A stretch of DNA of 64,000 bases, taken from positions 96,001 through 160,000 of the IMG/VR virus record IMGVR_UViG_3300009431_000002; one strand, given 5' to 3'. Made by a program: the position numbers and the translations under genes. Source of the DNA: a virus. Its lineage: Duplodnaviria > Caudoviricetes. Within the stretch, counting starts at the first letter, position 1; the number at the start of each line of letters is the position of its first letter. This document shows, piece after piece, positions 1 through 64,000 of the stretch. Below the pieces are notes generated by a model that searched no databases, was not told the DNA's origin, and worked only from the letters and a program-made list of their open reading frames with translations.

Positions 1-535
1 GGACCACGCCGGCCGCCGACCGGACCATGCCGGACAGCAGCTCGGGGGTGGTGCCGGAGCCGAACGCGCCGACGGTGACCGGCATGCCGGCCGCCAGGGC
101 GGTCGCCTCGTTGGCACCCAGGGCGAACTCGTCGCCCCAGACGAGCTTGGTGGCCGCGTCGGCGCCGTCGGTGAGGGTGGCACCGGACAGGTACATCCTC
201 ACGCCGGCGGTGGACTCGACCAGGACGTAGGTGTTGCCCACCGCGCCCGGGGTCTGCGAGACCACGTAGAGCACGCTGACGCCGTCGTCGTCGACGTAGA
301 CGTCGGGGCTCTCGGCGTTGATCTTGGCCTTGGCCGCGGCGAGGGTGGCCACGAGACCACCGGACTGGTCGATCTCGTTGGCGCCGGCGCCCCCGACGTT
401 GAACGTCCAGGTGATCGAACCGATCTCCAGGGTGTCGCCCACGTTGGGGTTGTTGGCGAAGAAGACGGACCCGCATGCGGTCTTGGCGGGGACCTCCTTC
501 ATCACCGGCTTGAGCTGACTGCGTTGCAAGCTCAT
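1..535 (-). CDS. Tail-associated structural protein (partial, runs off the window start)
   Basis: My translation: ATG at 535 after GGAGG gives MSLQRSQLKPVMKEVPAKTACGSVFFANNPNVGDTLEIGSITWTFNV..., open to base 1. It shares the 'P..G.T.TI...LA.A..IN...G..GN' module with neighbouring genes. Confidence 0.7.
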   Translation of the reverse strand, partial: MSLQRSQLKPVMKEVPAKTACGSVFFANNPNVGDTLEIGSITWTFNVGGAGANEIDQSGGLVATLAAAKAKINAESPDVYVDDDGVSVLYVVSQTPGAVGNTYVLVESTAGVRMYLSGATLTDGADAATKLVWGDEFALGANEATALAAGMPVTVGAFGSGTTPELLSGMVRSAAGVV

Positions 536-548
536 GGTCTACCTCCGA

Positions 549-1238
549 TCAGCCCGTCGTGAAGATGAAGCCGATGACGTCGCCGGTCTGCAGGACAGCG
601 CCGGCGTCGGTCAGCAGGATGGCGTACTCGTCGCCCGCGAGATTGTCGAGGTCGATCTCCACGTTGACGAGGGACTGGTAGGACCCCGCGGCCGTCCGCC
701 GGATGGCGCTGAGCAGCTTGGGGGCCTCACCGAGGGTCACGGTGCTGATGGCGACCTGGCCGCCACCGGCGAGCATGGCCACCTCCTGGGCGGTCATGGC
801 GTGCTCGTTGGGCACCAGGATCTCCACCTCTTCGGCGTGGCCGTCGACCATCGCGTGGGCCACGCCGTTGGCCGCGGCCTCCTGGTCGGCGGCGAAGGCG
901 GCCATGGCGATGTCGAGGGTGATCTCCAGCCCCACGCCGGCTCCGGCGGTCTGGGCGACGATCAGGCAGACGTCGCCGCCGATGTCGTAGGCGTCGAACA
1001 GGGCGCTGGGGCCCCCGGCCACGTTGCCGTTGTTGATGGCGTCCACCAGCTGGGCGATGCCGTTGGGGGCGGTGTCGTCGGCCAGGGCGTACGCCTCGGG
1101 GGTGACGCCGTCGGTGAGGGTGACGCCGTTGTTGGGTGCCGCGTTGAGGGCGCCGGAGAAGTACACCAGGGCGTGTGCCTTCTGCGCCGTGAACTTGGCG
1201 ATCTGGGACGAGAGCTGGGTGTCGAGCAATCCGGGCAT
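549..1238 (-). CDS. Tail-associated structural protein, 229 aa
   Basis: Acidic Ala/Gly-rich ORF with native-looking composition; contains the shared module (LVDAINNG); C-terminus resembles that of 1256-2656. Confidence 0.65.
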   Translation of the reverse strand: MPGLLDTQLSSQIAKFTAQKAHALVYFSGALNAAPNNGVTLTDGVTPEAYALADDTAPNGIAQLVDAINNGNVAGGPSALFDAYDIGGDVCLIVAQTAGAGVGLEITLDIAMAAFAADQEAAANGVAHAMVDGHAEEVEILVPNEHAMTAQEVAMLAGGGQVAISTVTLGEAPKLLSAIRRTAAGSYQSLVNVEIDLDNLAGDEYAILLTDAGAVLQTGDVIGFIFTTG

Positions 1239-1255
1239 TTTCTATCTCCCTCCGG

Positions 1256-2656
1256 CTATTCGCCGAGGATGAAGCGGACGATGTCGTTCTGCTGGAAGAG
1301 GCCCAAGCTGTCGTACAGCGAGAGCGCGAAGTACCCCGCGACGCCAGCCTGGTCCACGCGGTAGTCGAGGCCGTTGACCCCGATGAGGTTGCCCGCCCGG
1401 TCGGCGCAGATGCCGTACAGGTTGGGCGCGGCGGTGAACGGGAAGCAGCCCACCGGGACCCAGTTGGCCAGGGGGCCACCGTCGGCCCACCGCGCGACGT
1501 CCTGCGCCGAGACGGTGTACTCCTGGGTGAAGGCGCCCTGGAACGCGTCCGCGGCGCCGCCCTGCAGGTCCTGGTCGGTCATGTTGGTGACGCCGGTGGC
1601 GTCGAGCACCAGGTTGCCGGCGAGGCCCTCGGCGTCCTTGGGCACGATGCAGACGATGGCCTGGCCGGCCGCGCTGTTGAACCCGATGACGGCGTCCGCC
1701 AGGACGCTGTCGGTGTTGATCGCCGTGATGAGGGCGTTGGCCACGGCCTGGGCGTTGGCCAGGTTGCGCTGGACCTCGAAGGGCGCCGCCGGTGCGCCGT
1801 CCACGAAGGTGAACGTCTCGAGGGTGGTGCCGTCGGTGATGGTGAACGTCTCGGCCGCGACGGGAAGACCCGTCAGGTAGCCGTAGCCCGCGCCGCCGCG
1901 CTCGATGCGCGACTGCCCCGAGACCGAGGACAGCGACAGGTGGAAGAACCGCTCGATGCCGTCGGCGATGACCATGATCTCGACGACGTCGCCGTCGCTG
2001 TAGCCGCTGAGGTCCAGGAGCGCGTCGATCTGGTGGGCGCTCCAGTCCATCAGCTGGGTGACGATGTTGGTGGGCTCGAGGGCGAACTCGCCCTGGCCCG
2101 CACCGCCGCTGAGCTCCACCTCGGCGGCGTCCGTGGGCGCCACGGCGCCGGTGGCGCCTGCCTCGAGCGTGCAGTTGACGAGGTCCGAGGTGTTGAGGAG
2201 CACGTCGGCCGCCGCGAGGACCACGTCGGAGGCGTCGTGGCCGGCGCCGACGGAGTCGTAGCCGACGGTGACGTCGTCGCCCACCGCCGTGATGAACGGA
2301 CCCGCGGCGTGCGCCACGTCGTCGTCCATGGTGATGGTGATGTCGTTGCCGTCGGCCCCCGGCCGGATGGCGTACCAGTCGATGCCGGCGTTGGTGCCGG
2401 TGTCGCTCGTGCCCTCCGCCTGCAGGCTGTCCTGCAGGAAGTTCTCGCCGGTGATGCTGACCTCCTGGTCGGCCAGCGGGGCGATCCCGCTCATCGGCAC
2501 CTGGGTGATGTGGTGGATGGAACCATCGTCGACGGGCGAGAGCGCAATCAGCGCCAGGTTCTCTCGCACGGCGTCGAGGTGCCGGTGATGCCGGTGCTGG
2601 CGGTTCGCGGGGTTCCACGACGTCAGCAGCGGGATACGGGAGCGGTCACGAGCCAT
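1256..2656 (-). CDS. Tail-associated structural/fibre-like protein, 466 aa
   Basis: Acidic beta-rich composition; module FTITDG...ANALITAIN...GLAGN resembles the sheath insertions. Confidence 0.65.
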   Translation of the reverse strand: MARDRSRIPLLTSWNPANRQHRHHRHLDAVRENLALIALSPVDDGSIHHITQVPMSGIAPLADQEVSITGENFLQDSLQAEGTSDTGTNAGIDWYAIRPGADGNDITITMDDDVAHAAGPFITAVGDDVTVGYDSVGAGHDASDVVLAAADVLLNTSDLVNCTLEAGATGAVAPTDAAEVELSGGAGQGEFALEPTNIVTQLMDWSAHQIDALLDLSGYSDGDVVEIMVIADGIERFFHLSLSSVSGQSRIERGGAGYGYLTGLPVAAETFTITDGTTLETFTFVDGAPAAPFEVQRNLANAQAVANALITAINTDSVLADAVIGFNSAAGQAIVCIVPKDAEGLAGNLVLDATGVTNMTDQDLQGGAADAFQGAFTQEYTVSAQDVARWADGGPLANWVPVGCFPFTAAPNLYGICADRAGNLIGVNGLDYRVDQAGVAGYFALSLYDSLGLFQQNDIVRFILGE

Positions 2657-2803
2657 TGTTCGTTCCCTCGGTCGAGGCGGCGTAGCGAGCTACGCTGCCG
2701 GTTTGCGGCCCCCAGCCGGGACGAGCCTTGTGGGTCAAGTCCTGTGGGAACGCCCGATGCGCCCACCGTTGGCCGGGCCAGTTGCGATTACCTTAGAACA
2801 CCC

Positions 2804-2818
2804 CGACACGTAGTGTCG
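2804..2818. repeat. Spacer variant of the palindrome (CGACAC-GTA-GTGTCG)
   Basis: Same arms as the six-copy palindrome but a 3-nt centre; intergenic, just past the stop at 2823. Confidence 0.4.
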
Positions 2819-2822
2819 AGGG

Positions 2823-2894
2823 CTAACCTCCTACCAACAGACCGGCCAGAGCGCCGAGTCCGACGATGAACAGGGCTACGGACACCATCCACAT
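2823..2894 (-). CDS. Putative 23-aa membrane peptide MWMVSVALFIVGLGALAGLLVGG
   Basis: ATG overlaps the upstream stop (TGATG at 2892-2896); product is entirely hydrophobic. Confidence 0.35.
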   Translation of the reverse strand: MWMVSVALFIVGLGALAGLLVGG

Positions 2895-3340
2895 CACGGT
2901 GGCTGAATCCAGTCGGTGATGTTGAAGCCGAGCTCTGCCAAGACCACGGCGAACAGCAGCAGCCCGAGGATCACTGCCACGGAGGCCAAGGGCTTCTTCT
3001 CCACCAGCCCCACCAGCTCCCGGAAACACCACAGCCATTTCGGCTGTCGTGGGGCCAAAGCGCAGACCTTCTTGATCTGCTCCTCCAGCTCCCGCAGCCG
3101 CTCCTCGATCTTCTCCTTGAAGTCCGTCTCCGACTGGATGAGCACGTCGATCCGGGCCTGGGTCAGTCGCTCCGACTCCTCCCGATCCTTCATGCAGTGG
3201 TCGGTGCTGCGCACCATCTCCTTGGTGGTGTCGTCCAGCCCCCGCAGGGAGTCGCTCGTCCGTTCCACCAGGGACAGGACAGATTCGAGATAGGCCGCGT
3301 CCGTCGTCTGGGGCGTGCTGGGCTTGTCGTCCGTCCCCAT
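2894..3340 (-). CDS. Coiled-coil protein with C-terminal transmembrane helix (holin-like candidate)
   Basis: GAGGAG RBS; heptad-like middle; hydrophobic LASVAVILGLLLFAVVLAELGF near the C-terminus. Confidence 0.55.
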   Translation of the reverse strand: MGTDDKPSTPQTTDAAYLESVLSLVERTSDSLRGLDDTTKEMVRSTDHCMKDREESERLTQARIDVLIQSETDFKEKIEERLRELEEQIKKVCALAPRQPKWLWCFRELVGLVEKKPLASVAVILGLLLFAVVLAELGFNITDWIQPP

Positions 3341-3472
3341 TCCAGCTCCTCACAGTCGCCAGTGCTTCAGCCGAGGTATTCTCCAGGGACGTCAGGTTCG
3401 CTTCCCAAGATGCGAGCGCGTCGTCTCTCGAGCTCATGGCTCTGGCCCCTTCTCCCCTCTCCATCGTACCAC

Positions 3473-3826
3473 CTACGGGCTCGCCTCCCCGACCTTCTTC
3501 GCGGCCTCGATCTCCCCGACAGTCTCTTCCCGGGCGACCGGGACGATCTTGCCGTTCTCCTTCTTGCTGCCGACCGCTCCGAGGATACGGTACTCCGCCT
3601 CCAGGTTCCCCAGGTTCACGGCCTCGAGGGACGCGATGGTGGGTCCGACCACCTGGTCCATGTGCTCGTCCATGCCCGCGCTCACCTGCGACACGCCGCG
3701 ACGCCGGGTGTACACCACACACGAGGTATCCACGTCCAGCTCGGCTGTGTCAGGGAAGACCAACACCCTACCCAGCTCGTCGGTGACGAGCGACCCATCT
3801 GTCAGTTCTGCAACGACCCAGCCCAT
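3473..3826 (-). CDS. Hypothetical protein, 117 aa
   Basis: GGAGGG RBS before ATG; in the minus-strand operon. Confidence 0.6.
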   Translation of the reverse strand: MGWVVAELTDGSLVTDELGRVLVFPDTAELDVDTSCVVYTRRRGVSQVSAGMDEHMDQVVGPTIASLEAVNLGNLEAEYRILGAVGSKKENGKIVPVAREETVGEIEAAKKVGEASP

Positions 3827-3835
3827 GCCGCCCTC

Positions 3836-4582
3836 CTAGTAGTGGACCAACGTCGCGTCTGGGATTTCGACGTCGAAGACCCTCGTAGCCGCGTCCCACT
3901 TGTTGAAGTAGTAGTAGACGCGGAAGGTCAGGCCGCCGCCTTGGTCCATCCTATGAGCGTCGGCCGCAACAGCGCCGTAGATCCCCATCTGTTCGGTCAA
4001 GTAGGTCCGCCCCGTGTTGAGGTTGTCCAAGATGCGGTAGCCACCCTGGGGGCTGTAGGTGAAACAATACCTTCCGTCGTCGGAGTTGTCCCACCGGGCG
4101 TTCGCACCCCAGTTCATCTGCGTCCCGGTGTTCTTCGTAATGATGTCCAGCCGCTGGCGGTCCGGGTTGCCCCCGTCACAAGACAGGCGGAGCCGCATCG
4201 AATCGTCCGCTAGCAGGGGGTCGATGAATTGAATCCGAAGCCAGAACTCCTTGTTGCTCGCCAGCGTATCCGCCATGTTCAAGATGGTTTCCCAGGTGAA
4301 ATCGGGCCACAGCTCGATAGGGATGTTCGCCGTGTAGTCCTTGTAGATCCCGCTCGACCCGTTGGGGGCGTCGGTGATGTTCCTCATCTTGAGGATGCCG
4401 CCCTCGAACTTGCAGATGTCCATGCTGGCCTTGGCAACCGTCGTCCAACCCTCCCAGGGATCGGCCTCGGTCAGGAAGTCGTGGTCCACAGCCCACTCAT
4501 CTGCGGAGAAGTTGATGAGAGACTGGATAGGAGCGGGACCGCTGCCGCCTCCGCCTCCACCTGGGGTCTGCGTGTAGCCCAT
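3836..4582 (-). CDS. Hypothetical beta-rich protein, possibly receptor/carbohydrate binding
   Basis: Follows the tail-spike-like gene; Gly linker at the N-terminus, aromatic-rich body, visibly more A/T in codons than flanks. Confidence 0.55.
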   Translation of the reverse strand: MGYTQTPGGGGGGSGPAPIQSLINFSADEWAVDHDFLTEADPWEGWTTVAKASMDICKFEGGILKMRNITDAPNGSSGIYKDYTANIPIELWPDFTWETILNMADTLASNKEFWLRIQFIDPLLADDSMRLRLSCDGGNPDRQRLDIITKNTGTQMNWGANARWDNSDDGRYCFTYSPQGGYRILDNLNTGRTYLTEQMGIYGAVAADAHRMDQGGGLTFRVYYYFNKWDAATRVFDVEIPDATLVHY

Positions 4583-4591
4583 GATCTTCTC

Positions 4592-7105
4592 CTACAGCCC
4601 TGTCATCCACACACGGAACTTGGGGTAGACGCTGAAGACGGCAACGCTCCCCACGACGTTGTTCCTCACCACGTTGATGGCGAGGGTGTCCCCCGGGTCG
4701 GGGGCGATGCCCCCAATCAGACCGTCGGGATCGGTCATGGCGATGCGCTGGGACTCCGTCACCTCCTGGAGATTCAATGACTCCGGGATGGCCTCGTTCG
4801 CCACCGTCTCCAGGTTGGCGGGCGGGTTGACGTCGGCGTCGTTGTCGTCACGGTACAGCGCCGTGTTGAACGTGAAGTCCGCATCGGCCAGAGCCGCCGC
4901 ACTGCTGGAGTACTTGAAGTCGAACTCCAGCTCCGCCCCCTGGCGGAACTCATCGGGCACGGTGAAGTGTCCCACGATGCTCTCACCGGCCGGAGGGGCG
5001 GCAAAGTCCATCGACAGCAGGTAGCCGATGAGACCACCTGGGGGACCAACTGCCGGAGCGGGACCGCCTGCCCAATCGTCCACCACGTACAGCAGCTTCT
5101 CGCCGTTGCCGGTGCCCCAGATCTCCACGTCGTGCTCGAAGTACGCCTCGGCGCCCCCGATGCCACAGACGTTGGCGCCCAGAGCCGTGGTGAAGTTCGG
5201 AGCCTCCATGAACTCCCAGTGCTGACGCCCCTGGTTGGCGGGCGCCTGTAGGGCGATGAGGTAGTTGTCCGTGACCGTACCGAAGACGGCGGGCAGCTCG
5301 ACGCGAGACTCCCCCACCTCGACGGTGATCTGCTGCTCGAACAGGTGGCCACAGCCGTGCATCCGGATGAACCGGCCGTCGTTGGCCACGCCGCAGGTGA
5401 TGGTGGGGCAACCGATGTGGACCTGGTCCACGTCTGCGAACACGACCTCCTGGTCGAAGTGCAGGTCCATGTCCCAGGTGTTCATGTTGATGGACCGGGC
5501 GGCGCCTCCGCCCCAACCATCGACCACGCTGGGGCCGCTGTTGAAGATGAACTTCGCGCCCCGGGTGCCCAGCATCATGTTGCGCTGGCCGCTGGCCTGG
5601 TTCCACAGGTAGACGCTGTCGCCCAAACAAGAGCCGCCATCCACCATGTTGAGGAAGGAGCCCGCGGCGTTCCCCAGCCTGATGCGCGTCACCGCGAGCT
5701 GGACGAACATCTGCTGCATGTTCAGCGCGCCCTGGACCTCGATGTCGCAGTTGATGAACGACACGGAGCCCAGCACCTCGGCCACCCCGCCTGCGATGAC
5801 CAGGTTGGCCGGGAAGTCGGTGATGAGCACGTCGTCGGCGGCCAAGGTGCCGAAGTTGTTGGTGTCCAGCTCGACGAACAGACTGGTGGCGTCGTTGTCG
5901 TAGACCCAGCCGACCGCGCCGGACTCGGCGCCGGAGGTCAGGGCGATGCGCTTCCCCTTGTGCTCGTGGGCCGCCCACGCGCCTCCGGGGATGTCGCCGG
6001 CGGCGAAGGTCAGCTGCCGTCCCCCAGCCCTCGTGTCGGAGGCCACGGCGTTGATGGTGGCCGTGCCGTCGCCGCTGTTGAAGATGCCGGCGTCCGCGGC
6101 GAGGTCGGGGCCCCGGATGACCAGTCGCGGCCACCCGCCCCGGTATTCGATGCCCGCTCCGAAGTCCAGGGTGCCCCCGACGCTGTCCCAGTCGATGATG
6201 TACCCGAAGATGTTGGTGCCGCTGTGGTACGTCGGGATGTCCAGCAGGGCACGTGCGAGCGTGGCGTAGGCGGTGGGCGCGGTCGTGCCGTCCCCAGCGT
6301 CATCGTCACCGGTGTCCCGGACGAAGATGGTCTGGTCGGCCACCAGGGGCTCGTCGTACTCGCGCTTGCGGATGCCCCAGGCGTTGGGGCCGACCTCGCG
6401 CAGCCGTCCGACGTCCGTGGCGACGACCAGGGACCCGACGGGGAAGGAGGTGTAGGACACGCCCGAGAAGGTCGGGATGTAGTACACGCTCGTGGCCACG
6501 TCGGGCAGGGGGTCAGCGCCGACGATCAGCGAGATGTACGACAGGTTGTGGATCCGCCGATGGAGCTTCAGCCCGTAGCTGTAGTCGCCATCCGGCAGGT
6601 CGTACAGGGCCATGTTCGGCAGGCCCGGCGTGGCGTGCGGCCGGTAGACGAAACTGATCTGCGCGTTCTCCACGGCAGCGGCGGCGACGGCGTCTCCATC
6701 GGCGACCGTGGCCTCGGCCTGCAGGAGCCCGAACACCTGCTCACCGTCGGGGGTCTCGACCTTCTCGCCGCGGTCGTCGAAGATCTCCACGGCGTTGATG
6801 ATGGCGTCGTCGATGGCAAGGTAGTCGGCAGCGCTGGGCGTCTCGGTGCCCGGCACGTTGAATCCCGCCGAGACCACGGCCTCGTACCCGCCGTCGTTGG
6901 TGCTCGCGGGCCCGCCGATGGCGAAGGTCCCGACCCCGCCGGGGAGCATCGTGACGTCGACGACCACCCCCTGCGCCGGTGCGCCGAGAGTGAACTCCGT
7001 CGTGCCCACGTGGACGGGCACGCGCTGTGCAAAGGTCTTGGCTCCCAGCGCCGACGCGATGGCCGAACTGACGAGCTGAAGGCCGTGCCTGACTGCTCCG
7101 AGCAT
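4592..7105 (-). CDS. Tail fibre/spike-like protein with probable beta-helix region, 837 aa
   Basis: Motif IFVRDTGDDDAGDGTTAPTAYATLARAL is typical of the lead-in to pectin-lyase-like beta-helices; located in the tail cluster. Confidence 0.6.
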   Translation of the reverse strand: MLGAVRHGLQLVSSAIASALGAKTFAQRVPVHVGTTEFTLGAPAQGVVVDVTMLPGGVGTFAIGGPASTNDGGYEAVVSAGFNVPGTETPSAADYLAIDDAIINAVEIFDDRGEKVETPDGEQVFGLLQAEATVADGDAVAAAAVENAQISFVYRPHATPGLPNMALYDLPDGDYSYGLKLHRRIHNLSYISLIVGADPLPDVATSVYYIPTFSGVSYTSFPVGSLVVATDVGRLREVGPNAWGIRKREYDEPLVADQTIFVRDTGDDDAGDGTTAPTAYATLARALLDIPTYHSGTNIFGYIIDWDSVGGTLDFGAGIEYRGGWPRLVIRGPDLAADAGIFNSGDGTATINAVASDTRAGGRQLTFAAGDIPGGAWAAHEHKGKRIALTSGAESGAVGWVYDNDATSLFVELDTNNFGTLAADDVLITDFPANLVIAGGVAEVLGSVSFINCDIEVQGALNMQQMFVQLAVTRIRLGNAAGSFLNMVDGGSCLGDSVYLWNQASGQRNMMLGTRGAKFIFNSGPSVVDGWGGGAARSINMNTWDMDLHFDQEVVFADVDQVHIGCPTITCGVANDGRFIRMHGCGHLFEQQITVEVGESRVELPAVFGTVTDNYLIALQAPANQGRQHWEFMEAPNFTTALGANVCGIGGAEAYFEHDVEIWGTGNGEKLLYVVDDWAGGPAPAVGPPGGLIGYLLSMDFAAPPAGESIVGHFTVPDEFRQGAELEFDFKYSSSAAALADADFTFNTALYRDDNDADVNPPANLETVANEAIPESLNLQEVTESQRIAMTDPDGLIGGIAPDPGDTLAINVVRNNVVGSVAVFSVYPKFRVWMTGL

Positions 7106-7114
7106 GGGCTCCTC

Positions 7115-7966
7115 CTACACGCCGTCGCGCACGGTCCTCATGTAGCGGACCTCGAGCGTGTCGTCCGCGTCGGGCTGCACGTCCGTGGTCACCAGCATCT
7201 TCACCATCGGGTCGTGGATCGGGATCGAGAGACGCTTGTGGTAGTACCGCACGCCGGCGGCCGGGGCCGCGACGGGGAACTGGTACTCCACGATGGGCGT
7301 GGCGACGGGCAACACGCCGGCGGCCACGAGCCCCACGTCGAGGCCCACCTCGTCGTACAGCCGACCGTGGCCGCGCTGGCCCTCACCCATGCCGTACCGC
7401 AGCCGCAGCTGCACCTGCGTCACCGGGCTGGCGTTGGTGATGGCGAACTGCAACCAGATCTCCAGGTAGTCGTTGGCGTTCATCTCGACGTTGCCGCCGG
7501 AGTTCCCCTCCGAGTCCCAGAACTGGTGGAAGTTCTCCAGCTGCGAGTTCCACACGCCGTTGAGCAGCAGGCCCGTCGGTGCGTCCGAGGCGACGGTCGG
7601 CACCAAGCCCCAGTCCGCCGCGTTGGCCAGCAGGACGACGGTGTCGCCGACAGCCGTGGCCGTGCCGGGGTTGCCGAGCGCCGCCATCGGGACGTTGAGC
7701 ACGGCCGCGAGGTTCGTGGCCGACTCCTCCGGGGTGCCGCCGGCGTCCCAGTCCGGCCCACCACCGCCGGCCTCGGTGTGGACGGTGGCGCCGCCACCCA
7801 GGGCCGTGAGGTCCAGGGTGACGACTGCGCCGGTGAGGTTGTCGTTGTCGATGACGGCGACGAACGCCTGGGGTGCCATCTGGAACGAGGCCTCGGCCCG
7901 CAGCTCGACGGGGAAGAGGTCCATGTCAGCGTCGCCGCGCACGGCGGACGCATTTGCCTGGCTCAT
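7115..7966 (-). CDS. Tail-associated structural protein, 283 aa
   Basis: Segment TLDLTALGGGATVHTEAGGGGPDW...ATNLAAVLN closely matches sheath insertions (TIDTTVAGGGALTATEGGGADW). Confidence 0.65.
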   Translation of the reverse strand: MSQANASAVRGDADMDLFPVELRAEASFQMAPQAFVAVIDNDNLTGAVVTLDLTALGGGATVHTEAGGGGPDWDAGGTPEESATNLAAVLNVPMAALGNPGTATAVGDTVVLLANAADWGLVPTVASDAPTGLLLNGVWNSQLENFHQFWDSEGNSGGNVEMNANDYLEIWLQFAITNASPVTQVQLRLRYGMGEGQRGHGRLYDEVGLDVGLVAAGVLPVATPIVEYQFPVAAPAAGVRYYHKRLSIPIHDPMVKMLVTTDVQPDADDTLEVRYMRTVRDGV

Positions 7967-7978
7967 CGGTCACCTCCC

Positions 7979-8001
7979 GTCGACGACACAGTGTCGCCGA
8001 C
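7979..8001. repeat. Palindrome copy 1 (GTCGACGACACAGTGTCGCCGAC)
   Basis: Core CGACAC-A-GTGTCG at 7984-7996; intergenic, after the sheath stop. Confidence 0.85.
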
Positions 8002-8009
8002 CGGCTGCA

Positions 8010-11000
8010 TCACACGATCAGGCGCACCCGGATGTAGTTGCAGGGGTACGGCAGATCGAGCGTGACGTCGATCAGCACGGTGTCCGGGTTGTCCTCGTCC
8101 TGGGTGATGGAGTTGAGCGTGTACCCGATCAGGGACCCGCTGGCCTTCAGGAACTCCAGGAGGCCATCCACAACCGCGGTGAGGGTGTCCAGGAACGCCG
8201 TGGTGATGTTGAAGATGCCCAGGAAGTTACGCAGGGCCGCCCGCAGGAACTTCGACACGAAGTCGAGGTTCTTGGTGATGGACAGCTCGCGCGTCTCCAG
8301 GGTCGTGACGTCGGTCGAGTTCTGGTGGCGGCAGATCAGCGGGGCGCCGTCGTACTCCTGCACCAGGATGTACACACCGCCGCCGGAGATCTCGTTGAGC
8401 AGCGACTCCCGGAAGGTGTCGTTCGAGCCGTAGACGTTGCTGAACCCCGCGATGGGGTAGCGGCTGAAGCCCTGCTGGGGCAGCTGCTGGCTGACCATGC
8501 CGGCGACGGCCGCGCAGGCGTAGTACGCCGGCAGCAGCGTGGTGCCGTCGTCGAGCTCGGCCTCCACCTCGTCGGGGAAGATCATGTACAGGCGGCGGTC
8601 GGCGTAGGTGCTCGCCACGCCGGCCACGGTCTCGGCGATGCCGTCGAGGTCGGGCTGACCCGCCACCTCCAGCGCCGCGCCGCGGATCTTGACGGCCCAC
8701 GTCACGCTGGACACGGTCTCGTCGAAGTCCTCGGTGTCGTAGAACAGGTCGTCGTTCTCGCCCGTGACGAAGGTGGTGTTGATGGCGCACAGCGCCCCGT
8801 TCACCAGGTTGAGGTTGTAGCGGCGCAGCTCGCTGCCCACCGTCGCCTCGAGGTACACGCCGTCGGAGACCGCCAGCGCCGCCGGGTTGAGTCCCTGGGC
8901 CACCAAGCCGTTGGCCGGGCTGGAGTCGCAGATGAACTGGTTCACCGCGCCCGTGGACCGGCCGTCGGTGCCGCTGGCCACCGTCGTCGGCGTCGCCTCG
9001 GTCGGCACCTCGGGGTTGAAGAACAGGATCCGCTCGCCGCGCTGCGCGGCCGCGCTCATCCAGTCCACGTGGGTCTGGAAGAGCTGGTGCACCGTGTCCT
9101 GGTGCGTCAGCGGGGCGATGGCGTAGACCTCCTCGCTCTCGAGGAACTCGGCGGCCCGGGTGAAGGCGCTCAGCGTACCCTCCGGGTGCGCCGAGGAGAC
9201 CTCGTCGACACCGAGCCCCGTCACGCTCACGCCCGAGGCGTTGAGCTTGGCGAAGAACAGGCCCAGGCCGAGCGGGTTGTCGGTGGTCAGCGGCGACAGG
9301 AGCTCCTCGAGCTCGGTGGTGTCGTCGATGACCAGCAGCCCCGGGTTGGAGGCCGCGGCCGCGCTCACGTCCAGACGCAGGCCGTGGTAGCCGATGTAGA
9401 TGCCAGAGGACCCGAGGTACTCGTTGTCGTGCGGGATGCCGGTCATCGTGTCCCGCAGGATCTGCGCACCGATGACGACGCCGCCCGAGGAGTCCAGGTA
9501 GAAGTCCGGGTTGGGCCGGCCGGAGCCGTCCGCCTCGTGGTCGGGGTCGACCATGCCCACGGCCGTGGCCGCGGCCAGCCGGCTGGTGGTGTCGGCCAGG
9601 ACCTCGACTCTGGACGCCTGGCCCAGCAGGAGGCTGGTCAGCACGAGCTGGCGGGTGTTGGTGCCGCCGGCGGACGCCACGATGTTGTCGTTGACCTCCT
9701 CGTTGATCCTGTCGATCAGGTCGTCGAGGGAGTCGCCGATGGGAGTCACGGACCACTCGTGCGGGTTGTAGTCCAGCTGGAAGACGAACTCCTCGCCGGT
9801 GAGGTTGTCCGCGCCGGTGTCCAGATCGTTGTCGCTGGTGCCGCCGGTGAGCTCGTGCTGCAGGAGGTCGCCGGCGCCGGCCACGTCGATGTTGGCGGCG
9901 TCGTTGCCCTGCATCCAGCACTGGTTGCCCAGGAAGCTGTTGACGATGACGTAGACCGTCACCGTGGCCGTGGCCACGCCAGCGGCGTCGGTGTTGTGGG
10001 CGTAGACCTCACCGGCCTGCGCGCCCGCGTTGATGGCCGCGGCGAGGGAGGTGGCACCGGCGATACCCACGCCGGCCCACGCGCCGCCCTCGATGTACTC
10101 CACCTGGGAGCCACCGAGGGCCGTGGTGTCCACGATGAGCGAGTCGGGTCCGGCGGCCGCGCCGCCGATGATCACGTGCTGCTCGGCCGTCGCCGTGCCC
10201 CCCGTGAAGAAGGCCGCGACCGCGCCACCCTGGATCGTCATGTTGGTGAAGTCGTCCGACACGATGGTGCAGAGGTTGCCCTCCCAGCCCGCCAGGTCGA
10301 TGGTCACGGTCACCGTGTCCACGCCGTCGTCGATGGCCGAGATGCCGGCCAGCGTGTCGAGGAAGGCCGCCAGGGCTGCGACGGTGGCCGGAATGTCGCC
10401 CACCACCCTGGACCAGTCCGCGCCGCCGCCCTCCGTGGCCGTCAGTGCGCCACCACCGGCCACCGTGGTGTCGATGGTGATGATGTGCCCCGCCCCGGGG
10501 TCGCCTGTCAGAACGATGTCGGCCGTCGCGCTCACCTCGGCGCCGCCGAAGTTGAAGGCCGCGTCGGTGGTGACCTCGTCCACGTCGACCTCGGTGCCGT
10601 TGCCACCCTCGAGGACCGTGATGGTCAGCCCGCGGGATCCCGCCACGTCGCTGCCCGAGAACTCCACCATCGGGCAGTTGGGCATGCCGTTGGAGGGCAG
10701 GGCCGTGCCGTTGCCGCCGGCCGTGAGCTGCGCGGCGAGCAGGGCCCAGGTGCCTCCGGCGACGTCCGCAGCGTCCAGGGCGTAGCTGAGGTTGAGTCCC
10801 GTGCCGTTGCGGTCGGTGACCGTGAAGGCCAGGACCTCGCCACCGACCAACGGGAAGGCGTAGGGCGCGGGGGTCTCCCCAGCGTCCGGACCGCCGGTGA
10901 CCGAGGCCTGCGTGGAGAACTCGGCGTCCACGCCCTCCCCGCTGCCTCCGCTCAGGGTGTCCATGCCCACGTCGGCGATGGCGTTGTTGGAGCCGGTGGC

Positions 11001-12530
11001 CGCGATCTCCACGCCCTGGTCGGCGCCGGTCGCGGACGTCTGCAGCGTGAGGTACTGCTCGTTGGCCGTGGCGTCGGTGTAGGCGCTCGCCACGATGTCG
11101 GTGGCCGCGGCGTTGATGTCGTCGGCGATGGCCTGCATGCTGGCGTAGTCGCCGGCGAGGGTGATGGTCTGCTCCGCGCCGCGGACGCCGTCGACCGTCG
11201 CCCGCAGGTACAGGCTCTTGCCGGTCAGGCCCATCGGGAAGTTGGCGTTCGCCACCGGCGACCCAACGAGGTACCCGAACAGCGCTGCGTTGGCCTCCAC
11301 GGTGCCCGTGAGCGCGGCAGCGACCGGCGTCGGGACGACATCGCCCTCGACCAGGCCCTGCGCACCGAACCACGCGTACCGCGGAGCCAGCGGGGTGGCG
11401 TCGAACAGGTTGCCCACCTCGTAGGTGGTGTACACGCGCGAGGTGATGTCGCCGTCGTCGTCGTACACCGAGTTGACGATGTCGATGGTGCCCACCCGGA
11501 AGCGGGAGGTCTGGACCTCGGTGACCTCGGCCGTGGTGCCCACCTGGGCGCCGTCGGCCATGAACACGTCGCCGGGTGCCGTGGTCGTCGCGGCCTGCAG
11601 CGGCACGTCGGGGCTCACCCCCGCGAAGGTGCGGGCCGGGGCCCGGGAGCCGAGGTAGGCGTCGGCGTCATCCACCAGCTGCGCGGAGGCGGACCACGCG
11701 GGCCCACCGACGTCCTGCGTGCCGACGCCGTCCTCGTAGTACTCCCCGCGGAAGTACTCGATCCACGGCGTGGTGGTGTCGGTGTCGCCGTCGTCCTGGC
11801 CGCGGAAGCCGGCGGCCTCCACCCGGTACTCGGTGGCCTTGCCGCCGATGGACGTCCAGAGGATGTCGGACGCCGTGCTGCCGGCGCGGATGGTGATGGA
11901 CGACCCGGCGCCGTAGGTGGTCGAGATGATCTGGAGGTAGAAGTCGCCCGGGACGAGCGGGTCCTCCCAGGTCTCGGCCACGGTCTCGCCCACGGCGTCG
12001 TTGATGGCGTCGGCGACGTCGTCCGAGGCCATCACGCCCGACAGGCTCACGGTCACGTCGTTGTCGGTGCTGGTGCGCACGACGTTGTCGACGGCCAGCA
12101 CCAGGAGCATGCCCGTGCCGAAGTTGTAGCCCGCACCCTCGAGCTCGGAGGCGCGGAAGCCGGCCCGGTACGCCCAGTTGGCGAAGGCCAGGAAGGAGGA
12201 GCCGTAGTCGCCGTAGACCGAGTCGCCGTTGTCCAGCTCGGTGGTCTCACCGCCGTGGCTGATGTGCGCCTCGATGGTGCCCTCCTGGACGTCCACCTCG
12301 TCGATGTTCCCGCGGGGCGACGGGAAGGAGGACTGGGCGATGTTCTGCTCGAACTGGTCGTACTCCCCGAAGTACGCGTCCTCGTCCAGCAGCTGGCTGG
12401 AGTCGTACACCTCGATGACCTCGAAGGCCGCCCCGACGACGTTGGTCCGGAGGGTGGGCACGAGGATGGTGGCGCTGGTCGACTCGAACTCCTGGATGAC
12501 CTGCACGCTGGGCTGCTCGAGAGCGGGCAT
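8010..12530 (-). CDS. Contractile tail sheath protein, about 1506 aa
   Basis: N-terminus MPALEQPSVQVIQEF after AAGGAG; C-terminus ...RELSITKNLDFVSKFLR...DEDNPDTVLIDVTLDLPYPCNYIRVRLIV is a typical sheath C-terminal domain. Confidence 0.85.
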   Translation of the reverse strand: MPALEQPSVQVIQEFESTSATILVPTLRTNVVGAAFEVIEVYDSSQLLDEDAYFGEYDQFEQNIAQSSFPSPRGNIDEVDVQEGTIEAHISHGGETTELDNGDSVYGDYGSSFLAFANWAYRAGFRASELEGAGYNFGTGMLLVLAVDNVVRTSTDNDVTVSLSGVMASDDVADAINDAVGETVAETWEDPLVPGDFYLQIISTTYGAGSSITIRAGSTASDILWTSIGGKATEYRVEAAGFRGQDDGDTDTTTPWIEYFRGEYYEDGVGTQDVGGPAWSASAQLVDDADAYLGSRAPARTFAGVSPDVPLQAATTTAPGDVFMADGAQVGTTAEVTEVQTSRFRVGTIDIVNSVYDDDGDITSRVYTTYEVGNLFDATPLAPRYAWFGAQGLVEGDVVPTPVAAALTGTVEANAALFGYLVGSPVANANFPMGLTGKSLYLRATVDGVRGAEQTITLAGDYASMQAIADDINAAATDIVASAYTDATANEQYLTLQTSATGADQGVEIAATGSNNAIADVGMDTLSGGSGEGVDAEFSTQASVTGGPDAGETPAPYAFPLVGGEVLAFTVTDRNGTGLNLSYALDAADVAGGTWALLAAQLTAGGNGTALPSNGMPNCPMVEFSGSDVAGSRGLTITVLEGGNGTEVDVDEVTTDAAFNFGGAEVSATADIVLTGDPGAGHIITIDTTVAGGGALTATEGGGADWSRVVGDIPATVAALAAFLDTLAGISAIDDGVDTVTVTIDLAGWEGNLCTIVSDDFTNMTIQGGAVAAFFTGGTATAEQHVIIGGAAAGPDSLIVDTTALGGSQVEYIEGGAWAGVGIAGATSLAAAINAGAQAGEVYAHNTDAAGVATATVTVYVIVNSFLGNQCWMQGNDAANIDVAGAGDLLQHELTGGTSDNDLDTGADNLTGEEFVFQLDYNPHEWSVTPIGDSLDDLIDRINEEVNDNIVASAGGTNTRQLVLTSLLLGQASRVEVLADTTSRLAAATAVGMVDPDHEADGSGRPNPDFYLDSSGGVVIGAQILRDTMTGIPHDNEYLGSSGIYIGYHGLRLDVSAAAASNPGLLVIDDTTELEELLSPLTTDNPLGLGLFFAKLNASGVSVTGLGVDEVSSAHPEGTLSAFTRAAEFLESEEVYAIAPLTHQDTVHQLFQTHVDWMSAAAQRGERILFFNPEVPTEATPTTVASGTDGRSTGAVNQFICDSSPANGLVAQGLNPAALAVSDGVYLEATVGSELRRYNLNLVNGALCAINTTFVTGENDDLFYDTEDFDETVSSVTWAVKIRGAALEVAGQPDLDGIAETVAGVASTYADRRLYMIFPDEVEAELDDGTTLLPAYYACAAVAGMVSQQLPQQGFSRYPIAGFSNVYGSNDTFRESLLNEISGGGVYILVQEYDGAPLICRHQNSTDVTTLETRELSITKNLDFVSKFLRAALRNFLGIFNITTAFLDTLTAVVDGLLEFLKASGSLIGYTLNSITQDEDNPDTVLIDVTLDLPYPCNYIRVRLIV

Positions 12531-12568
12531 GGGCGTCTCCTTCAGTGGGTGCGGCGTCTCTCGCCGCG

Positions 12569-13318
12569 TCACACACCAAATTCTGTATCGGTGTCCGGGC
12601 TATTGGCTAGCCCATAGTGCGCCAGGAACGCGATGTCGTTGAGCACCTCGAAGGGGGGCTTCTCGACATCACTCGCCCGTGGCTCACCAAACACCAGGTC
12701 GAGGGTGGTTCGCTGCGGCGGAACGGTGGGCGTCTCGCTCCACGTCCACTGCATGAACCAGGGAATGGTGACATCGACCATTACGGCCTCTGCCTCGGCG
12801 GATCCGTTGACGATGGCCCCCGGCGGCGTTTCGGGTCCGACAGCGGCCTTCTGTCCGATGTGGTGGAACCCACCTTCCTTCTGCAACAGGCGCCGATGGA
12901 AGACGGTTCCGCGGCTGACGAGGTCGGCGATCCTCCCGGCCTCCATCCCCGTCTCGGCGACGCAGTGCGCCACGAGGTTGCCGGGGATCAGGTCCGTGTG
13001 GGTGCGCTCACCCGTCATCGTGTTCATGGTCCGCAGCTTGTCCATGACGAGCCCGGACCACTCGTAGCCGCCGCGCATCACGACGATGTGCGGCTTCTGC
13101 GCGATGGCCTCCCGGTCGACGGGGGCCTCGGCGGTGATGATGATCTTGGAGTCGTGGTCGTCCGGCTCCCAGCGGAAGGCGTCGACGTGGAAGTGGTTGA
13201 AGAGCCCCTGCAGGAAGCACACGTACAGCCGGCGCGTCCAGTCACCGATGCCCTCGTAGGGGTCTCGGTAGCCCGAGTCCGGCGTGACGGGCGCGACGGT
13301 GGGGACTCTGGAGCTCAA
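12569..13318 (-). CDS. Putative tail terminator/completion protein
   Basis: Immediately upstream of the sheath; TTGA overlap with the previous gene. Function inferred from synteny only. Confidence 0.5.
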   Translation of the reverse strand: MSSRVPTVAPVTPDSGYRDPYEGIGDWTRRLYVCFLQGLFNHFHVDAFRWEPDDHDSKIIITAEAPVDREAIAQKPHIVVMRGGYEWSGLVMDKLRTMNTMTGERTHTDLIPGNLVAHCVAETGMEAGRIADLVSRGTVFHRRLLQKEGGFHHIGQKAAVGPETPPGAIVNGSAEAEAVMVDVTIPWFMQWTWSETPTVPPQRTTLDLVFGEPRASDVEKPPFEVLNDIAFLAHYGLANSPDTDTEFGV

Positions 13319-13710
13319 GCTGTCTCCTCAGCGGCCGCGGCCTCGCGGCGCTTCCGGTCTTCGTGCATCTGCTGGTAGGCCTGGTGGCGATGATACCCGA
13401 GGGCGACGCCGCCGAGAGCTCCGCCTGCGGTCCCGAGGACCTTCAGCGCACGCGCCGCCGTGACCTGCTGTGCGGGGGTGAGGCCGTGCCAGAGTTCCGA
13501 GATGTGCGGCGCCTTGGACAGCGCGTAGTGGCCGGCGCCGCCACCGAGGTACCCGAGACCCACACCGAGGCCGACGGGCAGCCCCACGCGGCCCAACGGC
13601 TCCAGGACGCCGTAGCGGACGCCCTGCCAGAAGGTCGGGGCCTGCGGGTCCTCCGCACGCTCCTCGCCGATCTTCTGGAGCTCGTCGAAGAAGGCGCCGG
13701 TGTCGATCAT
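13315..13710 (-). CDS. Small tagged glycine-zipper protein (putative internal head protein), 131 aa
   Basis: Starts MIDTGAFFDELQKIG (TGATG coupling at 13708-13712); two Gly-rich hydrophobic segments. Confidence 0.7.
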   Translation of the reverse strand: MIDTGAFFDELQKIGEERAEDPQAPTFWQGVRYGVLEPLGRVGLPVGLGVGLGYLGGGAGHYALSKAPHISELWHGLTPAQQVTAARALKVLGTAGGALGGVALGYHRHQAYQQMHEDRKRREAAAAEETA

Positions 13711-14414
13711 CACTCGTACTCCAGCCGCATCGTCTTCACTTCTGGGTTCGCCATCAGTGCCTTCGCCTTGTTGACGAACGCTTGCACCTGCCGGTCGTAG
13801 CTCTCCCGGTCCTCGATCCCGCCGAGGGCCTTCGGGTCCTGGCTGGCCCTCTGGTAGATGGCGAGCACCCTCTGCATGTCCTCGCGGGACAGATTCCGGA
13901 TCGTGGGGGTGTCGCCGTAGGACGTATCCGTGGTGCTCTCCCACAGCTCGTTGGCGGCGTTGGCCGCGATCCAGTCGTTGAGCTTGTAGTTCGTGCCCTT
14001 GTCGTGCGGGGTCCTCACCCGCAGGTCGCGCATGGCGAAGAACGAATCGTCGGGTGGGGGGTTGTCCTCGTAGTACTTGCGCCGCGCGCCGCGGTAGGCG
14101 TCGGCGGCCTGCTGCCAGTCCTGTTGCGCCTGCAGACTCTTCTTGGTCTGCTTGGCCTGCCCCCACGGCAGGAGGCGGAACCGCCGCTTGATCTCAGGCT
14201 TCTTGCCCGGCCACTGCGGTGCACCGACGAGGTCGGCCTCCATCTTCTTGTCGTAGGCGTCTCCGGCCGCCTCGAGGGGCGCAACGGCAGCCTCCGGATC
14301 CGGGACCGAGTAGCCATGAACGTCCCAGCCGACGCCGGCGACCTTGGCCATCAGCGGACCAGCACCGATCTTCTGGAGCTCGTCGAAGAAGGCCGCAATG
14401 GATGGGGAGCTCAC
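13710..14414 (-). CDS. Tagged hypothetical protein (putative internal head protein), 234 aa
   Basis: GTG start overlapping the upstream stop (GTGA); begins SSPSIAAFFDELQKIG. Confidence 0.7.
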   Translation of the reverse strand: MSSPSIAAFFDELQKIGAGPLMAKVAGVGWDVHGYSVPDPEAAVAPLEAAGDAYDKKMEADLVGAPQWPGKKPEIKRRFRLLPWGQAKQTKKSLQAQQDWQQAADAYRGARRKYYEDNPPPDDSFFAMRDLRVRTPHDKGTNYKLNDWIAANAANELWESTTDTSYGDTPTIRNLSREDMQRVLAIYQRASQDPKALGGIEDRESYDRQVQAFVNKAKALMANPEVKTMRLEYE

Positions 14415-15313
14415 GGCATCCTCCACTGGTAGATGTCCAGGATCTCGTCCATCTCCATCTCCATGCCGTCGGACGACTCGATGGTCTGTGGGTTGATGAA
14501 GTCGCGGTTCACCAGCTGATCCCACTCCTGGAACTCGTCGGGCACGGGCAGCAGGAACTCGATGGAGCCAGGCGGAATCTTCCGCATCTGGATCTCCTGG
14601 TGGATCGGCGACCGCAGGCGCTTGGTCTTCGGTACCTTGGCGACGCGCCACCGGACGTTCTCGAGCTCGACGATCACGTCCTTGGGGGCGACGGGCGGGA
14701 AGAAGGTGCAGCGCGCACGCACCACCTGCTCCTGGCCCTCACCGAGCGCAGACGTCTGCACGTCGTCGGTCTCCGGGTCCACCTGCATCCAGAAGAGGAT
14801 GGGCGCGTGGTACCCGTGCATGAACGTGCCGCCGAAGCAGGCCTCGCAGCGCTTGGTGGTCTGCCGGCCCTGCCGCTCGTCGTAGCAGTGGGGGCAGCGA
14901 GGACCGAAGGTCCGGCGCTTGTACAGCAGGCACGGCCGGCCCGTGTGCTCGCGCAGCAGCGTCTCCTCGAACCGCGCGGCCTCCATGGCGTCGAGAGGCA
15001 GCGGCGGCTCCACGGACGCACCGTGGTTGTCCGGGAAGTCACGCTCCTCGCCCGAGGCCCGGTGGACCAGCCGCACGCGGTAGTACAGCTGCCGCCAGTT
15101 GTGGAGGAGCCCCGGCTGCGTGTCGCGGAACCAGTACAGGTCGCGCAGCGGCTCCGGCGTCAGCAGCGTGTAGGGGCCGAGCGGCGAGTCGACGGAGCGC
15201 AGGATGTACGTGTCGTAGTCCTGCGGGTCCTCAGAACTGGTCGAGATCTCCCAGAAGAGGTCGAGGCGATCCAGGTCGAAGGACCTGGCACGGATGTGGC
15301 GAACCTCGATCAA
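14411..15313 (-). CDS. Putative neck/head-closure protein with zinc-binding motifs
   Basis: CPHC and CEAC motifs; lies between tail completion and capsid genes; TTG start after GGAG. Confidence 0.5.
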   Translation of the reverse strand: MIEVRHIRARSFDLDRLDLFWEISTSSEDPQDYDTYILRSVDSPLGPYTLLTPEPLRDLYWFRDTQPGLLHNWRQLYYRVRLVHRASGEERDFPDNHGASVEPPLPLDAMEAARFEETLLREHTGRPCLLYKRRTFGPRCPHCYDERQGRQTTKRCEACFGGTFMHGYHAPILFWMQVDPETDDVQTSALGEGQEQVVRARCTFFPPVAPKDVIVELENVRWRVAKVPKTKRLRSPIHQEIQMRKIPPGSIEFLLPVPDEFQEWDQLVNRDFINPQTIESSDGMEMEMDEILDIYQWRMP

Positions 15314-15322
15314 CCATGTCTC

Positions 15323-17041
15323 CTACGCCGTGAGCAGCTTCTGGTACGCCTCCGGGAGGTGGTTCTCCCAGCCGCCCTTGGCCAGGAGCCGCTCGTGGAC
15401 GGTGCTGGTCTTCTCCTCGTCCGCCTTGTCCTTCTTGATGGGCGTGCCGAACGGGACCTTGGTCGGCGTCTCGCCGCGCTCGTGCGCCCCGGCCATCTGG
15501 TGCATCCGGATGCCCTGGCCGGCGGTGCCTCCAACCAGTCCGGTGAGCGCGCCTGCGCCTGCGCCCAGCAGCGTGGACCGGAGATCGCCACCGTGCGACG
15601 CGCCGATCAGGCCGCCGCCCACTGCGCCACCGACGCCCATCGGCAGTCCGCTGCCCAGCCCGGCGGCCAGCAGTCGCCCACCGGGGCCGATCTCGGACGC
15701 GTACTGCTGGTAGTTGGCCAGGTTCTGCAGTGCCTCGGCCTCCGTCGGCCGCCCGGACTCCTGCACGGGTCCCGGGGCATCGAAGGCGCTGCGCCGTTCG
15801 CCCTCGGCGGCGCCGGTCTTCTCGCCGGCCCGCGCCAGCTCGGACTTCATCCGCTCGATGTACTCCAGGGCCTCGTCGCCCACCGGGGCGAAGGTGGCGC
15901 TCACGCTGGAGCCCAGCGGGGCCTTGCGGGGCGCCGGCATCCGGCTCATGTAGTCGGCCACCTCGTCCCGCCGCTCGGGGTTGCCGGCGTAGAACTCACC
16001 CAGGGCGCCCGGCATCTGCTGCAGGGCGTCCTCGATGTTGGACTCGCGGCGCTCGCGGAGCAGACGCTGCGTGCCGAGGGTGCCGATGGCACCACCAGCC
16101 ACCCCGGCCCCGAGGCCGAGCGCGCCGGCACCGACCGGGCCCAGCGCCTCCTTCTTCAGGTCGGGCTTCTCGGCGCCAGGCTTCTTGGGGTCCTGGGCCT
16201 CCTGGACCTTCTTGGCGTTCTCCTGCAGGGCCTCCATCATGTCGCCGTTGGCCGCCTTGACCAGGGCCTCGCTGAACGAGATCCCCTGCTGCTCGGCGTA
16301 GGCGGCGACCTTCTCCTGCATCTCCTTGTACGCCTCGGGCGTTGGCGCGCTCATCTTGGCCTTGGGCTTGGAGGGAGCCGGCCCCGCTGGGCCCGCGCCC
16401 GGGGGCATGGCGGGCATGCCGATGCCGCCCATCGCCGGCTGACCGGCCATCGGCACGGAGGGTCCCGGAGCGGGGGCCATCGGCGGGCCGCCTGCCGGCG
16501 GACCGGCTTCCGGGCCACCCATCCCCATGGCGTCCATGCCCATGCCAGCCGCGCCACCGGCCATGCCGCCGAGCGCTCCTCCGCCGGCCATGCCGGCCAG
16601 ACCGCCACCGACCCCGCCCACGACGGCGCCGCCGGGGCCACCGCCTGCCTGGATGCCGGCGCGGATGCCTCCGATCATCCCCAGCAGGGTGCCGGTGGCC
16701 GCGCCGAGCATGGTGCCGATCTGCGCGGGGCTCGGGGGCACGTCCTCGGTGATGGGAGCGGTCGAGTCCTCGGCCACCATCTCGGACGCCGGCATCTCAC
16801 CACCCTCCGGCGGCATGCCCTCGTCCATCATGGGCTCCTCCATCTCCGGCGGTGCGCCGGGGGTCGGAGGCGTGCCCGGGGGTACGGCCGGGGGCGGCTC
16901 CGGGAGCTGGAGGTCACCGGGGGCCATGGCGAGCTTCAGGAGGTCCTCCATCGACATCTCCTGGAGCATCTCCTGTCGAGACGCGCGCTTCTCGAGGGCG
17001 GCCTCTTCCTGGGCGGCGTCGTTCAGCCAACGGTCGAGCAT
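15323..17041 (-). CDS. Low-complexity Pro/Met/Gly-rich protein with glycine zippers (putative internal head protein), 572 aa
   Basis: EKRAS, LKLAM, EKVAA motifs; three GxxxG-rich hydrophobic stretches; no Cys seen. Confidence 0.7.
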   Translation of the reverse strand: MLDRWLNDAAQEEAALEKRASRQEMLQEMSMEDLLKLAMAPGDLQLPEPPPAVPPGTPPTPGAPPEMEEPMMDEGMPPEGGEMPASEMVAEDSTAPITEDVPPSPAQIGTMLGAATGTLLGMIGGIRAGIQAGGGPGGAVVGGVGGGLAGMAGGGALGGMAGGAAGMGMDAMGMGGPEAGPPAGGPPMAPAPGPSVPMAGQPAMGGIGMPAMPPGAGPAGPAPSKPKAKMSAPTPEAYKEMQEKVAAYAEQQGISFSEALVKAANGDMMEALQENAKKVQEAQDPKKPGAEKPDLKKEALGPVGAGALGLGAGVAGGAIGTLGTQRLLRERRESNIEDALQQMPGALGEFYAGNPERRDEVADYMSRMPAPRKAPLGSSVSATFAPVGDEALEYIERMKSELARAGEKTGAAEGERRSAFDAPGPVQESGRPTEAEALQNLANYQQYASEIGPGGRLLAAGLGSGLPMGVGGAVGGGLIGASHGGDLRSTLLGAGAGALTGLVGGTAGQGIRMHQMAGAHERGETPTKVPFGTPIKKDKADEEKTSTVHERLLAKGGWENHLPEAYQKLLTA

Positions 17042-17045
17042 GTCA

Positions 17046-18098
17046 TCACCTCACGGGTAGGGCGGCTGCGCCGCCGGCTCCCAGCACTGCCCCGGTCAGC
17101 GCGCCGAGCAACGCGGCCTTTCCCGGGTGGTCTACGTTCACGTCGGCGACGCCCTCGGAGGCGCGCGCCAGCACGGCGCCCAGCCTCTTGGCGTAGCCGG
17201 GGTCCTCGGTCTCGTCCAAGGCCCGCTCCGACTTCTCCCGGCCGAGCTCGGCCAGGGCTTGCTCCTTGCTCCTGCCGCTCATTGTAGGCCTGCTGAACGC
17301 GTACTGCCCAGCGCCTCCGAGCGCTGCACCCACGGGCGCGCCGATGATGGCACGCTGCATCCGGGGGTCCAGGGCCTGCCAGGCGGCCACGAGATCCTGG
17401 GCCGCGCTGGTCTTCACCGGCGACCGCTTGATCTTCGTGTCGGCCTCGTCGTGGGGCTCCCACGTCCTCCCCAGCAGGCCAGCACCAGCTCCTGCAGCCG
17501 TCGCCGCTCCGCCGGCGAGGCCGAGGGTGAGCAGCCCGCCCTTGACGGCCTGGGGCCCGAACTGCCTCACCAGCTCCTTGACGTGGGGCTTGACGGCCTG
17601 GCCGCCGGCGGACTCCGACACGCCCTTCAACCCCGAGAAGATCCCCTTCAGGGTGTCGTACTTCCCCATCATCATGCGGCCGGCGATCCCGCGCTGCCTC
17701 TGCCCTCCTGCCATGCCCTCGAGGCCGCCCTGCAGCATGCTGCCGACGCTGTGCTCGTCGAGGCTGTTGGCGAGTGCCGCAGCGGCCTGGGAGTGCATGG
17801 CGTCGCTGATGAGCCTGTCGAGGGCCTGCCCCCGCAGGTAGGCGACGCCTCCGCCCGCCGCAGCGCCCGCCGGGACACCGAGGGAGACGCCACGGAGCTC
17901 GCGTTCGTCGCCACCGCCGAAGTAGCCGCCAGCACCTCCGAGCACTGCGCCGAGAGCGGCATGGGGCACGGCCGTCGCCAGCGGGAGCCTGCGGAGCAGG
18001 TGCTTCCGCTTGTCCACCTCCCGGGCGAGGATCTCCTCGGGGCCTGGCGCGGCGTCCTCGGACATGGCTCCGGTGATGGCGCTGAACGGTCGGGTCAC
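17046..18098 (-). CDS. Glycine-zipper protein (putative internal head/ejection protein), about 350 aa
   Basis: GTGA overlap at 18095-18098 taken as the start; four Gly/Ala hydrophobic segments; VKTSAA motif; no Cys seen. Confidence 0.65.
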   Translation of the reverse strand: MTRPFSAITGAMSEDAAPGPEEILAREVDKRKHLLRRLPLATAVPHAALGAVLGGAGGYFGGGDERELRGVSLGVPAGAAAGGGVAYLRGQALDRLISDAMHSQAAAALANSLDEHSVGSMLQGGLEGMAGGQRQRGIAGRMMMGKYDTLKGIFSGLKGVSESAGGQAVKPHVKELVRQFGPQAVKGGLLTLGLAGGAATAAGAGAGLLGRTWEPHDEADTKIKRSPVKTSAAQDLVAAWQALDPRMQRAIIGAPVGAALGGAGQYAFSRPTMSGRSKEQALAELGREKSERALDETEDPGYAKRLGAVLARASEGVADVNVDHPGKAALLGALTGAVLGAGGAAALPVR

Positions 18099-18592
18099 GA
18101 CTCCCACCCCCCGTACCAGCCGTGCGAGTACCAGATGTACTCGGAGTGGATGCCGCCGCCCCAGCCGGCGCGGATGTTGCGCGACGCCTTGAGCCGCAGC
18201 TTCTTGTGCTCATACTCGTTCGAGATGAGCTGGATCCACGCCATGATGGCCCGGCTCTTGTCGGTGTTGTACGAGAAGCCGCCGTCGGTGAAGGCGATGG
18301 CGTTGCGGGTGTTGAGCAGTCCCACCGACGTCAGGAGGTTCACCACGGTCCCCCGGAGCAGCAGGTGCATCGACGGGAAGGTCGAGACCGTCCAGGTGCC
18401 GATCTCCGGGGGCGTGGTGTTGAAGTCGTCGATGCAGTCCAGCACCGCCCAGGCGATCATGCGGTTGCTGCTCTCCTCACCCCGCGTGAGGCGGTTGAGC
18501 TGCGGGTGGTCACGCATGAACGTGCGTACCATCTTGACGACCTGCGCCAGGCGCTGGTCCTCGGATGGTGTGTAGCTGGACGGCGTGAGCAT
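18095..18592 (-). CDS. Putative head-tail adaptor protein
   Basis: Size and position downstream of the capsid gene; helical AWAVLDCIDDFNTTPP...LLLRGTVVNLL pattern resembles connector proteins. Confidence 0.55.
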   Translation of the reverse strand: MLTPSSYTPSEDQRLAQVVKMVRTFMRDHPQLNRLTRGEESSNRMIAWAVLDCIDDFNTTPPEIGTWTVSTFPSMHLLLRGTVVNLLTSVGLLNTRNAIAFTDGGFSYNTDKSRAIMAWIQLISNEYEHKKLRLKASRNIRAGWGGGIHSEYIWYSHGWYGGWES

Positions 18593-18595
18593 CGA

Positions 18596-19120
18596 CTACT
18601 CCAGCAGCTCGTCGAGCTTCGTCAGCGGCGTCAGCTTGGAGCCGCCCTCGACCGCGAGGTCCACGGCGTCCTTGAGCTCGGTGAGCTTCATGCGGTCGCT
18701 GAGGAGCGGCGCCGGTCGGACGTACTTGGCGAACGCCAGCACGTCCTTCTTGGTCCGCATCTTCCGCATGGCCTCGAGGTATGGGGTGTAGTCGACAGCG
18801 GCGTCGCCGGTGTCCACCTCGTCGCGCTCCGCAGGCTCCGGCCGCCCCGGCGGCTTGTAGGCCTGCGCCGCGCGGCGCTGCTGGTCGATCTCGCGCTTGC
18901 GGCGGACGTACCAGGCCGGCGGGGTGGCGCCGACGTGGATGTCCCGAGCCTTCTGCATGCGCGCAAGTCGCGCGGTGTGGATGGGCCCGGCGATCTTGGA
19001 GACCGGGACCACCAGCCTACCGCCAGGCGGCACACGGACGCGGAAGATGGTCAGGGGCCGAGGCCTGTCCTGCACGTCCGTGAGGTTGTAGATGTTGGTC
19101 CGCTTGGTCTTCGCCGCCAT
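18596..19120 (-). CDS. Hypothetical virion-module protein with C-terminal HeH/Rho-N-like helical pair
   Basis: C-terminal MRTKKDVLAFAK...MKLTELKDAV pattern. Confidence 0.5.
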   Translation of the reverse strand: MAAKTKRTNIYNLTDVQDRPRPLTIFRVRVPPGGRLVVPVSKIAGPIHTARLARMQKARDIHVGATPPAWYVRRKREIDQQRRAAQAYKPPGRPEPAERDEVDTGDAAVDYTPYLEAMRKMRTKKDVLAFAKYVRPAPLLSDRMKLTELKDAVDLAVEGGSKLTPLTKLDELLE

Positions 19121-19121
19121 C

Positions 19122-19844
19122 TCAGTCCTCCATCGACACGATCTTGGCGTCCAGGGCCTTCATGGCGCCGGTGCGGGTCTTGCCCGACTGCTCGGCGTCA
19201 CGCAGGGCCAGGACGTGGTCGGCGTCCTCGCAGGTCTCGAGGAAGGCCTCGAGGTCCCCGATGTTGCCGTCGAGGACCGACAGGTCGTAGGTGACCTCGA
19301 CCTCCTCGGGCTTCTCCTCGAGGTCTTCGGGCTCGTCGGTCTCCGCGGGCGCGCCCGGCCCCGTCTCCTCCCCCAGATCCCCCTCCTCTTCCCCGTCGGC
19401 CTGGGAATCCTCGCCGACATCGGCGTCCTTCTCCTCGGGTGGGTCCTCGAGGTCGTCCAGGCCGACAGGCTCGTCCGCGTCCTCGTCGACCTCCTTCTCG
19501 GCCGGCTCCTCGGGCTCCGGCGGCACGAGCGCCTCCATGTGCAGCGCCGTGAACCGGGCACCGTCGCCGGCCTGCAGGGCCTCGATGGCCTCCTGCCGCT
19601 TGGCCGGGTCCTTGAAGTCGTCGAACAGTTCGGTCAGGTCCGGGCCGGGCTCCGGCTCCGACGACACTGTGTCGTCGACCTCCGGCACGACCTCCTGGAT
19701 GAAGCCGTTCTTGGTCAGGTGTTGGATGTGTCGCCGATCCTTCTTCGCGTCCGCGTCCGAGACGGGGAGCGGTACGGATCCCAGGCACTTGCCTGCGATG
19801 GCGATGTTGGGCGGAGCGCCCGCGAGCTTGCGGTAGTACTTCAT
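19122..19844 (-). CDS. Hypothetical protein with long acidic linker, 240 aa
   Basis: E/D/P-rich central tract and a compact helical C-terminus (LALRDAEQSGKTRTGAMKALDAKI). Confidence 0.7.
   Translation of the reverse strand: MKYYRKLAGAPPNIAIAGKCLGSVPLPVSDADAKKDRRHIQHLTKNGFIQEVVPEVDDTVSSEPEPGPDLTELFDDFKDPAKRQEAIEALQAGDGARFTALHMEALVPPEPEEPAEKEVDEDADEPVGLDDLEDPPEEKDADVGEDSQADGEEEGDLGEETGPGAPAETDEPEDLEEKPEEVEVTYDLSVLDGNIGDLEAFLETCEDADHVLALRDAEQSGKTRTGAMKALDAKIVSMED
19659..19677. repeat. Palindrome copy 2 (CGACGACACTGTGTCGTCG)
   Basis: 19-bp inverted repeat with one unpaired centre base, inside a CDS (VDDTVSS). Confidence 0.85.
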
Positions 19845-19878
19845 GATGGGGTCCCTCTCTCCTCTGCTTCCGAGGGCC

Positions 19879-19919
19879 CCCGCCCCCGCGCCGCCGCGCG
19901 GGTTGGGAGCGGGGGCGGG
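19879..19919 (-). terminator. GC-rich stem-loop downstream of the major capsid gene
   Basis: CCCGCCCCCGC (19879-19889) pairs with GCGGGGGCGGG (19909-19919); no U-tract, so it may be an attenuator or mRNA stabiliser. Confidence 0.45.
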
Positions 19920-19950
19920 ACCCCGGTAGAACGTCAGGCCACTGGCCTGA

Positions 19951-21072
19951 TCAGAACTGGTTGACCTGCGGGTACGTCAGGCCATCCTCGGCACGGTTGT
20001 TCATCGCGCCCAAGTCCTCGATATCGACGGGCTGACGATCGGCGAAGTTCGCGTCCTCCGCGCCCGTCGTGACGGAACCGCGGTAGAGCTCGAGCTTGCG
20101 GACTGCGGCGATGTTGCCGAAGCCCATGCCGATATCTTCCCACGCCTGCCAGAAGATCCGGTTGGCGCGCTTGTCGATGTAGAACTTCGTCTGGTTCAGG
20201 ATGTAGAACCGGCCGAAGAACTCGGGCTTGGTGAAGATGTAGACGTTGCCATCCCGCAGGATGTCCGTCTTGATCGTCCGGATGAAGTTGGTGCCGAGGA
20301 GCATGTTGTACTTGTAGCCGTCGACCACGGTCTCGGACTGGATCTTGTCCCCGAAGTCCTCGACGGTCCACTGCAGCACGTCCTCGAAGTCCGGCTCGGA
20401 CATGAGCATGCGCTCGGGCCGCAGGCGGTTGCGGCTCAGGAGCTTGCGCAGGTTGACGATGTCCGGCCGCAGGATGGGCCGCACCTCGAAGTCGTCCACG
20501 CCACCGAGGGTCAGGGCGTTGAGGCCCTTCACGCGGGACACGCCGACCACGGTGCCGTTGTTGACGTTGGTGCGGTTGAAGGCGACGGTGCCGTTGGTCT
20601 CGAACTGCAGCGCCTCGATGCAGGCCTCCACGTGGAGCAAGAACTCGCGGTCCTCGATCTCCTGGATGTCCTTGGCGCTGTTGTCCTCGATCACCTTCGT
20701 GATCGGCATCTCGTACGCCAGCAGCTCCTGCTCCGTCTTCTCGAACTTCTCCGAGGAGATGGTGAAGAAGGGGATGGCGTACCGCGGCGCGCTGATGTAC
20801 CGCGCGGTCGGCTGGCCCCGGAAGGTCAGCGGCATGGCGCGGGACTGCGGCTCGATGTCCACGATCCGCACGAGCGTGTCGTGGTTCTCGGACCGCTGGC
20901 ACTCGTTGCGGGTGATGGGGGTGGGCGGGACCACCTTGCGCGCGAAGCTGACCTCACGCAGGTGGTCACGGATGAAGGTGCCGCCGTACTCGGCGATCTT
21001 CTCTTTGCCCTCGGCGGTCTCCAACTTGCGGTTGAAGAGCTCGTTGAGGACCTCGGCGGGGGTGCTGGACAT
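19951..21072 (-). CDS. Major capsid protein (HK97 fold), 373 aa
   Basis: Position after protease and scaffold-like genes; size; motifs RDHLREVSFARKVVPP and IEDNSAKDIQEIEDREFL; highly optimised codons. Confidence 0.85.
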   Translation of the reverse strand: MSSTPAEVLNELFNRKLETAEGKEKIAEYGGTFIRDHLREVSFARKVVPPTPITRNECQRSENHDTLVRIVDIEPQSRAMPLTFRGQPTARYISAPRYAIPFFTISSEKFEKTEQELLAYEMPITKVIEDNSAKDIQEIEDREFLLHVEACIEALQFETNGTVAFNRTNVNNGTVVGVSRVKGLNALTLGGVDDFEVRPILRPDIVNLRKLLSRNRLRPERMLMSEPDFEDVLQWTVEDFGDKIQSETVVDGYKYNMLLGTNFIRTIKTDILRDGNVYIFTKPEFFGRFYILNQTKFYIDKRANRIFWQAWEDIGMGFGNIAAVRKLELYRGSVTTGAEDANFADRQPVDIEDLGAMNNRAEDGLTYPQVNQF

Positions 21073-21132
21073 GTTGTGTCCTCCTCGACTCGGTTCGTTG
21101 GTCCTACGACCCTTGGTTGAGCCCTTCAGGGC

Positions 21133-21642
21133 CTAGCTGGGCACTCCGACGATGCCGCGGATGCGTCCGTGCACGGCGTCGATGTGCGTCAGGCGTGCGA
21201 CGACCAGCCCGGCACCGGCGCCCACCTGGTCGGCCAGGACGCGGCGGATCACGCCGGCGCCTGCCAGGTCGAAGTCGATGACGGTCAGGGCGTTGTTGGT
21301 GTCGAGGTCGAGGCCGGTGTCGTCGTAGACGTCCGTCTCGAACTCGTAGAAGCTCGGGAGCAGCACGTGCCCCATGCCACCGTTGATGGCCTGGGCGTCG
21401 TAGCGTCCCTCCTCGAGCCAGAAGCAGTACTGCGGCCGCGCGGCCACGTCTGCGGTGGCGTCGTTGTTGTCCCCTCCGCGGCGGAGGTTCCAGTCGTCGT
21501 CGTACTCCAGCCACTCGCCCTCGACGAGCGAGCGCCCGTCCTGGGGCCACAGGGGCCGGTGTCCGGCAGCGTCGCCGGTGCCGGCGACCACACGACGGTC
21601 CCGCGTGGGGAGCGTCTCGTACTCGGTGATCAGTCGAAACAT
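21133..21642 (-). CDS. Putative capsid decoration/stabilising protein
   Basis: 169-aa beta-rich ORF directly upstream of the capsid gene; synteny-based call. Confidence 0.5.
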   Translation of the reverse strand: MFRLITEYETLPTRDRRVVAGTGDAAGHRPLWPQDGRSLVEGEWLEYDDDWNLRRGGDNNDATADVAARPQYCFWLEEGRYDAQAINGGMGHVLLPSFYEFETDVYDDTGLDLDTNNALTVIDFDLAGAGVIRRVLADQVGAGAGLVVARLTHIDAVHGRIRGIVGVPS

Positions 21643-21682
21643 GGTGCGTCCTCCATCGGCTCAGTGAGCCGAGTCGTTGCTG

Positions 21683-22054
21683 CTAGTCCTCGTCCAGGAT
21701 GAAGGCCTCCAGCTGGGTCTTGCCCGCGCCGGCGACCTTCTCTTCGCCGTCGCCCAGCTCGAAGAAGGGGACGTCGCCCGCGGCCATGCCGATGGCTTCC
21801 TCCCTCGTGGAGAGCTTGTCGGGCTCGGACAGGAGCTCGGCCGTCTTGGTGCCGACGTCGTCCTCGTCGATGAGGCCCTTCTGCGCCATCTTGTCCGCGA
21901 GTGCGGCGGCGCGCTTCTCCAGCTTGAGCTGTGCGTTCTCCACCCGGAGCTGCTCGTTCTCGGACTCGAGGTCGCTCGCCCGCTTGGTCAGAACGCGCAA
22001 GGCGCCCGGGACCTGCTTGAAGACGGTGTGTGCCTGCTGCCGGTCGATGGTCAT
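21683..22054 (-). CDS. Small coiled-coil head assembly (scaffold-like) protein
   Basis: Heptad LESENEQLRVENAQLKLEKRAA; located in the capsid operon. Confidence 0.55.
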   Translation of the reverse strand: MTIDRQQAHTVFKQVPGALRVLTKRASDLESENEQLRVENAQLKLEKRAAALADKMAQKGLIDEDDVGTKTAELLSEPDKLSTREEAIGMAAGDVPFFELGDGEEKVAGAGKTQLEAFILDED

Positions 22055-22066
22055 CGTCGGTACCTC

Positions 22067-23767
22067 CTACACCGTCGCCGGGACGTCCGGCGCGGCGGCG
22101 GGGGCCACAGGCTCCCCGGTTCCCTCGCCCTCGGCGCGAGCCGCGGACTCCAGGATGTCTGCGAACTGCTGCTCGGACCGCTCCGTCTGCTGACGGTCGG
22201 CCTCGTCGGGATCCTCCACGTCCGAGGCGGGTGGCACCTCGTCCATGGGGTTGTCGGCGAGCTTCGCCATCGCCTGCTTCAGCGCAGCCTCCTTCTCCGG
22301 GCCGTCGTCACCGGCGAGGACACGTCGGAGGAGCTCACGCGCCGCGTCGGCCTCGATGGTGCCGTCGGACGCGATCTTCGCTCCCGCGGAGTCCACCACG
22401 GGGCCGAGGTTCTCGTGGAGCTTGGAGTCGGTCGCCTTCGACTGGGCCGGCTCGTCCAGGACCTTGCCCATGTCCTTCTTGGGCTCGGCCTTTGCCTCCC
22501 GCTTGGTGTACTGGATGGCGGCGTCGTTGGAGCCGACCATCTTGTCCTGCCCGCGGGTCTTCTTCTCGGGGACGCCCTCGCCCGCCTCGGTGCCCGGGAA
22601 GTCGCCACCGTCCACGGTGGTGCCTCCCTTGCCGGCGGAGGGCTTGGCGCCGGAGTTGTCCTCGGCCAGCTTCCGCAGCACGAAGTCCACGAGGGGGCTC
22701 CGGCCGCGGACGGAGGCCGTGACCTCCTGGCCACCGCCCAGCACGGAGGCGCCGCCGGCGCCGAGCGCGCCGAGGCCGGCCACGCCACCGGCGCCCTTGC
22801 CGACGGCCTTGGCGCCCTCACGGCGGGCCTGCTGCTGGAGCTCCGGGATCTGCCCGGTGATGGCAGCCAGGGCCTCGTCGCCGAAGCCGCGCCGGCCCAT
22901 GTCGCCGGCCATCTCGCCGGCCTCACCGGCCTGCTCCAAGAGCTCGCGGCGGAGGGCCAGGTTCTCCAGCGGGTTGACGGCCTTGACGGCCTTGCCGCCG
23001 GCGCCCTGGATCGCCTGCAGGATCTCGGCTGGGCCGGCCTGCTTGACCATCACGCGGGCGTAGCGTGTGGGGATGCCCTGGGCCTCCAGTGCGGCCTGGG
23101 CCTCCTTGAACACGCCCTCGTCCGGGTAGCCGGCGGTGGGCACGGAGCCGGAGTTGCCGCCCGGCGCCTGGTTCTCGTCGGTCTCCATGGCGGTGGACGA
23201 CGAGCCGGCGGCGAGCTCGGGGCTCTCCAGCGGCGTCTCGTTGGGGATGGTGGTGGTCTTGGCCTTGTCGTGCTTGTAGGGCTGCTCGCCCGCACCACCC
23301 GGAGCATCCTCCTGGGTGTTGGCCATGGCGTTGCTGGGCGCCGGGGACTCCTGGAGCCCCTTGCCCGTGGCGGGCTTCATCGGCGGCGTCAGGTCCGCCG
23401 GCGCGTTGCCGGCGTCCTTGGTGTCGGTCTTGAGGGCCGTCTTCTCGTAGCCCATCAGCTCGGCGACGATGAGGGCCTCGGCGACCTTCTCCTCGTTGGA
23501 GCGGCCGTCGACGATCTCGTCGAGGTGGTCGTTCGCGTACTCCACCGCACCCGCGAGCTTGTCGAAGTACGCGTAGTCGAGCTCCGCGGACTTCTCCTCA
23601 CCCTCGTCCTTCTTGACGAAGGGCGGCACGTCCTTCTTGTCCTTGGGCTTGTCCTCGGCCTCGCCCTCGTCCGCCTCGGCGGTCTTCTGCATCCGCTCGT
23701 GGCCGCGGTGGTAGGCGTCCTTGAGCATCTCGGTGAGCTGGAAGCCGTGGGTGGTGCTTTCGGGCAT
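22067..23767 (-). CDS. K-x-A-rich scaffold/internal head protein, 566 aa
   Basis: QKTAE, EKSAE, EKVAE, EKTAL, VKQAG, RKLAE, AKIAS, AKLAD motifs; disordered composition; no Cys seen. Confidence 0.65.
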   Translation of the reverse strand: MPESTTHGFQLTEMLKDAYHRGHERMQKTAEADEGEAEDKPKDKKDVPPFVKKDEGEEKSAELDYAYFDKLAGAVEYANDHLDEIVDGRSNEEKVAEALIVAELMGYEKTALKTDTKDAGNAPADLTPPMKPATGKGLQESPAPSNAMANTQEDAPGGAGEQPYKHDKAKTTTIPNETPLESPELAAGSSSTAMETDENQAPGGNSGSVPTAGYPDEGVFKEAQAALEAQGIPTRYARVMVKQAGPAEILQAIQGAGGKAVKAVNPLENLALRRELLEQAGEAGEMAGDMGRRGFGDEALAAITGQIPELQQQARREGAKAVGKGAGGVAGLGALGAGGASVLGGGQEVTASVRGRSPLVDFVLRKLAEDNSGAKPSAGKGGTTVDGGDFPGTEAGEGVPEKKTRGQDKMVGSNDAAIQYTKREAKAEPKKDMGKVLDEPAQSKATDSKLHENLGPVVDSAGAKIASDGTIEADAARELLRRVLAGDDGPEKEAALKQAMAKLADNPMDEVPPASDVEDPDEADRQQTERSEQQFADILESAARAEGEGTGEPVAPAAAPDVPATV

Positions 23768-23770
23768 GGT

Positions 23771-24046
23771 TCACCTCACGCTCGGGGGCTGTAGGCCTTT
23801 GCCCATGTCGCCCGCCGGGGTGTTCTTGATGGGGGACTCCAGGCGCATCGGAGGTGCCAGCGACGGCCCCTTCACGCCCTTCACACTGGGGATGGCTCCA
23901 CTACGAGGAGACTGCACGAGCTTGGGCGCCGACGAGGTGGGGGATGTCAGTCCTGGCATCTTCGCACTCAACGCGATCTTCTCCAGCTCGTCGACGAACC
24001 CGGCCACCACTACGGGGTTGGCCGTCTTCGTCAGCTCCTTCAGCAC
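23771..24046 (-). CDS. Small tagged basic protein, 91 aa
   Basis: LTKTANPVVVAGFVDELEKIA at the N-terminus followed by a Pro/Lys/Ser-rich tail. Confidence 0.6.
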   Translation of the reverse strand: MLKELTKTANPVVVAGFVDELEKIALSAKMPGLTSPTSSAPKLVQSPRSGAIPSVKGVKGPSLAPPMRLESPIKNTPAGDMGKGLQPPSVR

Positions 24047-24055
24047 CGCGCTCCT

Positions 24056-24715
24056 CTACTGGAGCAGGTGGCCGTAGCCGTTGGCCTGCAACAGCTGCGC
24101 GGCGGCCTGGTCGATGCGGTCCTGCTGCGAGGGCTGCTCCGGCGCGGCCGCGGTCTTGGCGGTCTCGCAGTCGCCCTTGCAGTCCGCCTTCAGGCACCGG
24201 CACAGCTGGTTGGCGGCGACCTTCTCGGCCAGGAACTCGTTGGCGCGGGCGGTGGCCAGCTCGACGAGCAGCGGGTCGGCCTGCGGCTGCTCGGGCTGGG
24301 CCTGCGCGGCCGCGGCGGTCTTCTGGATGACGTCCAGCTCGTTGACGAAGGCGTGGGCCATCTGCCGGCCGAGCAGATCCGCCTCGGCCATCTCGGCCGC
24401 GGCCTTCTTCTCCTCGTCGTTCATCGGCGGGCCCTCGTCCTTCTTCTCGTCCTTCTTCTCCTCGTCCTTCTCCTCCTTCTTGGGCGGGAAGGGGGGAGCG
24501 GGCGGCGCGTCGGCCGGGGCCTCCTCGGCCGCTACCTTCTTGAGGTAGTGCTGGAAGGTGGCCTGGACCTGGGCGTCGGACATCTGCGAGATGTCGTAGC
24601 CGTCGGCCGAGGCCAGCTTGTCCAGCGCGTCGTAGACGGCCTGCTGGTCGACCTGCTCCTGGTTGCGGGCGTGGCCGTAGGCCGCTGCGAGGACCGGGTT
24701 CATCTGGTCGGGCAT
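24056..24715 (-). CDS. K-x-A-rich scaffold/internal head protein, 219 aa
   Basis: DKLAS, KKVAA, AFVNELDVIQKTAA, EKVAA, AKTAA; AGGAA RBS. Confidence 0.65.
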   Translation of the reverse strand: MPDQMNPVLAAAYGHARNQEQVDQQAVYDALDKLASADGYDISQMSDAQVQATFQHYLKKVAAEEAPADAPPAPPFPPKKEEKDEEKKDEKKDEGPPMNDEEKKAAAEMAEADLLGRQMAHAFVNELDVIQKTAAAAQAQPEQPQADPLLVELATARANEFLAEKVAANQLCRCLKADCKGDCETAKTAAAPEQPSQQDRIDQAAAQLLQANGYGHLLQ

Positions 24716-24728
24716 TTCCTCTTGCTCC

Positions 24729-26420
24729 TCATGCTGGCTGCGCTGAGGCTAGCTTCACCGCCAGCTGTGGGTTGCTCTGAACGATTCGTTCTCCAAGCTC
24801 CGGGCCCAGCCTCTTTCCCGCATCCCAGTGTGCACGGACGAGGTACACGACGGGGCCTGACGAGAACAATCCTGCCAGCGGCCCACCCTCAATGGCAACA
24901 GGCTTTCGCCCGAAAAGCTCAGCGAGGGGGTCCAACTGGTCGGTTGGTAGCCCAAAGTGTGGTTGCGCAGTTTCCCGTGCCAGCAGGGAGAGCAGAGCTC
25001 TCCTGTACCCGTTGTAGGCCCGAGAGATCTCACTCAACAGCGGGTTGTCCGCGTAGTTCGGGGCCGAGGGCTTGGGCACTTCCATGCGGATGATGACGGT
25101 CAGCCTCTTCTTCAGGGGGCCGCCGAACATCGAACGGCCGCCGACCAGTGGGGCCAGCAGCTCCTGCAGGTCTGGCGCGTGGCCAGAGAGGGACGGGCAC
25201 TCGCCCATGTCCATGCACGGCTTGAATACGCTGCCGGCGGAGTCAAGCTCGTCGGCCAGCGGCTTGTTGCCGCAGCGGACCAAGGTGATGCGCTGGAACT
25301 CACGGGGCGTCAGCACGATCCCCATGCGGCCAGCAGTCCCCAGGGCGGTCCCGAGGTCCGACGACACTGTGTCGTTTGGCGCCGCCATCCGGTCGAGGAC
25401 CTTGGAGGGCAAGGGCTTCTCGGTCTTCTCCAACAGGGGGACGGCGTGTCCGGCGGCCTGGCTGGGCGGCAGCTCCTTGATGATGTCGGCGAGCTTCTGC
25501 TGACTGGCCGTCTTCGGGCTGTCCGCCACCATCTCCTGGAGCGCCTCCGCGTACGCGCCCGCGGTCTTCTCGTACCCGAGATCCGCAGCGCGCTCTGCTG
25601 ACGGCGCGGAGAGGGTGCCGGGCTTGACCACGACGAACGTCCTCTTGCCTGACGCCAGCAGTGCCATCACCTTGGCAGTCCTGTCCGCTCCGATCAAGAC
25701 GTACGAGATGTCGAAGAACCGCGGGTGCGGGTTCCACACGAAGATCTGCTGGCCGTCCGGCAGGATCATGTTGGGCCGGTACCGCGGGTCCTTGCGGCTC
25801 ATGTGCTCGCAGTAGTCAGCCCGAGTCTTGGACTTGTGGCCGCAGATCGAGCACACGTCGTACTTGACCCGGCAGCCCATGCTCACCGGCAAGTACTCGC
25901 CCCGCTCCAGGCGCTCGATGATGTCGTAGCCGCCGGCCTGGCGGCACAGGCCGTGGTCCAGCTCCTGGACCAGCTCGACCCGCTTCATCAGGTCGTTCCA
26001 CACCGCCAGCACGACGTCGCCGTACTTCGGGTGGTTGTGCGGCGGGTAGGGCTTGTTCTTGTGGTGCCGGAACGCGTTGGCCAGGTAGAAGGTCGTGTAC
26101 CCGTAGGGCGCGTGCGCGGCGAGACGCCGGCGGCCCTCGATGTCCCAGGGCGGGACGTTGCGCCAGCCCGGCGGCTCCAGCTTCAGGGAGTCGATGCTGA
26201 ACCCGTCGGCGTTGATGTTGGGGCCCCAGATCTCTGTGGCTCCCAGCGCGTTGACCAGTGCGTAGGTCTTGTCGGGCTTCGGCTCCAGCTTGGCGATGAA
26301 CTGCTGCACCTCGTCGTGCAGGGGCGCCGCGGTCTTCACGAGACCGGGCTCACCTGGAGTGACGAGCTGGGAGTAGACGCCCCGCTCGTCCTCCCCCTGG
26401 TAGTGCAGCAGCTTGATCAT
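24729..26420 (-). CDS. Prohead maturation protease (HK97/herpesvirus assemblin-like) with C-terminal extension
   Basis: AFRHH and PVSMGC motifs (candidate His and Ser catalytic residues), CSICGH...YCEH zinc motif; upstream of the capsid gene. Confidence 0.8.
   Translation of the reverse strand: MIKLLHYQGEDERGVYSQLVTPGEPGLVKTAAPLHDEVQQFIAKLEPKPDKTYALVNALGATEIWGPNINADGFSIDSLKLEPPGWRNVPPWDIEGRRRLAAHAPYGYTTFYLANAFRHHKNKPYPPHNHPKYGDVVLAVWNDLMKRVELVQELDHGLCRQAGGYDIIERLERGEYLPVSMGCRVKYDVCSICGHKSKTRADYCEHMSRKDPRYRPNMILPDGQQIFVWNPHPRFFDISYVLIGADRTAKVMALLASGKRTFVVVKPGTLSAPSAERAADLGYEKTAGAYAEALQEMVADSPKTASQQKLADIIKELPPSQAAGHAVPLLEKTEKPLPSKVLDRMAAPNDTVSSDLGTALGTAGRMGIVLTPREFQRITLVRCGNKPLADELDSAGSVFKPCMDMGECPSLSGHAPDLQELLAPLVGGRSMFGGPLKKRLTVIIRMEVPKPSAPNYADNPLLSEISRAYNGYRRALLSLLARETAQPHFGLPTDQLDPLAELFGRKPVAIEGGPLAGLFSSGPVVYLVRAHWDAGKRLGPELGERIVQSNPQLAVKLASAQPA
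25361..25375. repeat. Palindrome copy 3 (ACGACACTGTGTCGT)
   Basis: Inside the protease CDS (NDTVSS). Confidence 0.85.
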
Positions 26421-26424
26421 GCCA

Positions 26425-27099
26425 TCAGCCAGAGACGGCCTTCATCGCCCCCGTGAACGCGGCTCCCGCGCCGCCCGCGGCCTGCGTGCCGACGGGCCGT
26501 CCCATGTCCTTGCGAGCCCGGATCAGCTCGCTGACGGTCTTGTGGTCGATCAGCTCGGCGTCGGAGACCCGCTTGACGAAGGTGCCGGCGACCAGTGGGT
26601 CCGCGGCCATCTCCGGTGCGAAGCGGTGCATCGTGTTCCAGGCGCGGTTGACCATGGTGCCGTCGTACTGGTCGGCGTCGGCGAGTTCCGGGTGGACCTC
26701 GACCATCTTCTTGAAGCGGTGCTTCTTCATCGCCTCCTGGACGACGACGTCCGCGGCGTTGACGCCGGCCTGCGCCGCGGCACCCGCGGCGACACCGCCG
26801 GCGGTGAGGGCGCCGCCGAGCCCACCGACCATCAGCGCGGCCTCATGCGGCTTCTTCCCGCTGAGCAGTCCCAGTAGCCCCTTCGCCGGAGGCGCCTGCC
26901 CGATCAGCTCGCCGATCTCGGCGAGGGTCTCCGGCGTGACGCCGCGCATCTGCGGGAAGCGGCTTTCGACGGCCCGGAGGGTCGCCGCTGGGATCGCCGC
27001 GACCTTCTCCATCGCAGCGCTCACCAGGCTGTCAGCCTGCTCCTCGGACAGCTGGCCGCTGGACACCAGCTGGTCGATGTGGTCGGTCGCGGCGCTCAT
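26425..27099 (-). CDS. Glycine-zipper head-module protein, 224 aa
   Basis: MEKVAA motif; hydrophobic AALMVGGLGGALTAGGVAAGAAA; no Cys seen. Confidence 0.65.
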   Translation of the reverse strand: MSAATDHIDQLVSSGQLSEEQADSLVSAAMEKVAAIPAATLRAVESRFPQMRGVTPETLAEIGELIGQAPPAKGLLGLLSGKKPHEAALMVGGLGGALTAGGVAAGAAAQAGVNAADVVVQEAMKKHRFKKMVEVHPELADADQYDGTMVNRAWNTMHRFAPEMAADPLVAGTFVKRVSDAELIDHKTVSELIRARKDMGRPVGTQAAGGAGAAFTGAMKAVSG

Positions 27100-27108
27100 G
27101 GGGCCTCC

Positions 27109-28017
27109 CTACTGGCGGACGCGCTTGTCGACGTCCTCGTACTGGCGCTCGAGTTCGGCCTTCGCAGCCTTCACCACGCCGAGGCGCTGCTGCAGCAGGT
27201 CGAGGTGGCGGGTCGCCTTGGCGAGCTGGCTGTCCAGGTCGACCTCCCGGCTCTGCGCCGCGGCCACCTTCTCGGCGTCGAAGTGGATCTCGAGGTCGGG
27301 GTCGTTCCGCAGCGCCGACTTCATGCCGACGATGATGTGCGGGAGCATGCTGGCCATCTTCTCGGGACCGGAGACGAACTCCACCACGGCGCCGACGTCC
27401 TCGAGCGGCACACCCTCCTGCAGGGCCTGCTGCATCACGGCGTCGAACTGCTCGGCTGCCTCCTTGTAGAAGGTCCGGACCTCCGCCTCCTCCGCGCTGA
27501 CGTGCTCGATGGCGCCGCGGAGCTGCTGCCACTGCCGGACGTCGGCGGAGGCGTCCACGTGCTCCGATGCCACCTTCTCCTGCTCGACGCCGAAGGCATC
27601 GGCGAGGACGTCGTCGGCGATGTCCTCGTGCAGTCCCTCCCGGAAGTCCTGGACCTGGACGCCGTAGGCCTGCGCGGCCGAGAGCTTCACGGCGGGGCGC
27701 GACTGCCCCTCCAGGTGCGCGAGGATCACGACGGGGTCGCCGTAGTCGAACACCACGTTCTTGACGGCGCCGGCCTCCTTCTGGAAGAGCTGGTCGTAGG
27801 CCTCCTGGTTGGCGGCCTCGGTGATCCGGTGGACGTGCTGGGGCGTCAGGTCGGGGTTGGCCTGGGCGATCTTGAGAACGGCGTCGTTCAGTGAGGTACC
27901 CTGGTTCAGGAACTCCGACGCGGCCTCCTTGCCCAGCAGCTTCAGCTTGGTCGCTTCGACCCCGGAGGTCTTGGTCTTGGTCGACGTGAGGAACGCTTCG
28001 AGAGCGGTGTCGGGCAT
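27109..28017 (-). CDS. K-x-A-rich head-module protein, 302 aa (first gene of the capsid operon)
   Basis: LKIAQ, QKEAG, VKLSA, EKVAS, YKEAA, EKMAS, EKVAA; GAGGTG RBS. Confidence 0.7.
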   Translation of the reverse strand: MPDTALEAFLTSTKTKTSGVEATKLKLLGKEAASEFLNQGTSLNDAVLKIAQANPDLTPQHVHRITEAANQEAYDQLFQKEAGAVKNVVFDYGDPVVILAHLEGQSRPAVKLSAAQAYGVQVQDFREGLHEDIADDVLADAFGVEQEKVASEHVDASADVRQWQQLRGAIEHVSAEEAEVRTFYKEAAEQFDAVMQQALQEGVPLEDVGAVVEFVSGPEKMASMLPHIIVGMKSALRNDPDLEIHFDAEKVAAAQSREVDLDSQLAKATRHLDLLQQRLGVVKAAKAELERQYEDVDKRVRQ

Positions 28018-28046
28018 GGTTCACCTCTGGGGTTGGACCTCTTCTG

Positions 28047-28076
28047 GTTATAGGTGGGCGCGCGAATCAGTGTCAA
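28047..28076 (-). promoter_or_regulatory. Sigma70-like promoter TTGACA-N18-TATAAC for the capsid operon
   Basis: Plus-strand TGTCAA at 28071-28076 and GTTATA at 28047-28052; 30 nt upstream of the ATG at 28017. Confidence 0.75.
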
Positions 28077-28098
28077 CGGCAAAGCCCGGGGCGGGGCG

Positions 28099-28106
28099 GG
28101 CACAAG
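28099..28106 (+). promoter_or_regulatory. Intergenic motif GGCACAAG
   Basis: Immediately upstream of the RBS of 28123; one of six similar intergenic copies. Confidence 0.5.
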
Positions 28107-28122
28107 TGGGTCGGAGGAAACG

Positions 28123-28818
28123 ATGACACAGACCCTATCCAAGAAGGAGGCGGCCGTACATCTGGGCGTCTCCGTGCGCTCTGTCGAGAAGTTCATTCAG
28201 GACGGCCTGCTCCCCAAGTACACCCAGGGGAGGCGTGTGCTGCTCATGGCCGACGATGTCGAGGAACTCCGCGTCGAACGCGAGGAGGCAACGGTCCCGC
28301 TGCTGAACCGGAAGGTCATCGCCGACCTGCGCCGCCGCGTCCGCGTGCTCGAGCACCGCGTCTCCATCGTCCTGAGCATCCATGAGATCTCCGAGCCGCC
28401 ACTCGCCCTCACCGACGAGGACGCACTGCGCGTCTTCACCATGGCCGTGCACGCCGTGGAGCACCCGACCATCGAAGCCTGCACGCGGTGGGCCGCGCTG
28501 CTGCCCCGCATCAACGAGGACGTGCTGGCGCAGATGCAGCGCGTGGCCAAACGGCTCAACCCCGGCGCCACCTTCCTCAAGCTGAGCCTGTCGTTGCAGC
28601 GGCACCTCAAGGAGAACGAGCACTTCGCCACCAGCCTCGAGATGCAGAAGCTCCACGCCCAACTGAGCAACCTCCATCCATTCCTGCGCACCGTCGTCGT
28701 CGCCTTCATCGACATGCAGGAGGGCCTGTCGATCCAGGATCGCGTGAATCTCATCGGCGGGCCCGAGTCCTCCATCGAAGAGGACATCGTCTCCCAGATC
28801 TGCAAGTCCAGCCGCTGA
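28123..28818 (+). CDS. Excisionase/MerR-like helix-turn-helix DNA-binding protein
   Basis: LSKKEAAVHLGVSVRSVEKFIQDGLLP...GRRVLL matches the excisionase-type wHTH pattern; ATG after GGAGG. Confidence 0.8.
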   Translation: MTQTLSKKEAAVHLGVSVRSVEKFIQDGLLPKYTQGRRVLLMADDVEELRVEREEATVPLLNRKVIADLRRRVRVLEHRVSIVLSIHEISEPPLALTDEDALRVFTMAVHAVEHPTIEACTRWAALLPRINEDVLAQMQRVAKRLNPGATFLKLSLSLQRHLKENEHFATSLEMQKLHAQLSNLHPFLRTVVVAFIDMQEGLSIQDRVNLIGGPESSIEEDIVSQICKSSR

Positions 28819-28821
28819 TCC

Positions 28822-28829
28822 GGCACAAG
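28822..28829 (+). promoter_or_regulatory. Intergenic motif GGCACAAG
   Basis: 3 nt after the stop of the HTH gene, upstream of 28962. Confidence 0.45.
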
Positions 28830-28884
28830 GGCGTCAGAACCCCCGCATTTCCGCCCAAAAACCGCAAATATGGCGCGCGGTTAC

Positions 28885-28900
28885 GGGATAAGAAAAGTAG
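28885..28900 (+). promoter_or_regulatory. Intergenic motif GGGATAAGAAAAGTAG
   Basis: 14 of 16 positions identical to GGCATAAGAAAAGCAG at 59213-59228. Confidence 0.55.
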
Positions 28901-28961
28901 CCCGCAGACAGACTGCTCATGCTGTCGGTGGGAAAACTCACCCCACAGAGGAGGTACGATT

Positions 28962-29717
28962 ATGAGCGACCAGGCAACCGCGAAGAAGAAGGCCCCCGCC
29001 AAGGCCACGAAGACCACGGCCGCCCCCACGGCCACGGGGGCGGACACCGCCCGCAAGGCCGCGCCGGCCAAGGCCAAGAAGACCTCGACGTCCAAGGCCC
29101 CGACCACCGCCCAGCGCCTGAGCGCGATGGACAAGCGGATCGGCGGCATCGGTGACGAGGTCGCCGCGATGGCCGAGACGGTCAACGGCATCCCCGGCGC
29201 CCTGGAGGACCACGCCAAGTCCGTGTCCGGCCAGATCCACGCCGGCGTGACCGAGGCCGTGACCGAGGGCCTCCGGCCCGTCGCCGAGGCCGTCGAGACC
29301 GTGGCCGAGACCGAGCGCCGCGTGGCCCACCTGGAGCGCGGCCAGGACGAGATCGCCGACGAGATGGACTGGCTGGCCAACCGGGTCCGCCCCGGCCACG
29401 ACCGCGGCACCGTCGGCGCCATCGTGCTGGCGCCCGTGGACGCGGCCCGCACGCCGGTGACCCCGGCGCAGGTCGGCGGCACCGTGGCCGGCAGCGCCGG
29501 CGCGCTGGCCCTGGGCAGCCGGTTCGAGAACGGCTTCCTGTCCGGCCCGCTCGGCATGGTGACCGGCGGCGTGACCGGCTACGTCGTGACCCGCGTCGGC
29601 GGCTGGGCCATCGGCAAGGGCATCACCCGCGCCGGCCAGTTCCTGGCCGACCGCAAGGCCCGCCGCGAGGCCGCCCAGCAGGTCGAGGCGCCCGCCGAGG
29701 CCCCGGCCCAGTCCTAG
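28962..29717 (+). CDS. Protein with histone-H1-like Ala/Lys/Thr N-terminus, coiled coil and C-terminal glycine zipper, 251 aa
   Basis: ATG after GAGGAGG; AKKKAPAKATK...AAPAKAKK; hydrophobic GPLGMVTGGVTGYVVTRVGGWAIG. Confidence 0.75.
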   Translation: MSDQATAKKKAPAKATKTTAAPTATGADTARKAAPAKAKKTSTSKAPTTAQRLSAMDKRIGGIGDEVAAMAETVNGIPGALEDHAKSVSGQIHAGVTEAVTEGLRPVAEAVETVAETERRVAHLERGQDEIADEMDWLANRVRPGHDRGTVGAIVLAPVDAARTPVTPAQVGGTVAGSAGALALGSRFENGFLSGPLGMVTGGVTGYVVTRVGGWAIGKGITRAGQFLADRKARREAAQQVEAPAEAPAQS

Positions 29718-29786
29718 CGACCCCGCCACCCACCGTCCTCACAGCGCACCCGCGCCCCGTCCCGGGGCTGCGACGCGAGCGCACCT

Positions 29787-29807
29787 GGAACCACCGCGGT
29801 TCCTCTT
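29787..29807 (+). terminator. Possible weak intrinsic terminator between convergent genes
   Basis: GGAACC-ACCGC-GGTTCC followed by TCTT. Confidence 0.3.
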
Positions 29808-29816
29808 ACCTCGGGA

Positions 29817-31586
29817 TTACGCGGCGAGCTTCTGCGGCACGAAGATGTCCGGCCGCGGGATGCGGCGGGTCGATGCGAGCAAGCACAACAGCGCGGCGTG
29901 GTAGGAGTCATCCGTGGTCTCCGGCGCCAGCTTGTACTCGTCCTGTCGGGTCTTCTCGTTGTACTCGGTGAAGATGTTGACGAAGTCCGAAGCGAACGGC
30001 TCCTTGAACTGCCGCCAGTTGGGGAACCGGATCAGCTGCTTGCCCTGGTTCTTCATCGCGTTGAAGAAGTCGGCCATCACGGCGGTCCGGTTGACGACGT
30101 ACCTGTGCAGGCCGGGGTCCCAGCGCCACTTCTCGTTGGGCTGGCTGTACTGCCACTTCGTGATGCGCTGAGGGCCGAAGGTCTTGATGAGCTCGTTGTT
30201 GGGGAAGTGGCCACCACCGAAGTCGCAGGCCACGACCTCGACCTTCCAGGTGTTGATCAGCTGCTTGATGAGGTCGAGCTGGACATCCGGCTCAGCCTCT
30301 GGCCCCTCGAACCTGTGCAGGTAGAAGATGGTGAAGCGGTCGTCGCCCGGGAAGTAGGTGCCCAGGCACACGACGGTGTAGCTGGACTCGCTGCCACCCG
30401 CCCAGTCCACGCCCATGAACACGCGGCCGCTGCCGCCGAGCCGGGCGCCGAACTTCCGCATGCTGTCGGCGTCCATGCTGATCTTCGAGTCGCACAGCAT
30501 CTGGAGCTGACGGCGCGTGATGGGCCGGACACCAGAGTCGTAGCTCAGACCCAGGACCTCGTTGAAGAACCGGACCCGCGGGTAGAACTGCTGCTTCTGC
30601 AGGATGTCGGTCCAGCTGATCCACGGCACCATCAGCTGCGGGATCCGGAAGCCCTCGAACGGCTCGGGGATGTCCGGGTGCGGGTTCATCATCGCCCACT
30701 GCGCCATCGGGTGCATGGGGTCGATGGGCCGGCCGCAGCGGTCGCAGATGCAGCCGTGCTTGCCGATGTTCCGCTCGGTCAGGATGTTCCAATGCCAGGA
30801 GCTCGGGTCCTTCGGCGTGCCGTGACGCTCGCAAGGAACCACCCACTCGTTCTGGGTCGAGTAGTAGACCCAGTAGTGCTCCATCGGATTGTCGGTGGAT
30901 TTCGGCGTGCCCGAGTAGGTGAACAGGCCCCACGGCGAGTGGGAAGCCGTCTCCTCGATCACCGGAATGTTGCCGAGCAGGATGTCCTGGAGCTCGTCGA
31001 TGCACACCATGTCCGCAGAGATCCCGCGGGTCCGGTCGGCGTTGTGGTAGGCGTAGCGCAGCCGGATGAAGGCGTGGTTGATGAACTTCTTGAGGTGGAT
31101 GTTGTCGGCGAGTTTCGTGGTCGTCCAGCTCGCCAGCACGGGGCTGATGCTGATGGGGTCGGCCAGCCGATCTCGGGAGAACTGGTTCGTCTGGGTGTGG
31201 GTCGGGGAGACGTAGAGGCTCTTGAAGCCGGTGTTGATGCACGAGTAGCTCAGCATCTTGTTGCCGAGCATCGTGCTCTTCTCGACCTGTCGGCCGGTCT
31301 TCAGTAGAACTCTCTTGTAGCTGGTGTCATAAGGGCGTCGTAGGTAACGGCGCTCGGAGAAATCGAAGGGGACGATGCGGTTCTTCTCTTGGTCGACGAC
31401 CTTGATGGCGTACTCGGTGAAGTCTGAGGGGCGCGCGTAGATGAGCGCCTCTTCCGTCTTCTCCTCAACGTAGTCCTCGCTGACGGGGTCGTAGGGTTCG
31501 ACCTCGAGGTCCCAATCCTCGGTCTCGACCCACTCGCCGTTGTTCCGCCAATCTTGGATGACGCGCGGCGCTACCTCGAATGTCAT
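29817..31586 (-). CDS. terL: Terminase large subunit
   Basis: Walker A-like LLKTGRQVEKST, Walker B VCIDELQD preceded by RGISAD, nuclease motif FMGVDWAGG and C-terminal DDSYHA. Confidence 0.9.
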   Translation of the reverse strand: MTFEVAPRVIQDWRNNGEWVETEDWDLEVEPYDPVSEDYVEEKTEEALIYARPSDFTEYAIKVVDQEKNRIVPFDFSERRYLRRPYDTSYKRVLLKTGRQVEKSTMLGNKMLSYSCINTGFKSLYVSPTHTQTNQFSRDRLADPISISPVLASWTTTKLADNIHLKKFINHAFIRLRYAYHNADRTRGISADMVCIDELQDILLGNIPVIEETASHSPWGLFTYSGTPKSTDNPMEHYWVYYSTQNEWVVPCERHGTPKDPSSWHWNILTERNIGKHGCICDRCGRPIDPMHPMAQWAMMNPHPDIPEPFEGFRIPQLMVPWISWTDILQKQQFYPRVRFFNEVLGLSYDSGVRPITRRQLQMLCDSKISMDADSMRKFGARLGGSGRVFMGVDWAGGSESSYTVVCLGTYFPGDDRFTIFYLHRFEGPEAEPDVQLDLIKQLINTWKVEVVACDFGGGHFPNNELIKTFGPQRITKWQYSQPNEKWRWDPGLHRYVVNRTAVMADFFNAMKNQGKQLIRFPNWRQFKEPFASDFVNIFTEYNEKTRQDEYKLAPETTDDSYHAALLCLLASTRRIPRPDIFVPQKLAA

Positions 31587-31612
31587 CGACCCTCCGCTTG
31601 TCAGCCAATCAG

Positions 31613-31642
31613 TTTACACGCCGTAACGTAGGCCTCTACCAT
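31613..31642 (+). promoter_or_regulatory. Sigma70-like promoter TTTACA-N18-TACCAT upstream of parB
   Basis: Hexamers at 31613-31618 and 31637-31642, followed by GAGGAGGAG RBS and ATG at 31658. Confidence 0.45.
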
Positions 31643-31657
31643 ACCCGAGGAGGAGAT

Positions 31658-32674
31658 ATGAAGGTCCAGCTCATTCCACGGGGCGAGATCCGCCTCGACC
31701 TCAACCTGCTGCCCAATCCACGCGAGTGGCACATCCGGGAGGAGTCGGGGTTCGCGCTCCGCATCATCCAGGTCGGCCGCCTCGACCAGCCCATCGACGT
31801 CTGGTTCGACGGCGAGCACTACTACCTGGTCAACGGACTCCGCCGATGGCTCGCCCTGGAGTGGATGGAGGAACACCGCCCCGACGAGTACCACGCCATG
31901 TTCGACGACGGCATCGAGTGCCTCGTCCGGACGGGCGACATCGAGGACGTCATCGTCGCGGCCATCGTGGTCAACGCCGACCGCGAGGAGTACACCCCGC
32001 TCGAGATCGCCAACGCCTGCGAGATCCTGCGCAGCCGGGGCTACGGCAACAAGAAGATCGCTGCCATCGTCAACAAGGACGTCCGCACCGTCCAGCGCGC
32101 CCTGGAGTTCAAGGACAAGACCGACGAGTCCGTCACCGAGCTCGTGCGCGAGGGCGTCCTCAAGTTCAGCGCCGCCTGCGACGTCGTCAAGGCCCCCCGC
32201 AACACGTGGAAGGGACTGCTGGACGAGCTGATGGGCGTGAAGCCGCACATCGACGAGAAGGCCGACCCCAACACCATGCCCCACAAGAAGCGGAAGAAGG
32301 GCCCCAAGGGCAAGACCTCCTCCAAGGAGGCGGGCGCCAAGGAGCTCAACCCGCGGTCGCCGACCCGCCGCAAGAAGCCGGCGCCGAAGAAGGACGGGAT
32401 CACCAAGACCCGGGAGCGCGCCAAGAAGCTGGGCGGCCGAGCCGGCGGCAAGAAGACCATCACCGAGATCCGGTCGCTCGTCGGGGAGACGGAGCAGCAG
32501 CTCAAGCAGCACGAGATCGACGGCAAGGGCCAGATCCTCGAGCCGGACGAGGTGGCGCGTCGGAAGGGCGAGAACGCGGCCGGTGCCATCTCGTACCACT
32601 ACGACAAGGGCAAGCTCGAGGGCATGATCGCGGGCCTCAAGTGGGCGCTGGGTGAGGGCAAAGACGCATCCTGA
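31658..32674 (+). CDS. parB: ParB/Spo0J-family protein with Lys-rich C-terminus
   Basis: QPIDV...YYLVNGLRRWLA (GxRR motif), NADREEYTPLEIANA, HTH GNKKIAAIVNKDVRTVQRAL. Confidence 0.85.
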   Translation: MKVQLIPRGEIRLDLNLLPNPREWHIREESGFALRIIQVGRLDQPIDVWFDGEHYYLVNGLRRWLALEWMEEHRPDEYHAMFDDGIECLVRTGDIEDVIVAAIVVNADREEYTPLEIANACEILRSRGYGNKKIAAIVNKDVRTVQRALEFKDKTDESVTELVREGVLKFSAACDVVKAPRNTWKGLLDELMGVKPHIDEKADPNTMPHKKRKKGPKGKTSSKEAGAKELNPRSPTRRKKPAPKKDGITKTRERAKKLGGRAGGKKTITEIRSLVGETEQQLKQHEIDGKGQILEPDEVARRKGENAAGAISYHYDKGKLEGMIAGLKWALGEGKDAS

Positions 32675-32678
32675 TTCT

Positions 32679-32686
32679 GGCACAAG
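32679..32686 (+). promoter_or_regulatory. Intergenic motif GGCACAAG
   Basis: 4 nt after the parB stop, upstream of 32744. Confidence 0.5.
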
Positions 32687-32743
32687 GGATGTAGTCAACC
32701 ACAGGGGAACAGCCCCAAGCTCACCCATAGGAGGGAATCACAC

Positions 32744-33175
32744 GTGACGAAAATCGACCGCCCCGTCAACCGCCAGATGACCGCCGAGGCCATCACCTAC
32801 CGGCTGATCCAGAGCCAGCGCAACCGCCAGAACACCGGATGGGACGACCCCGTCGTCCTGGTGGAGATGGCCGTGCACGACGCCAGCATGGAGCAGTACA
32901 ACGCGCGCCTGTCCCGGACCGTCATCACCCCGGACATCGGTGATGGCCGCCTCACCGAGACCACCATCGAGGCCATCATCCGCAAGGCCAAGGCCGACCA
33001 CGGCCTCGAGGGCAAGGCGCTGCTGCACCGCCGGTGCGTCGTCACCCTCAAGCCCAGCAACCGCCGGGACAAGCGCCCCAACGCCGACTTCGTGCGGCTG
33101 GGGATGCTCACCGACGAGGAGAAGGACGCGGACGCGCCGTCCGCGGACTCGCTCCAGGAGCTGGCGGGAGGGTGA
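32744..33175 (+). CDS. Hypothetical protein, 143 aa
   Basis: GTG after GGAGG; native codon usage. Confidence 0.7.
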   Translation: MTKIDRPVNRQMTAEAITYRLIQSQRNRQNTGWDDPVVLVEMAVHDASMEQYNARLSRTVITPDIGDGRLTETTIEAIIRKAKADHGLEGKALLHRRCVVTLKPSNRRDKRPNADFVRLGMLTDEEKDADAPSADSLQELAGG

Positions 33176-33609
33176 CCCGCAGCCGCGACCAGAAGGCTTC
33201 GGCCGGGGGATGCCCCCCGGCCGGGGCCGGCCGTGTGGACCCGTTGTTAGCTCAGAGGCTCGTGTGGGTGGACGACCTCGGCGCGGCGCTGTCCGACGCC
33301 ACCGACAAGGTGGAGCACGTCTTCATCACCGTGGACCCCGTCCGCAAGATGGCGGTCAGAATCGACATGAGGCTATCGGAACCCCTGGAGCCGGGGTCCG
33401 AGAAGCATTTCGCCAACGTGATTCGCGGCTGGGCCGCGGTCAACGACGTGGACGTGCTGAAGGTGACGACACAGTGTCGTCGCGTGTTGGTGGACGCCCA
33501 CGTCAAGTACCTTGGAGGTGGAGAGTGCCGTCACAGTATATGGGATCTGCGCCCAGCCCCGCGAAGCCGCCACCGCTTCGTGCGCATCGGGGACCGCGGA
33601 AGAAAATGA
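33172..33609 (+). CDS. Hypothetical protein, about 145 aa
   Basis: GTGA coupling at 33172-33175 and ATGA coupling with the next gene. Confidence 0.55.
   Translation: MTRSRDQKASAGGCPPAGAGRVDPLLAQRLVWVDDLGAALSDATDKVEHVFITVDPVRKMAVRIDMRLSEPLEPGSEKHFANVIRGWAAVNDVDVLKVTTQCRRVLVDAHVKYLGGGECRHSIWDLRPAPRSRHRFVRIGDRGRK
33465..33481. repeat. Palindrome copy 4 (GACGACACAGTGTCGTC)
   Basis: Inside 33172-33609 (reads TTQCR there), about 0.8 kb downstream of parB. Confidence 0.85.
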
Positions 33610-34229
33610 GAGTCGCCGGCCTGGACGAGGCGGGTGCCGGAGCCCTGGCCGGTCCCGTCATCGCCGCGGCCGCGCTCTACGACGACATGACGTGCCCGTT
33701 CGAGCCGCTCATCGACGGCGAGGGGTACAAGGACAGCAAGCAGCTCACGAAGCTGGCGCGCGAGAAGCTGGTCCCCCAGCTCATCGCTGGCGCCGTGTCC
33801 ATCGGGCTCGGATGGGCGGACCCCGAAGAGGTCGACCGCATGGGCATGCGGGAGGCTCACCTGCTCTGCCTGCGGCGCGCCGTGGGGGATCTGCAGACGC
33901 CGCCGGAGATGCTCTACGTCGACGGCCGCGCCTACGAGCTCAGTGGCCTGCCCTTCCCGCAGCTCGCCGAGAACCGAGCCGATACCATCTACTGGCAGGT
34001 GGCGGCCGCATCGGTCATCGCCAAGACCTACCGCGACGGCATCATGTACGAGCAGCACGCGAAGTACGATGGCTACGGGTTCAACACCAACGTGGGGTAC
34101 GGGTCCAACCAGCACCTCGAGGCTCTGGGCAGGCTCGGCCCGACGCCCATCCACCGCAAGCTGTTCATCCGCAAGCCCATGGCCCGGGCTGGGCAGCAGG
34201 TCCCCCTGTCCCGGAGGTACACCCTGTGA
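33606..34229 (+). CDS. rnhB: Ribonuclease HII
   Basis: MRVAGLDEAGAGALAGPV, KDSKQL, YVDG, VAAASVIAKTYRD, NVGYG...H, GPTPIHR: canonical RNase HII motifs. Confidence 0.93.
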   Translation: MRVAGLDEAGAGALAGPVIAAAALYDDMTCPFEPLIDGEGYKDSKQLTKLAREKLVPQLIAGAVSIGLGWADPEEVDRMGMREAHLLCLRRAVGDLQTPPEMLYVDGRAYELSGLPFPQLAENRADTIYWQVAAASVIAKTYRDGIMYEQHAKYDGYGFNTNVGYGSNQHLEALGRLGPTPIHRKLFIRKPMARAGQQVPLSRRYTL

Positions 34230-35059
34230 GCGGCGAGGTCACCACGGCCCGCATCGCCCGGCTACTGCACGCCCGCCACGAGCCGCCGGAATGGGCGTGC
34301 TTCCAGGAGTTCACGACGATGACGGGCGGCGGGTTCCGCCGGTCTGGCGGCTACAGGACCGTGCGGTTCGTCGACTTCCTCGCCGTGAACCTCTGGCCCT
34401 CGAAGGGGATCTCCAAGTCGCCCAGGGTCGTCGCCTACGAGATCAAGGTCAGCCGCTCCGACTTCTTCCGGGAGATCCAGGACCCCAGCAAGCGGGCCCA
34501 GGCCATGGCGATGTCCAGCGAGTTCGTGTTCGCCGTCCCCAGTGGGCTGGTGAAGAAGGACGAGGTCCCCGAGGGCTGCGGGCTGCTCTACGCCACGACG
34601 GCCGGCCTGCGGCAGATGAAGGCGCCGCGGCAGAAGAAGCCGGACGACTGGGACTGGAACCTCATCTGCTCGCTGGCACGCCGCGTCGCCGACGAGCGTC
34701 CGAAGGACTCGCTGGCCGCCTGGAGGGTGGCGGGCCGCGAGCTGACCTACGAGGAGCTCGTGCAGCTGGCCATCAGCTCGTACAAGCGTGACGTCGGCGA
34801 GACCGCGGAGGCCATCGCCAACGGCGCCACCAAGAAGCTGATCGCCTCCAAGCCCTACCAGGACCTGCTCGACATCGCCGCGGCCGTGAAGGAGAAGTGT
34901 GGCTGGCGCGTGCAGACGGGCGACCAGTTCCGCCGGTGGTTCGATGAGCAGCTGCAGGGCGCGGTAGACCGCGACACGATCAGTGGAATCCGGCAAGCGC
35001 GGAGCACGCTGGATCGAGTGCTGGAGCGAGTCGCGCCAGCTCCGAAGCAAACCCGCTGA
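34226..35059 (+). CDS. MmcB-like PD-(D/E)xK nuclease/DNA repair protein
   Basis: VDFLAV...AYEIKVSRSDF...FVFAVPSGLVKKDEVPEGCGLL pattern; GTGA coupling. Confidence 0.7.
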   Translation: MSGEVTTARIARLLHARHEPPEWACFQEFTTMTGGGFRRSGGYRTVRFVDFLAVNLWPSKGISKSPRVVAYEIKVSRSDFFREIQDPSKRAQAMAMSSEFVFAVPSGLVKKDEVPEGCGLLYATTAGLRQMKAPRQKKPDDWDWNLICSLARRVADERPKDSLAAWRVAGRELTYEELVQLAISSYKRDVGETAEAIANGATKKLIASKPYQDLLDIAAAVKEKCGWRVQTGDQFRRWFDEQLQGAVDRDTISGIRQARSTLDRVLERVAPAPKQTR

Positions 35060-36230
35060 CGGCCCCCTCCTTCTCCAGCAGGGTCTTGTAGCCGCGGGGC
35101 TGCATGCCTGCGTCGAGCGCCTTCTTGAACCTGCGGACGTGCTTGCAGTCGCTGCCCTTGTGCGACCGCTTGTAGTACCAGTCCGGGCACGTGCATCCGA
35201 CTCGACCCGAGGACATGAGCTTCAGGGTGTACCGCTTGGGTCCGACATCGGACTTGACCCGGCGGACGTGCTCGGCGCCCTGCATGCCCTCCATGGCCCG
35301 CACGTGCCTTTTTAGCTTCGAGTCGGCCTCGGGGTGCAGGAGGATGGCCTGGCGGAACCCCGGGGACCGCAGGGCGCGGCCCTTGTACTTCTTCCACGCG
35401 TCCTGCGTGGGCGCGGGATCCGTGACGAGCCTGTCGGCCTGCTGCAAGTGCTTGGGCTTCGGGATGGTCGGCGGCAGCGGGCCCTGCCGGGCCTCCTTGA
35501 CCGCCGACGTCTTCTCCGCCACGAACCGCAGATTCTGCGACCCGGGCGTCGGCACCCTGTGGTACCCGACCTTCCCGGTGGCCGGACTGTAGATCGCGTG
35601 CCACTCCCCTGCGCCGCCCGGCATCCTCGCCCCGTGGATGTCCACGCTGCTGGGCCACACCTCCGGGGACACGAGCCCGCGCACCACATCCCGCGCGCGG
35701 CGAGCGTGCCGAAGGTTGCCTGGGGTGGGCCGGTCGAGATCGACGCCAGCAGCGGCCATCAGCTCCTCGAACTCTGGGCTGAACGGCTCTGGTCGGAGTT
35801 CCTGCGCAAGGTCACGCTCGATCATGGCGGGGTCTGGCGGGTCGCCGGGGTGGCTGTGGGCCGTCGGGCGCGAGGGTCCCGTGCGGTTCGCGGAGACGGG
35901 CCGCAACGCCACCGTCCCACCATCGCCGTGGACTAGATGGCGCGAACGCCCGCGCACGCCCACCTCGCCTACCTCATCCGCGCTCGCAGCCGCCAGATCC
36001 TTCATCCTGGCGGTCGGCGCGGCAGTCGATGGGTGGTCGATCTTCCCCTTCCTGAGCATCTTGGCCAGCCAGCGCCAGTCGCCCTCGCCCACCGAAACAC
36101 CGGCCGCACGTGCCGTCCGCGCGAGGTCCTCCGTGCGCGCTGACGTCTTGGCCAACTCGACGAAGTTGGCGCCCAAAATCGACCCCAGGCTATGGGCGAT
36201 TTCTGGGCGGCTGGTCAGATCTGATTTCAT
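34980..36230 (-). CDS. SWIM zinc-finger protein with N-terminal tag
   Basis: GCTCPDW...DCKHV (CxC-xn-CxH); N-terminal ANFVELAKTSA; TGATG coupling to the Snf2 gene. Confidence 0.75.
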   Translation of the reverse strand: MKSDLTSRPEIAHSLGSILGANFVELAKTSARTEDLARTARAAGVSVGEGDWRWLAKMLRKGKIDHPSTAAPTARMKDLAAASADEVGEVGVRGRSRHLVHGDGGTVALRPVSANRTGPSRPTAHSHPGDPPDPAMIERDLAQELRPEPFSPEFEELMAAAGVDLDRPTPGNLRHARRARDVVRGLVSPEVWPSSVDIHGARMPGGAGEWHAIYSPATGKVGYHRVPTPGSQNLRFVAEKTSAVKEARQGPLPPTIPKPKHLQQADRLVTDPAPTQDAWKKYKGRALRSPGFRQAILLHPEADSKLKRHVRAMEGMQGAEHVRRVKSDVGPKRYTLKLMSSGRVGCTCPDWYYKRSHKGSDCKHVRRFKKALDAGMQPRGYKTLLEKEGAVSGFASELARLAPALDPACSALAGFH

Positions 36231-39073
36231 CAATGGCTCGGGATGTAGTGCTCGGTCTTCTGGACCTTCTCCTCGGTCACGGACAGCCCACGCAGCATGG
36301 CACGGAGCTGCTCGTCACCGAGTCGCGCCCGCTTGCGCGCGTGGGTCTTGGGCGTCGTGAAGTACGGGTCGCGCAGGCCCAGCAGCATCTCTGGCGTGAG
36401 CATCAACGCAGCGAGCCCTGTGCCGGCGGCGACGGCGCCCCCGATGCCCACCGCGGCCTGGGTGACCGAGCGGGACCGGGGCAGTAGGTCTTCGGCGAGC
36501 CCGATGCCCAGTGGAGCGAAGGCAGGGGCGCCAGACAGGCCGACCAGCGGCGTGGCGATGCCCAGGACCTTGGCCGTGTTCACCAGCCTGTCCTTGTCGG
36601 TCTTCATCCCCTTGGGCGCCGGCGTTCCGCGCGCGGCCGCGCGGTAGTACTGGCGCAGGGTGTCGATGAAGTACTGCTCGCGCGCCTGCTTCTTCTCGTT
36701 GCCCACGGCCTCGACGTACGGGTCGGCCATGTCCTCGATCTTGTCGCCGAACTCGTTCCAGTACGCCTCCATGATGGGCTGGTCGGACTTGACGAGGCTG
36801 CGGCCCTCCTGGAAGGGGATGCGCTTGGCTGCGGCCCGCAGCTTCTTCTTGTCCACCTTGGCCGCGGAGATCTTCTCCATCTCGTCGTCGAAGGCGGCCT
36901 GCATCACGGCGAGCTTGAGCAGGGAGTCCTCGGCGAGCTCACCGACGGCGTAGTCGAACTCGGACTCCACGCTGGCGGCCTTGGACTTGCCCTTCAACTG
37001 GTGGCGGAACGACTCGTTGAGCACGTCCTTGCGCTTGGCGACGTCGTACATCCACTCGTCGGGCGAGGTCTCCCGCTTGAACGGGTTGTACATGATCGGC
37101 GCGCCGGCGGTGGTCAGGCGGTCGAGGAAGCCTCCAGGGGAGATGAGCTTCAGCGTGTCCTTGGCGGTCTGCGTGGCCGAGCGGGGCACGACGCTGACGT
37201 ACCGGCGGATGACGACCTTGCGCTGCTCCGGCTCCCGGTGCGCGAGCCCGCCGGCGCGGACCGCGCGGGCCTCGGCCTGCTGGATCTTCTCGGGGTTGAA
37301 GTGGCCGTCGAGCGCCGCGAACATCGTGGCGTTCTTGAGGTCCAGCCCCTCGCCGCCGGCGGCAGAGATGACGAGGACCTTGTTCTTGCCCTTGTTGAAG
37401 TCGCGCACAGACCGTTGGCGCTTCTCCTCGGTCACCCCGGGCTGGCCCTTGCCCACGAAGGTGCCGAAGGGGATGCCGCGGTCCTTCAGCCCCGCGGACA
37501 CGACGTCGACCCCACCCTTGATCAAGTTCGAGTGGATGACGACCTGGCCGTCTTCGGTCTCGGCGAGGTGGTCCTCGACGTCGTCCAGCATCACCTTGAC
37601 CTTCGGCGTCTTCTGCGCCGACTCGGTGATGTCCATGTCGTTGTCGATGGTGTGGATCGAGTTCGAGACCTGCCGGGCCTGGATGATCTTGGCGAAGATG
37701 TTGTTGAGGTCCCGGCTCTTGAGCTGGCTGGCACCGAAGCGCAGCTTGATGGCCGTGACGGGGTCGAGCTTGTCCACCACGTAGCGGTAGAGCTCCTCCT
37801 GTCGCGGGCTCATCATCACCTTGACCTCTTCGACGACCTTGTCGGGCATGCGCTCGTCGTCCATGTCCTTGGTCTCGAAGTGGTCGACGAACGGGTTGAG
37901 CAGGGCGCGCACCATCCGCGGCCGCGCGATGGTCTTCTGCCCCTTCTTGTCCTCGCGGACGAAGCGTCGCTCGAAGTGGTTCTTGGTGCCCAGGCGGTGC
38001 TTGCCGCCGGTCATGGCGTCGACCAGCGGGACCATGTCGCCCGGGGTGTTGTTCATGATCGACCCAGTCAGGCCGATGAAGTTCTTGTGGTGCGGGCGCG
38101 CGTCCTTCAACGTCTTGTAGGTCGCGCCCTCCTCGTTGCGGATCCGGTGGAGCTCGTCGTAGATGACGGTGTCCGCGCCCGAGGCCTTGATGTACTTCTC
38201 CGGGTCCTTGCGGAACATCTCGTAGCTGACGACGTGGTAGCGGGCACCGTCGTCGGGGTCCTCGGCGGCCCTGGCAACGCCCTTGGCTACCTCCTGGCTG
38301 TTGCCGAAGATCGCACCGCGGGCGTTGGTGAACTTGCGGACCCCGTTGTCCAGGAAGTTGGCGCGCAGCGACGCCGGCGTCACGACCAGCGCGCGGCTGG
38401 CGTCCCCGGAGTCTCGCATCTTCTCGAACGAGGCGATGGCGGTGATGGTCTTGCCGGACCCCGTGCCGTGGGACAGGAGCAGGGAGCCACCGCGGTTCAT
38501 CACCTTGTCGACCGCAGCCCTCTGGTGCTCGAACAGCTCGACGTTGCGCTTCAGTCCCTTGGGCTCGAACCTCTGTTCCTTCTTGCGCTTCGCCACCTTC
38601 ACCGAGCTAGCCTTGGCCATGCCCGGCGCCGCCTCTCCCATCGTCTCCGCGGACCGCCCGACGACCCGGCCCAGGTGCTCCGGCAGCTTCCGCAGCTTGC
38701 CCTTCAGCAGCTGCTCCGCCTCCACCGAGCTGGGTGAGGGTGCGAGGCCGAGGAGCTTCGACGCGAGCATGTCTCCCTTGAGGGCACCGAGTCCCGCGAC
38801 CTCCGCTGTGCCAGGCACGGGCAGGGCTGCTGCTGCACCCATCGCCGCGGGGATGGTGGCGATGTTGTCGGTAGCGGCGCCGACCAGGACTCGCTGGGTC
38901 TCAGGGTTGAGCAGGTGGAATCGAGAGGTCCCCGGAACCTCCGTCAGCAGCACGCGCTGGAGAGCGTCGGACGCGCCGCCCGCAGCCTGCTCCACCGCCT
39001 GCCCGACGCGCGGCAGCCCGACGCGGCGGAGGAGTTCGCCTGTGATCTGCCCACGTGCCGCCGCCTTCTCCAT
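36230..39073 (-). CDS. SWI2/SNF2-family ATPase, 947 aa
   Basis: HGTGSGKT, VVTPASL, VSYE, YDELHR, LTGSIMNN, AGGEGLDL, QAEARAVRAG; flanked by K-x-A motifs and AAFDDEMEKIS. Confidence 0.9.
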   Translation of the reverse strand: MEKAAARGQITGELLRRVGLPRVGQAVEQAAGGASDALQRVLLTEVPGTSRFHLLNPETQRVLVGAATDNIATIPAAMGAAAALPVPGTAEVAGLGALKGDMLASKLLGLAPSPSSVEAEQLLKGKLRKLPEHLGRVVGRSAETMGEAAPGMAKASSVKVAKRKKEQRFEPKGLKRNVELFEHQRAAVDKVMNRGGSLLLSHGTGSGKTITAIASFEKMRDSGDASRALVVTPASLRANFLDNGVRKFTNARGAIFGNSQEVAKGVARAAEDPDDGARYHVVSYEMFRKDPEKYIKASGADTVIYDELHRIRNEEGATYKTLKDARPHHKNFIGLTGSIMNNTPGDMVPLVDAMTGGKHRLGTKNHFERRFVREDKKGQKTIARPRMVRALLNPFVDHFETKDMDDERMPDKVVEEVKVMMSPRQEELYRYVVDKLDPVTAIKLRFGASQLKSRDLNNIFAKIIQARQVSNSIHTIDNDMDITESAQKTPKVKVMLDDVEDHLAETEDGQVVIHSNLIKGGVDVVSAGLKDRGIPFGTFVGKGQPGVTEEKRQRSVRDFNKGKNKVLVISAAGGEGLDLKNATMFAALDGHFNPEKIQQAEARAVRAGGLAHREPEQRKVVIRRYVSVVPRSATQTAKDTLKLISPGGFLDRLTTAGAPIMYNPFKRETSPDEWMYDVAKRKDVLNESFRHQLKGKSKAASVESEFDYAVGELAEDSLLKLAVMQAAFDDEMEKISAAKVDKKKLRAAAKRIPFQEGRSLVKSDQPIMEAYWNEFGDKIEDMADPYVEAVGNEKKQAREQYFIDTLRQYYRAAARGTPAPKGMKTDKDRLVNTAKVLGIATPLVGLSGAPAFAPLGIGLAEDLLPRSRSVTQAAVGIGGAVAAGTGLAALMLTPEMLLGLRDPYFTTPKTHARKRARLGDEQLRAMLRGLSVTEEKVQKTEHYIPSH

Positions 39074-39074
39074 G

Positions 39075-40052
39075 TCAGTGCCCTTCCTGCCGGCTCACCG
39101 ATGGGTACAGGCCGCCGGTCTTGATGAGTCCCTCGGAGATCCGCTTGCCCCGCACGTCGCGGCGACGCAGCAGTCGTCGGAAGTCGTCGAACGACATCGT
39201 CGTCATCGACCCGAAGAACTTGGGGCTGTTGTAGTGCTTGAGGTACGCCCGCTTCGCCTCCTTGGCATTGCGGAACCCCAGCATGCACTTGTCCTCGTCG
39301 TACTCCTTGAAGCCGGGCTTCTTCATCTGGTGGACGATGTACACCACGTCGGAGTGGAGGTCTGGCCCGACGTACACGTCGACGGGGTCGCCGTCGGGGG
39401 CCATGGTCCGTCGGACCTCACCGTAGTGGTGCTGCATCTTCGTGCTGCCGGACTCGCCGGTGTTCTCGTCCTTCCAGTGCCGGCTGGAGCCGCGGCGGTT
39501 CTCGATGTAGATCTTCAACCCACGGAAGTCGATGGTCCCCTGGTAGGGCCACTCCTTCCTGTTCCGCTTCGGCGGCGGGCCCACCTTGGGCTTGACCTCC
39601 TTGGGGTCAGCGCCGTTGGCCTTGGCCACCTTCTCCAGCGCCGCGATGATGGCGAGCCCACTGGCCTTGTAGAAGTTGCCCTCGTTCACACCGACCGTCT
39701 CACTGTTCCGCGCGTCCTCCAAGCCCTTCAGCCCGTCCTTCGTCAGCTCGGGGCCGCCCTTGACCTTCAGGAACTCGTGCCCGTCGCCGTCGACACTGGT
39801 CTTGTAGGCGCGGCTGGCGCCGATCTGGCTGTTGTGCTCGACCGCTCGGAGCAGCCGGACCATCTTGGCGACGGTCTCCGGGTGGCCCTCGAGCTCCAGC
39901 TTCACCGAGGCGCGCGGCTGCTCACCGACCTTCTCCGGCAGCTTCTCGTCCGGTGTGTGCCTCTCCCACTTCTTGACGGTGCCCTTGGGCACACGACCAT
40001 CCGCCTCCATGGCGTGGAAGAGTCGTCGCTGTGCCTCGCTCTGGAATGGCAT
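39075..40052 (-). CDS. Protein with N-terminal MPFxSxAQ module and C-terminal inorganic pyrophosphatase-like (InPase) domain
   Basis: GLKIYIENRRGSSR...MQHHYGEVRRT.APDGDPVDVYVGP...VYIVHQ...YDEDKCMLGF...AKRAY matches the phage/polyvalent-protein InPase pattern. Confidence 0.75.
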   Translation of the reverse strand: MPFQSEAQRRLFHAMEADGRVPKGTVKKWERHTPDEKLPEKVGEQPRASVKLELEGHPETVAKMVRLLRAVEHNSQIGASRAYKTSVDGDGHEFLKVKGGPELTKDGLKGLEDARNSETVGVNEGNFYKASGLAIIAALEKVAKANGADPKEVKPKVGPPPKRNRKEWPYQGTIDFRGLKIYIENRRGSSRHWKDENTGESGSTKMQHHYGEVRRTMAPDGDPVDVYVGPDLHSDVVYIVHQMKKPGFKEYDEDKCMLGFRNAKEAKRAYLKHYNSPKFFGSMTTMSFDDFRRLLRRRDVRGKRISEGLIKTGGLYPSVSRQEGH

Positions 40053-40055
40053 CGT

Positions 40056-40865
40056 CTACCCCAGGTTCGGGCCGAACACCTTCCGCGGCCAGCTGCCCGT
40101 GCCTGTGGTGGGCAGCGGGGCCTGCGAGAACATGTTGAACGCCTTCATGGCAGCCGGCAGCGCGACCAGTGCGCCGCCGACCCGCCCCCACTTCGGCAGC
40201 CTGCTGGCGAGCTGGGCTGCCTCGTCCGCGGTCATCAGCCCCTTCTCCACCGACTTCTGCAGGGTGCCGGCGAGCATCTTCCCGCCACCGTGGCCGAGCA
40301 TCGACGCACCGCCGACGGTGCCCGCCATCCCAGCCAGCCCCCACGTCGGTCCGGCGGGGACCACCTGCACAGGCTGCTGGTACTGCATCGGGTAGGCCGC
40401 GGTCTTCTCGCCCGTGTAGTTGCGCAGCTTCTCGGACATCTCCGCGACGTGTGCTCGCTCCTCTTCCTCAGACATGCCGTGCGTGATGTAGATGCTGCCG
40501 ATCCCGCCGTCGCCCCGCCGCACAGACAGGATCTTCTTGTAGGGGGAGTAGTGGTCGCGGGTGCCTCCGGCACCGAGGGTCCGCCGCAGCGCGTTGATCA
40601 TCCCCGGCAGCTTCTCCGTATGCACCGGCTTCTTGACGTAGACGCCACCAGGCTCGAACGCGGAGTCTGGAATGGCCTTGCCCGTCCGCTCCTCCTCAGC
40701 CATCACGGCCTCGACAGCATCGAGGTCGTCCCACAATCCCTGACTGTCGGGAACATGCGTATTGAGGAGCTTGTACCCTTCCGGGGTCAGCGACCTCGGG
40801 TCGACGCGCTTCGGGCCGAACGCGGTCTTCACCAATCCGAAGGGCACGATGGGTCGCTCGGTCAT
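40056..40865 (-). CDS. Tagged glycine-zipper protein, 269 aa
   Basis: LVKTAF and EKTAA motifs; hydrophobic C-terminal segments; no Cys seen. Confidence 0.65.
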   Translation of the reverse strand: MTERPIVPFGLVKTAFGPKRVDPRSLTPEGYKLLNTHVPDSQGLWDDLDAVEAVMAEEERTGKAIPDSAFEPGGVYVKKPVHTEKLPGMINALRRTLGAGGTRDHYSPYKKILSVRRGDGGIGSIYITHGMSEEEERAHVAEMSEKLRNYTGEKTAAYPMQYQQPVQVVPAGPTWGLAGMAGTVGGASMLGHGGGKMLAGTLQKSVEKGLMTADEAAQLASRLPKWGRVGGALVALPAAMKAFNMFSQAPLPTTGTGSWPRKVFGPNLG

Positions 40866-41284
40866 GCTGCTGCTCCTCGGAGCCTGTGCGCCAGGCGCTC
40901 ACCGAACTCGGCGGTGAGCATCTCCAGCGCCTGGCCCTTGCGCTTGCCGTAGCCGGCGAGCTTCACGCCCCAGCTGTCGACCTCAGCGGTGTAGGTCCCG
41001 ACCGCCGCCTCGCTGGACCCGAGGATCTCGTCGAAGGTGGTGCCGATGGCCTCGCGCATCGCGGACTCCGGCGGCCACGGGAACGGGTCCACGCGGTAGA
41101 TGTGGTAGAGCAGGTCGTCGCCGGCGAACACCCACTGGATCCGGATGGGGCCGAAGTCCACCATCGGTGTGCGGTCGTGGGTACCCACGGCCTCCATCTT
41201 GAAGGACCGCTGGCCCCCGGCAATCTGGCCGAGCATCTCCTGCGCCCAGTCAGGCGTCCTCGTCAATGTCTTCGGACCCGTCAT
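40862..41284 (-). CDS. Hypothetical protein, about 140 aa
   Basis: ATG at 41284 after GGAGAGG; ATGA coupling to the next gene. Confidence 0.6.
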   Translation of the reverse strand: MTGPKTLTRTPDWAQEMLGQIAGGQRSFKMEAVGTHDRTPMVDFGPIRIQWVFAGDDLLYHIYRVDPFPWPPESAMREAIGTTFDEILGSSEAAVGTYTAEVDSWGVKLAGYGKRKGQALEMLTAEFGERLAHRLRGAAA

Positions 41285-42194
41285 CGTCCTCTCCCAAGGT
41301 GTCAGCGACATCCGCGGTGTCGCTGTACGTTCCTCCCGCCTCCGGGTCGGCCAGCTGATGCAGGGACACCGGCGGCTGTTTGTCATTCTGCACGCGCATC
41401 CGCTCGAAGTCCTTGAGCAGACGGCGCAGTTCATCCTCGCTCGTGGCCACGCGCTTGTCGATGGCCAATGCCGTGTTGGCCAGCCCGGTGAGCATCGTGA
41501 TCTTGTCCCGGCTCAACGACACTGTGTCGTCGACCGTCACGAAGTTGATGTACAGGCGACGCCGCATGTCCTGCAGCATCTCCTGCCCCTCGAGGCCGGC
41601 CCGCAGGCCCATGCGGTGGAGCGTGGCCTCTCGGCCAGACCGCAGCGCGACCTCGTGGTCCTCCTGCACCATCGGCGGCAGGTCCTGGGACAGGATGGTC
41701 TCGGACCACTCCTCCAGGCTCATGGCCCGGACGTTCCAGTAGTAGTGCGCGAACGACTGGACGCCGTCTGTGGTGATCCGTAGACCCTCTGCCCGACCCA
41801 CCTCGCGTGCGATGACGTGGAAGGGCACCTGCCCCAGCAGTCCGACCTCTACTCGCCGGCGGACCCGGAAGTCCAGGAGGATCGTGTTGGCCTCCTCGAC
41901 GGCGCGCGTCGGGTGGTGCAGCGAGAAGATGCGGTGCCGTCGCAGGTACCGTGCGGTCCGGATGTTCCTGCGGTCCCGGGGCAGGAAGGGGTTCGGGATG
42001 TCCTTGAGCAGCTGGGCACGGAGGCGGCTGACGTACTGCTCCTCGGCCTCGGGCAGCCGATACATCTCCAGGTGCGTCTTCACGAACTCGTAGCTGCACT
42101 TCTCCGGATGCCCCTGCGTCAGCAGGAAGAGGATGAACCGTTCGCTCGGATGAGCACGCTGCTCCCGAGCGGGTGGGAGCAGATCCATCGTCAT
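41250..42194 (-). CDS. Hypothetical protein, 314 aa (helical; possible packaging accessory/terminase small subunit)
   Basis: ATGA coupling; globular composition without the K-x-A signature. Functional guess is weak. Confidence 0.55.
   Translation of the reverse strand: MTMDLLPPAREQRAHPSERFILFLLTQGHPEKCSYEFVKTHLEMYRLPEAEEQYVSRLRAQLLKDIPNPFLPRDRRNIRTARYLRRHRIFSLHHPTRAVEEANTILLDFRVRRRVEVGLLGQVPFHVIAREVGRAEGLRITTDGVQSFAHYYWNVRAMSLEEWSETILSQDLPPMVQEDHEVALRSGREATLHRMGLRAGLEGQEMLQDMRRRLYINFVTVDDTVSLSRDKITMLTGLANTALAIDKRVATSEDELRRLLKDFERMRVQNDKQPPVSLHQLADPEAGGTYSDTADVADTLGEDDDGSEDIDEDA
41516..41530. repeat. Palindrome copy 5 (ACGACACTGTGTCGT)
   Basis: Inside 41250-42194 (VDDTVSL). Confidence 0.85.
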
Positions 42195-44335
42195 GCGTGT
42201 GACAGCAGCTTCAGCCCGTTGACCACCGACTCCAGAGAGAAGAGCGCCGTCCGCACCGACGACTCGTTGATGATCTTCTGGCCGATGCGGACGGCCAGCA
42301 GGAGGTCCGCGAGACGGTTCACGGAGTCCTCGAGGTACGGCATGTAGCTGACGAACACCGACATCGTCTCGGGCGACAGGAAGCCCAGCGACAGCACGGC
42401 GTCCACGGTGTCGGCGTCGCCGTCGGCGAGGTCACCGGCCTCCTTGACCAGCAGCACGGCCTTGGGCAGGTCCTTGATCCTCTCGGCCGCGGTCTTGACC
42501 GCCTCCTCGCGGACCTCGGACAGCGGGACGATGGGGCGGAGCCCACCGAGCTCAGCGTGTCCGACCTCCACCGACTCCGCCAGCTTCTCCTTGGCCACCC
42601 GCGGGTGGACACCGGCGCAGACCATGAGGAACTCGGCGCCAGCCCGGTCCACGAACTGGTAGTCCTGCTGCGCCAGCTTGTGGAAGGCGCGGCCCTTGAG
42701 GCTGTACTCGGGGCCGTGGCACATCAGCGTGCCCACCTGCGCGACACCGCGGGCCTCGGACTCCTTGTTGAATCCCTCCGGCGCGTCCACCAGCTTGGTC
42801 ATCTGTCCCTCGAGGGGGCAGAAGCGGTAGTGATCGGGCACCGCGAACAGGCCGTCGCCCAGGAACTGGATCTTCTGGATGTTGGGGGCGAACGAGAACC
42901 GGACGAACTCCCCGATGTCCGTGATGGCCTGGTACGCCTGCATCCCACCCTGCTGCTGGTCCAGCTGCACTTGGAAGGGCACCGTGGCCTTGGCGTTGCC
43001 GCCCTCCACGCAGTAGAGGAAGCCGTGCCCGCGCACGGGCCCGTGCGGGAGGTTGCCGCCCTTGCCGACGCGGATGCCGGCGACGCCGGGCTGCACCGAG
43101 AACTCCGAGCCGTTGGTGAACAGGCTCATCGGCACCAGGTCCTCGCCCATGCTGGGCTGGAACTGCATCAAGCCGGGGAACACCCAACCGATGAGGTGCC
43201 GGCCGTCGCAGGTGGCGACGCGCCACTCGCCGAACTCGTCGACCAGTCGGATCTCCTCGTCCTCGGAGTCCGGTTCCATCGCCGCGGCGTCGACGATGTC
43301 GGACTCGCCCGGGGCCAGATCGCCAGCGCCCGGCGCGATACCCTCGGCCTCGGCCGCCCCCATCTCCTGCTGTTGGGGAGCGAACGCCTCGGGGTTGGCC
43401 CACTTCGCCATCACCGTGCCGCTGGCGGTCTTGGTGAGCTGGACCACCGTGGGCTTGATGCCCGTGGCAAACTGGCTCCACATGTCGGCCGCGGCCACCT
43501 TGTCCAGCGTGCTGGCACCGGCGATGTACCCCAGCATCTCGGCCGCGGTCTCCGACGACCGGAAGGCGCGGCGCAGGGCGGGGTCGTCGGCGATGGCGGC
43601 GGCGACCTTCTCGACCGTGGCGGCGTCCATCGACGGCGCGAGCGCACGCAGCAAAGGCACGCCAGCCTTCTTCTCGTGCAGCTTCTTCTTGGCCTCGAGG
43701 GTGGAGTCCCAGGACTCGCCGGACGCCTCCTCCAGCTTCTTGAGCTGGTCCTCGTCGAACTTCTTGGCCAGGAAGCTGTCGACCACACCGGCGGCCTTCT
43801 CGACCCCCAGCATCTCGGCGAGCGCCTCCTCATGGGCGGAGCCGGTCACCGTCATGCCGCCGAAGTACCCGCCGTACTGGCCGCCGCCGAAGGGCGGGGC
43901 GAGGTCGCTGGCCATGTACTTCTGCGCCGGCGGCGTGCCGGGGCCGTCGAAGGTCTCGGCGCGGAACATGTGCTGACGGAAGCGAGCCTCCGTCAGCGGC
44001 CACGTCTTCTCCCCCTGCATGAACAGGTCGAACGGCGCCAGCTGGAACTTGTGGATCACGATGGGGATGCGGGAGTGCTTGACCGACTTCCCCAGCAGCT
44101 CCTCCCCCGGCGACCTGTCGGTCTTGTTCTTGACCTCGACGTAGCCGATGGCCGTGCCCTGCTCGGGCACCGAACGGGGGATGTTGACGGAGACGTCGTA
44201 CTCCGCCAGGAACGGAAGCTGGCGGTACGCCTCCTGCAGGAGCTGCGTCGGCCAGTGGTCGGCGTTGCTGACCATGCGGGCCGAGGAGACCATCGCGGTC
44301 TTGGTCTTGGGGGATTCGTCGAGGAAGAGGTCCAT
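42191..44335 (-). CDS. K-x-A-rich head-module protein, 714 aa
   Basis: TKTAM, EKAAG, KKAGV, EKVAA, DKVAA, TKTAS, HKLAQ, VKTAA, VKEAG. Confidence 0.7.
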   Translation of the reverse strand: MDLFLDESPKTKTAMVSSARMVSNADHWPTQLLQEAYRQLPFLAEYDVSVNIPRSVPEQGTAIGYVEVKNKTDRSPGEELLGKSVKHSRIPIVIHKFQLAPFDLFMQGEKTWPLTEARFRQHMFRAETFDGPGTPPAQKYMASDLAPPFGGGQYGGYFGGMTVTGSAHEEALAEMLGVEKAAGVVDSFLAKKFDEDQLKKLEEASGESWDSTLEAKKKLHEKKAGVPLLRALAPSMDAATVEKVAAAIADDPALRRAFRSSETAAEMLGYIAGASTLDKVAAADMWSQFATGIKPTVVQLTKTASGTVMAKWANPEAFAPQQQEMGAAEAEGIAPGAGDLAPGESDIVDAAAMEPDSEDEEIRLVDEFGEWRVATCDGRHLIGWVFPGLMQFQPSMGEDLVPMSLFTNGSEFSVQPGVAGIRVGKGGNLPHGPVRGHGFLYCVEGGNAKATVPFQVQLDQQQGGMQAYQAITDIGEFVRFSFAPNIQKIQFLGDGLFAVPDHYRFCPLEGQMTKLVDAPEGFNKESEARGVAQVGTLMCHGPEYSLKGRAFHKLAQQDYQFVDRAGAEFLMVCAGVHPRVAKEKLAESVEVGHAELGGLRPIVPLSEVREEAVKTAAERIKDLPKAVLLVKEAGDLADGDADTVDAVLSLGFLSPETMSVFVSYMPYLEDSVNRLADLLLAVRIGQKIINESSVRTALFSLESVVNGLKLLSHA

Positions 44336-44339
44336 TGGT

Positions 44340-45431
44340 TCACCTCAAGTACGTGTTCTGGGCCAGGATGGAGCTGGCCGGAGTCGTCGGGGCCGCGGCT
44401 GTCGTACCCGCCACGGAGTGCGTGTGCGACTGGAGCCAGGAGACGAGCGTGTCTCCCAACACACCCTTCTGCGCGCCCTGCTGACCGCCGACCGTTACCT
44501 TCCCGCTGGGCTCCACCACGACGGAGCCTCCGCCCATCGTGATGTTGCCGGTGGCCGTGATCTCCACGTCGCCACCGCTGTCTATCTTCACACTGGTTCC
44601 ACCCTTGAGCATAGCTTCTTGAGTGGCTTCGACCTTCGCGTTCTCCTGTGCCACGAGCTCGATGTTCTTCTTGGCCGCCACCAAGAAGCTGTCCTCGACC
44701 GCCCAGGAGACCTCGCCGTTGTGCTTCACCGTCAGCTCGGCGTTGAGCGTCGCCTCCTCGGCGCCATCCACGTTCACGCCGAGCCGTAGGGCCACGTCTT
44801 CGTCGTCAGGGTCGTGGCCGAGCAGCAGGGAGCACACGTAGCCTGGGTCCGTGGCCTTCTCCTTGGCCCGCAGCAGCAGCGTCGTGGTCTTGTCTCCGTC
44901 CGCGTTCTTCTCCGGCCGGTCGACCAACCAGGTCAGCTCGCCGCCGAACGTCCGCAACTCGTACTGTGAGCACACGTCGCGGATCATCCGATGGATCGGC
45001 AGGTACAGGCGCTGGGCCAGGGGGCCGGCCATCACCTGCACCACGCCACCGCGTCGGATGGTGATGCCGTTGCCGTCCCTCGTGCTCATGTGGATGTCGC
45101 CGGGGTTGAGGTCCTTGCGGGTGGCGCGCCACCCCTCCTCCCCCGGCGGCGGCGCGTACCCCAGGATGAACGGGTGCTCCCCGTCGCTCGGCCAACAGAC
45201 CCAGCACATCGCCCCGACCTCCGGCATGATGTACACGCCTTCGCCGAAGTAGTGGTGCATGTACGGCGACATGAACGGCACGTCCCCGTAGTAGCGCATC
45301 GAGTGCTGGGTCACGAAGTCCACGGAGTACAACGGCGGGTTCACGTTGATGACCTGGGCGGACTCCACGTACGCCTCGGTGAGCTCACCGAGAGCAATCG
45401 GTCGCGGTTCCTGGTGGGTCGCCCGAGTCAC
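44340..45431 (-). CDS. Baseplate central spike (gpV/gp138-like)
   Basis: N-terminal OB-fold-like AQVINVN...MPEVGAMCWV; beta-repeat body; C-terminal LVSWLQSHTH with the HxH metal-binding tip motif. Confidence 0.8.
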   Translation of the reverse strand: MTRATHQEPRPIALGELTEAYVESAQVINVNPPLYSVDFVTQHSMRYYGDVPFMSPYMHHYFGEGVYIMPEVGAMCWVCWPSDGEHPFILGYAPPPGEEGWRATRKDLNPGDIHMSTRDGNGITIRRGGVVQVMAGPLAQRLYLPIHRMIRDVCSQYELRTFGGELTWLVDRPEKNADGDKTTTLLLRAKEKATDPGYVCSLLLGHDPDDEDVALRLGVNVDGAEEATLNAELTVKHNGEVSWAVEDSFLVAAKKNIELVAQENAKVEATQEAMLKGGTSVKIDSGGDVEITATGNITMGGGSVVVEPSGKVTVGGQQGAQKGVLGDTLVSWLQSHTHSVAGTTAAAPTTPASSILAQNTYLR

Positions 45432-45438
45432 GTCCTAC

Positions 45439-45861
45439 TCAACGACGGAGCAGCGTCGCGCCCCCGAGGCCCAACGTGCCGAGACCAGCCATGCCTCCGG
45501 CGCCGGCCAGCGCACCGCCGCCGACGTCACGGGCGAGGTCGCCGCCCTCCTGGACCTGCTTGCCCCAGCCCTCGAGGCCCTCGCCCCAGCCGCGGCGTGT
45601 CTTGCCGGCGTCCAGGGCCTCCGTGCTCATCTTGCCCTTGGGCTGGGCCTTCACGGCGCGGGCCATGGCGTCGTCGCCCGACTGGGTGAGCTTGCCGCCC
45701 AGCCACTTGGCGCCGCGGCCGATGAGCTTGCCGGCCTGCTCGATGAGCGCGAGCTTCTCGAGGTCGCTCAGGCCACGGGCGTCTGCCACCTTCTCGAGCT
45801 CGTCGAGGAACCCGCCGACGAAGGCGTGCTCGCATGCGGCCGCGTGCTTCTCCATATCCAT
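45439..45861 (-). CDS. Tagged small membrane-anchored protein, 140 aa
   Basis: MEKHAA...GGFLDELEKVA...LEKLA; C-terminal GGGALAGAGGMAGLGTLGLGGATLL. Confidence 0.7.
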   Translation of the reverse strand: MDMEKHAAACEHAFVGGFLDELEKVADARGLSDLEKLALIEQAGKLIGRGAKWLGGKLTQSGDDAMARAVKAQPKGKMSTEALDAGKTRRGWGEGLEGWGKQVQEGGDLARDVGGGALAGAGGMAGLGTLGLGGATLLRR

Positions 45862-45870
45862 GCGGTCCTC

Positions 45871-46656
45871 CTATCCAAAGTGGCGCGGCGTTGGCGCGTC
45901 GAGCCACAGATATTTGCTTTCGTGCGCTGACAGCCGAGGCTTGAGCCACCGCATGGCTTCCTGAGGCCCGCGGCTCTGCAACTGCTCCCGGTACGCGTCC
46001 TGTATCTGACTGTACTCTAAATCTCGTCGGTCGACCGACCGCTCCAGCAACGCCCGAAACCGACGTCGCATAGCCTTCGGCATCTTCTGCCCAGGACGGC
46101 CAACGAACCCACCTGCGCGGGCGTCCCCGAACGCCTCGGACGCCTGCCTGGACAGACGCCTGTACTCCGGTTCGCGCAGCCTACGCCACAATCCAGCCGT
46201 CTCCCAGCCACCGCCCGGGCCCTCTAAGGTGTTAATGAGATTGGACTCCTGGACCAGCACATCTGGCTCTGCGTGACCAGAGACCAGTTCCGTGAGCTTC
46301 TCGCCGTAACGGCCAGCTTTCCGCTCCGCAGCCTCGTGTATGGTGGCGATCCCACGAAGGTTGGTTTGTGCCTCCCTGGAGGCGTGTGGGGCAATACCGC
46401 GACCCGCGGATGGCGCCACGTAGACGGCACCTGCAGCCCGAGCCAGGGCCGGGGACTGATCCTTTATGGCCTCCGGCAAACGCTTCGGTATGTGGAACGC
46501 GCCAGCGCGCATCGGTGTGGTGCCGAGCTCCTCCCAGGCTTTCGCTGGTAGCCTACGCAGTGGGGCGATGCGCTCGGTAGCCACGCGAAGATCTGCAGCT
46601 GACACCGCGATCTTCACAAGCTCGTCGCAAAACGCCGCCAGTCGCCTCCGCTCCAT
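45871..46656 (-). CDS. Tagged hypothetical protein with HExxE motif, 261 aa
   Basis: LAAFCDELVKIA at the N-terminus; TIHEAAE...SGH...QE; A/T-richer codons than flanks. Confidence 0.6.
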   Translation of the reverse strand: MERRRLAAFCDELVKIAVSAADLRVATERIAPLRRLPAKAWEELGTTPMRAGAFHIPKRLPEAIKDQSPALARAAGAVYVAPSAGRGIAPHASREAQTNLRGIATIHEAAERKAGRYGEKLTELVSGHAEPDVLVQESNLINTLEGPGGGWETAGLWRRLREPEYRRLSRQASEAFGDARAGGFVGRPGQKMPKAMRRRFRALLERSVDRRDLEYSQIQDAYREQLQSRGPQEAMRWLKPRLSAHESKYLWLDAPTPRHFG

Positions 46657-46664
46657 GCGATCTC

Positions 46665-49600
46665 CTAGTACCCGACGCGGAACTCCGTGGTGCCGGGTGT
46701 TCCTTTCTCAGGCTGCCCGAACTCGGAGCCATAGGCTAGCGCCGGGATCGGATGCAACCCGTGGATGTTGCTGGACCAGCCCCTCAAGGCACCGTCGACG
46801 ATGGTGTCCTTCAGCTTCTGGTACTGGAGCCGCGCCATCCAGTCCTCCTGCATGTCCAGCGGCGTCTGCGTGACCCCGCGCAGGATGGGCGTGAACTTGA
46901 CGGGCTTCTTGCGCTTCTTGTTGTGGTACCCGACATTCGACGTGGACACCAGGTCTCCTGGGAGGAGGTCGGTGTCGCCGGCGTCATCCACTACGCCGAG
47001 GTCGGTGATGGCGCGGACCGCGGTCTCCACGTTGCGCCGGAGCACTGGGCCCGCGTCCGAGTACGCCTTGTGGACCTCGTCCGCGAGGTAGCCGCGCACC
47101 GTGTTGATGTTGGTCAGCGGCAGCATCTCGTGCGGATTGATGGGCCCGCCGGAGAGCCGGTCCCCCTTGCGGACCTTCACGCCCTTGCGCAGCTTGATCT
47201 TCTCGTTGACCAGGTGCTCGGGGACGTAGTGCCTCTTCCCCTTGACCCAGATGTTGAGGCCGCCGACCTCGGCGTCCTTCTCCACCCGCTCTACGGTGCC
47301 CGTGGTCGTCGCCAGCGTCGCCGAGTCCGCCAGCACCTTGGGCATGCGCAGCAGGTCCTGGACCCTGGTGAACTTGTCGGTGGACCGGCCGCTCTTCGAG
47401 GCAGCGACCCCGCCTTCGTGGAACGCGCGCATCGACAACTGCGTGGCGGGCTCGCCCAGTGCCTGCGACGCGATGACCCCGATGTTGGTCCCCGGGTCGG
47501 GCAGCTGGCCGTCCGGCAGGTTGCCGTAGTCCCGTGCGTACAGTCCCTTCGGGGCCACCGACTTCAGCGGGCTGCGGATCGACACGCGCCGGACGCCGCT
47601 GTTCTTCATCCTCGTCTGGACCCGGTCGGTGACCTCGGTGTTCCTCGGCAGGACGTCGCCGCCCCGGAGCTTCACGGGCCGCGCGAGGTAGCGACCGATG
47701 ACCTCGCGGTCCTCGGGGTCCGCGCTGATGCCGTCGTCGGCGTCGTCCGGCGCGTCCCCATCGACCACGACGAGGTTCATGGCAGAGTTCACGACGTCCT
47801 TGGTCAGCGCGCCGGGCTTGGCGGTCTCCTTCGTCTTCTGGATCATGCCCTTGCGCGCACCGTGCATGGCCGTGAAGTAGCTGGCGGAGTCCAGGCCCTC
47901 GGCGTAGCTCTTGGTGATCGGCACCGGCACGATGCGGTCGGCCGCGTCCTTCACCAACATGGGGGCGATGAGGATCTGCCGGACCTGGTCCCAGTTGCCG
48001 CGAGCACCGGCGTTGACCATCTCCAGGGCGTGGTTGCCCTGCCGCTCCAACTTCGGACGGATGGCCCGGCTCAGGTCCTCGGTGGCCTTGGAGTAGAGGT
48101 CGACGAGGCGCTGGTCCTTCTCCTCCTGGGTCAGCGACTTCATCTTCTGGATGCGCTTGGCCGCCTTGTGGACCCCAGCCAGGGCGCGGTCGCGCACAGC
48201 CTGCTGCGCCTGGAAGTCGTCGAGGGTGAACGACGCGCCAGACTCGTAGGCGTAGTCGTTGCCCATGTCCTTGAGGTCGTTGACGACGTCGCCGAAGTCG
48301 GCCGAGTGCTCCTTGGCCATCCGGGTGAGGAGGTCCTTGGTCGGGCCCTTGGACATCCGGAAGTCCTTGGAGTGGAGCAGCTGCGCGTCCCCTCGCATCC
48401 CCTCCGGCAGCACGCGGTCGAGGAGGATGCGACCGAGGGTCGTCTCCCTGCCCTTCACCGAGACCACGTCGGTCATGCCGAGGCCGAGCTTGCGGGCCTT
48501 GGCCGCCACCTGCGCCGGCGAGTCGAAGCGGTGCGACGTCTTCTTCCCCCACTCTGTCAGCCGGTACAGCCCGAGCTGGGCCTCGTGGCCCGGGGAGTAC
48601 ATCACCCGGCCGGTGGTGGTGTTGAACAGGTTGTTGGACGGGAAGAGCTTGCGCGCCTCCTCCACCGCCTCCTTGGCGAGCGGAACGTAGGCGGACATCT
48701 GGTCGCCGTCGAAGTCGGCGTTGTACCCCGAGGTCACCAGGGGGTGGATGCGGATGGCCTTGCCGCCGACGAGCTTGGGCTTGAACGCCATGACCCCGAA
48801 CTTGTGGAGCACCGGGTCACGCTTCAGCAGCACCGGCCGCTCCTCCATCACGCGCTCAAGCGCGTGCCGGGCGACCTTGGAGTTGGTCCGGACCAGGTGC
48901 TGTGCCTCGGCGGGGACGTAGCCCTGCTCCCGCACCAGCTTTCGCACGACGAAGGGCTTGTACGTCTCCTTCGCCAGCTTGTAGGGGATGCCCACCTCGT
49001 CCAGTCCCATGTCGGGCTCGGGGATGATGGTGGACCGCATCGACAGGTCCTGCCGGCGGGAGACGAGGTTCTTCTGGAAGAACGAGTCCTTGGGCTGGGG
49101 CACGCCCTTCATCGTCTCCATCACGCCGCGGTGCTTGCGGCCGTTGATGGTGGAGCCGGTCATCATCAGGGCGCGGAGCCCGTCGTAGAGCTCGGCGGTC
49201 AGCTTGCTCTTCGTCTTCTCCCCGAGTCCGGGGTCGTAGTCCCGCAGCTGGATGTTGGTGATGCCGAGGCTCTTGTACAGGCCGTTGATGTCCGAGTCGT
49301 TGAGCTTGCCCGACTCCATCACCGAGACCGGCCGCATCACCGGCGGCATGACGGGCACGACCGAGGTGAAGTACGCCTGGTCGGGGGTCAGGTCGTTGGC
49401 GACCAGCGCCTCGAGGAACCGGATCTGCTTGCGCAGCTTCGCCATCGTCGACACGGCCTTGGTGGTCTCGGCCTGGCGACGGAGCGTCTCCAGCTGCTGC
49501 CGTGGGTCGATGGCCGCCAGCCGTGCGCGGATGGCTTCGGGCCCGGTCTTCCCGTCGAGCGTCTTCTCGCCGGCGATGACGGCCTGGTAGTCCTTGTTCT

Positions 49601-52600
49601 TCAGCCCCGTGAAGGTGAGGATGGCCTTCTCGAACACCGGGTTCGGCATGGGCTCGGCCAGCCGGATGTGGGACCAGCGCTTGCCGTCCACACCGCCCGT
49701 GGCGTAGGGGTCGAACAGCCCGCCGCGCTCCGGCTTGAGGTCCTTGCCCCGGAACATCAGGCCCGGGTCCTTCAGTTCGCCGCTGGACATCCGCAGGATC
49801 TGCTCGTCGGTGAGGGGCGCGAGGTTCAGGGTCGAGCCCTGCTTCTTGACGTCGACGCCCAGCACGTTGAGGTAGCCGTTGAACTTGTCGAAGGCGAACG
49901 AGGTGGACGGCGGTGGGAGCTGCTCCCCAGTCTGCAGGGCCATCCACAGCTCGGGGTTCTTCTGGCTCTTGTAGGTGGCCATCTCCCGGATGTTGGCCTT
50001 CGCTCCATGAGCCAACATGGCGTACATGCCCAACGCGTCCATGGCCTGGGCGCCGTGGGCACCACCGCCCTTCGGAACCTCGTTGACGCTGTACGCGTAC
50101 CCGGCCCCGCCCGCGCGGGCGTGGGACTTCTTGTCGATCTGGTGCTTGAGCTTGAGGATGTACTGGTCGCCCGTGAGGATCGGCCCCAGGCTCTGCCCGG
50201 ACTTGGGGTCCACCAGCTCCTCGGTGTCGGACAGGCCCTCCTTCGCCAGCTCCGCCTTCATCTCCTTGGCGTAGTTGCGGTTGGCCCCGCCGAAGTTGTT
50301 GGTGACGTACCGCTTGCCCCGCTTCCGGGCGATCTTCCCGGCCATCGTCTCGAGGACCTGGCCGAGGTTGATGCGGCCGGGGATGCCAGCCGGGTTGAGC
50401 AGGACCTCGACCGGGGCGCCCTCTTCGCCAGAGGCGCGCGGCATCTCGTGGTCAGGCAGCACCGCCGTGACGATGCCCTTGTTGCCGTGGCGTCCGACCA
50501 GCTTGTCCCCGACGCGGGCAGGCTCCTCGGTGGCGACGTGGACGCTGACGTCCTTGCCCCGCTTGACGACGCGGACCACCCGGCCCTTCGTGTCCTTGTC
50601 CCAGACGATGGGCTTGGGGTCCATGTCCCGCACGAGGCTCTTGTGCAGCCGCGCCCGCATGCGACGCTCGCTGGTCTGCTCCGGCTTCTTCAGCGCGGCG
50701 ACGAGGATGTCCCCCTCGTTGACCTCCTGCCCCACCTGGATGACGCCGTCGTCGTCGAGCTTGTCGTAGACCTCGCGCTGCACGCGGTCGGGTGGCGCGT
50801 ACGCGCGGAACTTCTTCTTGTCCAGGACCGTGTTCTTGGTCAGCCGCATGCTCTTGCGGTGCATGTGCTGGGACTTGAGCTTCTCGGCCGCGGACTCGGA
50901 GACGACGATGCCGTCCTCGAAGTTGTACCCACGGTACGGGATGTAGGCCACCCGGAGGTTCTTGCCCAGCGCGAGCTTGCCTTCGCGCGTGAAGTTGGTG
51001 TCGGCCACCGTCTGGCCGCGCTTGACCTTGTCCCCCTTCTTCACGAGGGGCTCGGAGTGCAGGACGCTGGACGCCTCGTTGAGCGGGAAGTGGTCGTAGA
51101 GCTGGACCTCCTCCAGCTTCCCGGCCTTGCTCCGGATCTTGATGGCGCCGGGCCTCACCGACACCACGGTGCCTTCCACCGGGGACTCGTGGGAGTTGAA
51201 CTGGCCCAGCACGTCCTCGAAGGTGGACCTCACCTCGGTCTTGGACTGCACCAGCGGCTCGTCGCGGTCCACCAGGGGCACGGCCTGCTCCTGCTGCCGG
51301 GACGCCGTCATGGCCCTGTTGCCCTGGTTGTTCTGCAGGAAGGGCACGAGGTTGGTGGCCATGCTGAACAGGCCCTTGGCCGACGGGAGGATGTAGTCCA
51401 CCTCGCTGGCCGGCACCTGCATCACCTCGCCGCCCGGGCCGCTGACCGTCACCTCCTTACCGATGGGGACGAGCCGGTTCTTCACCTTCTTGTACTGGTC
51501 TGGGAAGGCGACGGTGGAGCGGTGCGCCTTGTGCGGATCGATCTTCTCCCGGCGGCCCGTCTTCGTGTTGTAGGCCTGGATGTAGAGGGTCTTGCCCTTC
51601 CGCGACACCCCCAGCGGGAGCTGGAGGGTGATGCCGGTGCGGTCACCCTCCGGGGTGTGGATGGGGTCGAGGAAGCCGAGGTGCGTCGGGTCGATGAGCT
51701 GGTCGGCGTCGGTCAGGGTGTGGGTGCTCTTGACCCCGCCCTCGCCCATGATGGTGGTCTTGGACTGGCCGGAGATGAACTCCAGCGGGTTGACCTGGTC
51801 GGGCATCTGCGACAGCTGGGTCTGGGTGAAGAAGGTCTTGATGGGCTTGTCGAACAGCCCGGGGGTCACGACCTCCCTGACGTCGGCCTTGCGGTCGATG
51901 TTGTTCTCCATCTTCCGCTGCAGATCCCAACGGCCGCGGGTCAGCCGCTCGGCCACGAAGTCGTCGACCGACAACGCGTCCTTGTAGAACAGGTGCTCAC
52001 GCGCGTCCGGGGTGTCCTCGCCCCTCGAGATCCGCGCGAGCTTGTGGGCCGAGGCCAGGAGCGACGGGCCGCTCACCTTGTCGTAGGCCTTGCCCAGGGT
52101 GATCTTCGTGCTGTCGGGGCGCAGCACGGTCGTGCCGAACTCATCTCGGAGGTGGCGCTCGGCGTCCTCGATGCTGGGTGCCTGCTTGCCCGTCGACGCC
52201 TTGTAGAAGGCGCGCATGGCGACGTCGTGCTTCTCCTTCTTCCCCTGGTTGAGGATCCCGCGGCCCAGCTCGCGCTCGATGGTGTCGTCGTCGACCCCCA
52301 GCACCTTGAGCATCGGGTAGAGCGGGATGTGGGAGTTGCCGTACCGGACCAGGAACCGCCGGTCCTCCGGGTGGAACCGGAGCCGGAAGTTCTTGCCTTT
52401 CGCCATGTTCCACTGGGACTCCAGCTCACCCTTGGCGCTGACGCGGTGGTACACCCCAGCCTTCAACCGGAACTGGTTGTCGACCTGGTACTCCTTGCCG
52501 TCGACGATGTAGGAGTGCCGCTTGGTCACGCGGGGCAGGTTGCCCACGCGCATGGACTTGCGGCTGATGACCTTGCCCGTCTCCTTGTTGACCAGGGAGA

Positions 52601-52811
52601 CGTCGGCCATAACAGGGTCAGCCCAAGTCCTGCCCTTGAGCTTCGCGTCCTGCTGGGACCGGATGTCGTCGATGCCCTTCTTGTCGTCGACCCAGACCCG
52701 GTGGAGCTCCAGCCGGTTCTCTCGCCCCTCGAAGGGGAACATCGACGAGATGGCGTCGCTGACACGGTCTTTGAGGGCACCGTAGGAACCCTCTGGGTTC
52801 AGTGTCGCCAT
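46665..52811 (-). CDS. rpoBC: Single-chain fused beta-beta' multisubunit-type RNA polymerase, 2048 aa
   Basis: Beta motifs GDKLVGRHGNKG, LNPAGIPGRINLGQVLE, ILKLKH; beta' motifs KPERGGLF, PVMPPVMRP, LLKRDPVLH, YNADFDGDQM (catalytic), HGARKG (bridge helix), SQALGEPATQLSMRAFH (trigger loop). Confidence 0.97.
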   Translation of the reverse strand: MATLNPEGSYGALKDRVSDAISSMFPFEGRENRLELHRVWVDDKKGIDDIRSQQDAKLKGRTWADPVMADVSLVNKETGKVISRKSMRVGNLPRVTKRHSYIVDGKEYQVDNQFRLKAGVYHRVSAKGELESQWNMAKGKNFRLRFHPEDRRFLVRYGNSHIPLYPMLKVLGVDDDTIERELGRGILNQGKKEKHDVAMRAFYKASTGKQAPSIEDAERHLRDEFGTTVLRPDSTKITLGKAYDKVSGPSLLASAHKLARISRGEDTPDAREHLFYKDALSVDDFVAERLTRGRWDLQRKMENNIDRKADVREVVTPGLFDKPIKTFFTQTQLSQMPDQVNPLEFISGQSKTTIMGEGGVKSTHTLTDADQLIDPTHLGFLDPIHTPEGDRTGITLQLPLGVSRKGKTLYIQAYNTKTGRREKIDPHKAHRSTVAFPDQYKKVKNRLVPIGKEVTVSGPGGEVMQVPASEVDYILPSAKGLFSMATNLVPFLQNNQGNRAMTASRQQEQAVPLVDRDEPLVQSKTEVRSTFEDVLGQFNSHESPVEGTVVSVRPGAIKIRSKAGKLEEVQLYDHFPLNEASSVLHSEPLVKKGDKVKRGQTVADTNFTREGKLALGKNLRVAYIPYRGYNFEDGIVVSESAAEKLKSQHMHRKSMRLTKNTVLDKKKFRAYAPPDRVQREVYDKLDDDGVIQVGQEVNEGDILVAALKKPEQTSERRMRARLHKSLVRDMDPKPIVWDKDTKGRVVRVVKRGKDVSVHVATEEPARVGDKLVGRHGNKGIVTAVLPDHEMPRASGEEGAPVEVLLNPAGIPGRINLGQVLETMAGKIARKRGKRYVTNNFGGANRNYAKEMKAELAKEGLSDTEELVDPKSGQSLGPILTGDQYILKLKHQIDKKSHARAGGAGYAYSVNEVPKGGGAHGAQAMDALGMYAMLAHGAKANIREMATYKSQKNPELWMALQTGEQLPPPSTSFAFDKFNGYLNVLGVDVKKQGSTLNLAPLTDEQILRMSSGELKDPGLMFRGKDLKPERGGLFDPYATGGVDGKRWSHIRLAEPMPNPVFEKAILTFTGLKNKDYQAVIAGEKTLDGKTGPEAIRARLAAIDPRQQLETLRRQAETTKAVSTMAKLRKQIRFLEALVANDLTPDQAYFTSVVPVMPPVMRPVSVMESGKLNDSDINGLYKSLGITNIQLRDYDPGLGEKTKSKLTAELYDGLRALMMTGSTINGRKHRGVMETMKGVPQPKDSFFQKNLVSRRQDLSMRSTIIPEPDMGLDEVGIPYKLAKETYKPFVVRKLVREQGYVPAEAQHLVRTNSKVARHALERVMEERPVLLKRDPVLHKFGVMAFKPKLVGGKAIRIHPLVTSGYNADFDGDQMSAYVPLAKEAVEEARKLFPSNNLFNTTTGRVMYSPGHEAQLGLYRLTEWGKKTSHRFDSPAQVAAKARKLGLGMTDVVSVKGRETTLGRILLDRVLPEGMRGDAQLLHSKDFRMSKGPTKDLLTRMAKEHSADFGDVVNDLKDMGNDYAYESGASFTLDDFQAQQAVRDRALAGVHKAAKRIQKMKSLTQEEKDQRLVDLYSKATEDLSRAIRPKLERQGNHALEMVNAGARGNWDQVRQILIAPMLVKDAADRIVPVPITKSYAEGLDSASYFTAMHGARKGMIQKTKETAKPGALTKDVVNSAMNLVVVDGDAPDDADDGISADPEDREVIGRYLARPVKLRGGDVLPRNTEVTDRVQTRMKNSGVRRVSIRSPLKSVAPKGLYARDYGNLPDGQLPDPGTNIGVIASQALGEPATQLSMRAFHEGGVAASKSGRSTDKFTRVQDLLRMPKVLADSATLATTTGTVERVEKDAEVGGLNIWVKGKRHYVPEHLVNEKIKLRKGVKVRKGDRLSGGPINPHEMLPLTNINTVRGYLADEVHKAYSDAGPVLRRNVETAVRAITDLGVVDDAGDTDLLPGDLVSTSNVGYHNKKRKKPVKFTPILRGVTQTPLDMQEDWMARLQYQKLKDTIVDGALRGWSSNIHGLHPIPALAYGSEFGQPEKGTPGTTEFRVGY

Positions 52812-52832
52812 GGAACGTCCAGTTGTGCCATC

Positions 52833-52861
52833 AGGCTACAGTGCAAGGGATGCTGTGGCAA
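52833..52861 (-). promoter_or_regulatory. Sigma70-like promoter TTGCCA-N17-TAGCCT upstream of the RNAP gene
   Basis: Plus-strand TGGCAA at 52856-52861 and AGGCTA at 52833-52838. Confidence 0.45.
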
Positions 52862-52863
52862 CG

Positions 52864-52871
52864 GGTACAAG
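52864..52871 (+). promoter_or_regulatory. Intergenic motif GGTACAAG
   Basis: Upstream of the RBS (GAGGAGG) of 52901. Confidence 0.45.
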
Positions 52872-52900
52872 TAGAGTAACCAACAGAGGAGGTCTGCTGC

Positions 52901-53107
52901 ATGATTGAAATCGTACCCACCGAAGACCACACCCTCGACGATCTGGACGACGAGCCCATCGTGCTCGCCGGCCCGGGCGATGACGAGGATGACAACGATG
53001 ACGAAGAGGAGGACAATGAGGAGGAGGTCGACGAGGACCGGGAGGACCGGACGAGTCCAGAGATCCTCGACGACGCCGTCGATGAGGCGATCTACGGCGA
53101 GGAGTAG
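52901..53107 (+). CDS. Small highly acidic protein, 68 aa
   Basis: Strong RBS; D/E tract DDEDDNDDEEEDNEEEVDED. Confidence 0.7.
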   Translation: MIEIVPTEDHTLDDLDDEPIVLAGPGDDEDDNDDEEEDNEEEVDEDREDRTSPEILDDAVDEAIYGEE

Positions 53108-53109
53108 CC

Positions 53110-53211
53110 ATGTTCTGGACGCTGGTGGGCGTCGGCCTGTTCCTGGGGCTGATGCTGTACATGAGACATTCGAGCGGGGACTTCGTGGCCTCGATGACCC
53201 GCTCGACCTGA
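53110..53211 (+). CDS. Putative 33-aa membrane peptide
   Basis: My translation MFWTLVGVGLFLGLMLYMRHSSGDFVASMTRST; ATG after GAGGAG. Confidence 0.5.
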   Translation: MFWTLVGVGLFLGLMLYMRHSSGDFVASMTRST

Positions 53212-53630
53212 CCGCCGACGACGCGGCGCCCGACGCTACGTTCGCACTGGCGTACTGCACCCTGCTCGCCCACGACATCATCGCTGAGGCGTTGGACGGG
53301 GACCCCGAGGACTGGCCCGACTACATCCAGCTGTGCTGCGACGAAGTGAACTGCGCCGAGTGCGCGCTCCTCGCCGGCTTCCTGGAGGGTTCCGAGTTCT
53401 CGTGGGTCTGCGCCACCTGCGCCACCGCCTTCCCACACCACATCGGCTTCTGGATCTCGGGGACCTGCGACGCCTGCGACGGCGTCGTCACAACAGGTAC
53501 ACGCCGCTCCCCCGTCGTCACGACCGACGACGACCACGCCGAGTCCTGCGTCCTTCAACTGATCGAGGAGCAGCCGGTCCTCCGCGACCGGCTCCGCCGG
53601 ATGCAAGCACTGGTGGAGCGGCATGCGTAG
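53208..53630 (+). CDS. Cys-rich hypothetical protein (start uncertain; possibly CTG)
   Basis: CCDEVNCAEC, CATC, CDAC in the native-looking part of the open frame; CTGA overlap with the upstream stop. Confidence 0.5.
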   Translation: MTADDAAPDATFALAYCTLLAHDIIAEALDGDPEDWPDYIQLCCDEVNCAECALLAGFLEGSEFSWVCATCATAFPHHIGFWISGTCDACDGVVTTGTRRSPVVTTDDDHAESCVLQLIEEQPVLRDRLRRMQALVERHA

Positions 53631-53928
53631 GGCGCTACGATTCAGCGACCTCACGCGCCGCGCCAAGGAGGACCGAGAGGAGGCCCTCCGCCAGGACGAC
53701 GCCGGCGAACCACGAGTCATCTGCGACTACTGCGACCAGCCAATCGTGCCCGGAGAGGTCGGCTTCGCCATCCAGCAATTCGAGGTGGTGGTGAGCAACA
53801 AGTCCGGGCGCGACGTCTACCAGGACATCCACATGGAGGACGGGTCCTCCGAGAAGTGCTACCACTTCACGTGTCTCGCCGAGCACATCACCCAGCCGTG
53901 CATCATCGGAGCCGAGCATGAAATGTGA
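53623..53928 (+). CDS. Small zinc-finger protein (CxxC...HxxC)
   Basis: ICDYCDQP...CYHFTCL. Confidence 0.7.
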   Translation: MRRALRFSDLTRRAKEDREEALRQDDAGEPRVICDYCDQPIVPGEVGFAIQQFEVVVSNKSGRDVYQDIHMEDGSSEKCYHFTCLAEHITQPCIIGAEHEM

Positions 53929-54187
53929 CTGGTGCGACTGCGAGTTCGAGCCCGATGAGGAGGCCATGCTGGTCATCGAGGGGCAGATGACCCTCTCCCC
54001 CAAGTCCGAGCGCCTGGTGCTGGGCAAGGAGATGACCCCCAAGTACTTCCACAAGGCCTGCCTCTACGAGGTGGCCATGCACGCGATGGAGCTCGACGAC
54101 GAGTACCTCGCCCAGGTCGGCGCCAACGTGCGCGAGATGCTGGAGGAGGAACTGCGCGAGAAGATCTACGACGAGCTGACTGCCTGA
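53918..54187 (+). CDS. Small zinc-finger protein (CxxC...HxxC), paralog of 53623-53928
   Basis: KCDWCDCE...YFHKACL. Confidence 0.7.
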   Translation: MKCDWCDCEFEPDEEAMLVIEGQMTLSPKSERLVLGKEMTPKYFHKACLYEVAMHAMELDDEYLAQVGANVREMLEEELREKIYDELTA

Positions 54188-54202
54188 CGACACAGTGTCG
54201 TC
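54186..54202. repeat. Palindrome copy 6 (GACGACACAGTGTCGTC)
   Basis: Begins at the stop of 53918-54187, just before the terminator. Confidence 0.85.
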
Positions 54203-54208
54203 GACGCC

Positions 54209-54232
54209 GAGTGGGGGCCGCCCCACTCTTTT
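54209..54232 (+). terminator. Intrinsic terminator
   Basis: GAGTGGGG-GCCG-CCCCACTC followed by TTTT, between convergent genes. Confidence 0.85.
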
Positions 54233-54241
54233 AGATCGGGA

Positions 54242-56239
54242 TCAGACGACCGCCCGCTCGAGGGGCCGGCGCGGGGGCTTCTGCTCGGGGAGGGGCTGCT
54301 GAAGCGGATTCAGCGTGTCTCGCTGGCCTCCATCGCCCTCGCTCAGCAGGGCCTGGACCATGCGGTAGATGTCGGGGCTGCCCATCCGCAGCTTCTGCAT
54401 GGCCTGCGGGAACATGGCCGGCTGCTCGTCCTGGATCCGGCGCATCTCCGTGGCGATGCGTCGCGCGACGAAGCGGACGTCGACCATCTCGTTGCCGCCG
54501 GTCATCTGCCCCATGTGCATGGGGGACTGGACCTCCTGCGGGAGGTTGTCGACGTACACGGCCGCGCCGTCCGGCACACCCGGACCGATCTGCTCGCCGC
54601 GCATGACCGATGGCTGGGTCTGCGGCAGCTCGGCGTAGGACGGCGGGGACTCCGGCGGCTGCTGCATCTGCATCTGCATGTGCTGGGCCTGGATCTCGTA
54701 GCGGAGGGCCGCCAGCTGGGCCTCCCCCTGCGCCGCGGCCTGGGCCACCACCATCTCGCGGTTGGCTGCCACCTGCTTGACCAGCTCCTGCTTCTTCCGC
54801 TTCTCCTCGGTCTCCAAGTCCTCGCCGAGCTCGCGGAGGAACGTGGTGTCGGAGATCTTCATGGCCTGGTTCGCCTGGAAGTAGACCATCAGCCTCTGCA
54901 GGTCGTCGGCCATCTTGAACCGCTCGAACCGGATGGGCACCCTCGGCCAGCCGAGGAACTCGCAGATGCGGCCCATGACGAAGTCGCCAACCAGCCGGAG
55001 TTGGTCGTCGCGGTACCCACTGAACTGGTTCTCGAGGATGCGCATCGACACGTTGGTGCCGGTGTACTGCATGCCACCGAAGATGAACTCGATGGGCACG
55101 TTCATGCCCGCGATGATCTGCTCGCTCCAGACCCGCAGCTCCTGGTGGAGGATGAGCGCCCGTCCCTGGCCGCCGATCATCTCGTGGCCGAGTGGGATGG
55201 GCATCAGCGGGATGTAGTTGGGGTCCTGGCGCCAGCGAGCGATCTCCTCCTGGACCTGGTCCTTCCACTCCCCGAGGTTGATCATCGTGATGGGGTCGCC
55301 GGTCTGCCCGTTGGCCTGCGGGTACAGCACGCGCAGCGGGACGATGTGCTCCTGGGCGATCATCTCCTGGCCCTTGCGCAGGACCTGCAGGTAGAAGATG
55401 TCCTTGAGCACGGGCAGGACCAGCGGCATGCCCCAGCCCTGGTCCTTCTGGGCGATGATGGGCCGCTTGAGGTGGAACAGCGTGCCCGGCGCGAACTTCA
55501 CCGACTTCTTCTTCCGCATCGCCTCGATGAAGGTGTCGGGCACCGTCTCGATGACGTTGCGGCGGCCGATGGTGATGGCGTTCTTCAGCTTCTGCGGCAG
55601 CTTGTAGAAGTAGGTCGGGTCGGTGACGCCCTCGTTGTCGTCGATCTCCACCCGCTCCGGGTCCCACCGGACCAGCCGGATGCCCTTGGCCGTCCGCATG
55701 GCCTCGTCGTGGACCTCGGCCGGCCGGCGCTCCCCGCACTCGGGGCAGGTCAGGTAGTAGACCATCTCCTGGTAGCGGTAGTGCCTGCGGAGCTTGTCGA
55801 TGGGCGCCTTGTGGCCGCAGTGACGGCACTTGAGGTGCTTGACGAAGGGGAAGTGCACCGTGACGAAGGCGTTGCCGTAGTTGTAGTAGTCCAGCCCCAC
55901 CTCGATCTGGAACTTGCGGACCTGGAGCTGGTCCTCGAAGAGGTGGCGGTACCGCTCTCGGACGTCCTTGTCGTCGGCCTCGTAGATGATCTTGGTGATG
56001 GGGTACTCGGCCAGCTTGTACACGACCGCGTTGATGAGCGGGTTCGTGAAGAAGAAGTACCGGCACCACTGCAGCATCTGCTTGAGGCGCGCGGGGAAGT
56101 ACGTCTGGGCGGCGTCGAAGAACGGGTTGGGGTACCGCACCCCGGTCCGCTGCATGCTCGAGCCGAGCGTGACGGGCGTGCGGGAGAAGCGGGTCAGCCC
56201 GTCACCGTAGGAGACGCCGGTGTACCCGAGGCCTGGCAT
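54242..56239 (-). CDS. Portal protein with zinc-ribbon insertion, 665 aa
   Basis: NPLINAVVYKLAEYPIT, GLDYYNYGNAFV, GWGMPLVLPVLK are portal-like; insertion CRHC...CPEC; Q/M/P-rich C-terminal tail. Confidence 0.85.
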   Translation of the reverse strand: MPGLGYTGVSYGDGLTRFSRTPVTLGSSMQRTGVRYPNPFFDAAQTYFPARLKQMLQWCRYFFFTNPLINAVVYKLAEYPITKIIYEADDKDVRERYRHLFEDQLQVRKFQIEVGLDYYNYGNAFVTVHFPFVKHLKCRHCGHKAPIDKLRRHYRYQEMVYYLTCPECGERRPAEVHDEAMRTAKGIRLVRWDPERVEIDDNEGVTDPTYFYKLPQKLKNAITIGRRNVIETVPDTFIEAMRKKKSVKFAPGTLFHLKRPIIAQKDQGWGMPLVLPVLKDIFYLQVLRKGQEMIAQEHIVPLRVLYPQANGQTGDPITMINLGEWKDQVQEEIARWRQDPNYIPLMPIPLGHEMIGGQGRALILHQELRVWSEQIIAGMNVPIEFIFGGMQYTGTNVSMRILENQFSGYRDDQLRLVGDFVMGRICEFLGWPRVPIRFERFKMADDLQRLMVYFQANQAMKISDTTFLRELGEDLETEEKRKKQELVKQVAANREMVVAQAAAQGEAQLAALRYEIQAQHMQMQMQQPPESPPSYAELPQTQPSVMRGEQIGPGVPDGAAVYVDNLPQEVQSPMHMGQMTGGNEMVDVRFVARRIATEMRRIQDEQPAMFPQAMQKLRMGSPDIYRMVQALLSEGDGGQRDTLNPLQQPLPEQKPPRRPLERAVV

Positions 56240-57178
56240 CTACGCCCTCCTCTCGGCCGAAGGCGCGAAGAGCGTGGTGCTGGGCGTCGTCGCCCCCGAG
56301 GGCGTGGGCGGCGGCCGCAGGGACTGCTGCCTGCGCTTGTGGTAGCCCAGCAGCTTGTCGATGCCCTTGCCCAGCGTGCCCATCGACCTGGAGCCGACCT
56401 CCCAGCCCGCGATGGATCCCCCGAAGCCGGTGGGCATCCCCGCGACCATGCCGGCGTGACCGCCGAGGTGCTGCAGCGCTCGTTCTGCGTGGCCCCGCGG
56501 CTTCCCGCCACCGAAGGCGTGCGGGTCGTCGCGCTTGACGATGTGAGGGGAGAAGGCTCCGCCGAAGCCCGCCAGCATGGACTTGCCTCCCACCGGCGCG
56601 TACTTGGTCAGCTCGCCGGACCCAGTCCAGCCGCGGCGCGACAGCTCCTCAGCCAGCTCACGAGGCCGGGTCGCCACGTCACGGAGCCGCTGCGACTCGT
56701 CGAAGAGGTGACTCGTCTCGGCGTGGGGCCGCACGGCCTTGGCTTGCTCCCCCATCGCGCGCCGAGTGCCCGAGCCGCCGGCCCACTCCGGTGCGTACCA
56801 CCTGTAGGCGCCCTCGGCCTTCCGGGTCTCCTTCATACCCTCCTGCAGCGCCTTGTGCGCGGCGGGGTCACCCCTGACGGCCTGCATGATGTCCTCGGGC
56901 AGGCCCTTGGTCTTGGCGTAGCTGGCCCAGTCGTCGAACCCGGCCCGGCGGGCCTCGAGCATCAGCCGCTGCGTGGCCCCCTCCACCGGGCTGAGGTGCT
57001 CCCAGCCCCGACGAAGGATCTGTCCCGTGCGGCGCGGGTCGAAGGTCTTGGCGGCGGTGGCGGTGCCGTGCGCCGCGGAGGTGAGCTGGTTGAGGAGGAA
57101 GCGAAGCGGGTTGGCCTGCTTCTCCAGCTCGTCCTCGAACGCATCCAGTCGAGCTGGCGTCAGGGCGCGAGAAGCCAT
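56240..57178 (-). CDS. Tagged glycine-zipper protein, about 312 aa
   Basis: RLDAFEDELEKQA near the N-terminus; two hydrophobic Gly-rich segments near the C-terminus; no Cys seen. Confidence 0.65.
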   Translation of the reverse strand: MASRALTPARLDAFEDELEKQANPLRFLLNQLTSAAHGTATAAKTFDPRRTGQILRRGWEHLSPVEGATQRLMLEARRAGFDDWASYAKTKGLPEDIMQAVRGDPAAHKALQEGMKETRKAEGAYRWYAPEWAGGSGTRRAMGEQAKAVRPHAETSHLFDESQRLRDVATRPRELAEELSRRGWTGSGELTKYAPVGGKSMLAGFGGAFSPHIVKRDDPHAFGGGKPRGHAERALQHLGGHAGMVAGMPTGFGGSIAGWEVGSRSMGTLGKGIDKLLGYHKRRQQSLRPPPTPSGATTPSTTLFAPSAERRA

Positions 57179-58041
57179 GGCCGCATCATCTCCATCTGTT
57201 GGGCCAGCTGGCGCCGGCGCAGCTTCATGTACTCCCGCGCCCGCAACACTCTGGCCACGCATCGATCCACCTGGGTCTCCCCCAGATCTACTTGGTCCAG
57301 GCCCTTACCGGCAACTGATTCGTACCGCTCCTTGACCGGCCGGTAGTCGTTGATGAAGTAGCGCTCGACCTTCCCGTGCCCCAGCTTCTTCGCCGGCGAG
57401 TCCGCCGTGGGCTTGCCATCGAGGTTGTGCTCACCTCGGAAGCGCTTGGCGCAGACGTCACACGTGTCGTCCTCGAGGTCGTCCTCGTCCTCGTTGCCGC
57501 AGCTGGTACACCTGTACATCGGCCGCGCGGCCAGCCGCTGTGCGAAGTCCAACGGCGGCGGGAGGAACCACACGCCGTCCGACAGCGCGGCCGCGGCGAC
57601 GAACCGGGCCACCTCGTCCGAGAACTTCCGGCCGTCCACACTCTCCATCATGTCCACGCCGGCCGCCAGCGCGTCGAAGGAGGGCTGCTGGATGATGTCG
57701 AACCTCGGGATGTTGTTGTTCAGCGCCTGGATGGTGGGGACGAAGGCGTCCCAGCTGATCCAGCAGGCGTCCGTGGCGTGCAGCGTCTTCACCGCCATGA
57801 TCTTGTTGCGGTTCAGCTCGCTGATCTCCAGCTGTCCACCGCCGAGCAGAGCCTGCCCGAAGTACCGCTTGATGCCGTCCCACACAGCCTCCGGCACCCA
57901 CTCCCACCAGTCCTTCCCGAAGGCGGTGACGATGACGGCGTCGAGGACCAAGGGGTGTGCGTCGTGGTGGCGAAAGAGCGTGGCTGGCCGAATGTCGTCC
58001 GGCTGGGTGGTCAAAGCGGTGGCCGGGGACGCATCAGCCAT
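57160..58041 (-). CDS. Hypothetical virion-module protein with CxxC...CxxC motif
   Basis: RCTSCG...TCDVC; overlaps neighbours in the operon. Confidence 0.7.
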   Translation of the reverse strand: MADASPATALTTQPDDIRPATLFRHHDAHPLVLDAVIVTAFGKDWWEWVPEAVWDGIKRYFGQALLGGGQLEISELNRNKIMAVKTLHATDACWISWDAFVPTIQALNNNIPRFDIIQQPSFDALAAGVDMMESVDGRKFSDEVARFVAAAALSDGVWFLPPPLDFAQRLAARPMYRCTSCGNEDEDDLEDDTCDVCAKRFRGEHNLDGKPTADSPAKKLGHGKVERYFINDYRPVKERYESVAGKGLDQVDLGETQVDRCVARVLRAREYMKLRRRQLAQQMEMMRPWLLAP

Positions 58042-59128
58042 GCGCAATCGTCTGCATGCCGACAGGGCTGTGGCCCGTGTCCGAGGCCAGCCGGGCGAGC
58101 GTGACCTTGTTGATGTCGGGCAGCGACTTGAACACGGAGACGGGGTCCTTGGCGAACTGCGTGGCGAAGTCGTCGCCGAAGTGGTCCTTGAGCAGCTGCC
58201 GATTGGCAGACAGGAGCCGCAGGTCGGCCTCGGTCACGCGCTCGGCGCCCTCCACCCACACGAAGTCCTCGGCGGTCTTCTCGAAGCAGGTGGAGACGGG
58301 GTCCAGCACGTGCTGGTCCCAGAGGTGGTCGAGGCCCGTCTGCTCGTCGAACAGCGTCAGGGCCGTGGCGAGCTTCTCGGGGTTGGCGCGTTCGTCGCCG
58401 GCGGACTTCACGAGGACGTCGAGCACCGGGTGCATGCTGGCCGGCACGTACTGGCGCCGCGCCTCGATGTACATACCGGCGTCGGGAGCGAGCGCGGTGC
58501 CGGCGTACTTCTCGATGTCGTGCGATGGCACGGGGATCCCCAGGTCGGCGGCGCGGGACGCCAGCTTCGTGGCGAACTCGCGGCGGTCGTTGGGATGGAA
58601 GCGCAGCATGTTCTCCCGGAAGAAGCCCATGCCGGCGGCGACCTCCTCGTAGGAGCGCAGCGGGTACTTGCCGAGGGCCACGCAGTCCGCTTCGGCCAGC
58701 TTCTCCTGCTCCATCACCGGCGCAGTGGCCAGCACGGAGTCCACGACCTCGGCCGTCTTCACGCCATCGGCGGTGAGGGCCAGCCCGATCTTCACCAGAT
58801 CCAGCGGGACCTGCATCTGGTGGGCCTCGTGGGCGTCGATCAGGTTGTTCACGACCTGCAGCTGGGCCTCCTTGGACAGGTGGCCCCGCTGGGACAGGAA
58901 GTAATGGGCGGACATCCATGTATTGCCGGGGTCGATGGTGGCATACTTGCAGAACAGGTTGCCGTCGACGGACGCGACGAGCGCGAAGTTCTTGGCCGGC
59001 AGAGCCTGACGCTCCTCGGGAGACAGGAAGGCTGCCGTCTTGGCCATGTCGGGGAGTTGGTCCTGGGGGACGGTACTGGCGAGCAGCGCCGCCTGGTCGT
59101 CATAGACGTCGAGGATCAATCCAGACAT
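58034..59128 (-). CDS. K-x-A-rich head-module protein, 364 aa (first gene of the portal operon)
   Basis: AKTAA, VKTAE, EKLAE, VKSAG, EKLAT, EKTAE; AGGAG RBS. Confidence 0.7.
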   Translation of the reverse strand: MSGLILDVYDDQAALLASTVPQDQLPDMAKTAAFLSPEERQALPAKNFALVASVDGNLFCKYATIDPGNTWMSAHYFLSQRGHLSKEAQLQVVNNLIDAHEAHQMQVPLDLVKIGLALTADGVKTAEVVDSVLATAPVMEQEKLAEADCVALGKYPLRSYEEVAAGMGFFRENMLRFHPNDRREFATKLASRAADLGIPVPSHDIEKYAGTALAPDAGMYIEARRQYVPASMHPVLDVLVKSAGDERANPEKLATALTLFDEQTGLDHLWDQHVLDPVSTCFEKTAEDFVWVEGAERVTEADLRLLSANRQLLKDHFGDDFATQFAKDPVSVFKSLPDINKVTLARLASDTGHSPVGMQTIAHG

Positions 59129-59160
59129 GGAGACTCCTGTGAATGAGGCGGTCCAGTGGA

Positions 59161-59190
59161 ATCGTAGGCCCCTGCGCGCACGCGAGTCAA
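59161..59190 (-). promoter_or_regulatory. Sigma70-like promoter TTGACT-N18-TACGAT for the portal operon
   Basis: Plus-strand AGTCAA at 59185-59190 and ATCGTA at 59161-59166. Confidence 0.7.
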
Positions 59191-59212
59191 GTGCAACGTC
59201 TCCCGGGAAGCC

Positions 59213-59228
59213 GGCATAAGAAAAGCAG
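59213..59228 (+). promoter_or_regulatory. Intergenic motif GGCATAAGAAAAGCAG
   Basis: Upstream of the replication operon starting at 59259; near-identical to 28885-28900. Confidence 0.55.
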
Positions 59229-59258
59229 ATTGTAATCTGAAACCCTGCTCCGAGGAGG

Positions 59259-59645
59259 ATGCCTATCGTGACCCGAGCAGCCGCGAGAGCGATTCGTTAC
59301 TCAGACCTTGCGCCGTCACCGACGACGTACCCCCGCAACCGCCCGCCGTGTTTCGGCAAGCAGTACGACCCAGCCGACGCCGAGTGCCGGCACCAGTGCT
59401 CCCACAAGAGCGCCTGTGCCCCGATCTTCCGCCAGACCCACGGGGTCCGCGTCCCCGCAACCACCACCAGCTCCGCCGTGGCGGACCGAGAGCAGACCGA
59501 GCTCCCGGAGTACACGGAGGTCGCTGCCCCCGACGAGAGCTTCTGGGCGAAGCTCGCCTTCAACTCCGCCCTGCAGGCTGTGGAGTCCGTGGTCCACGAG
59601 ATGCACTACGCCATCCGCTCCGTCCCGAGGAAGGAGTACTTCTGA
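59259..59645 (+). CDS. Small protein with four-Cys cluster, 128 aa
   Basis: CFGKQYDPADAECRHQCSHKSAC; GAGGAGG RBS. Confidence 0.7.
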   Translation: MPIVTRAAARAIRYSDLAPSPTTYPRNRPPCFGKQYDPADAECRHQCSHKSACAPIFRQTHGVRVPATTTSSAVADREQTELPEYTEVAAPDESFWAKLAFNSALQAVESVVHEMHYAIRSVPRKEYF

Positions 59646-60043
59646 TGGCCATGCTCAGCGTGGGCCAGACGTTCAAGCGATACCGCGAGCGCGCCAGGTT
59701 CAGCAGCTGTGCCGCCGTGGCTGGCCCCATGGGCATCTCGGGTGAGTACATCCGGCAGATCGAGAAGAAGGGGAAGATCCCCAGCGACAAGGTCGTGAAC
59801 AGCTTCATCGAGGTCTGCCGGATGCCGACCGAGGCTGCCGACGCCCTGCGGAAGGCGGTCGTCGCCGCCCGCCTCAAGCGCACACACGGCCGCAACCTCA
59901 CCCATTTCAAGGGTGCGGACCAGGTGGCCTCCGGCGTCTGCGACGACCTCCGGGAACTGCTCGACAAGATGGGGCTCATCGAAGAGGATGTGGACGCCAT
60001 CCTCGAGACCGCTCGTCAGGGGATCGTATCGAGGCTCCGGTGA
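59645..60043 (+). CDS. XRE/Cro-family HTH protein
   Basis: VGQTFKRYRER...AVAGPMGISGEYIRQIEKKGKIPS; TGATG coupling. Confidence 0.75.
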   Translation: MAMLSVGQTFKRYRERARFSSCAAVAGPMGISGEYIRQIEKKGKIPSDKVVNSFIEVCRMPTEAADALRKAVVAARLKRTHGRNLTHFKGADQVASGVCDDLRELLDKMGLIEEDVDAILETARQGIVSRLR

Positions 60044-61425
60044 TCCAGTTCCACAGGCTCGACCGAGACAAAGCGTACCGGGAATCCATGCTCTGGGTGC
60101 CCAAGTACCTCGTGCCCGTGGAGACCCTGGAGGCCTCGCTGACCTACTGGTTCACCGAGACCGACGACGAGGGCAACTCCTTCGTCGCCAAGCTGGAGTG
60201 CTGGGCGGAAGAGGCTCGGCACTTCGTGCTGCCGCGGGAGTTCCCGCAGGAAGAGGTCCCCTGCGAGGTCGTCGACCTCTCTCCACGCACCGAGCGCGTC
60301 ACGTTCAACGACGACATCGCTCCCCGCGACGACGTACAGGTCGAGGCCATGGCGGCGATGCGCGGAGCCCAGACAGGCATCCTCAACCTCGGCTGCGGCC
60401 GGGGCAAGACCGTCGTCGCTCTGGAGCGCATCGCCCGCGGCGGCGGACCCGGGCTCGTCGTGGTCAACAACACCGGCATCCAGGCGCAGTGGCGCAAGGA
60501 GGCACGCGCCCGGCTCCGACTCCCGGCGGCCGACATCGGCATGGTCGGCGGGGACAGCCCCAAACGCAACGAGCTGCTCGAGTGGATGAAGCCGCTGGTC
60601 CTCGTGACCGTCCAGACCCTGTGGCGTCGCATCGTCGAGGGCCGCGTCCCTGAGACCGTCCGTCGGCGGTTCACGACGGTGGCGTTCGACGAGGCCCACC
60701 ACATGAGCGCGCCGAAGTTCAACATCGCCAGCGGCTTCTTCACCGGCGACCGCTTCGGCCTGACGGCCACGGCTCAGCGCACCGACGGCAACGAGAGGTT
60801 CTACCTCTACCACCTGGGGCAGGTCCTCTACCGGAACATGGAGGTGGACGTACCGCCCATCTGCTACTTCGCCCACACGGGCATCGCGCCGACCGTCGCA
60901 GAGCGGAACAGGTTCTTCGTCAACGACATGGTGAACATCGGCCGCGTCCGTGAGTGGCAGGCCAAGAACGCGCGACGCAACACCATGATCGCCAGGCTGG
61001 CGAAAGACGCGGTGGGCGGCGGCAACAAGGTGATCGCCCTCACCCACAACAAGAAGGATCACATCCCGCGGCTGAAGAAGAAGCTGCCGGAGTCTGGGGA
61101 GGTGACCGGGAACGTCAAGGGCGAGGCGCGACTGGTGAATCTGCACGGGAACGACGTGGTCGTCGGGACGGTGCAGGCTGCACAGGAGGCGCTGGACAAG
61201 CCGGAGCTGAACGTCGGCATCTGGTGCACCACCTTCCCCAACGAGAACGAGTTTCAGCAGGGGACCGGCCGTCTGGCTCGCCAGTACCCCGGGAAGGACG
61301 TGGCCAAGGCCATCTTCCTGGTGGACGACGTCCCCATCTGCCACGACCACGCCCGCAAGCTGGAGCGATACGCCCGCAAGCGGGGATACCGAACCGAACA
61401 CTTCAAGCTGGAGGACATCGCATGA
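60040..61425 (+). CDS. Superfamily 2 helicase (UvsW/XPB-like)
   Basis: GCGRGKT, DEAHH, LTATAQRTDG, QEALDKPEL, QQGTGRLAR. Confidence 0.88.
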   Translation: MIQFHRLDRDKAYRESMLWVPKYLVPVETLEASLTYWFTETDDEGNSFVAKLECWAEEARHFVLPREFPQEEVPCEVVDLSPRTERVTFNDDIAPRDDVQVEAMAAMRGAQTGILNLGCGRGKTVVALERIARGGGPGLVVVNNTGIQAQWRKEARARLRLPAADIGMVGGDSPKRNELLEWMKPLVLVTVQTLWRRIVEGRVPETVRRRFTTVAFDEAHHMSAPKFNIASGFFTGDRFGLTATAQRTDGNERFYLYHLGQVLYRNMEVDVPPICYFAHTGIAPTVAERNRFFVNDMVNIGRVREWQAKNARRNTMIARLAKDAVGGGNKVIALTHNKKDHIPRLKKKLPESGEVTGNVKGEARLVNLHGNDVVVGTVQAAQEALDKPELNVGIWCTTFPNENEFQQGTGRLARQYPGKDVAKAIFLVDDVPICHDHARKLERYARKRGYRTEHFKLEDIA

Positions 61426-61913
61426 ACAAACCCGTCAAGATCCACACCGCCGGCCCCAATGAGAAGCAGGCCGAGTTCCGCAGGGAGCTGGAGGAGCTCT
61501 ACGAGAAGGCCGAGGGCGACCACCTCATCCTCATGTACGCCCACCCGACCGCCGCCTACATGGGCCGCCGTACGAACTCCGTGACCGACACGGTCGTCAA
61601 GCTCGAGAACGTCTGCTCCGTGCTCACGGCTCGCGTCCCGCAGGGCGGCGCCCTCGTCGGGACGGGCAAGCCGCAGATGGGCCGGGCGCTGGTGATCGAG
61701 CCCCCCGCCGGCGGCGAGCTGGGCATGGTCGAGAAGATGACGTTCCCCACGAGCATGCCCATCGCCGAGCTCCAGAACCTGTCTCCTCGGGACCAGCACC
61801 GGCTGCTGGAGAGCTACCTCGACCTCATCGTGGGGTCCGAGCGGAACCGCGAGACCGCCCTCGGCCCCGACCCCGAGGAGGACGACGGTGAGCCGAGTCC
61901 TGTCGAAGCGTGA
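61422..61913 (+). CDS. Hypothetical protein, 163 aa
   Basis: ATGA coupling; native codon usage. Confidence 0.7.
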   Translation: MNKPVKIHTAGPNEKQAEFRRELEELYEKAEGDHLILMYAHPTAAYMGRRTNSVTDTVVKLENVCSVLTARVPQGGALVGTGKPQMGRALVIEPPAGGELGMVEKMTFPTSMPIAELQNLSPRDQHRLLESYLDLIVGSERNRETALGPDPEEDDGEPSPVEA

Positions 61914-62742
61914 GCTGCTGACCCGCGACAAGTGGGCCCGCGCCCAGATGGACGCGCTGGAGGAGGAGTACGCGGAGTGCGCGCGCTGCCCCACCATGGT
62001 CGACACCGGATGGTGGACGCGCGGCCACATCGTCTTCGGCGAGGGTGCGGCCAACGCGGACATCTCGGTCTTCGGCATCGCCCCCGGCGAGCAGGAGGAC
62101 GAGACCGGGCTCCCCTTCATCGGCCCCACCGGCCAGTTGCTCGACGACCTGCTCCTGCGGGCCTGTCCCTACAAGGAGCTGGACCCCTACCGTGTCGAGC
62201 GCAACCTGAACAGAGGGGAGTGGCGCGAGGTGCGCCAGATCCTCGTGGAGAAGGAGCGGCTCTTCTACTCCAACGTCACCCTCTGTCGTCCGGTCAAGCA
62301 AGAATACAACGACCGGAAGGACGTGATGGAGCTGCGCAACCGTGACCCGTCCAAGGTGGAGTACGACAACTGCGCCGAGCGGCTGCGCGAGACCTTGTAC
62401 ATCAACGACCCCTTCCTCGTGATCGCCCTCGGAGGTGTCGCGCTCACCGCGCTGATGGCACTGGACGAACGCGTGGCCCGCTCCAAGAAGTTCAGCGTCC
62501 TCGACCTGCTGGGCGAGGTCCTCGAGCTCCAGATCCCAGGGGTCATCCGGCCCGTCCGCTACCCGCTCCTGGTGCTTCCGCACCCAGCCTTCCTGCTGCG
62601 CAAGTGGGATCCCAGAGAGCGCCGAGGCTTCGTCCAACGCACCCAGCAGGGCCTCAAGCGAGGTCTTCGCATCGTCGACACCGCAAGACACGAAACGATG
62701 GGGACGGCTGTCCCCGAACGCACAGAGAAGAAACGGAGGTGA
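61888..62742 (+). CDS. Uracil-DNA glycosylase, family 4-like (Fe-S)
   Basis: CARC, VFGEG, GIAPGEQED...PFIGPTG, SNVTLCRP...NRDP...C, LPHPAFLLR. Confidence 0.88.
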   Translation: MSRVLSKRELLTRDKWARAQMDALEEEYAECARCPTMVDTGWWTRGHIVFGEGAANADISVFGIAPGEQEDETGLPFIGPTGQLLDDLLLRACPYKELDPYRVERNLNRGEWREVRQILVEKERLFYSNVTLCRPVKQEYNDRKDVMELRNRDPSKVEYDNCAERLRETLYINDPFLVIALGGVALTALMALDERVARSKKFSVLDLLGEVLELQIPGVIRPVRYPLLVLPHPAFLLRKWDPRERRGFVQRTQQGLKRGLRIVDTARHETMGTAVPERTEKKRR

Positions 62743-62744
62743 AT

Positions 62745-63200
62745 ATGAGCGAGGTCGGAGCTCAGCTCATGGAGGCGGCGCACCGCGCCATCGAGAAGTT
62801 CGAGGAGGCGGACCGCCTGTACACGGATACCCTGGCGGAGCTGGAGGAGGAGGACCCCGAGGGGTTCCAGGAGCTCTACCGCTGCCTCGAGGAGCGCAAC
62901 ACCGCGGTCACGGTCGCCCGCGCGGCCGTCCGCAAGGCCAAGACCAAGGTCGGCAAGTTCCGCGTCGTCGTCAACCGCGGCGTCGAGTTCGACGTTGACG
63001 CCTTCATCGAGATGGCCAAGAAGCTGGGCATCTACGAGGAGCTGGTCGACGCCGGCGCCGTCAAGACCACCATCAACCAGACCACGCTCAAGAAGAACGT
63101 CACGGAGGACCAGCTGCAGCGCCTCAAGGAGGGCTGCGGCAAGGTCATCGAGAAGAGCGTCTCCGTGTACGGACCCAAGGAGCTGGGGACGCTGAAGTGA
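62745..63200 (+). CDS. Coiled-coil protein, possibly Gam/gp157-like
   Basis: Long helical N-terminus and KTTINQTTLKK-like C-terminal segment; weak resemblance only. Confidence 0.55.
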   Translation: MSEVGAQLMEAAHRAIEKFEEADRLYTDTLAELEEEDPEGFQELYRCLEERNTAVTVARAAVRKAKTKVGKFRVVVNRGVEFDVDAFIEMAKKLGIYEELVDAGAVKTTINQTTLKKNVTEDQLQRLKEGCGKVIEKSVSVYGPKELGTLK

Positions 63201-63595
63201 CGGGCAGCCACATCGTCCGGCGCCGGCTGGAGTTCTCGATGGAGCGCTACGCAGTGCTCCACTCAGACGCCGCGCCGGTGCGGGACGTGTGGGAGGGCCC
63301 CGAACTTCCGTTCCCGGAGGAGATCCTGGACATGATCGACAACCTCGTGACGACCGAGAACCCCGGGCGGATGACGCTCGGGTCCAACCTGGACTTCAAG
63401 GAGTTCGGCTCCGGCTTCGGCGCCCACGTCTCCCTGTCCTTCGACATCGACCAGACCACCGAGGCCGCCGAGACGGCGCGCGAGCGGGTCGGCGAGTTCC
63501 TCGTCGGGCTCGTCGCCGAGCAGACCGTGGAGGCCCAGCACATGTGGGAGGACCTGAAGTCCGGAGCCCAGGCAACGCTGAAGGCCAGCACGTAG
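63197..63595 (+). CDS. Hypothetical protein, 132 aa
   Basis: GTGA coupling; native codon usage. Confidence 0.7.
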   Translation: MTGSHIVRRRLEFSMERYAVLHSDAAPVRDVWEGPELPFPEEILDMIDNLVTTENPGRMTLGSNLDFKEFGSGFGAHVSLSFDIDQTTEAAETARERVGEFLVGLVAEQTVEAQHMWEDLKSGAQATLKAST

Positions 63596-63619
63596 CGGTG
63601 ACTGCACCGCGGAGGCGCC

Positions 63620-64000
63620 ATGGCGCACCCTGAGATCATCCTGCTCACGCAGATCATCGAGGACGGCAACTACCAAATCCTCAAGGACAACGACGTCGAC
63701 GTCACCTACTTCACTACGCAGGAGGGGCGCGCCGTCTACCGACTGCTGACCAAGCGGTTCCACAACCGCACGACCTACGGCACCGTCCCCTCCATGGACC
63801 TCGTCCGACACACGGTCCAGGGGTTCCGGCCGGTCTCGACCGGCGACGACGTCGACATGCTGGTCGAGGACCTGCTGGCGTCGAAGCTGCGCAACGATCT
63901 GCTGGGGTTGAGCGAGGAGATCACGGACCTGGTCGACCGGGACCAGTCCGAGAAGGCGGTTCGCGCCGTCATCGACGCGTCGACACAACTGGGGAAATCC
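63620..64000 (+). CDS. Probable DnaB-like replicative helicase, N-terminus (partial)
   Basis: My translation MAHPEIILLTQIIEDGNYQIL...GTVPSMDLVRHTVQGFRPV..., open to the window end, after GGAGG. Helicase call rests on the N-terminal pattern and replication context; ATPase motifs are outside the window. Confidence 0.5.
   Translation, partial: MAHPEIILLTQIIEDGNYQILKDNDVDVTYFTTQEGRAVYRLLTKRFHNRTTYGTVPSMDLVRHTVQGFRPVSTGDDVDMLVEDLLASKLRNDLLGLSEEITDLVDRDQSEKAVRAVIDASTQLGKS

What the first reader, a model, noticed from the sequence alone, without database searches (positions are those of the whole stretch)
7979..54202. Six dispersed copies of a 13-19 bp palindrome (CGACAC-W-GTGTCG) in a genome encoding ParB: candidate parS-like system
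Seen: the core occurs at 7984, 19662, 25362, 33467, 41517 and 54188; five extend to ACGACACWGTGTCGT; a 3-nt-spacer variant lies at 2804. Two are intergenic. Four are in CDSs, in two different reading phases (DDTVS/NDTVS with an ACA Thr codon unusual here, and TTQCR), pointing to DNA-level selection. My rough independent-base expectation at about two-thirds GC is about 0.003 copies per 64 kb; codon bias would raise this somewhat. Established: ParB dimers load at roughly 16-bp palindromic parS sites. Inference: sites for the ParB at 31658 (segregation or compaction), for one of the HTH proteins, or hairpins for the phage RNAP (N4 vRNAP promoters are short-stem, 3-nt-loop hairpins). My scan was by eye and may have missed copies.
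Basis: partly seen in the sequence, partly recalled or inferred. Interest (0 to 1): 0.8.

Follow-up and report, generated by a model that had tools for sequence, protein, structure and literature searches.

The report
Evenly spaced ParB-type sites on phage
A 202-kb virulent jumbo phage carries 15 perfect, evenly spaced copies of a 13-bp palindrome that selection has forced even into protein-coding sequence, and they are most likely docking sites for the phage's own partner-less ParB/KorB-like DNA clamp, whose DNA-reading residues change together with the palindrome in related phages.

Summary
All six copies are real, and the complete 201,921-bp phage genome holds 15 exact copies of CGACAC-W-GTGTCG against 0.06 expected under a codon-preserving null.

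- **DNA-level selection:** all eight D-T-V-S tetrapeptides in the proteome are written exactly as GAC-ACW-GTG-TCG. Near-miss sites occur only at background level.
- **Spacing:** gaps run from 5.7 to 23.9 kb, significantly more even than random (CV 0.40, P about 2e-4).
- **Relatives:** phages at about 70% protein identity lack this word. They carry CGACAG-W-CTGTCG or CGGACAG-N-CTGTCCG at non-orthologous but equally regular positions.
- **Candidate reader:** a TerL-adjacent ParB/Noc/KorB-fold protein with an HTH and a predicted dimeric C-terminal domain. No ParA or integrase is present. It is only about 30% identical between lineages, and it differs at the positions known to set ParB/Noc specificity.

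My best reading (about 0.55) is genome-wide loading sites for an orphan phage ParB clamp, not a partition centromere. The rivals are an XRE-type regulator or another dimeric protein, a hairpin element, and a nickase or packaging signal.

Earlier unchecked notes from this scan report similar palindrome-plus-phage-ParB pairings on other phage genomes. I found no published description for a virulent jumbo phage.

The parts
7984..7996 (.). Palindrome copy (centre A). Intergenic, in the 43-bp gap between two minus-strand genes (7115-7966 and 8010-12530).
   Evidence: no sigma70-like promoter or terminator at the site
19662..19674 (.). Palindrome copy (centre T) inside CDS 19122-19844(-), read as D-D-T-V-S-S.
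25362..25374 (.). Palindrome copy (centre T) inside CDS 24729-26420(-), read as N-D-T-V-S-S. Orthologues have R-G-S-V-A-D or R-S-T-V-S-A at this position.
33467..33479 (.). Palindrome copy (centre A) inside a small ORF (33268/33172-33609, +) in the alternative phase T-T-Q-C-R. It is the copy nearest the ParB gene, 0.8 kb downstream.
41517..41529 (.). Palindrome copy (centre T) inside CDS 41250-42194(-), read as D-D-T-V-S-L. Orthologues have D-K-V-I-P-L or D-E-R-I-P-I.
54188..54200 (.). Palindrome copy (centre A). Intergenic between convergent genes; it starts directly after the TGA stop codon of 53918-54187(+).
54209..54228 (+). Separate canonical intrinsic terminator (8-bp GC stem followed by a T-run), 8 bp after the palindrome. 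It shows the palindrome is not the terminator here.
2804..2818 (.). Single variant with a 3-nt spacer (CGACAC-GTA-GTGTCG). Intergenic and the only one in the genome. Its membership of the system is uncertain.
31658..32674 (+). Candidate reader: a 338-aa orphan ParB/Noc/KorB-like protein. It has an N-terminal ParB/Srx fold with a G-L-R-R-W-L-A box, an HTH DNA-binding domain, a basic disordered linker and a helical C-terminal dimerisation domain. The true start is ATG 31658, preceded by a GAGGAGG Shine-Dalgarno.
31613..31642 (+). Sigma70-like promoter match (TTTACA-18-TACCAT, 9 of 12) upstream of the ParB gene, in the 71-bp gap between TerL and the ParB start codon.
   Evidence: consensus match only
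29817..31586 (-). Large terminase (gpA-type), divergently paired with the ParB gene. The pairing is conserved in all lineages that have the palindrome array. In relatives TerL itself carries a palindrome copy.
59645..60043 (+). Rival candidate reader: a 132-aa XRE-type HTH_31 protein near the head of the replication module. It is present in all three motif lineages and not found in G004.
28123..28818 (+). 231-aa HTH_17 protein, a probable small terminase. A weak rival, because it is also present in motif-less G004.

Best explanation
The palindromes are high-specificity docking sites on double-stranded DNA for a two-fold symmetric phage protein. The most likely reader is the TerL-adjacent, partner-less ParB/Noc/KorB-like protein encoded at 31658-32674.

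Proposed mechanism (inferred):
1. ParB dimers, held together by the C-terminal domain, recognise (tCGA)CGACAC-W-GTGTCG(TCGa) through the HTH recognition helix and the following helix.
2. As in ParB, Noc and KorB, they then close and spread or slide from each site.
3. One site every 5.7-24 kb (mean 13.5 kb) would load the whole 202-kb chromosome.

The likely purpose is genome-wide organisation, marking, compaction or long-range silencing of phage DNA. ParA-driven partition is unlikely.

What is shown: strong DNA-level selection, all-or-none sites, regular spacing, lineage-specific motif variants, and a co-varying ParB DNA-binding surface.
For: **Site properties**
- 15 exact copies against 0.06 expected under the codon-aware null.
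- All 8 DTVS peptides are encoded with the rare ACW Thr codon.
- Sites arose by amino-acid substitution where orthologues have other residues.
- Near-miss sites are at background: 4 non-exact sites at up to 2 mismatches against about 4 expected.
- The central base is A or T in 15 of 15 copies in a 67% GC genome.

**Spacing**
- In this genome, CV 0.40, P = 1.5e-4 to 5e-4, minimum gap 5.7 kb.
- Regularity is replicated in relatives: the merged G001/G002 set (11 sites) has minimum gap 4.75 kb with P = 0.001; G003 gives P = 0.005.

**Relatives**
- G001-3 carry CGACAG-W-CTGTCG (8, 8 and 6 copies). G006 carries CGGACAG-N-CTGTCCG. None carries our word.
- Positions are not orthologous to ours.
- Between G002 and G003, six shared sites are 13/13 conserved while the flanks average about 80% identity.

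**Reader**
- Sequence and fold match ParB, Spo0J, Noc and KorB: phmmer E = 9e-5; A1 profile E = 1.7e-11; Foldseek E about 2e-7; KorB-KorA-DNA complex 8qa9 at RMSD about 4 A.
- The C-terminal domain is predicted to homodimerise: score 0.45 against best control 0.00. That mark was reached by 21 of 30 solved homodimers and 0 of 23 single chains; runs agree at 91% or more of contacts; pLDDT at least 70.
- The divergent TerL-ParB pair is conserved in every lineage with the array. G004, at 49% TerL identity, lacks both the TerL-adjacent ParB (hhalign probability 0.1%) and any such array.
- ParB is about 30% identical between lineages, against TerL 72% and RNAP 67%.
- Its DNA-contact segment is 83-98% identical within same-motif lineages but 25-40% between lineages.
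- The positions equivalent to Caulobacter ParB 173/179/184/201, which set parS versus NBS specificity (PMC7383237), read V/A/D/S in our phage, T/L/K(T)/D in G001-3 and T/W/D/D in G006. The two lineages sharing the inner ACAG-W-CTGT share the switch residues 173 and 201; ours differs at both.
- Each lineage has a site within 0.8-1.8 kb of its ParB gene, gained independently at different TerL codons.
- Invariant bases abutting the dyad are typical of parS, NBS and OB sites (plus general knowledge).
Against: - No binding data exist.
- Covariation rests on only three independent lineages.
- The XRE-type protein has the same presence/absence pattern and also varies in its HTH.
- The Pfam ParB_N model does not detect the protein.
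- The two glutamates used for CTP hydrolysis in canonical ParB (in GERR and ENxxR) are replaced: G-L-R-R and V-N-A-D-R here. CTP-dependent clamping is therefore uncertain.
- No site lies in the ParB promoter.
- G004 and G005 encode a different, more canonical ParB but show no palindrome array.
- Contig G008, from the same RNAP family, has a dense palindrome array with no ParB. Palindrome arrays in this family can therefore have other readers.
Confidence: 0.55

Rival explanations
1. The sites are operators for another dimeric sequence-specific phage protein. The main candidate is the 132-aa XRE-type HTH_31 protein (59645-60043) near the head of the replication module; a DNA-binding protein not yet recognised is also possible.
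For: - The XRE protein is present in G000, G002 and G006 and was not found in motif-less G004.
- It is fairly divergent (38-41% identity) and varies at two recognition-helix positions.
- In G002 one palindrome copy lies inside the XRE gene.
- XRE proteins commonly bind palindromes as dimers (general knowledge).
- Only part of the proteome could be screened for DNA-binding domains.
Against: - Its helix core S-x-E-Y-I-R-x-I-E is largely conserved. The Q/L variation groups G000 with G006, not with the motif's inner base.
- The nearest site is 5.4-5.5 kb from the XRE gene in G000 and G006.
- Classical XRE/Cro operators lie in promoters, are degenerate and have poorly conserved centres. These sites are mostly intragenic, all-or-none, evenly spaced and invariant right up to the dyad.
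Confidence: 0.2
2. The palindrome acts as a hairpin or cruciform in single-stranded DNA or RNA. Possible roles are a promoter or pause element for the phage's fused RNAP, a priming or replication signal, or an RNA-processing site.
For: - Each copy can fold as a 5-9-bp stem with a 3-nt C-W-G loop.
- The outer change in G006 keeps stem complementarity.
- A related contig, G008, has a dense intergenic hairpin motif just upstream of start codons.
- The phage encodes its own RNAP, primase and DnaB.
Against: - 10 of 15 copies are intragenic and have no consistent orientation relative to the coding strand: 5 ACA against 3 ACT.
- Positions are not conserved between lineages.
- A hairpin would need pairing, not 13 of 13 sequence identity in every copy.
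- The swap next to the centre changes both loop-flanking bases symmetrically. A dimer on duplex DNA requires that; a hairpin loop does not.
- There is no T-run after the sites, and a separate canonical terminator lies next to the 54188 copy.
- Spacing of about 13 kb does not match gene or operon boundaries.
Confidence: 0.1
3. The sites are targets of a site-specific nuclease or nickase, or of the packaging machinery. Examples would be regularly spaced nicks as in T5-like phages, or auxiliary terminase recognition sites.
For: - All-or-none sequence specificity and regular spacing.
- The ParB gene and a palindrome copy always lie next to or inside TerL.
- ParB-fold proteins include nucleases (general knowledge; see the survey in PMC12704722).
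Against: - The protein has the full ParB HTH and dimerisation architecture rather than a stand-alone nuclease domain.
- The TerS-like HTH_17 protein is also present in motif-less G004.
- 15 dispersed pac or cos sites are not expected for a gpA-type terminase.
- No read-level data were available to look for ends or nicks.
Confidence: 0.08
4. A host protein reads the sites: the phage hijacks or titrates a host regulator or nucleoid factor.
For: The host is unknown, so this cannot be excluded directly.
Against: - Closely related phages (about 70% identity) use different words, which points to a reader that co-evolves within the phage.
- The genome has no canonical parS.
- The 15-mer is essentially single-copy in 2.9 million viral contigs.
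Confidence: 0.04

Closest known systems
KorB and its OB operators on IncP plasmid RK2 (PMC11790492)
   Same: - The site is an odd-length 13-bp palindrome; the OB oligonucleotide contains TTTAGC-G-GCTAAA.
- Copies are spread around the replicon rather than clustered.
The predicted structure superposes best on the KorB-KorA-DNA complex (8qa9, RMSD about 4 A).
- KorB loads at OB as a CTP-dependent clamp and slides to act at a distance.
   Different: - Here the replicon is a virulent 202-kb phage, not a plasmid.
- There is no ParA/IncC partner.
- Most sites are intragenic and regularly spaced at about 13 kb.
- The hydrolysis glutamates are missing.
- No KorA-like clamp-locking partner has been identified.
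- Protein identity to KorB is only about 18%.
Noc and its NBS sites on Firmicute chromosomes (PMC7383237; PDB 7nfu, 7ol9)
   Same: - An orphan ParB paralogue without ParA.
- Palindromic sites scattered over a large part of a chromosome, many inside genes.
- Specificity is set by a few residues in the recognition helix and the following helix, the same positions that vary here.
   Different: Noc is a cellular protein with a membrane-targeting helix that acts in division-site selection. The site sequence is unrelated and of even length. I know of no report of regular spacing for NBS sites.
Chromosomal ParB-parS (Spo0J; PDB 1vz0, 6t1f, 7bnk)
   Same: The best sequence and fold matches. Shared features are the GxxRxxA box, the HTH, a C-terminal dimer, a palindromic site with CAC/GTG next to the dyad, and a site close to the parB gene.
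   Different: - Canonical parS is 16 bp, clustered near the origin, and works with ParA and SMC.
- Here there is no ParA and no canonical parS.
- The sites are dispersed over the whole genome.
- The catalytic glutamates are replaced.
SopB and the IR1-4 centromere sites of phage-plasmid N15 (10.1101/862136; their dispersal is from my own knowledge)
   Same: A phage genome with several separate inverted-repeat sites for a ParB-family protein, rather than one centromere cluster.
   Different: N15 is a temperate plasmid-prophage with SopA (a ParA), and its four sites serve partition. Here there are no lysogeny or partition genes, and there are 15 evenly spaced sites.
Stoperators of cluster A mycobacteriophages and matS/MatP of enterobacteria (from my own knowledge, not tested here)
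   Same: Many dispersed copies of a roughly 13-bp protein-binding word, including intragenic copies. matS is a 13-bp palindrome that organises a chromosome domain.
   Different: Stoperators are asymmetric, oriented with transcription and bound by an immunity repressor. MatP is a ribbon-helix-helix host protein confined to the Ter domain. Neither reader type was found here.

Membership tests
ParB/Noc/KorB family (protein at 31658-32674) | N-terminal ParB/sulfiredoxin fold with the GxxRxxA nucleotide-binding box | tested here: met
   G-L-R-R-W-L-A aligns to the GERRxRA box of Spo0J/ParB. Foldseek matches ParB, Noc, KorB and sulfiredoxin. G, R, R and A are invariant in the six orthologues. The Pfam ParB_N model itself gives no hit.
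ParB/Noc/KorB family (protein at 31658-32674) | Central HTH DNA-binding domain homologous to the parS-binding domain | tested here: met
   Alignments to 1vz0, 7bnk and 4umk run through the HTH and the following helix. The model has pLDDT above 90 in this region.
ParB/Noc/KorB family (protein at 31658-32674) | C-terminal dimerisation domain | tested here: met
   Predicted homodimer of residues 240-338: score 0.45 against best control 0.00. The mark was reached by 21 of 30 solved homodimers and 0 of 23 single chains; run agreement at least 91%; pLDDT at least 70. This is a model, not a measurement.
ParB/Noc/KorB family (protein at 31658-32674) | Catalytic glutamates for CTP hydrolysis (E of GERR, E of ENxxR) | tested here: not met
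   The residues are replaced by Leu and Val in this phage (G-L-R-R; V-N-A-D-R) and by Met and Leu in G001-3. The role of these glutamates comes from general knowledge and from the mutant names of PDB entries 7o0n and 7bnr.
ParB/Noc/KorB family (protein at 31658-32674) | CTP binding and clamp closure at the cognate site | not testable with these tools
   Needs biochemistry: nucleotide-binding assays and cysteine cross-linking.
Type I ParABS partition system | Cognate ParA ATPase and a ParA-interaction motif on ParB | tested here: not met
   No AAA_31 or CbiA-type ATPase was found anywhere in the CheckV-complete genome. I saw no LG(K/R)GL-like motif in the N-terminus (motif as defined in PMC12704722).
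parS / NBS / OB-type cognate sites (the DNA word) | Short perfect palindrome of 13-16 bp in several near-identical copies, including intragenic ones | tested here: met
   15 identical 13-bp cores, extending to a 21-bp palindromic consensus. Ten are in CDS.
parS / NBS / OB-type cognate sites (the DNA word) | Site sequence co-varies with the ParB DNA-contact residues across lineages | tested here: met
   Three motif variants pair with three ParB variants at the 173/179/184/201-equivalent positions. Residues are identical within the same-motif lineages. Only three independent lineages are available.
parS / NBS / OB-type cognate sites (the DNA word) | Specific binding by the cognate ParB | not testable with these tools
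   No protein-DNA prediction or assay was available.
Canonical centromere (parS cluster) | Sites clustered near parB or the origin | tested here: not met
   Sites are over-dispersed across the whole genome. Each lineage does, however, have one copy within 0.8-1.8 kb of parB.
N4-type hairpin promoters | Oriented hairpins upstream of early genes, read by a virion single-subunit RNAP | tested here: not met
   Sites are mostly intragenic and unoriented. The RNAP is a fused beta-beta' multisubunit type.
Intrinsic terminators | GC-rich stem followed by a T-run at gene ends | tested here: not met
   No T-run follows the window's intergenic copies, and a separate canonical terminator lies beside the 54188 copy.

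The most novel reading that the evidence does not exclude
A virulent jumbo phage coats its entire chromosome with a partner-less, probably hydrolysis-deficient ParB-type clamp. The clamp loads from a self-specific, regularly spaced array of sites. Site and clamp specificity diversify together between sister phages, like incompatibility groups. This would be a phage 'chromosome identity and organisation' system used for compaction, protection, transcriptional timing or discrimination of self DNA, not for partition.
Probability: 0.3. Interest if true: 0.85.

Novelty: new variant of a known kind. Interest (0 to 1): 0.72.

Why it matters
ParB-family CTP clamps are known from chromosome and plasmid partition (ParB), nucleoid occlusion (Noc) and plasmid gene silencing (KorB). 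Their roles in lytic phages are essentially unexplored, even though ParB-fold genes are common in phages (PMC12704722).

This case offers three things:
- **A defined, testable pair:** one protein and one 13-21-bp word.
- **A natural specificity-switch series:** C/G swapped next to the dyad, with matching changes at the residues known to reprogram ParB/Noc.
- **An unusual constraint:** regular spacing over a whole 200-kb genome, which suggests that coverage by a spreading protein is itself the selected trait.

It also shows how strongly a DNA-binding site can override protein coding. Every DTVS tetrapeptide in the proteome exists because of the site.

If confirmed, the pair would provide orthogonal ParB/site sets for DNA labelling. 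It would also give a handle on how jumbo phages without a phage nucleus organise or mark their DNA.

Tried and rejected
- **GenBank phages:** no relative by DNA or by ParB protein. TerL gives only distant hits.
- **ParB word-index search:** found only the protein itself.
- **IMG/VR scan for the 15-mer:** 35 stretches, nearly all single hits. The word is not shared by other viruses.
- **Metagenome and genome-collection scans with the ParB alignment:** added only one 4-kb fragment and nothing, respectively. P0004 and P0005 contigs had no retrievable DNA.
- **Sequencing runs:** only one marine metagenome holds 11% of the sampled words, so read-end, nick and expression tests were not possible.
- **Chance, codon bias or a protein motif as the cause:** rejected.
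- **Mobile-element footprint or insertion:** rejected. Sites align without indels to orthologues, and flanks are unrelated.
- **Terminator role:** rejected.
- **TerS-like HTH_17 protein as reader:** disfavoured, because it is present in motif-less G004.
- **Search for a degenerate palindrome family in G004:** nothing convincing.
- **Dense palindromes in G008, L064 and L093:** a different, per-gene intergenic phenomenon without ParB.
- **ParB's internal G-L-L-D-E-L-M-G-V and the N-terminal head-protein tag:** the resemblance is weak and I dropped it.
- **Orientation of the central A/T:** no pattern along the genome or relative to genes.


Full report
**Observation.** Dinucleotide shuffles expect 0.01 copies. 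Five copies extend to ACGACACWGTGTCGT. The 3-nt-spacer variant at 2804 is real, intergenic and unique in the genome. The window is bases 96,001-160,000 of a single 201,921-bp IMG/VR virus contig with 67.3% GC, rated complete by CheckV. The whole genome holds 15 exact copies and essentially no near-misses. Sites with up to 2 mismatches number 4 beyond the exact ones, against about 4 expected from a third-order Markov model. No other word of 11 bases or more is comparably over-represented.

**Selection acts on the DNA, not on a peptide.** I built a codon-model gene map (241 genes, 92% coding). It agrees with JGI gene calls on a near-identical contig. Five sites are intergenic (P = 0.005 given 8% non-coding DNA). 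Eight lie in CDS in the phase GAC-ACW-GTG-TCG = D-T-V-S, and two in the phase T-[Q/L]-C-R.

I permuted synonymous codons while keeping every protein sequence and the global codon usage. That null gives 0.06 copies in CDS against 10 observed, with a maximum of 2 in 3000 shuffles. The proteome contains eight DTVS tetrapeptides against 0.93 expected, and all eight are spelled with the motif, although ACA and ACT are only 7.7% of Thr codons. Aligning the host proteins with their orthologues shows no indels. The sites were made by amino-acid substitutions, for example N-D-T-V-S-S against R-G-S-V-A-D, and D-D-T-V-S-L against D-K-V-I-P-L.

**Anatomy.**
- The 13 core positions are invariant in all 15 copies.
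- The centre is A or T in 15 of 15 copies (8 A, 7 T), with no pattern relative to gene strand or genome position.
- The symmetrised flanks extend the consensus to a 21-bp palindrome, tCGA-CGACAC-W-GTGTCG-TCGa.

**Spacing.** Gaps are 5.7-23.9 kb, mean 13.5 kb. Their coefficient of variation is 0.40. Random placement gives a CV that low, or a minimum gap that large, in fewer than 1 in 1000 trials.

**Context.** Site contexts are heterogeneous:
- between two divergent tRNA operons (genome position 15183);
- in a divergent promoter region (genome position 87639);
- between convergent genes (54188);
- between co-directional genes (7984, and genome position 39099);
- inside ten unrelated genes.

At 54188 a separate canonical terminator follows 8 bp downstream. 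No sigma70-like promoter or T-run accompanies the window's intergenic copies.

**The phage.** The window encodes:
- a gpA-type large terminase;
- a 2048-aa fused beta-beta' RNA polymerase;
- an SNF2 helicase;
- a replication module with an XRE regulator, helicases, UDG, DnaB, primase, Pol A, HU, RecA and RusA.

The genome also carries 29 tRNAs. It has no ParA-type ATPase, tyrosine integrase or serine recombinase. No relatives were found in prokaryote genomes. The phage therefore looks virulent.

**Relatives change the word but keep the system.** TerL and RNAP searches of IMG/VR found a large family of phages with the fused RNAP. None of the close relatives carries our word.

- G001, G002 and G003 (TerL about 72% and RNAP about 67% identical to ours) carry CGACAG-W-CTGTCG in 8, 8 and 6 copies. 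This is the same architecture with the base pair next to the centre swapped symmetrically in every copy. In CDS those copies use the analogous phase, GAC-AGW-CTG-TCG = D-[S/R]-L-S.
- G006, a third lineage, has three copies of CGGACAG-N-CTGTCCG plus four copies of a one-mismatch form, GGACAG-S-CTGGCC.
- Site positions are not orthologous between our phage and the others; the nearest distances are 0.4-5.7 kb.
- TerL carries copies at two different codons in different lineages.
- Spacing is again regular. The merged G001/G002 set has 11 sites with a minimum gap of 4.75 kb (P = 0.001). G003 gives P = 0.005 and G006 P = 0.009.
- Between G002 and G003, six shared sites are identical at all 13 positions, while the 60-bp flanks on each side average about 80% identity.

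The word is therefore under purifying selection within a lineage. It turns over in sequence and position between lineages, while number and spacing are kept. This argues for a genome-wide function read by a co-evolving phage factor. It argues against gene-specific promoters or terminators and against a host factor.

**The candidate reader.** The gene at 31658-32674 starts at an ATG with a GAGGAGG Shine-Dalgarno and a sigma70-like promoter match upstream. It is divergently paired with TerL, and this arrangement is conserved in every lineage that has the array.

- Pfam's ParB_N model misses it.
- PHROG ParB profiles match at E = 1.5e-16.
- phmmer against the PDB finds Thermus Spo0J at E = 9e-5.
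- A six-orthologue profile reaches E = 1.7e-11 to M. xanthus ParB and E = 1e-9 to Caulobacter ParB.
- An AlphaFold model (pLDDT 85) matches ParB, Noc, Spo0J and KorB. The best superposition is on the KorB-KorA-DNA complex.

All of these place it in the ParB/Noc/KorB family, with both the N-terminal nucleotide-binding fold (G-L-R-R-W-L-A) and the HTH domain. The C-terminal helical domain is predicted to homodimerise: score 0.45 against best control 0.00. That mark was reached by 21 of 30 solved homodimers and 0 of 23 single chains; run agreement is at least 91% and pLDDT at least 70. The two glutamates that canonical ParBs use for CTP hydrolysis are replaced, so nucleotide use is uncertain.

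**Covariation.** ParB is about 30% identical between lineages. It is among the three most divergent of roughly 50 full-length shared orthologues. Its DNA-contact segment is the best-conserved part within same-motif lineages (83-98%), but no better conserved than the rest between lineages (25-40%).

Jalal et al. showed that parS versus NBS specificity is set by Caulobacter ParB positions 173, 179 and 184 (recognition helix) and 201 (next helix). Residue 201 reads a base near the dyad (PMC7383237). Using the HMMER alignments as register, these positions read as follows:

| Lineage | 173/179/184/201 | Inner word |
|---|---|---|
| Our phage (G000) | V/A/D/S | ACAC-W-GTGT |
| G001-3 | T/L/K(T)/D | ACAG-W-CTGT |
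| G006 | T/W/D/D | ACAG-N-CTGT |

The two lineages that share the inner ACAG/CTGT share the switch residues 173 and 201 (and His at 175). Ours differs at all three. G001-3 and G006 differ at the outer base of the word and also at positions 177, 179 and 184.

Each lineage also has a copy within 0.8-1.8 kb of its ParB gene. G004, at 49% TerL identity, lacks both the TerL-adjacent ParB and any repeated palindrome of this kind. It has a different, more canonical ParB elsewhere.

**Rivals.**
- The 132-aa XRE-type protein has the same phyletic pattern and cannot be excluded. Its helix is mostly conserved, its variable positions do not track the motif, and classical XRE operators are promoter-bound, degenerate and poorly conserved at the centre.
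- The TerS-like HTH_17 protein is also present in G004.
- A hairpin role is possible in principle: each copy folds with a 3-nt loop. It fits poorly with intragenic, unoriented, positionally unconserved and sequence-invariant copies.
- A nickase or packaging role could not be tested, because no read data were available.
- G008 shows that other members of this phage family have dense intergenic palindromes without ParB. This is a caution that palindrome arrays need not be ParB sites.

**Comparison with known systems.** The closest analogue is KorB with its 13-bp OB operators dispersed on RK2. KorB is a CTP-dependent clamp that loads at OB and slides to silence distant promoters (PMC11790492). 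Noc-NBS (an orphan ParB with a chromosome-wide palindrome set) and the IR1-4 sites of phage-plasmid N15 are also close.

The differences here are:
- a virulent jumbo phage as the replicon;
- no ParA;
- regular spacing across the whole genome;
- sites mostly forced into coding sequence;
- missing hydrolysis residues;
- a natural series of specificity variants.

I found no paper that describes such a system in jumbo phages. Earlier unchecked notes from this scan report similar palindrome-plus-phage-ParB pairings on other, mostly smaller or temperate, phage genomes.

**Verdict.** The ParB-site interpretation is the best supported at about 0.55 but remains unproven. A partition function is unlikely. 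I class the finding as a new variant of a known kind, and it has clear, cheap biochemical tests.

Noticed in passing
window 46665-52811 (-); loci L043-L122: The 2048-aa fused beta-beta' RNA polymerase defines a large, compositionally diverse family of viral contigs. 295 IMG/VR stretches match it, with GC from 23% to 70% and identity down to about 25%.
   Followed up: partly
L067 (G008, 150-kb contig), 70-19270: 13 copies of tGCGTAAG-S-CTTACGCa in 20 kb. They are strictly intergenic, often just upstream of an RBS and ATG, and spaced 1-3 kb apart. No ParB homologue is present in the contig. This is probably a per-gene promoter, terminator or RNA-processing hairpin for this RNAP-phage lineage.
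   Followed up: partly
L064 and L093: Two other RNAP-family contigs carry repeated ATTAAC-N-GTTAAT (5 copies in 20 kb) and ATTAACGTTAAT (7 copies in 20 kb) palindromes. Their reader is unknown.
   Followed up: no
It may be a targeting or scaffolding tag.
   Followed up: partly
genome 20487, 65323, 88044, 105566 (window 9566), 164586: A second palindrome, TGGCCG-CGGCCA, occurs five times against about 0.1 expected from base composition. It is GC-rich, so less striking, and I did not analyse it further.
   Followed up: no
G004 (L134-L143), 79279 and 126438; ParB-like gene at 80652-81551: The more distant relative has a canonical-looking ParB (G-S-R-R-L-R-A; E-N-I-D-R) away from TerL. It also has a few CCACGTGG-centred near-parS palindromes, one of them 1.4 kb from that gene. 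This may be an ordinary small parS set.
   Followed up: no
G006 (L152-L154) 6055, 17293, 39417, 45221: Besides three perfect copies, G006 has four copies of an asymmetric one-mismatch form, GGACAG-S-CTGGCC. One lies at the TerL codon position where G002 and G003 have a perfect site, and it uses a rare AGG Arg codon. With these included, the spacing becomes regular at about 5-12 kb.
   Followed up: partly
window 25362 and genome 197623: Two different proteins (563 aa and 863 aa) share the longer context A-P-N-D-T-V-S, with DNA GCGCCAAA-CGACAC... in both. I did not check whether they share a duplicated segment.
   Followed up: no
genome 12273-26580 (upstream of the window): 29 tRNA genes lie in several operons. 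One palindrome copy (genome 15183) sits in the 371-bp gap between two divergent tRNA operons.
   Followed up: partly
window 59268-64000 and L159: A compact replication and recombination module on the plus strand: XRE regulator, ResIII helicase, UDG, DnaB-like helicase, DnaG-type primase, family A DNA polymerase, HU-like protein, RecA-like protein, PD-(D/E)XK nuclease and RusA.
   Followed up: yes

What the first reader, a model, noticed from the sequence alone, without database searches (positions are those of the whole stretch)
13315..57178. A shared peptide tag, (A/G)-F-x-D-E-L-x-K-(I/V/Q)-(A/G/S), on otherwise unrelated head-module proteins
Seen: GAFFDELQKIG (about 13667-13699), AAFFDELQKIG (14365-14397), AGFVDELEKIA (23972-24004), AAFDDEMEKIS in Snf2 (36866-36899), GGFLDELEKVA (45784-45816), AAFCDELVKIA (46606-46639), DAFEDELEKQA (57113-57146). 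Variants are AFVNELDVIQKTA (about 24311-24356) and ANFVELAKTS (SWIM protein). Most copies are N-terminal and the rest of each protein differs. Established: T4 internal proteins use a short N-terminal capsid-targeting sequence removed by the prohead protease. Inference: a portable amphipathic-helix address plus cleavage site that loads cargo into the head.
Basis: partly seen in the sequence, partly recalled or inferred. Interest (0 to 1): 0.87.

Follow-up and report, generated by a model that had tools for sequence, protein, structure and literature searches.

The report
Shared head-loading tag on jumbo-phage proteins
An uncultured family of roughly 200-kb phages puts the same ten-residue helical tag (A-F-x-D-E-L-x-K-I-A) at the start of dozens of unrelated, mostly small and basic proteins, most likely to load them into the phage head for injection, as phage T4 does with a different tag.

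Summary
All seven listed copies are present. The 202-kb genome holds nine strong copies, eight of them 5-17 residues from a protein start. Shuffled proteomes reach 18.7 bits at most; the eight seed copies score 28-37 and the ninth 19.0.

The tag marks a large uncultured phage family defined by its capsid protein:
- Five complete relatives carry 6-8 copies each.
- 154 distinct copies were collected, and 117 have an ATG within 14 codons.
- Synonymous codons vary, so selection acts on the peptide.

The attached bodies fall into 69 unrelated families. They are short (median 107 aa), basic (median pI 10.4 against 5.6), Lys-rich and almost cysteine-free. A few are enzymes. One is an Snf2 helicase whose orthologue is abundant in virions of the cultured distant relative Arash.

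A tag-like helix is conserved inside a scaffold-like protein encoded between a T4 gp21-like prohead protease and the capsid gene. The tag's end resembles a short motif, E-K-[I/V/T]-A, that is enriched in head proteins, including the protease's own linker.

Packaging and cleavage were not shown. This scan has noted analogous tags with other sequences in other phages.

The parts
13315..13710 (-). Tagged cargo gene (131 aa). Tag GAFFDELQKIG at 13666-13698, residues 5-15. The body has two glycine-zipper, membrane-like segments.
13710..14414 (-). Tagged cargo gene (234 aa, GTG start). Tag AAFFDELQKIG at 14364-14396. The tag DNA is identical over 29 nt to that of the neighbouring gene.
19951..21072 (-). 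Major capsid protein (HK97 fold). The conserved N-arm contains E-K-I-A at residues 24-27 (20992-21003).
23771..24046 (-). Small tagged protein (91 aa, basic, Pro/Ser-rich). Tag AGFVDELEKIA at 23972-24004. A tagged gene stands at this position, just downstream of the scaffold-like gene, in the relatives examined.
24056..24715 (-). Scaffold-like all-alpha protein (219 aa). It holds a conserved internal tag-like helix (AEADLLGRQMAHAFVNELDVIQKTA, about 24320-24394). In many relatives the motif reads ...AH[AS]YxQELxKI[AG], followed by a basic tail.
24729..26420 (-). Probable prohead serine protease (residues about 45-265, gp21/assemblin fold), a disordered linker with conserved E-K-T-A at residues 284-287 (25560-25571), and a conserved C-terminal domain of unknown role.
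34980..36233 (-). SWIM-zinc-finger protein (417 aa, basic) with a degenerate tag GANFVELAKTS at residues 20-30. Its orthologues in relatives carry the canonical tag.
36230..39073 (-). Snf2 helicase (947 aa) with an internal tag, MQAAFDDEMEKIS at 36866-36904, heading a lineage-specific C-terminal module. In relatives Snf2 is about 500-720 aa, and three relatives' loci (L143, L233, L123) show the tag at or near its N-terminus.
45439..45861 (-). Tagged cargo gene (140 aa). Tag GGFLDELEKVA at 45784-45816. C-terminal glycine-zipper segment.
45871..46656 (-). Tagged cargo gene (261 aa, basic). Tag AAFCDELVKIA at 46606-46638. It lies directly downstream of the RNA polymerase gene. GC3 is only 0.70.
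46665..52811 (-). Fused beta-beta' RNA polymerase (2048 aa), untagged context gene. Its two halves match Arash Gp206 and Gp216, which are abundant in Arash virions.
54242..56239 (-). Portal protein (30% identity over 444 aa to the Arash portal Gp204, E 3e-80).
56240..57178 (-). Tagged cargo gene (312 aa, basic). Tag DAFEDELEKQA at 57113-57145. It abuts the portal gene.

Best explanation
The motif h-x-[AGS]-F-x-D-E-L-x-K-I-[AGS] is a portable targeting peptide. It works like the capsid-targeting sequence (CTS) of phage T4, but it has a different sequence and belongs to a different, uncultured family of roughly 200-kb phages.

Inferred mechanism:
- The tag forms a short amphipathic helix with F, L and I on one face.
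- The helix docks the protein onto a conserved part of the assembling prohead core. A scaffold-like core protein carries its own copy, so cargo joins the core as a scaffold mimic.
- The gp21-like prohead protease then probably cuts at or near the K-[I/V/T]-[A/G/S] end of the tag.
- The basic bodies stay with the packaged DNA and are injected with it.

The cargo is a fast-changing set of small basic proteins plus some enzymes (Snf2 helicase, SWIM protein, NlpC/P60-type amidases, GNAT, MazG). These probably act at the start of infection.

Shown: the motif itself, its mostly near-N-terminal position, its conservation at the peptide level across the family, the unrelatedness and basic character of the bodies, and the tag-like helix in the scaffold-like protein. 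Inferred: docking, cleavage, packaging and injection.
For: - Significance: the eight seed copies score 28-37 bits and the ninth 19.0, against 18.7 at most in 50 shuffles.
- Family-wide: 6-8 DNA-pattern matches in each of five complete relatives, against 0-1 for the reversed control. Of 24 contigs with tag-like matches, 20 carry the family capsid gene. The four without it are fragments 31-52% complete. Three contigs whose matches looked like chance lack it.
- Peptide-level selection: codons vary at F, D, L, I and A.
- Position: 117 of 154 distinct copies have an ATG within 14 codons upstream of the F.
- Portability: 112 tagged ORFs fall into 69 BLAST families. Two neighbouring genes share a 29-nt identical tag. 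The tag sits at or near the N-terminus of Snf2 in three relatives but inside it here.
- Cargo character: median 107 aa; median pI 10.4 against 5.6; 91% against 27% with pI above 8 (p about 1e-25); Lys 8.6% against 4.0%; Cys 0.1% against 1.1%. T4 internal proteins are likewise small and basic, vary between related phages, and carry 10-19-residue CTSs removed by gp21 (PMC9026906).
- Head link: the tag-like helix is conserved in the scaffold-like protein in all 13 complete or near-complete relatives examined. It lies in a helix with pLDDT above 90. That gene stands beside a protease whose best structural match is T4 gp21 (Z 7.1).
- Virion link: the N-terminally tagged Snf2 of one relative is 38% identical (E 3e-94) to Arash Gp217, which had 38 unique peptides in Arash virions.
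- Cleavage hint: [EQ]K[IVT][AG] occurs 30 times against 8.3 +/- 2.8 expected. With tags masked it is 5.3-fold denser in virion-type operons (p 6e-5). It is conserved in the protease linker and the capsid N-arm.
- Operon context: all copies lie on the minus strand in operons that also hold the portal, capsid, protease and RNA polymerase genes.
Against: - There is no proteomic or experimental evidence that any tagged protein of this family is in virions or is processed.
- The cultured distant relatives lack the tag (Arash), so their virion data bear on it only through orthology of one cargo protein.
- The binding partner is unknown. The single complex prediction, tag against capsid protein, protease domain and scaffold-like protein together, scored 0.03 and is uninformative.
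- The tag has no T4-type L/I-x-E or phiKZ-type A/S/G-x-E site.
- The proposed K-[ITV]-A site rests on enrichment alone, and the choice of 'virion-type' blocks was partly post hoc.
- The packaged-looking RNA polymerase itself has no tag.
- Two tagged genes (13315-14414) lie among tail-type genes.
- One relative has a copy 3 residues from a C-terminus, which a cleaved N-terminal propeptide does not explain.
Confidence: 0.6

Rival explanations
1. The motif is only a recognition and cleavage site for the prohead protease. It marks propeptides and internal cut sites in proteins that reach the head by other means, and has no addressing role.
For: The C-terminal part of the tag matches the short motif E-K-[I/V/T]-A. 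That motif is enriched in head proteins and conserved in the protease's own linker and the capsid N-arm. Internal copies exist in Snf2 and in the scaffold-like protein.
Against: Ten conserved residues with helical periodicity are far more than known assemblin-fold proteases need, and such proteases bind extended strands. It is unclear why 5-17-residue N-terminal propeptides with no function of their own would be kept on 69 unrelated protein families. One copy lies 3 residues from a C-terminus.
Confidence: 0.12
2. The tag docks proteins onto another virion or virion-associated structure rather than the head core. Candidates are the portal or tail channel, the baseplate, or the packaged RNA polymerase (assembling a transcription complex).
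For: Tagged genes flank the RNA polymerase gene (45439-46656) and the portal gene (56240-57178). Two lie among tail-type genes whose neighbours match Arash tail-region structural proteins. Snf2 and SWIM proteins are plausible polymerase partners.
Against: The conserved tag-like helix is in a protein encoded between the protease and the capsid gene. Most cargo is small, basic and low in complexity, like DNA-associated internal head proteins, not like fibres or adhesins.
Confidence: 0.1
3. The tag acts inside the infected cell and not in the virion. It could be an amphipathic helix for membrane association, or a peptide that binds a host factor such as a chaperone, protease or polymerase.
For: It is an amphipathic helix. 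Glycine-zipper, membrane-like segments occur in 19% of cargo families against 3.6% of other proteins.
Against: It would not explain the copy in the scaffold-like head protein, the restriction to virion-type operons, or the tag on the Snf2 helicase whose orthologue is packaged in Arash. The tag is net acidic, which is unusual for a membrane-binding helix.
Confidence: 0.08
4. The tag is a leader recognised by a tailoring enzyme (RiPP-like), for example the methyltransferase-radical-SAM, glycosyltransferase and sulfotransferase cluster of this genome.
For: The genome encodes such a cluster at genome 44700-50558.
Against: The methyltransferase-radical-SAM protein has no match in 13 tag-bearing complete or near-complete relatives. 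Radical-SAM domains occur in only 3 of 14 tag-bearing genomes, while the control genomes all matched.
Confidence: 0.03
5. The conservation is at the DNA or RNA level (a translation or recombination signal at gene starts), or is simply a remnant of recent paralogy.
For: Two adjacent genes share 29 identical nucleotides.
Against: Across relatives with 49-69% G+C the amino acids are kept while codons change (TTC/TTT, GAC/GAT, five Leu codons, three Ile codons). The bodies share no detectable similarity.
Confidence: 0.02

Closest known systems
Capsid targeting sequence (CTS) of phage T4 internal proteins IPI, IPII, IPIII and Alt, removed by the prohead protease gp21 (reviewed in PMC9026906)
   Same: A short N-terminal peptide is shared by otherwise unrelated proteins. 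The cargo is small and basic and varies between related phages. Some cargo is enzymatic. The phage encodes a gp21-like protease next to scaffold-type genes and the capsid gene.
   Different: There is no sequence similarity to MKTYQEFIAE and no L/I-x-E site. The motif is longer and far more strictly conserved: in the 80 copies gathered with a pattern that fixes F, E and K, D is kept in 74, L in 69 and I in 74. A tag-like copy is embedded in a scaffold-like protein. The tag also occurs internally and once at a C-terminus. The phage family is not T4-like; its nearest solved capsid protein is phage G gp27 (6wkk) and its nearest cultured relatives are Arash and Vibrio phages at under 30% capsid identity. 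Function is untested.
Propeptides of head and ejection proteins in phiKZ-like giant phages (SPN3US gp245 and phiKZ gp175 proteases; PMC5694885, PMC7411985, PMC10052503)
   Same: Giant phages that package many proteins, including RNA polymerase subunits, and process them with a gp21-type protease.
   Different: Those phages are described as using a short cleavage motif of the A/S/G-x-E type and longer, dissimilar propeptides (my own knowledge; these papers were listed by the search but not read here). No single conserved addressing helix is described for them.
Encapsulin cargo-loading peptides
   Same: A short portable peptide that directs unrelated cargo to the inside of an HK97-fold shell.
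   Different: Encapsulin peptides are mostly C-terminal and bind the shell protein in extended form (my own knowledge). Here the peptide is helical and mostly N-terminal, the partner is unknown, and the system is a tailed phage with scaffold, protease and portal.
Other shared N-terminal tags noted by this scan in other phages (e.g. MIKLIDILKE, MK[ST]LxEFIxE, MNRYDIALGKKPPP)
   Same: The same architecture: one short leader on many unrelated phage proteins, read as a capsid address.
   Different: Different sequences and different phage lineages. The F-x-D-E-L-x-K-I-A motif was noted only in this genome.

Membership tests
T4-type capsid targeting sequence system | A short peptide at or near the N-terminus, shared by otherwise unrelated proteins of one phage | tested here: met
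   Eight of nine strong copies lie at residues 5-17. In relatives, 117 of 154 copies have an ATG within 14 codons. The bodies fall into 69 BLAST families.
T4-type capsid targeting sequence system | Cargo proteins are small and basic and vary between related phages | tested here: met
   Median 107 aa, median pI 10.4, 91% with pI above 8 against 27% of untagged proteins. Orthologues are mostly undetectable between relatives whose capsid proteins are 62-68% identical.
T4-type capsid targeting sequence system | The phage encodes a gp21/assemblin-fold prohead protease in the head gene cluster | tested here: met
   For window 24729-26420: a weak PHROG hit to head maturation protease, S78/S77 neighbours in the Atlas, and T4 gp21 5jbl as best structural match (Z 7.1, 133 residues, 3.4 A) followed by herpesvirus proteases. 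The scores are moderate but all point the same way.
T4-type capsid targeting sequence system | The tag ends in the protease's cleavage motif (T4: L/I-x-E) | tested here: inconclusive
   The T4 motif is absent from the tag. A different candidate, [EQ]-K-[IVT]-[AG], matches the tag's end. It is enriched in the proteome (30 against 8.3 expected), 5.3-fold denser in virion operons, and conserved in the protease linker and capsid N-arm. No cleavage data exist.
T4-type capsid targeting sequence system | Sequence similarity to the T4 CTS (MKTYQEFIAE) | tested here: not met
   The consensus of 80 copies is h-x-[AGS]-F-x-D-E-L-x-K-I-[AGS], which does not align with the T4 peptide. The resemblance is one of function, not homology.
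T4-type capsid targeting sequence system | Tagged proteins are found in virions and the tag is sufficient for loading | not testable with these tools
   Indirect only. An N-terminally tagged Snf2 helicase of a relative is 38% identical to Arash Gp217, which is abundant in Arash virions. Arash itself lacks the tag.
Leader peptide of a RiPP-like tailoring enzyme (radical SAM) | The enzyme co-occurs with the tagged proteins | tested here: not met
   PF04055 is found in 3 of 14 tag-bearing genomes, and this genome's own enzyme in 0 of 13 relatives.
Encapsulin-type cargo-loading peptide | The peptide binds the inner face of the HK97-fold shell protein | tested here: inconclusive
   The complex prediction that included the capsid protein scored 0.03, reported by the tool as no answer.

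The most novel reading that the evidence does not exclude
The tag is a scaffold-mimic docking helix that serves as a family-wide, plug-and-play loading code. Any protein that acquires these ten residues joins the prohead core beside the scaffold-like protein that carries the same helix. It is then trimmed at a previously undescribed K-[I/V/T]-A protease site and injected. Acquisition can be by recombination, as the 29-nt identical cassette suggests. The injected proteome of a widespread uncultured jumbo-phage family could then be read from sequence alone. It comprises dozens of basic effector families plus Snf2, SWIM, amidase, GNAT and MazG enzymes. The tag could also be used to load foreign cargo.
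Probability: 0.4. Interest if true: 0.72.

Novelty: new variant of a known kind. Interest (0 to 1): 0.6.

Why it matters
If the reading holds, proteins that these phages deliver into the host with their DNA can be recognised from sequence alone. This is otherwise hard to do for uncultured viruses. The cargo set is large, basic, fast-evolving and mostly of unknown function. That profile is expected of early-acting anti-defence and takeover factors such as T4 IPI, so the tag gives a ready catalogue of candidates. The scaffold-embedded copy and the candidate K-[I/V/T]-A site also make the unknown receptor of such targeting peptides testable. The T4 review read here speaks only of affinity for the core and co-purification with gp22. 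To my knowledge the T4 receptor is still not defined. Finally, it would be a second, sequence-unrelated tag for engineering protein loading into phage heads.

Tried and rejected
- Complex prediction of the 40-residue tag peptide against capsid protein, protease domain (1-270) and scaffold-like protein together: score 0.03, reported by the tool as no answer. It is neither support nor evidence against. Using four chains departs from the tool's calibration, so a pairwise run might behave differently.
- Megablast of 25 kb of the window against phage and plasmid collections: no match.
- tblastn of the tagged protein 13710-14414 against phages: no match.
- Pfam and PHROGs on tagged proteins and many neighbours: almost all empty.
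- Profile of the protease alignment against PDB sequences: no hit. Only fold comparison pointed to gp21.
- Literature search for the motif strings: no paper.
- Search of the 5.8-billion-protein collection with the first 40 residues of a tagged protein: only the query itself, because a 10-residue motif cannot reach significance there.
- Search for the Snf2 C-terminal module in five relatives: nothing. This fits a lineage-specific fusion but does not prove one.
- Radical-SAM leader hypothesis: tested and rejected.
- T4-type (L/I-x-E) and phiKZ-type (A/S/G-x-E) cleavage sites within the tag: considered by inspection and rejected, because the P3 position is variable.
- Arash as a direct test bed: rejected, because Arash has no tag.

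Full report
**Setting**

The window is bases 96001-160000 of a single 201,921-bp virus contig with 67% G+C. Spurious ORFs abound at this G+C, so I called genes with a self-trained codon model. It gave 237 genes at 92% coding density. I added two ORFs by hand from codon-position G+C.

Landmarks on the minus strand of the window:
- Large terminase, 29817-31586 (PHROG E 4e-55).
- Major capsid protein, 19951-21072 (PHROG 2522; profile hit to the solved phage capsid protein 6wkk).
- Portal, 54242-56239 (30% identity to the Arash portal, E 3e-80).
- Fused beta-beta' RNA polymerase, 46665-52811.
- Snf2 helicase, 36230-39073.
- Pyrophosphatase-domain protein, 39075-39992.

The nearest cultured relatives are distant: Salmonella phage Arash and three Vibrio phages, at 27-29% capsid identity.

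**The observation**

Both variants are real. The whole genome adds two more, in two adjacent small genes at genome 921-1759.

A position-weight scan scores the eight seed copies at 28-37 bits and the ninth at 19.0. The best score in 50 shuffled proteomes was 18.7.

With gene starts assigned, eight of the nine lie 5-17 residues from the start. The ninth is at residue 727 of the 947-residue Snf2 protein and has a Met three residues before it.

All tagged genes are on the minus strand in operons that also hold virion genes. Genes are split 119 to 118 between the strands. None of the tagged proteins except Snf2 matches a Pfam family, and apart from Snf2 only the SWIM protein has a (weak) PHROG match.

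**Spread and conservation**

The capsid protein finds 288 relatives in IMG/VR, many on contigs of 180-210 kb.

- In the 80 fetched loci, F-x-D-E-L-x-K-I-[AG] recurs in 32. It is always on the capsid gene's strand and nearly always just after a Met. One copy recurs about 2.3-2.8 kb upstream of the capsid gene, which is the position of window gene 23771-24046.
- Five complete relatives each hold 6-8 matches to a degenerate DNA pattern for the motif, against 0-1 for the reversed pattern.
- Of 24 contigs with tag-like matches, 20 carry the family capsid gene. The four that do not are fragments 31-52% complete. Three contigs whose matches looked like chance do not carry it.
- Arash has no copy.

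The tag is therefore a hallmark of this capsid family.

Across loci of 49-69% G+C the residues are kept while codons change: TTC 114/TTT 40, GAC 84/GAT 66, five Leu codons and three Ile codons. Selection is on the peptide, not on DNA or RNA. The consensus of 80 copies is h-x-[AGS]-F-x-D-E-L-x-K-I-[AGS]. Of 154 distinct copies, 117 have an ATG within 14 codons, and many of the rest lie within about 35 codons of a stop, so they probably use GTG or TTG starts.

**What is attached**

Beyond the tag the proteins are unrelated. The 112 distinct N-terminally tagged complete ORFs fall into 69 BLAST families, mostly singletons, even among phages whose capsid proteins are 62-68% identical.

| Property | Tagged bodies | Untagged proteins of this genome |
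|---|---|---|
| Median length | 107 aa | 170.5 aa |
| Median pI | 10.4 | 5.6 |
| Share with pI above 8 | 91% | 27% (Mann-Whitney p about 1e-25) |
| Lys | 8.6% | 4.0% |
| Asp + Glu | 7.5% | 14.1% |
| Cys | 0.1% | 1.1% |
| Glycine-zipper segments | 19% of families | 3.6% of proteins |

The bodies are also rich in Gly, Ala and Pro. The Lys excess holds in low- and high-G+C loci alike, so it is not a composition artefact.

Among 29 larger tagged proteins, Pfam finds an Snf2 helicase, C92 and NlpC/P60 amidases, a GNAT, a glyoxalase, a MazG and a TsaE-like domain. The SWIM protein of the window, whose tag is degenerate, has orthologues with the canonical tag.

**Portability**

The two adjacent genes at 13315-14414 share 29 identical nucleotides encoding the tag, with unrelated flanks.

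The position of the tag on Snf2 differs between lineages:
- In relatives G009 and G010, Snf2 is an open frame of about 500 aa without the window's C-terminal module.
- In one relative (L143) the tag sits at the helicase's own N-terminus. Two others (L233, L123) show N-terminally or near-N-terminally tagged helicase-type ORFs.
- In the window it heads a lineage-specific C-terminal module, which looks like a fusion of a tagged gene onto Snf2.

**Link to the head**

Three lines connect the tag to head assembly.

1. *A tag-like helix in a scaffold-like protein.* The gene 24056-24715 lies between the protease gene and the capsid gene. It encodes an all-alpha protein with disordered acidic linkers. 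All its orthologues examined, including those of 13 of 13 complete or near-complete relatives, contain ...AEADFLGRxMAH[AS][YFM]xQE[LM]... continuing either as xKI[AG] (canonical-like) or as xxIxKxA, followed by a basic tail. In the AlphaFold model this segment is the C-terminal half of a 40-residue helix with pLDDT above 90. A tagged small gene stands just downstream of it in the relatives examined.

2. *A gp21-like protease.* The gene 24729-26420 has a weak PHROG hit to head maturation protease, S78/S77 neighbours in the ESM Atlas, and T4 gp21 as its best structural match (Z 7.1, 133 residues, 3.4 A), followed by herpesvirus proteases. Its homologue in Arash (Gp222) is a virion protein.

3. 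*A packaged orthologue.* In Arash virions the RNA polymerase beta (Gp206) and beta' (Gp216) proteins and the helicase Gp217 are among the most abundant proteins. Gp217 had 38 unique peptides and 1148 spectra (PMC10585845). The window's polymerase and Snf2 are their homologues. The N-terminally tagged Snf2 of relative G016 is 38% identical to Gp217 (E 3e-94), with the tag as an extra 17-22 residues in front.

**A possible cleavage site**

The end of the tag (x-K-I-A) resembles a short motif that recurs in head proteins.

- [EQ]K[IVT][AG] occurs 30 times in the proteome, against 8.3 +/- 2.8 in shuffles (maximum 15).
- With tags masked there are 18 in 20.2 thousand residues of virion-type operons, against 7 in 41.7 thousand residues elsewhere (p 6e-5). 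The block definition was partly post hoc.
- It is conserved in the disordered linker just after the protease domain. There E-K-x-A, often followed by Ser, is near-invariant in 40 orthologues.
- It is also conserved in the capsid N-arm (E-K-I-A at residues 24-27; a loose form is kept in 39 of 40 orthologues).

This is the pattern expected of a maturation protease's site, but no cleavage data exist. The tag has no T4-type or phiKZ-type Glu site.

**Mechanism proposed**

The tag has a hydrophobic moment of 0.55-0.58 as a helix and 0.1 as a strand. F, L and I fall on one face, and D and K are placed for an i to i+4 salt bridge.

I propose that this helix docks cargo onto a conserved component of the prohead core, in the way the scaffold-like protein's own helix does. 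The protease would then trim it at or near K-[I/V/T]-[A/G/S]. The basic bodies would stay with the DNA and be injected.

This is how T4 handles its internal proteins. They have 10-19-residue CTSs, are basic, co-purify with the scaffold gp22, are cleaved by gp21, and vary between related phages (PMC9026906).

The partner remains unknown.

**Rivals**

- *A cleavage site without an addressing role* is possible. However, it does not explain ten conserved helical residues on short propeptides of 69 families.
- *Docking to the portal, tail or polymerase* is not excluded.
- *A role inside the infected cell* (membrane or host factor) does not explain the scaffold copy or the packaged Snf2 orthologue.
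Here radical-SAM domains occur in 3 of 14 tag-bearing genomes, and this genome's enzyme in none of 13 relatives. I reject it.
- *A DNA-level signal* is contradicted by the synonymous variation.

**Novelty and verdict**

I found no paper containing the motif strings. The kind of system is known from T4, and this scan has noted analogous tags with other sequences in other phages.

New here:
- the sequence of the tag;
- the phage family that carries it;
- the strictness of its conservation;
- the copy embedded in a scaffold-like protein;
- the candidate K-[I/V/T]-A site;
- the size and character of the cargo catalogue.

I class it as a new variant of a known kind. I give 0.6 confidence to the head-loading reading and an interest score of 0.6.

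Noticed in passing
window 24729-26420: Besides its gp21-like domain, the probable prohead protease has a conserved C-terminal extension of about 300 residues (helical, with invariant G367, L370, P372, E374, F375 and Q376). Its function is unknown. It is a candidate hub for binding core or cargo proteins.
   Followed up: partly
window 22067-23767, 26425-27099, and tagged genes 13315-13710, 45439-45861, 56240-57178: Glycine-zipper, membrane-like segments recur in several head-cluster proteins, tagged and untagged. This suggests ejected proteins that insert into host membranes.
   Followed up: partly
tagged ORFs of relatives (loci L002-L233); window 46665-52811: Tagged cargo bodies are almost free of cysteine (0.1% against 1.1% in the other proteins of this genome). 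Another first-reader note says the fused RNA polymerase also has no cysteine. Cys avoidance may mark the packaged or ejected protein set.
   Followed up: partly
window 45871-46656: This tagged ORF has much weaker third-position G+C (0.70) than its neighbours (0.9 or more). This may indicate recent acquisition or relaxed selection. My codon-model gene caller missed it.
   Followed up: no
genome 44700-50558 (outside the window; locus L235): The cluster of sulfotransferases, a methyltransferase-radical-SAM fusion and GT4/GT2 glycosyltransferases is lineage-specific. The radical-SAM protein has no match in 13 related genomes.
   Followed up: yes
locus L115 (G006:C1:12047-15481): In the closest relative (capsid protein 85% identical) the N-terminal 150 residues of the window's Snf2 protein match inside an open frame of 1730 aa. 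The helicase region is therefore rearranged or fused differently even between close relatives.
   Followed up: no
locus L088 (G001:C1:73516-76538): One relative has a canonical copy (FLDELSKIA) only three residues from the C-terminus of an ORF. This is the only C-terminal copy seen.
   Followed up: no
window 24056-24715 and its orthologues: The N-terminal part of the scaffold-like protein also carries a conserved, weaker tag-like element (...YGT...ED-x-EK-x-A...). The protein may therefore hold two related motifs.
   Followed up: no
window 8010-12530, 14411-15313, 18095-18592: These proteins match Arash structural proteins Gp236, Gp234 and Gp233, which are encoded near the PAAR spike gene. The region downstream of the capsid gene is therefore a tail or baseplate module, although it has no informative PHROG or Pfam hits (14411-15313 matches only phrog_2806, of unknown function).
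   Followed up: partly
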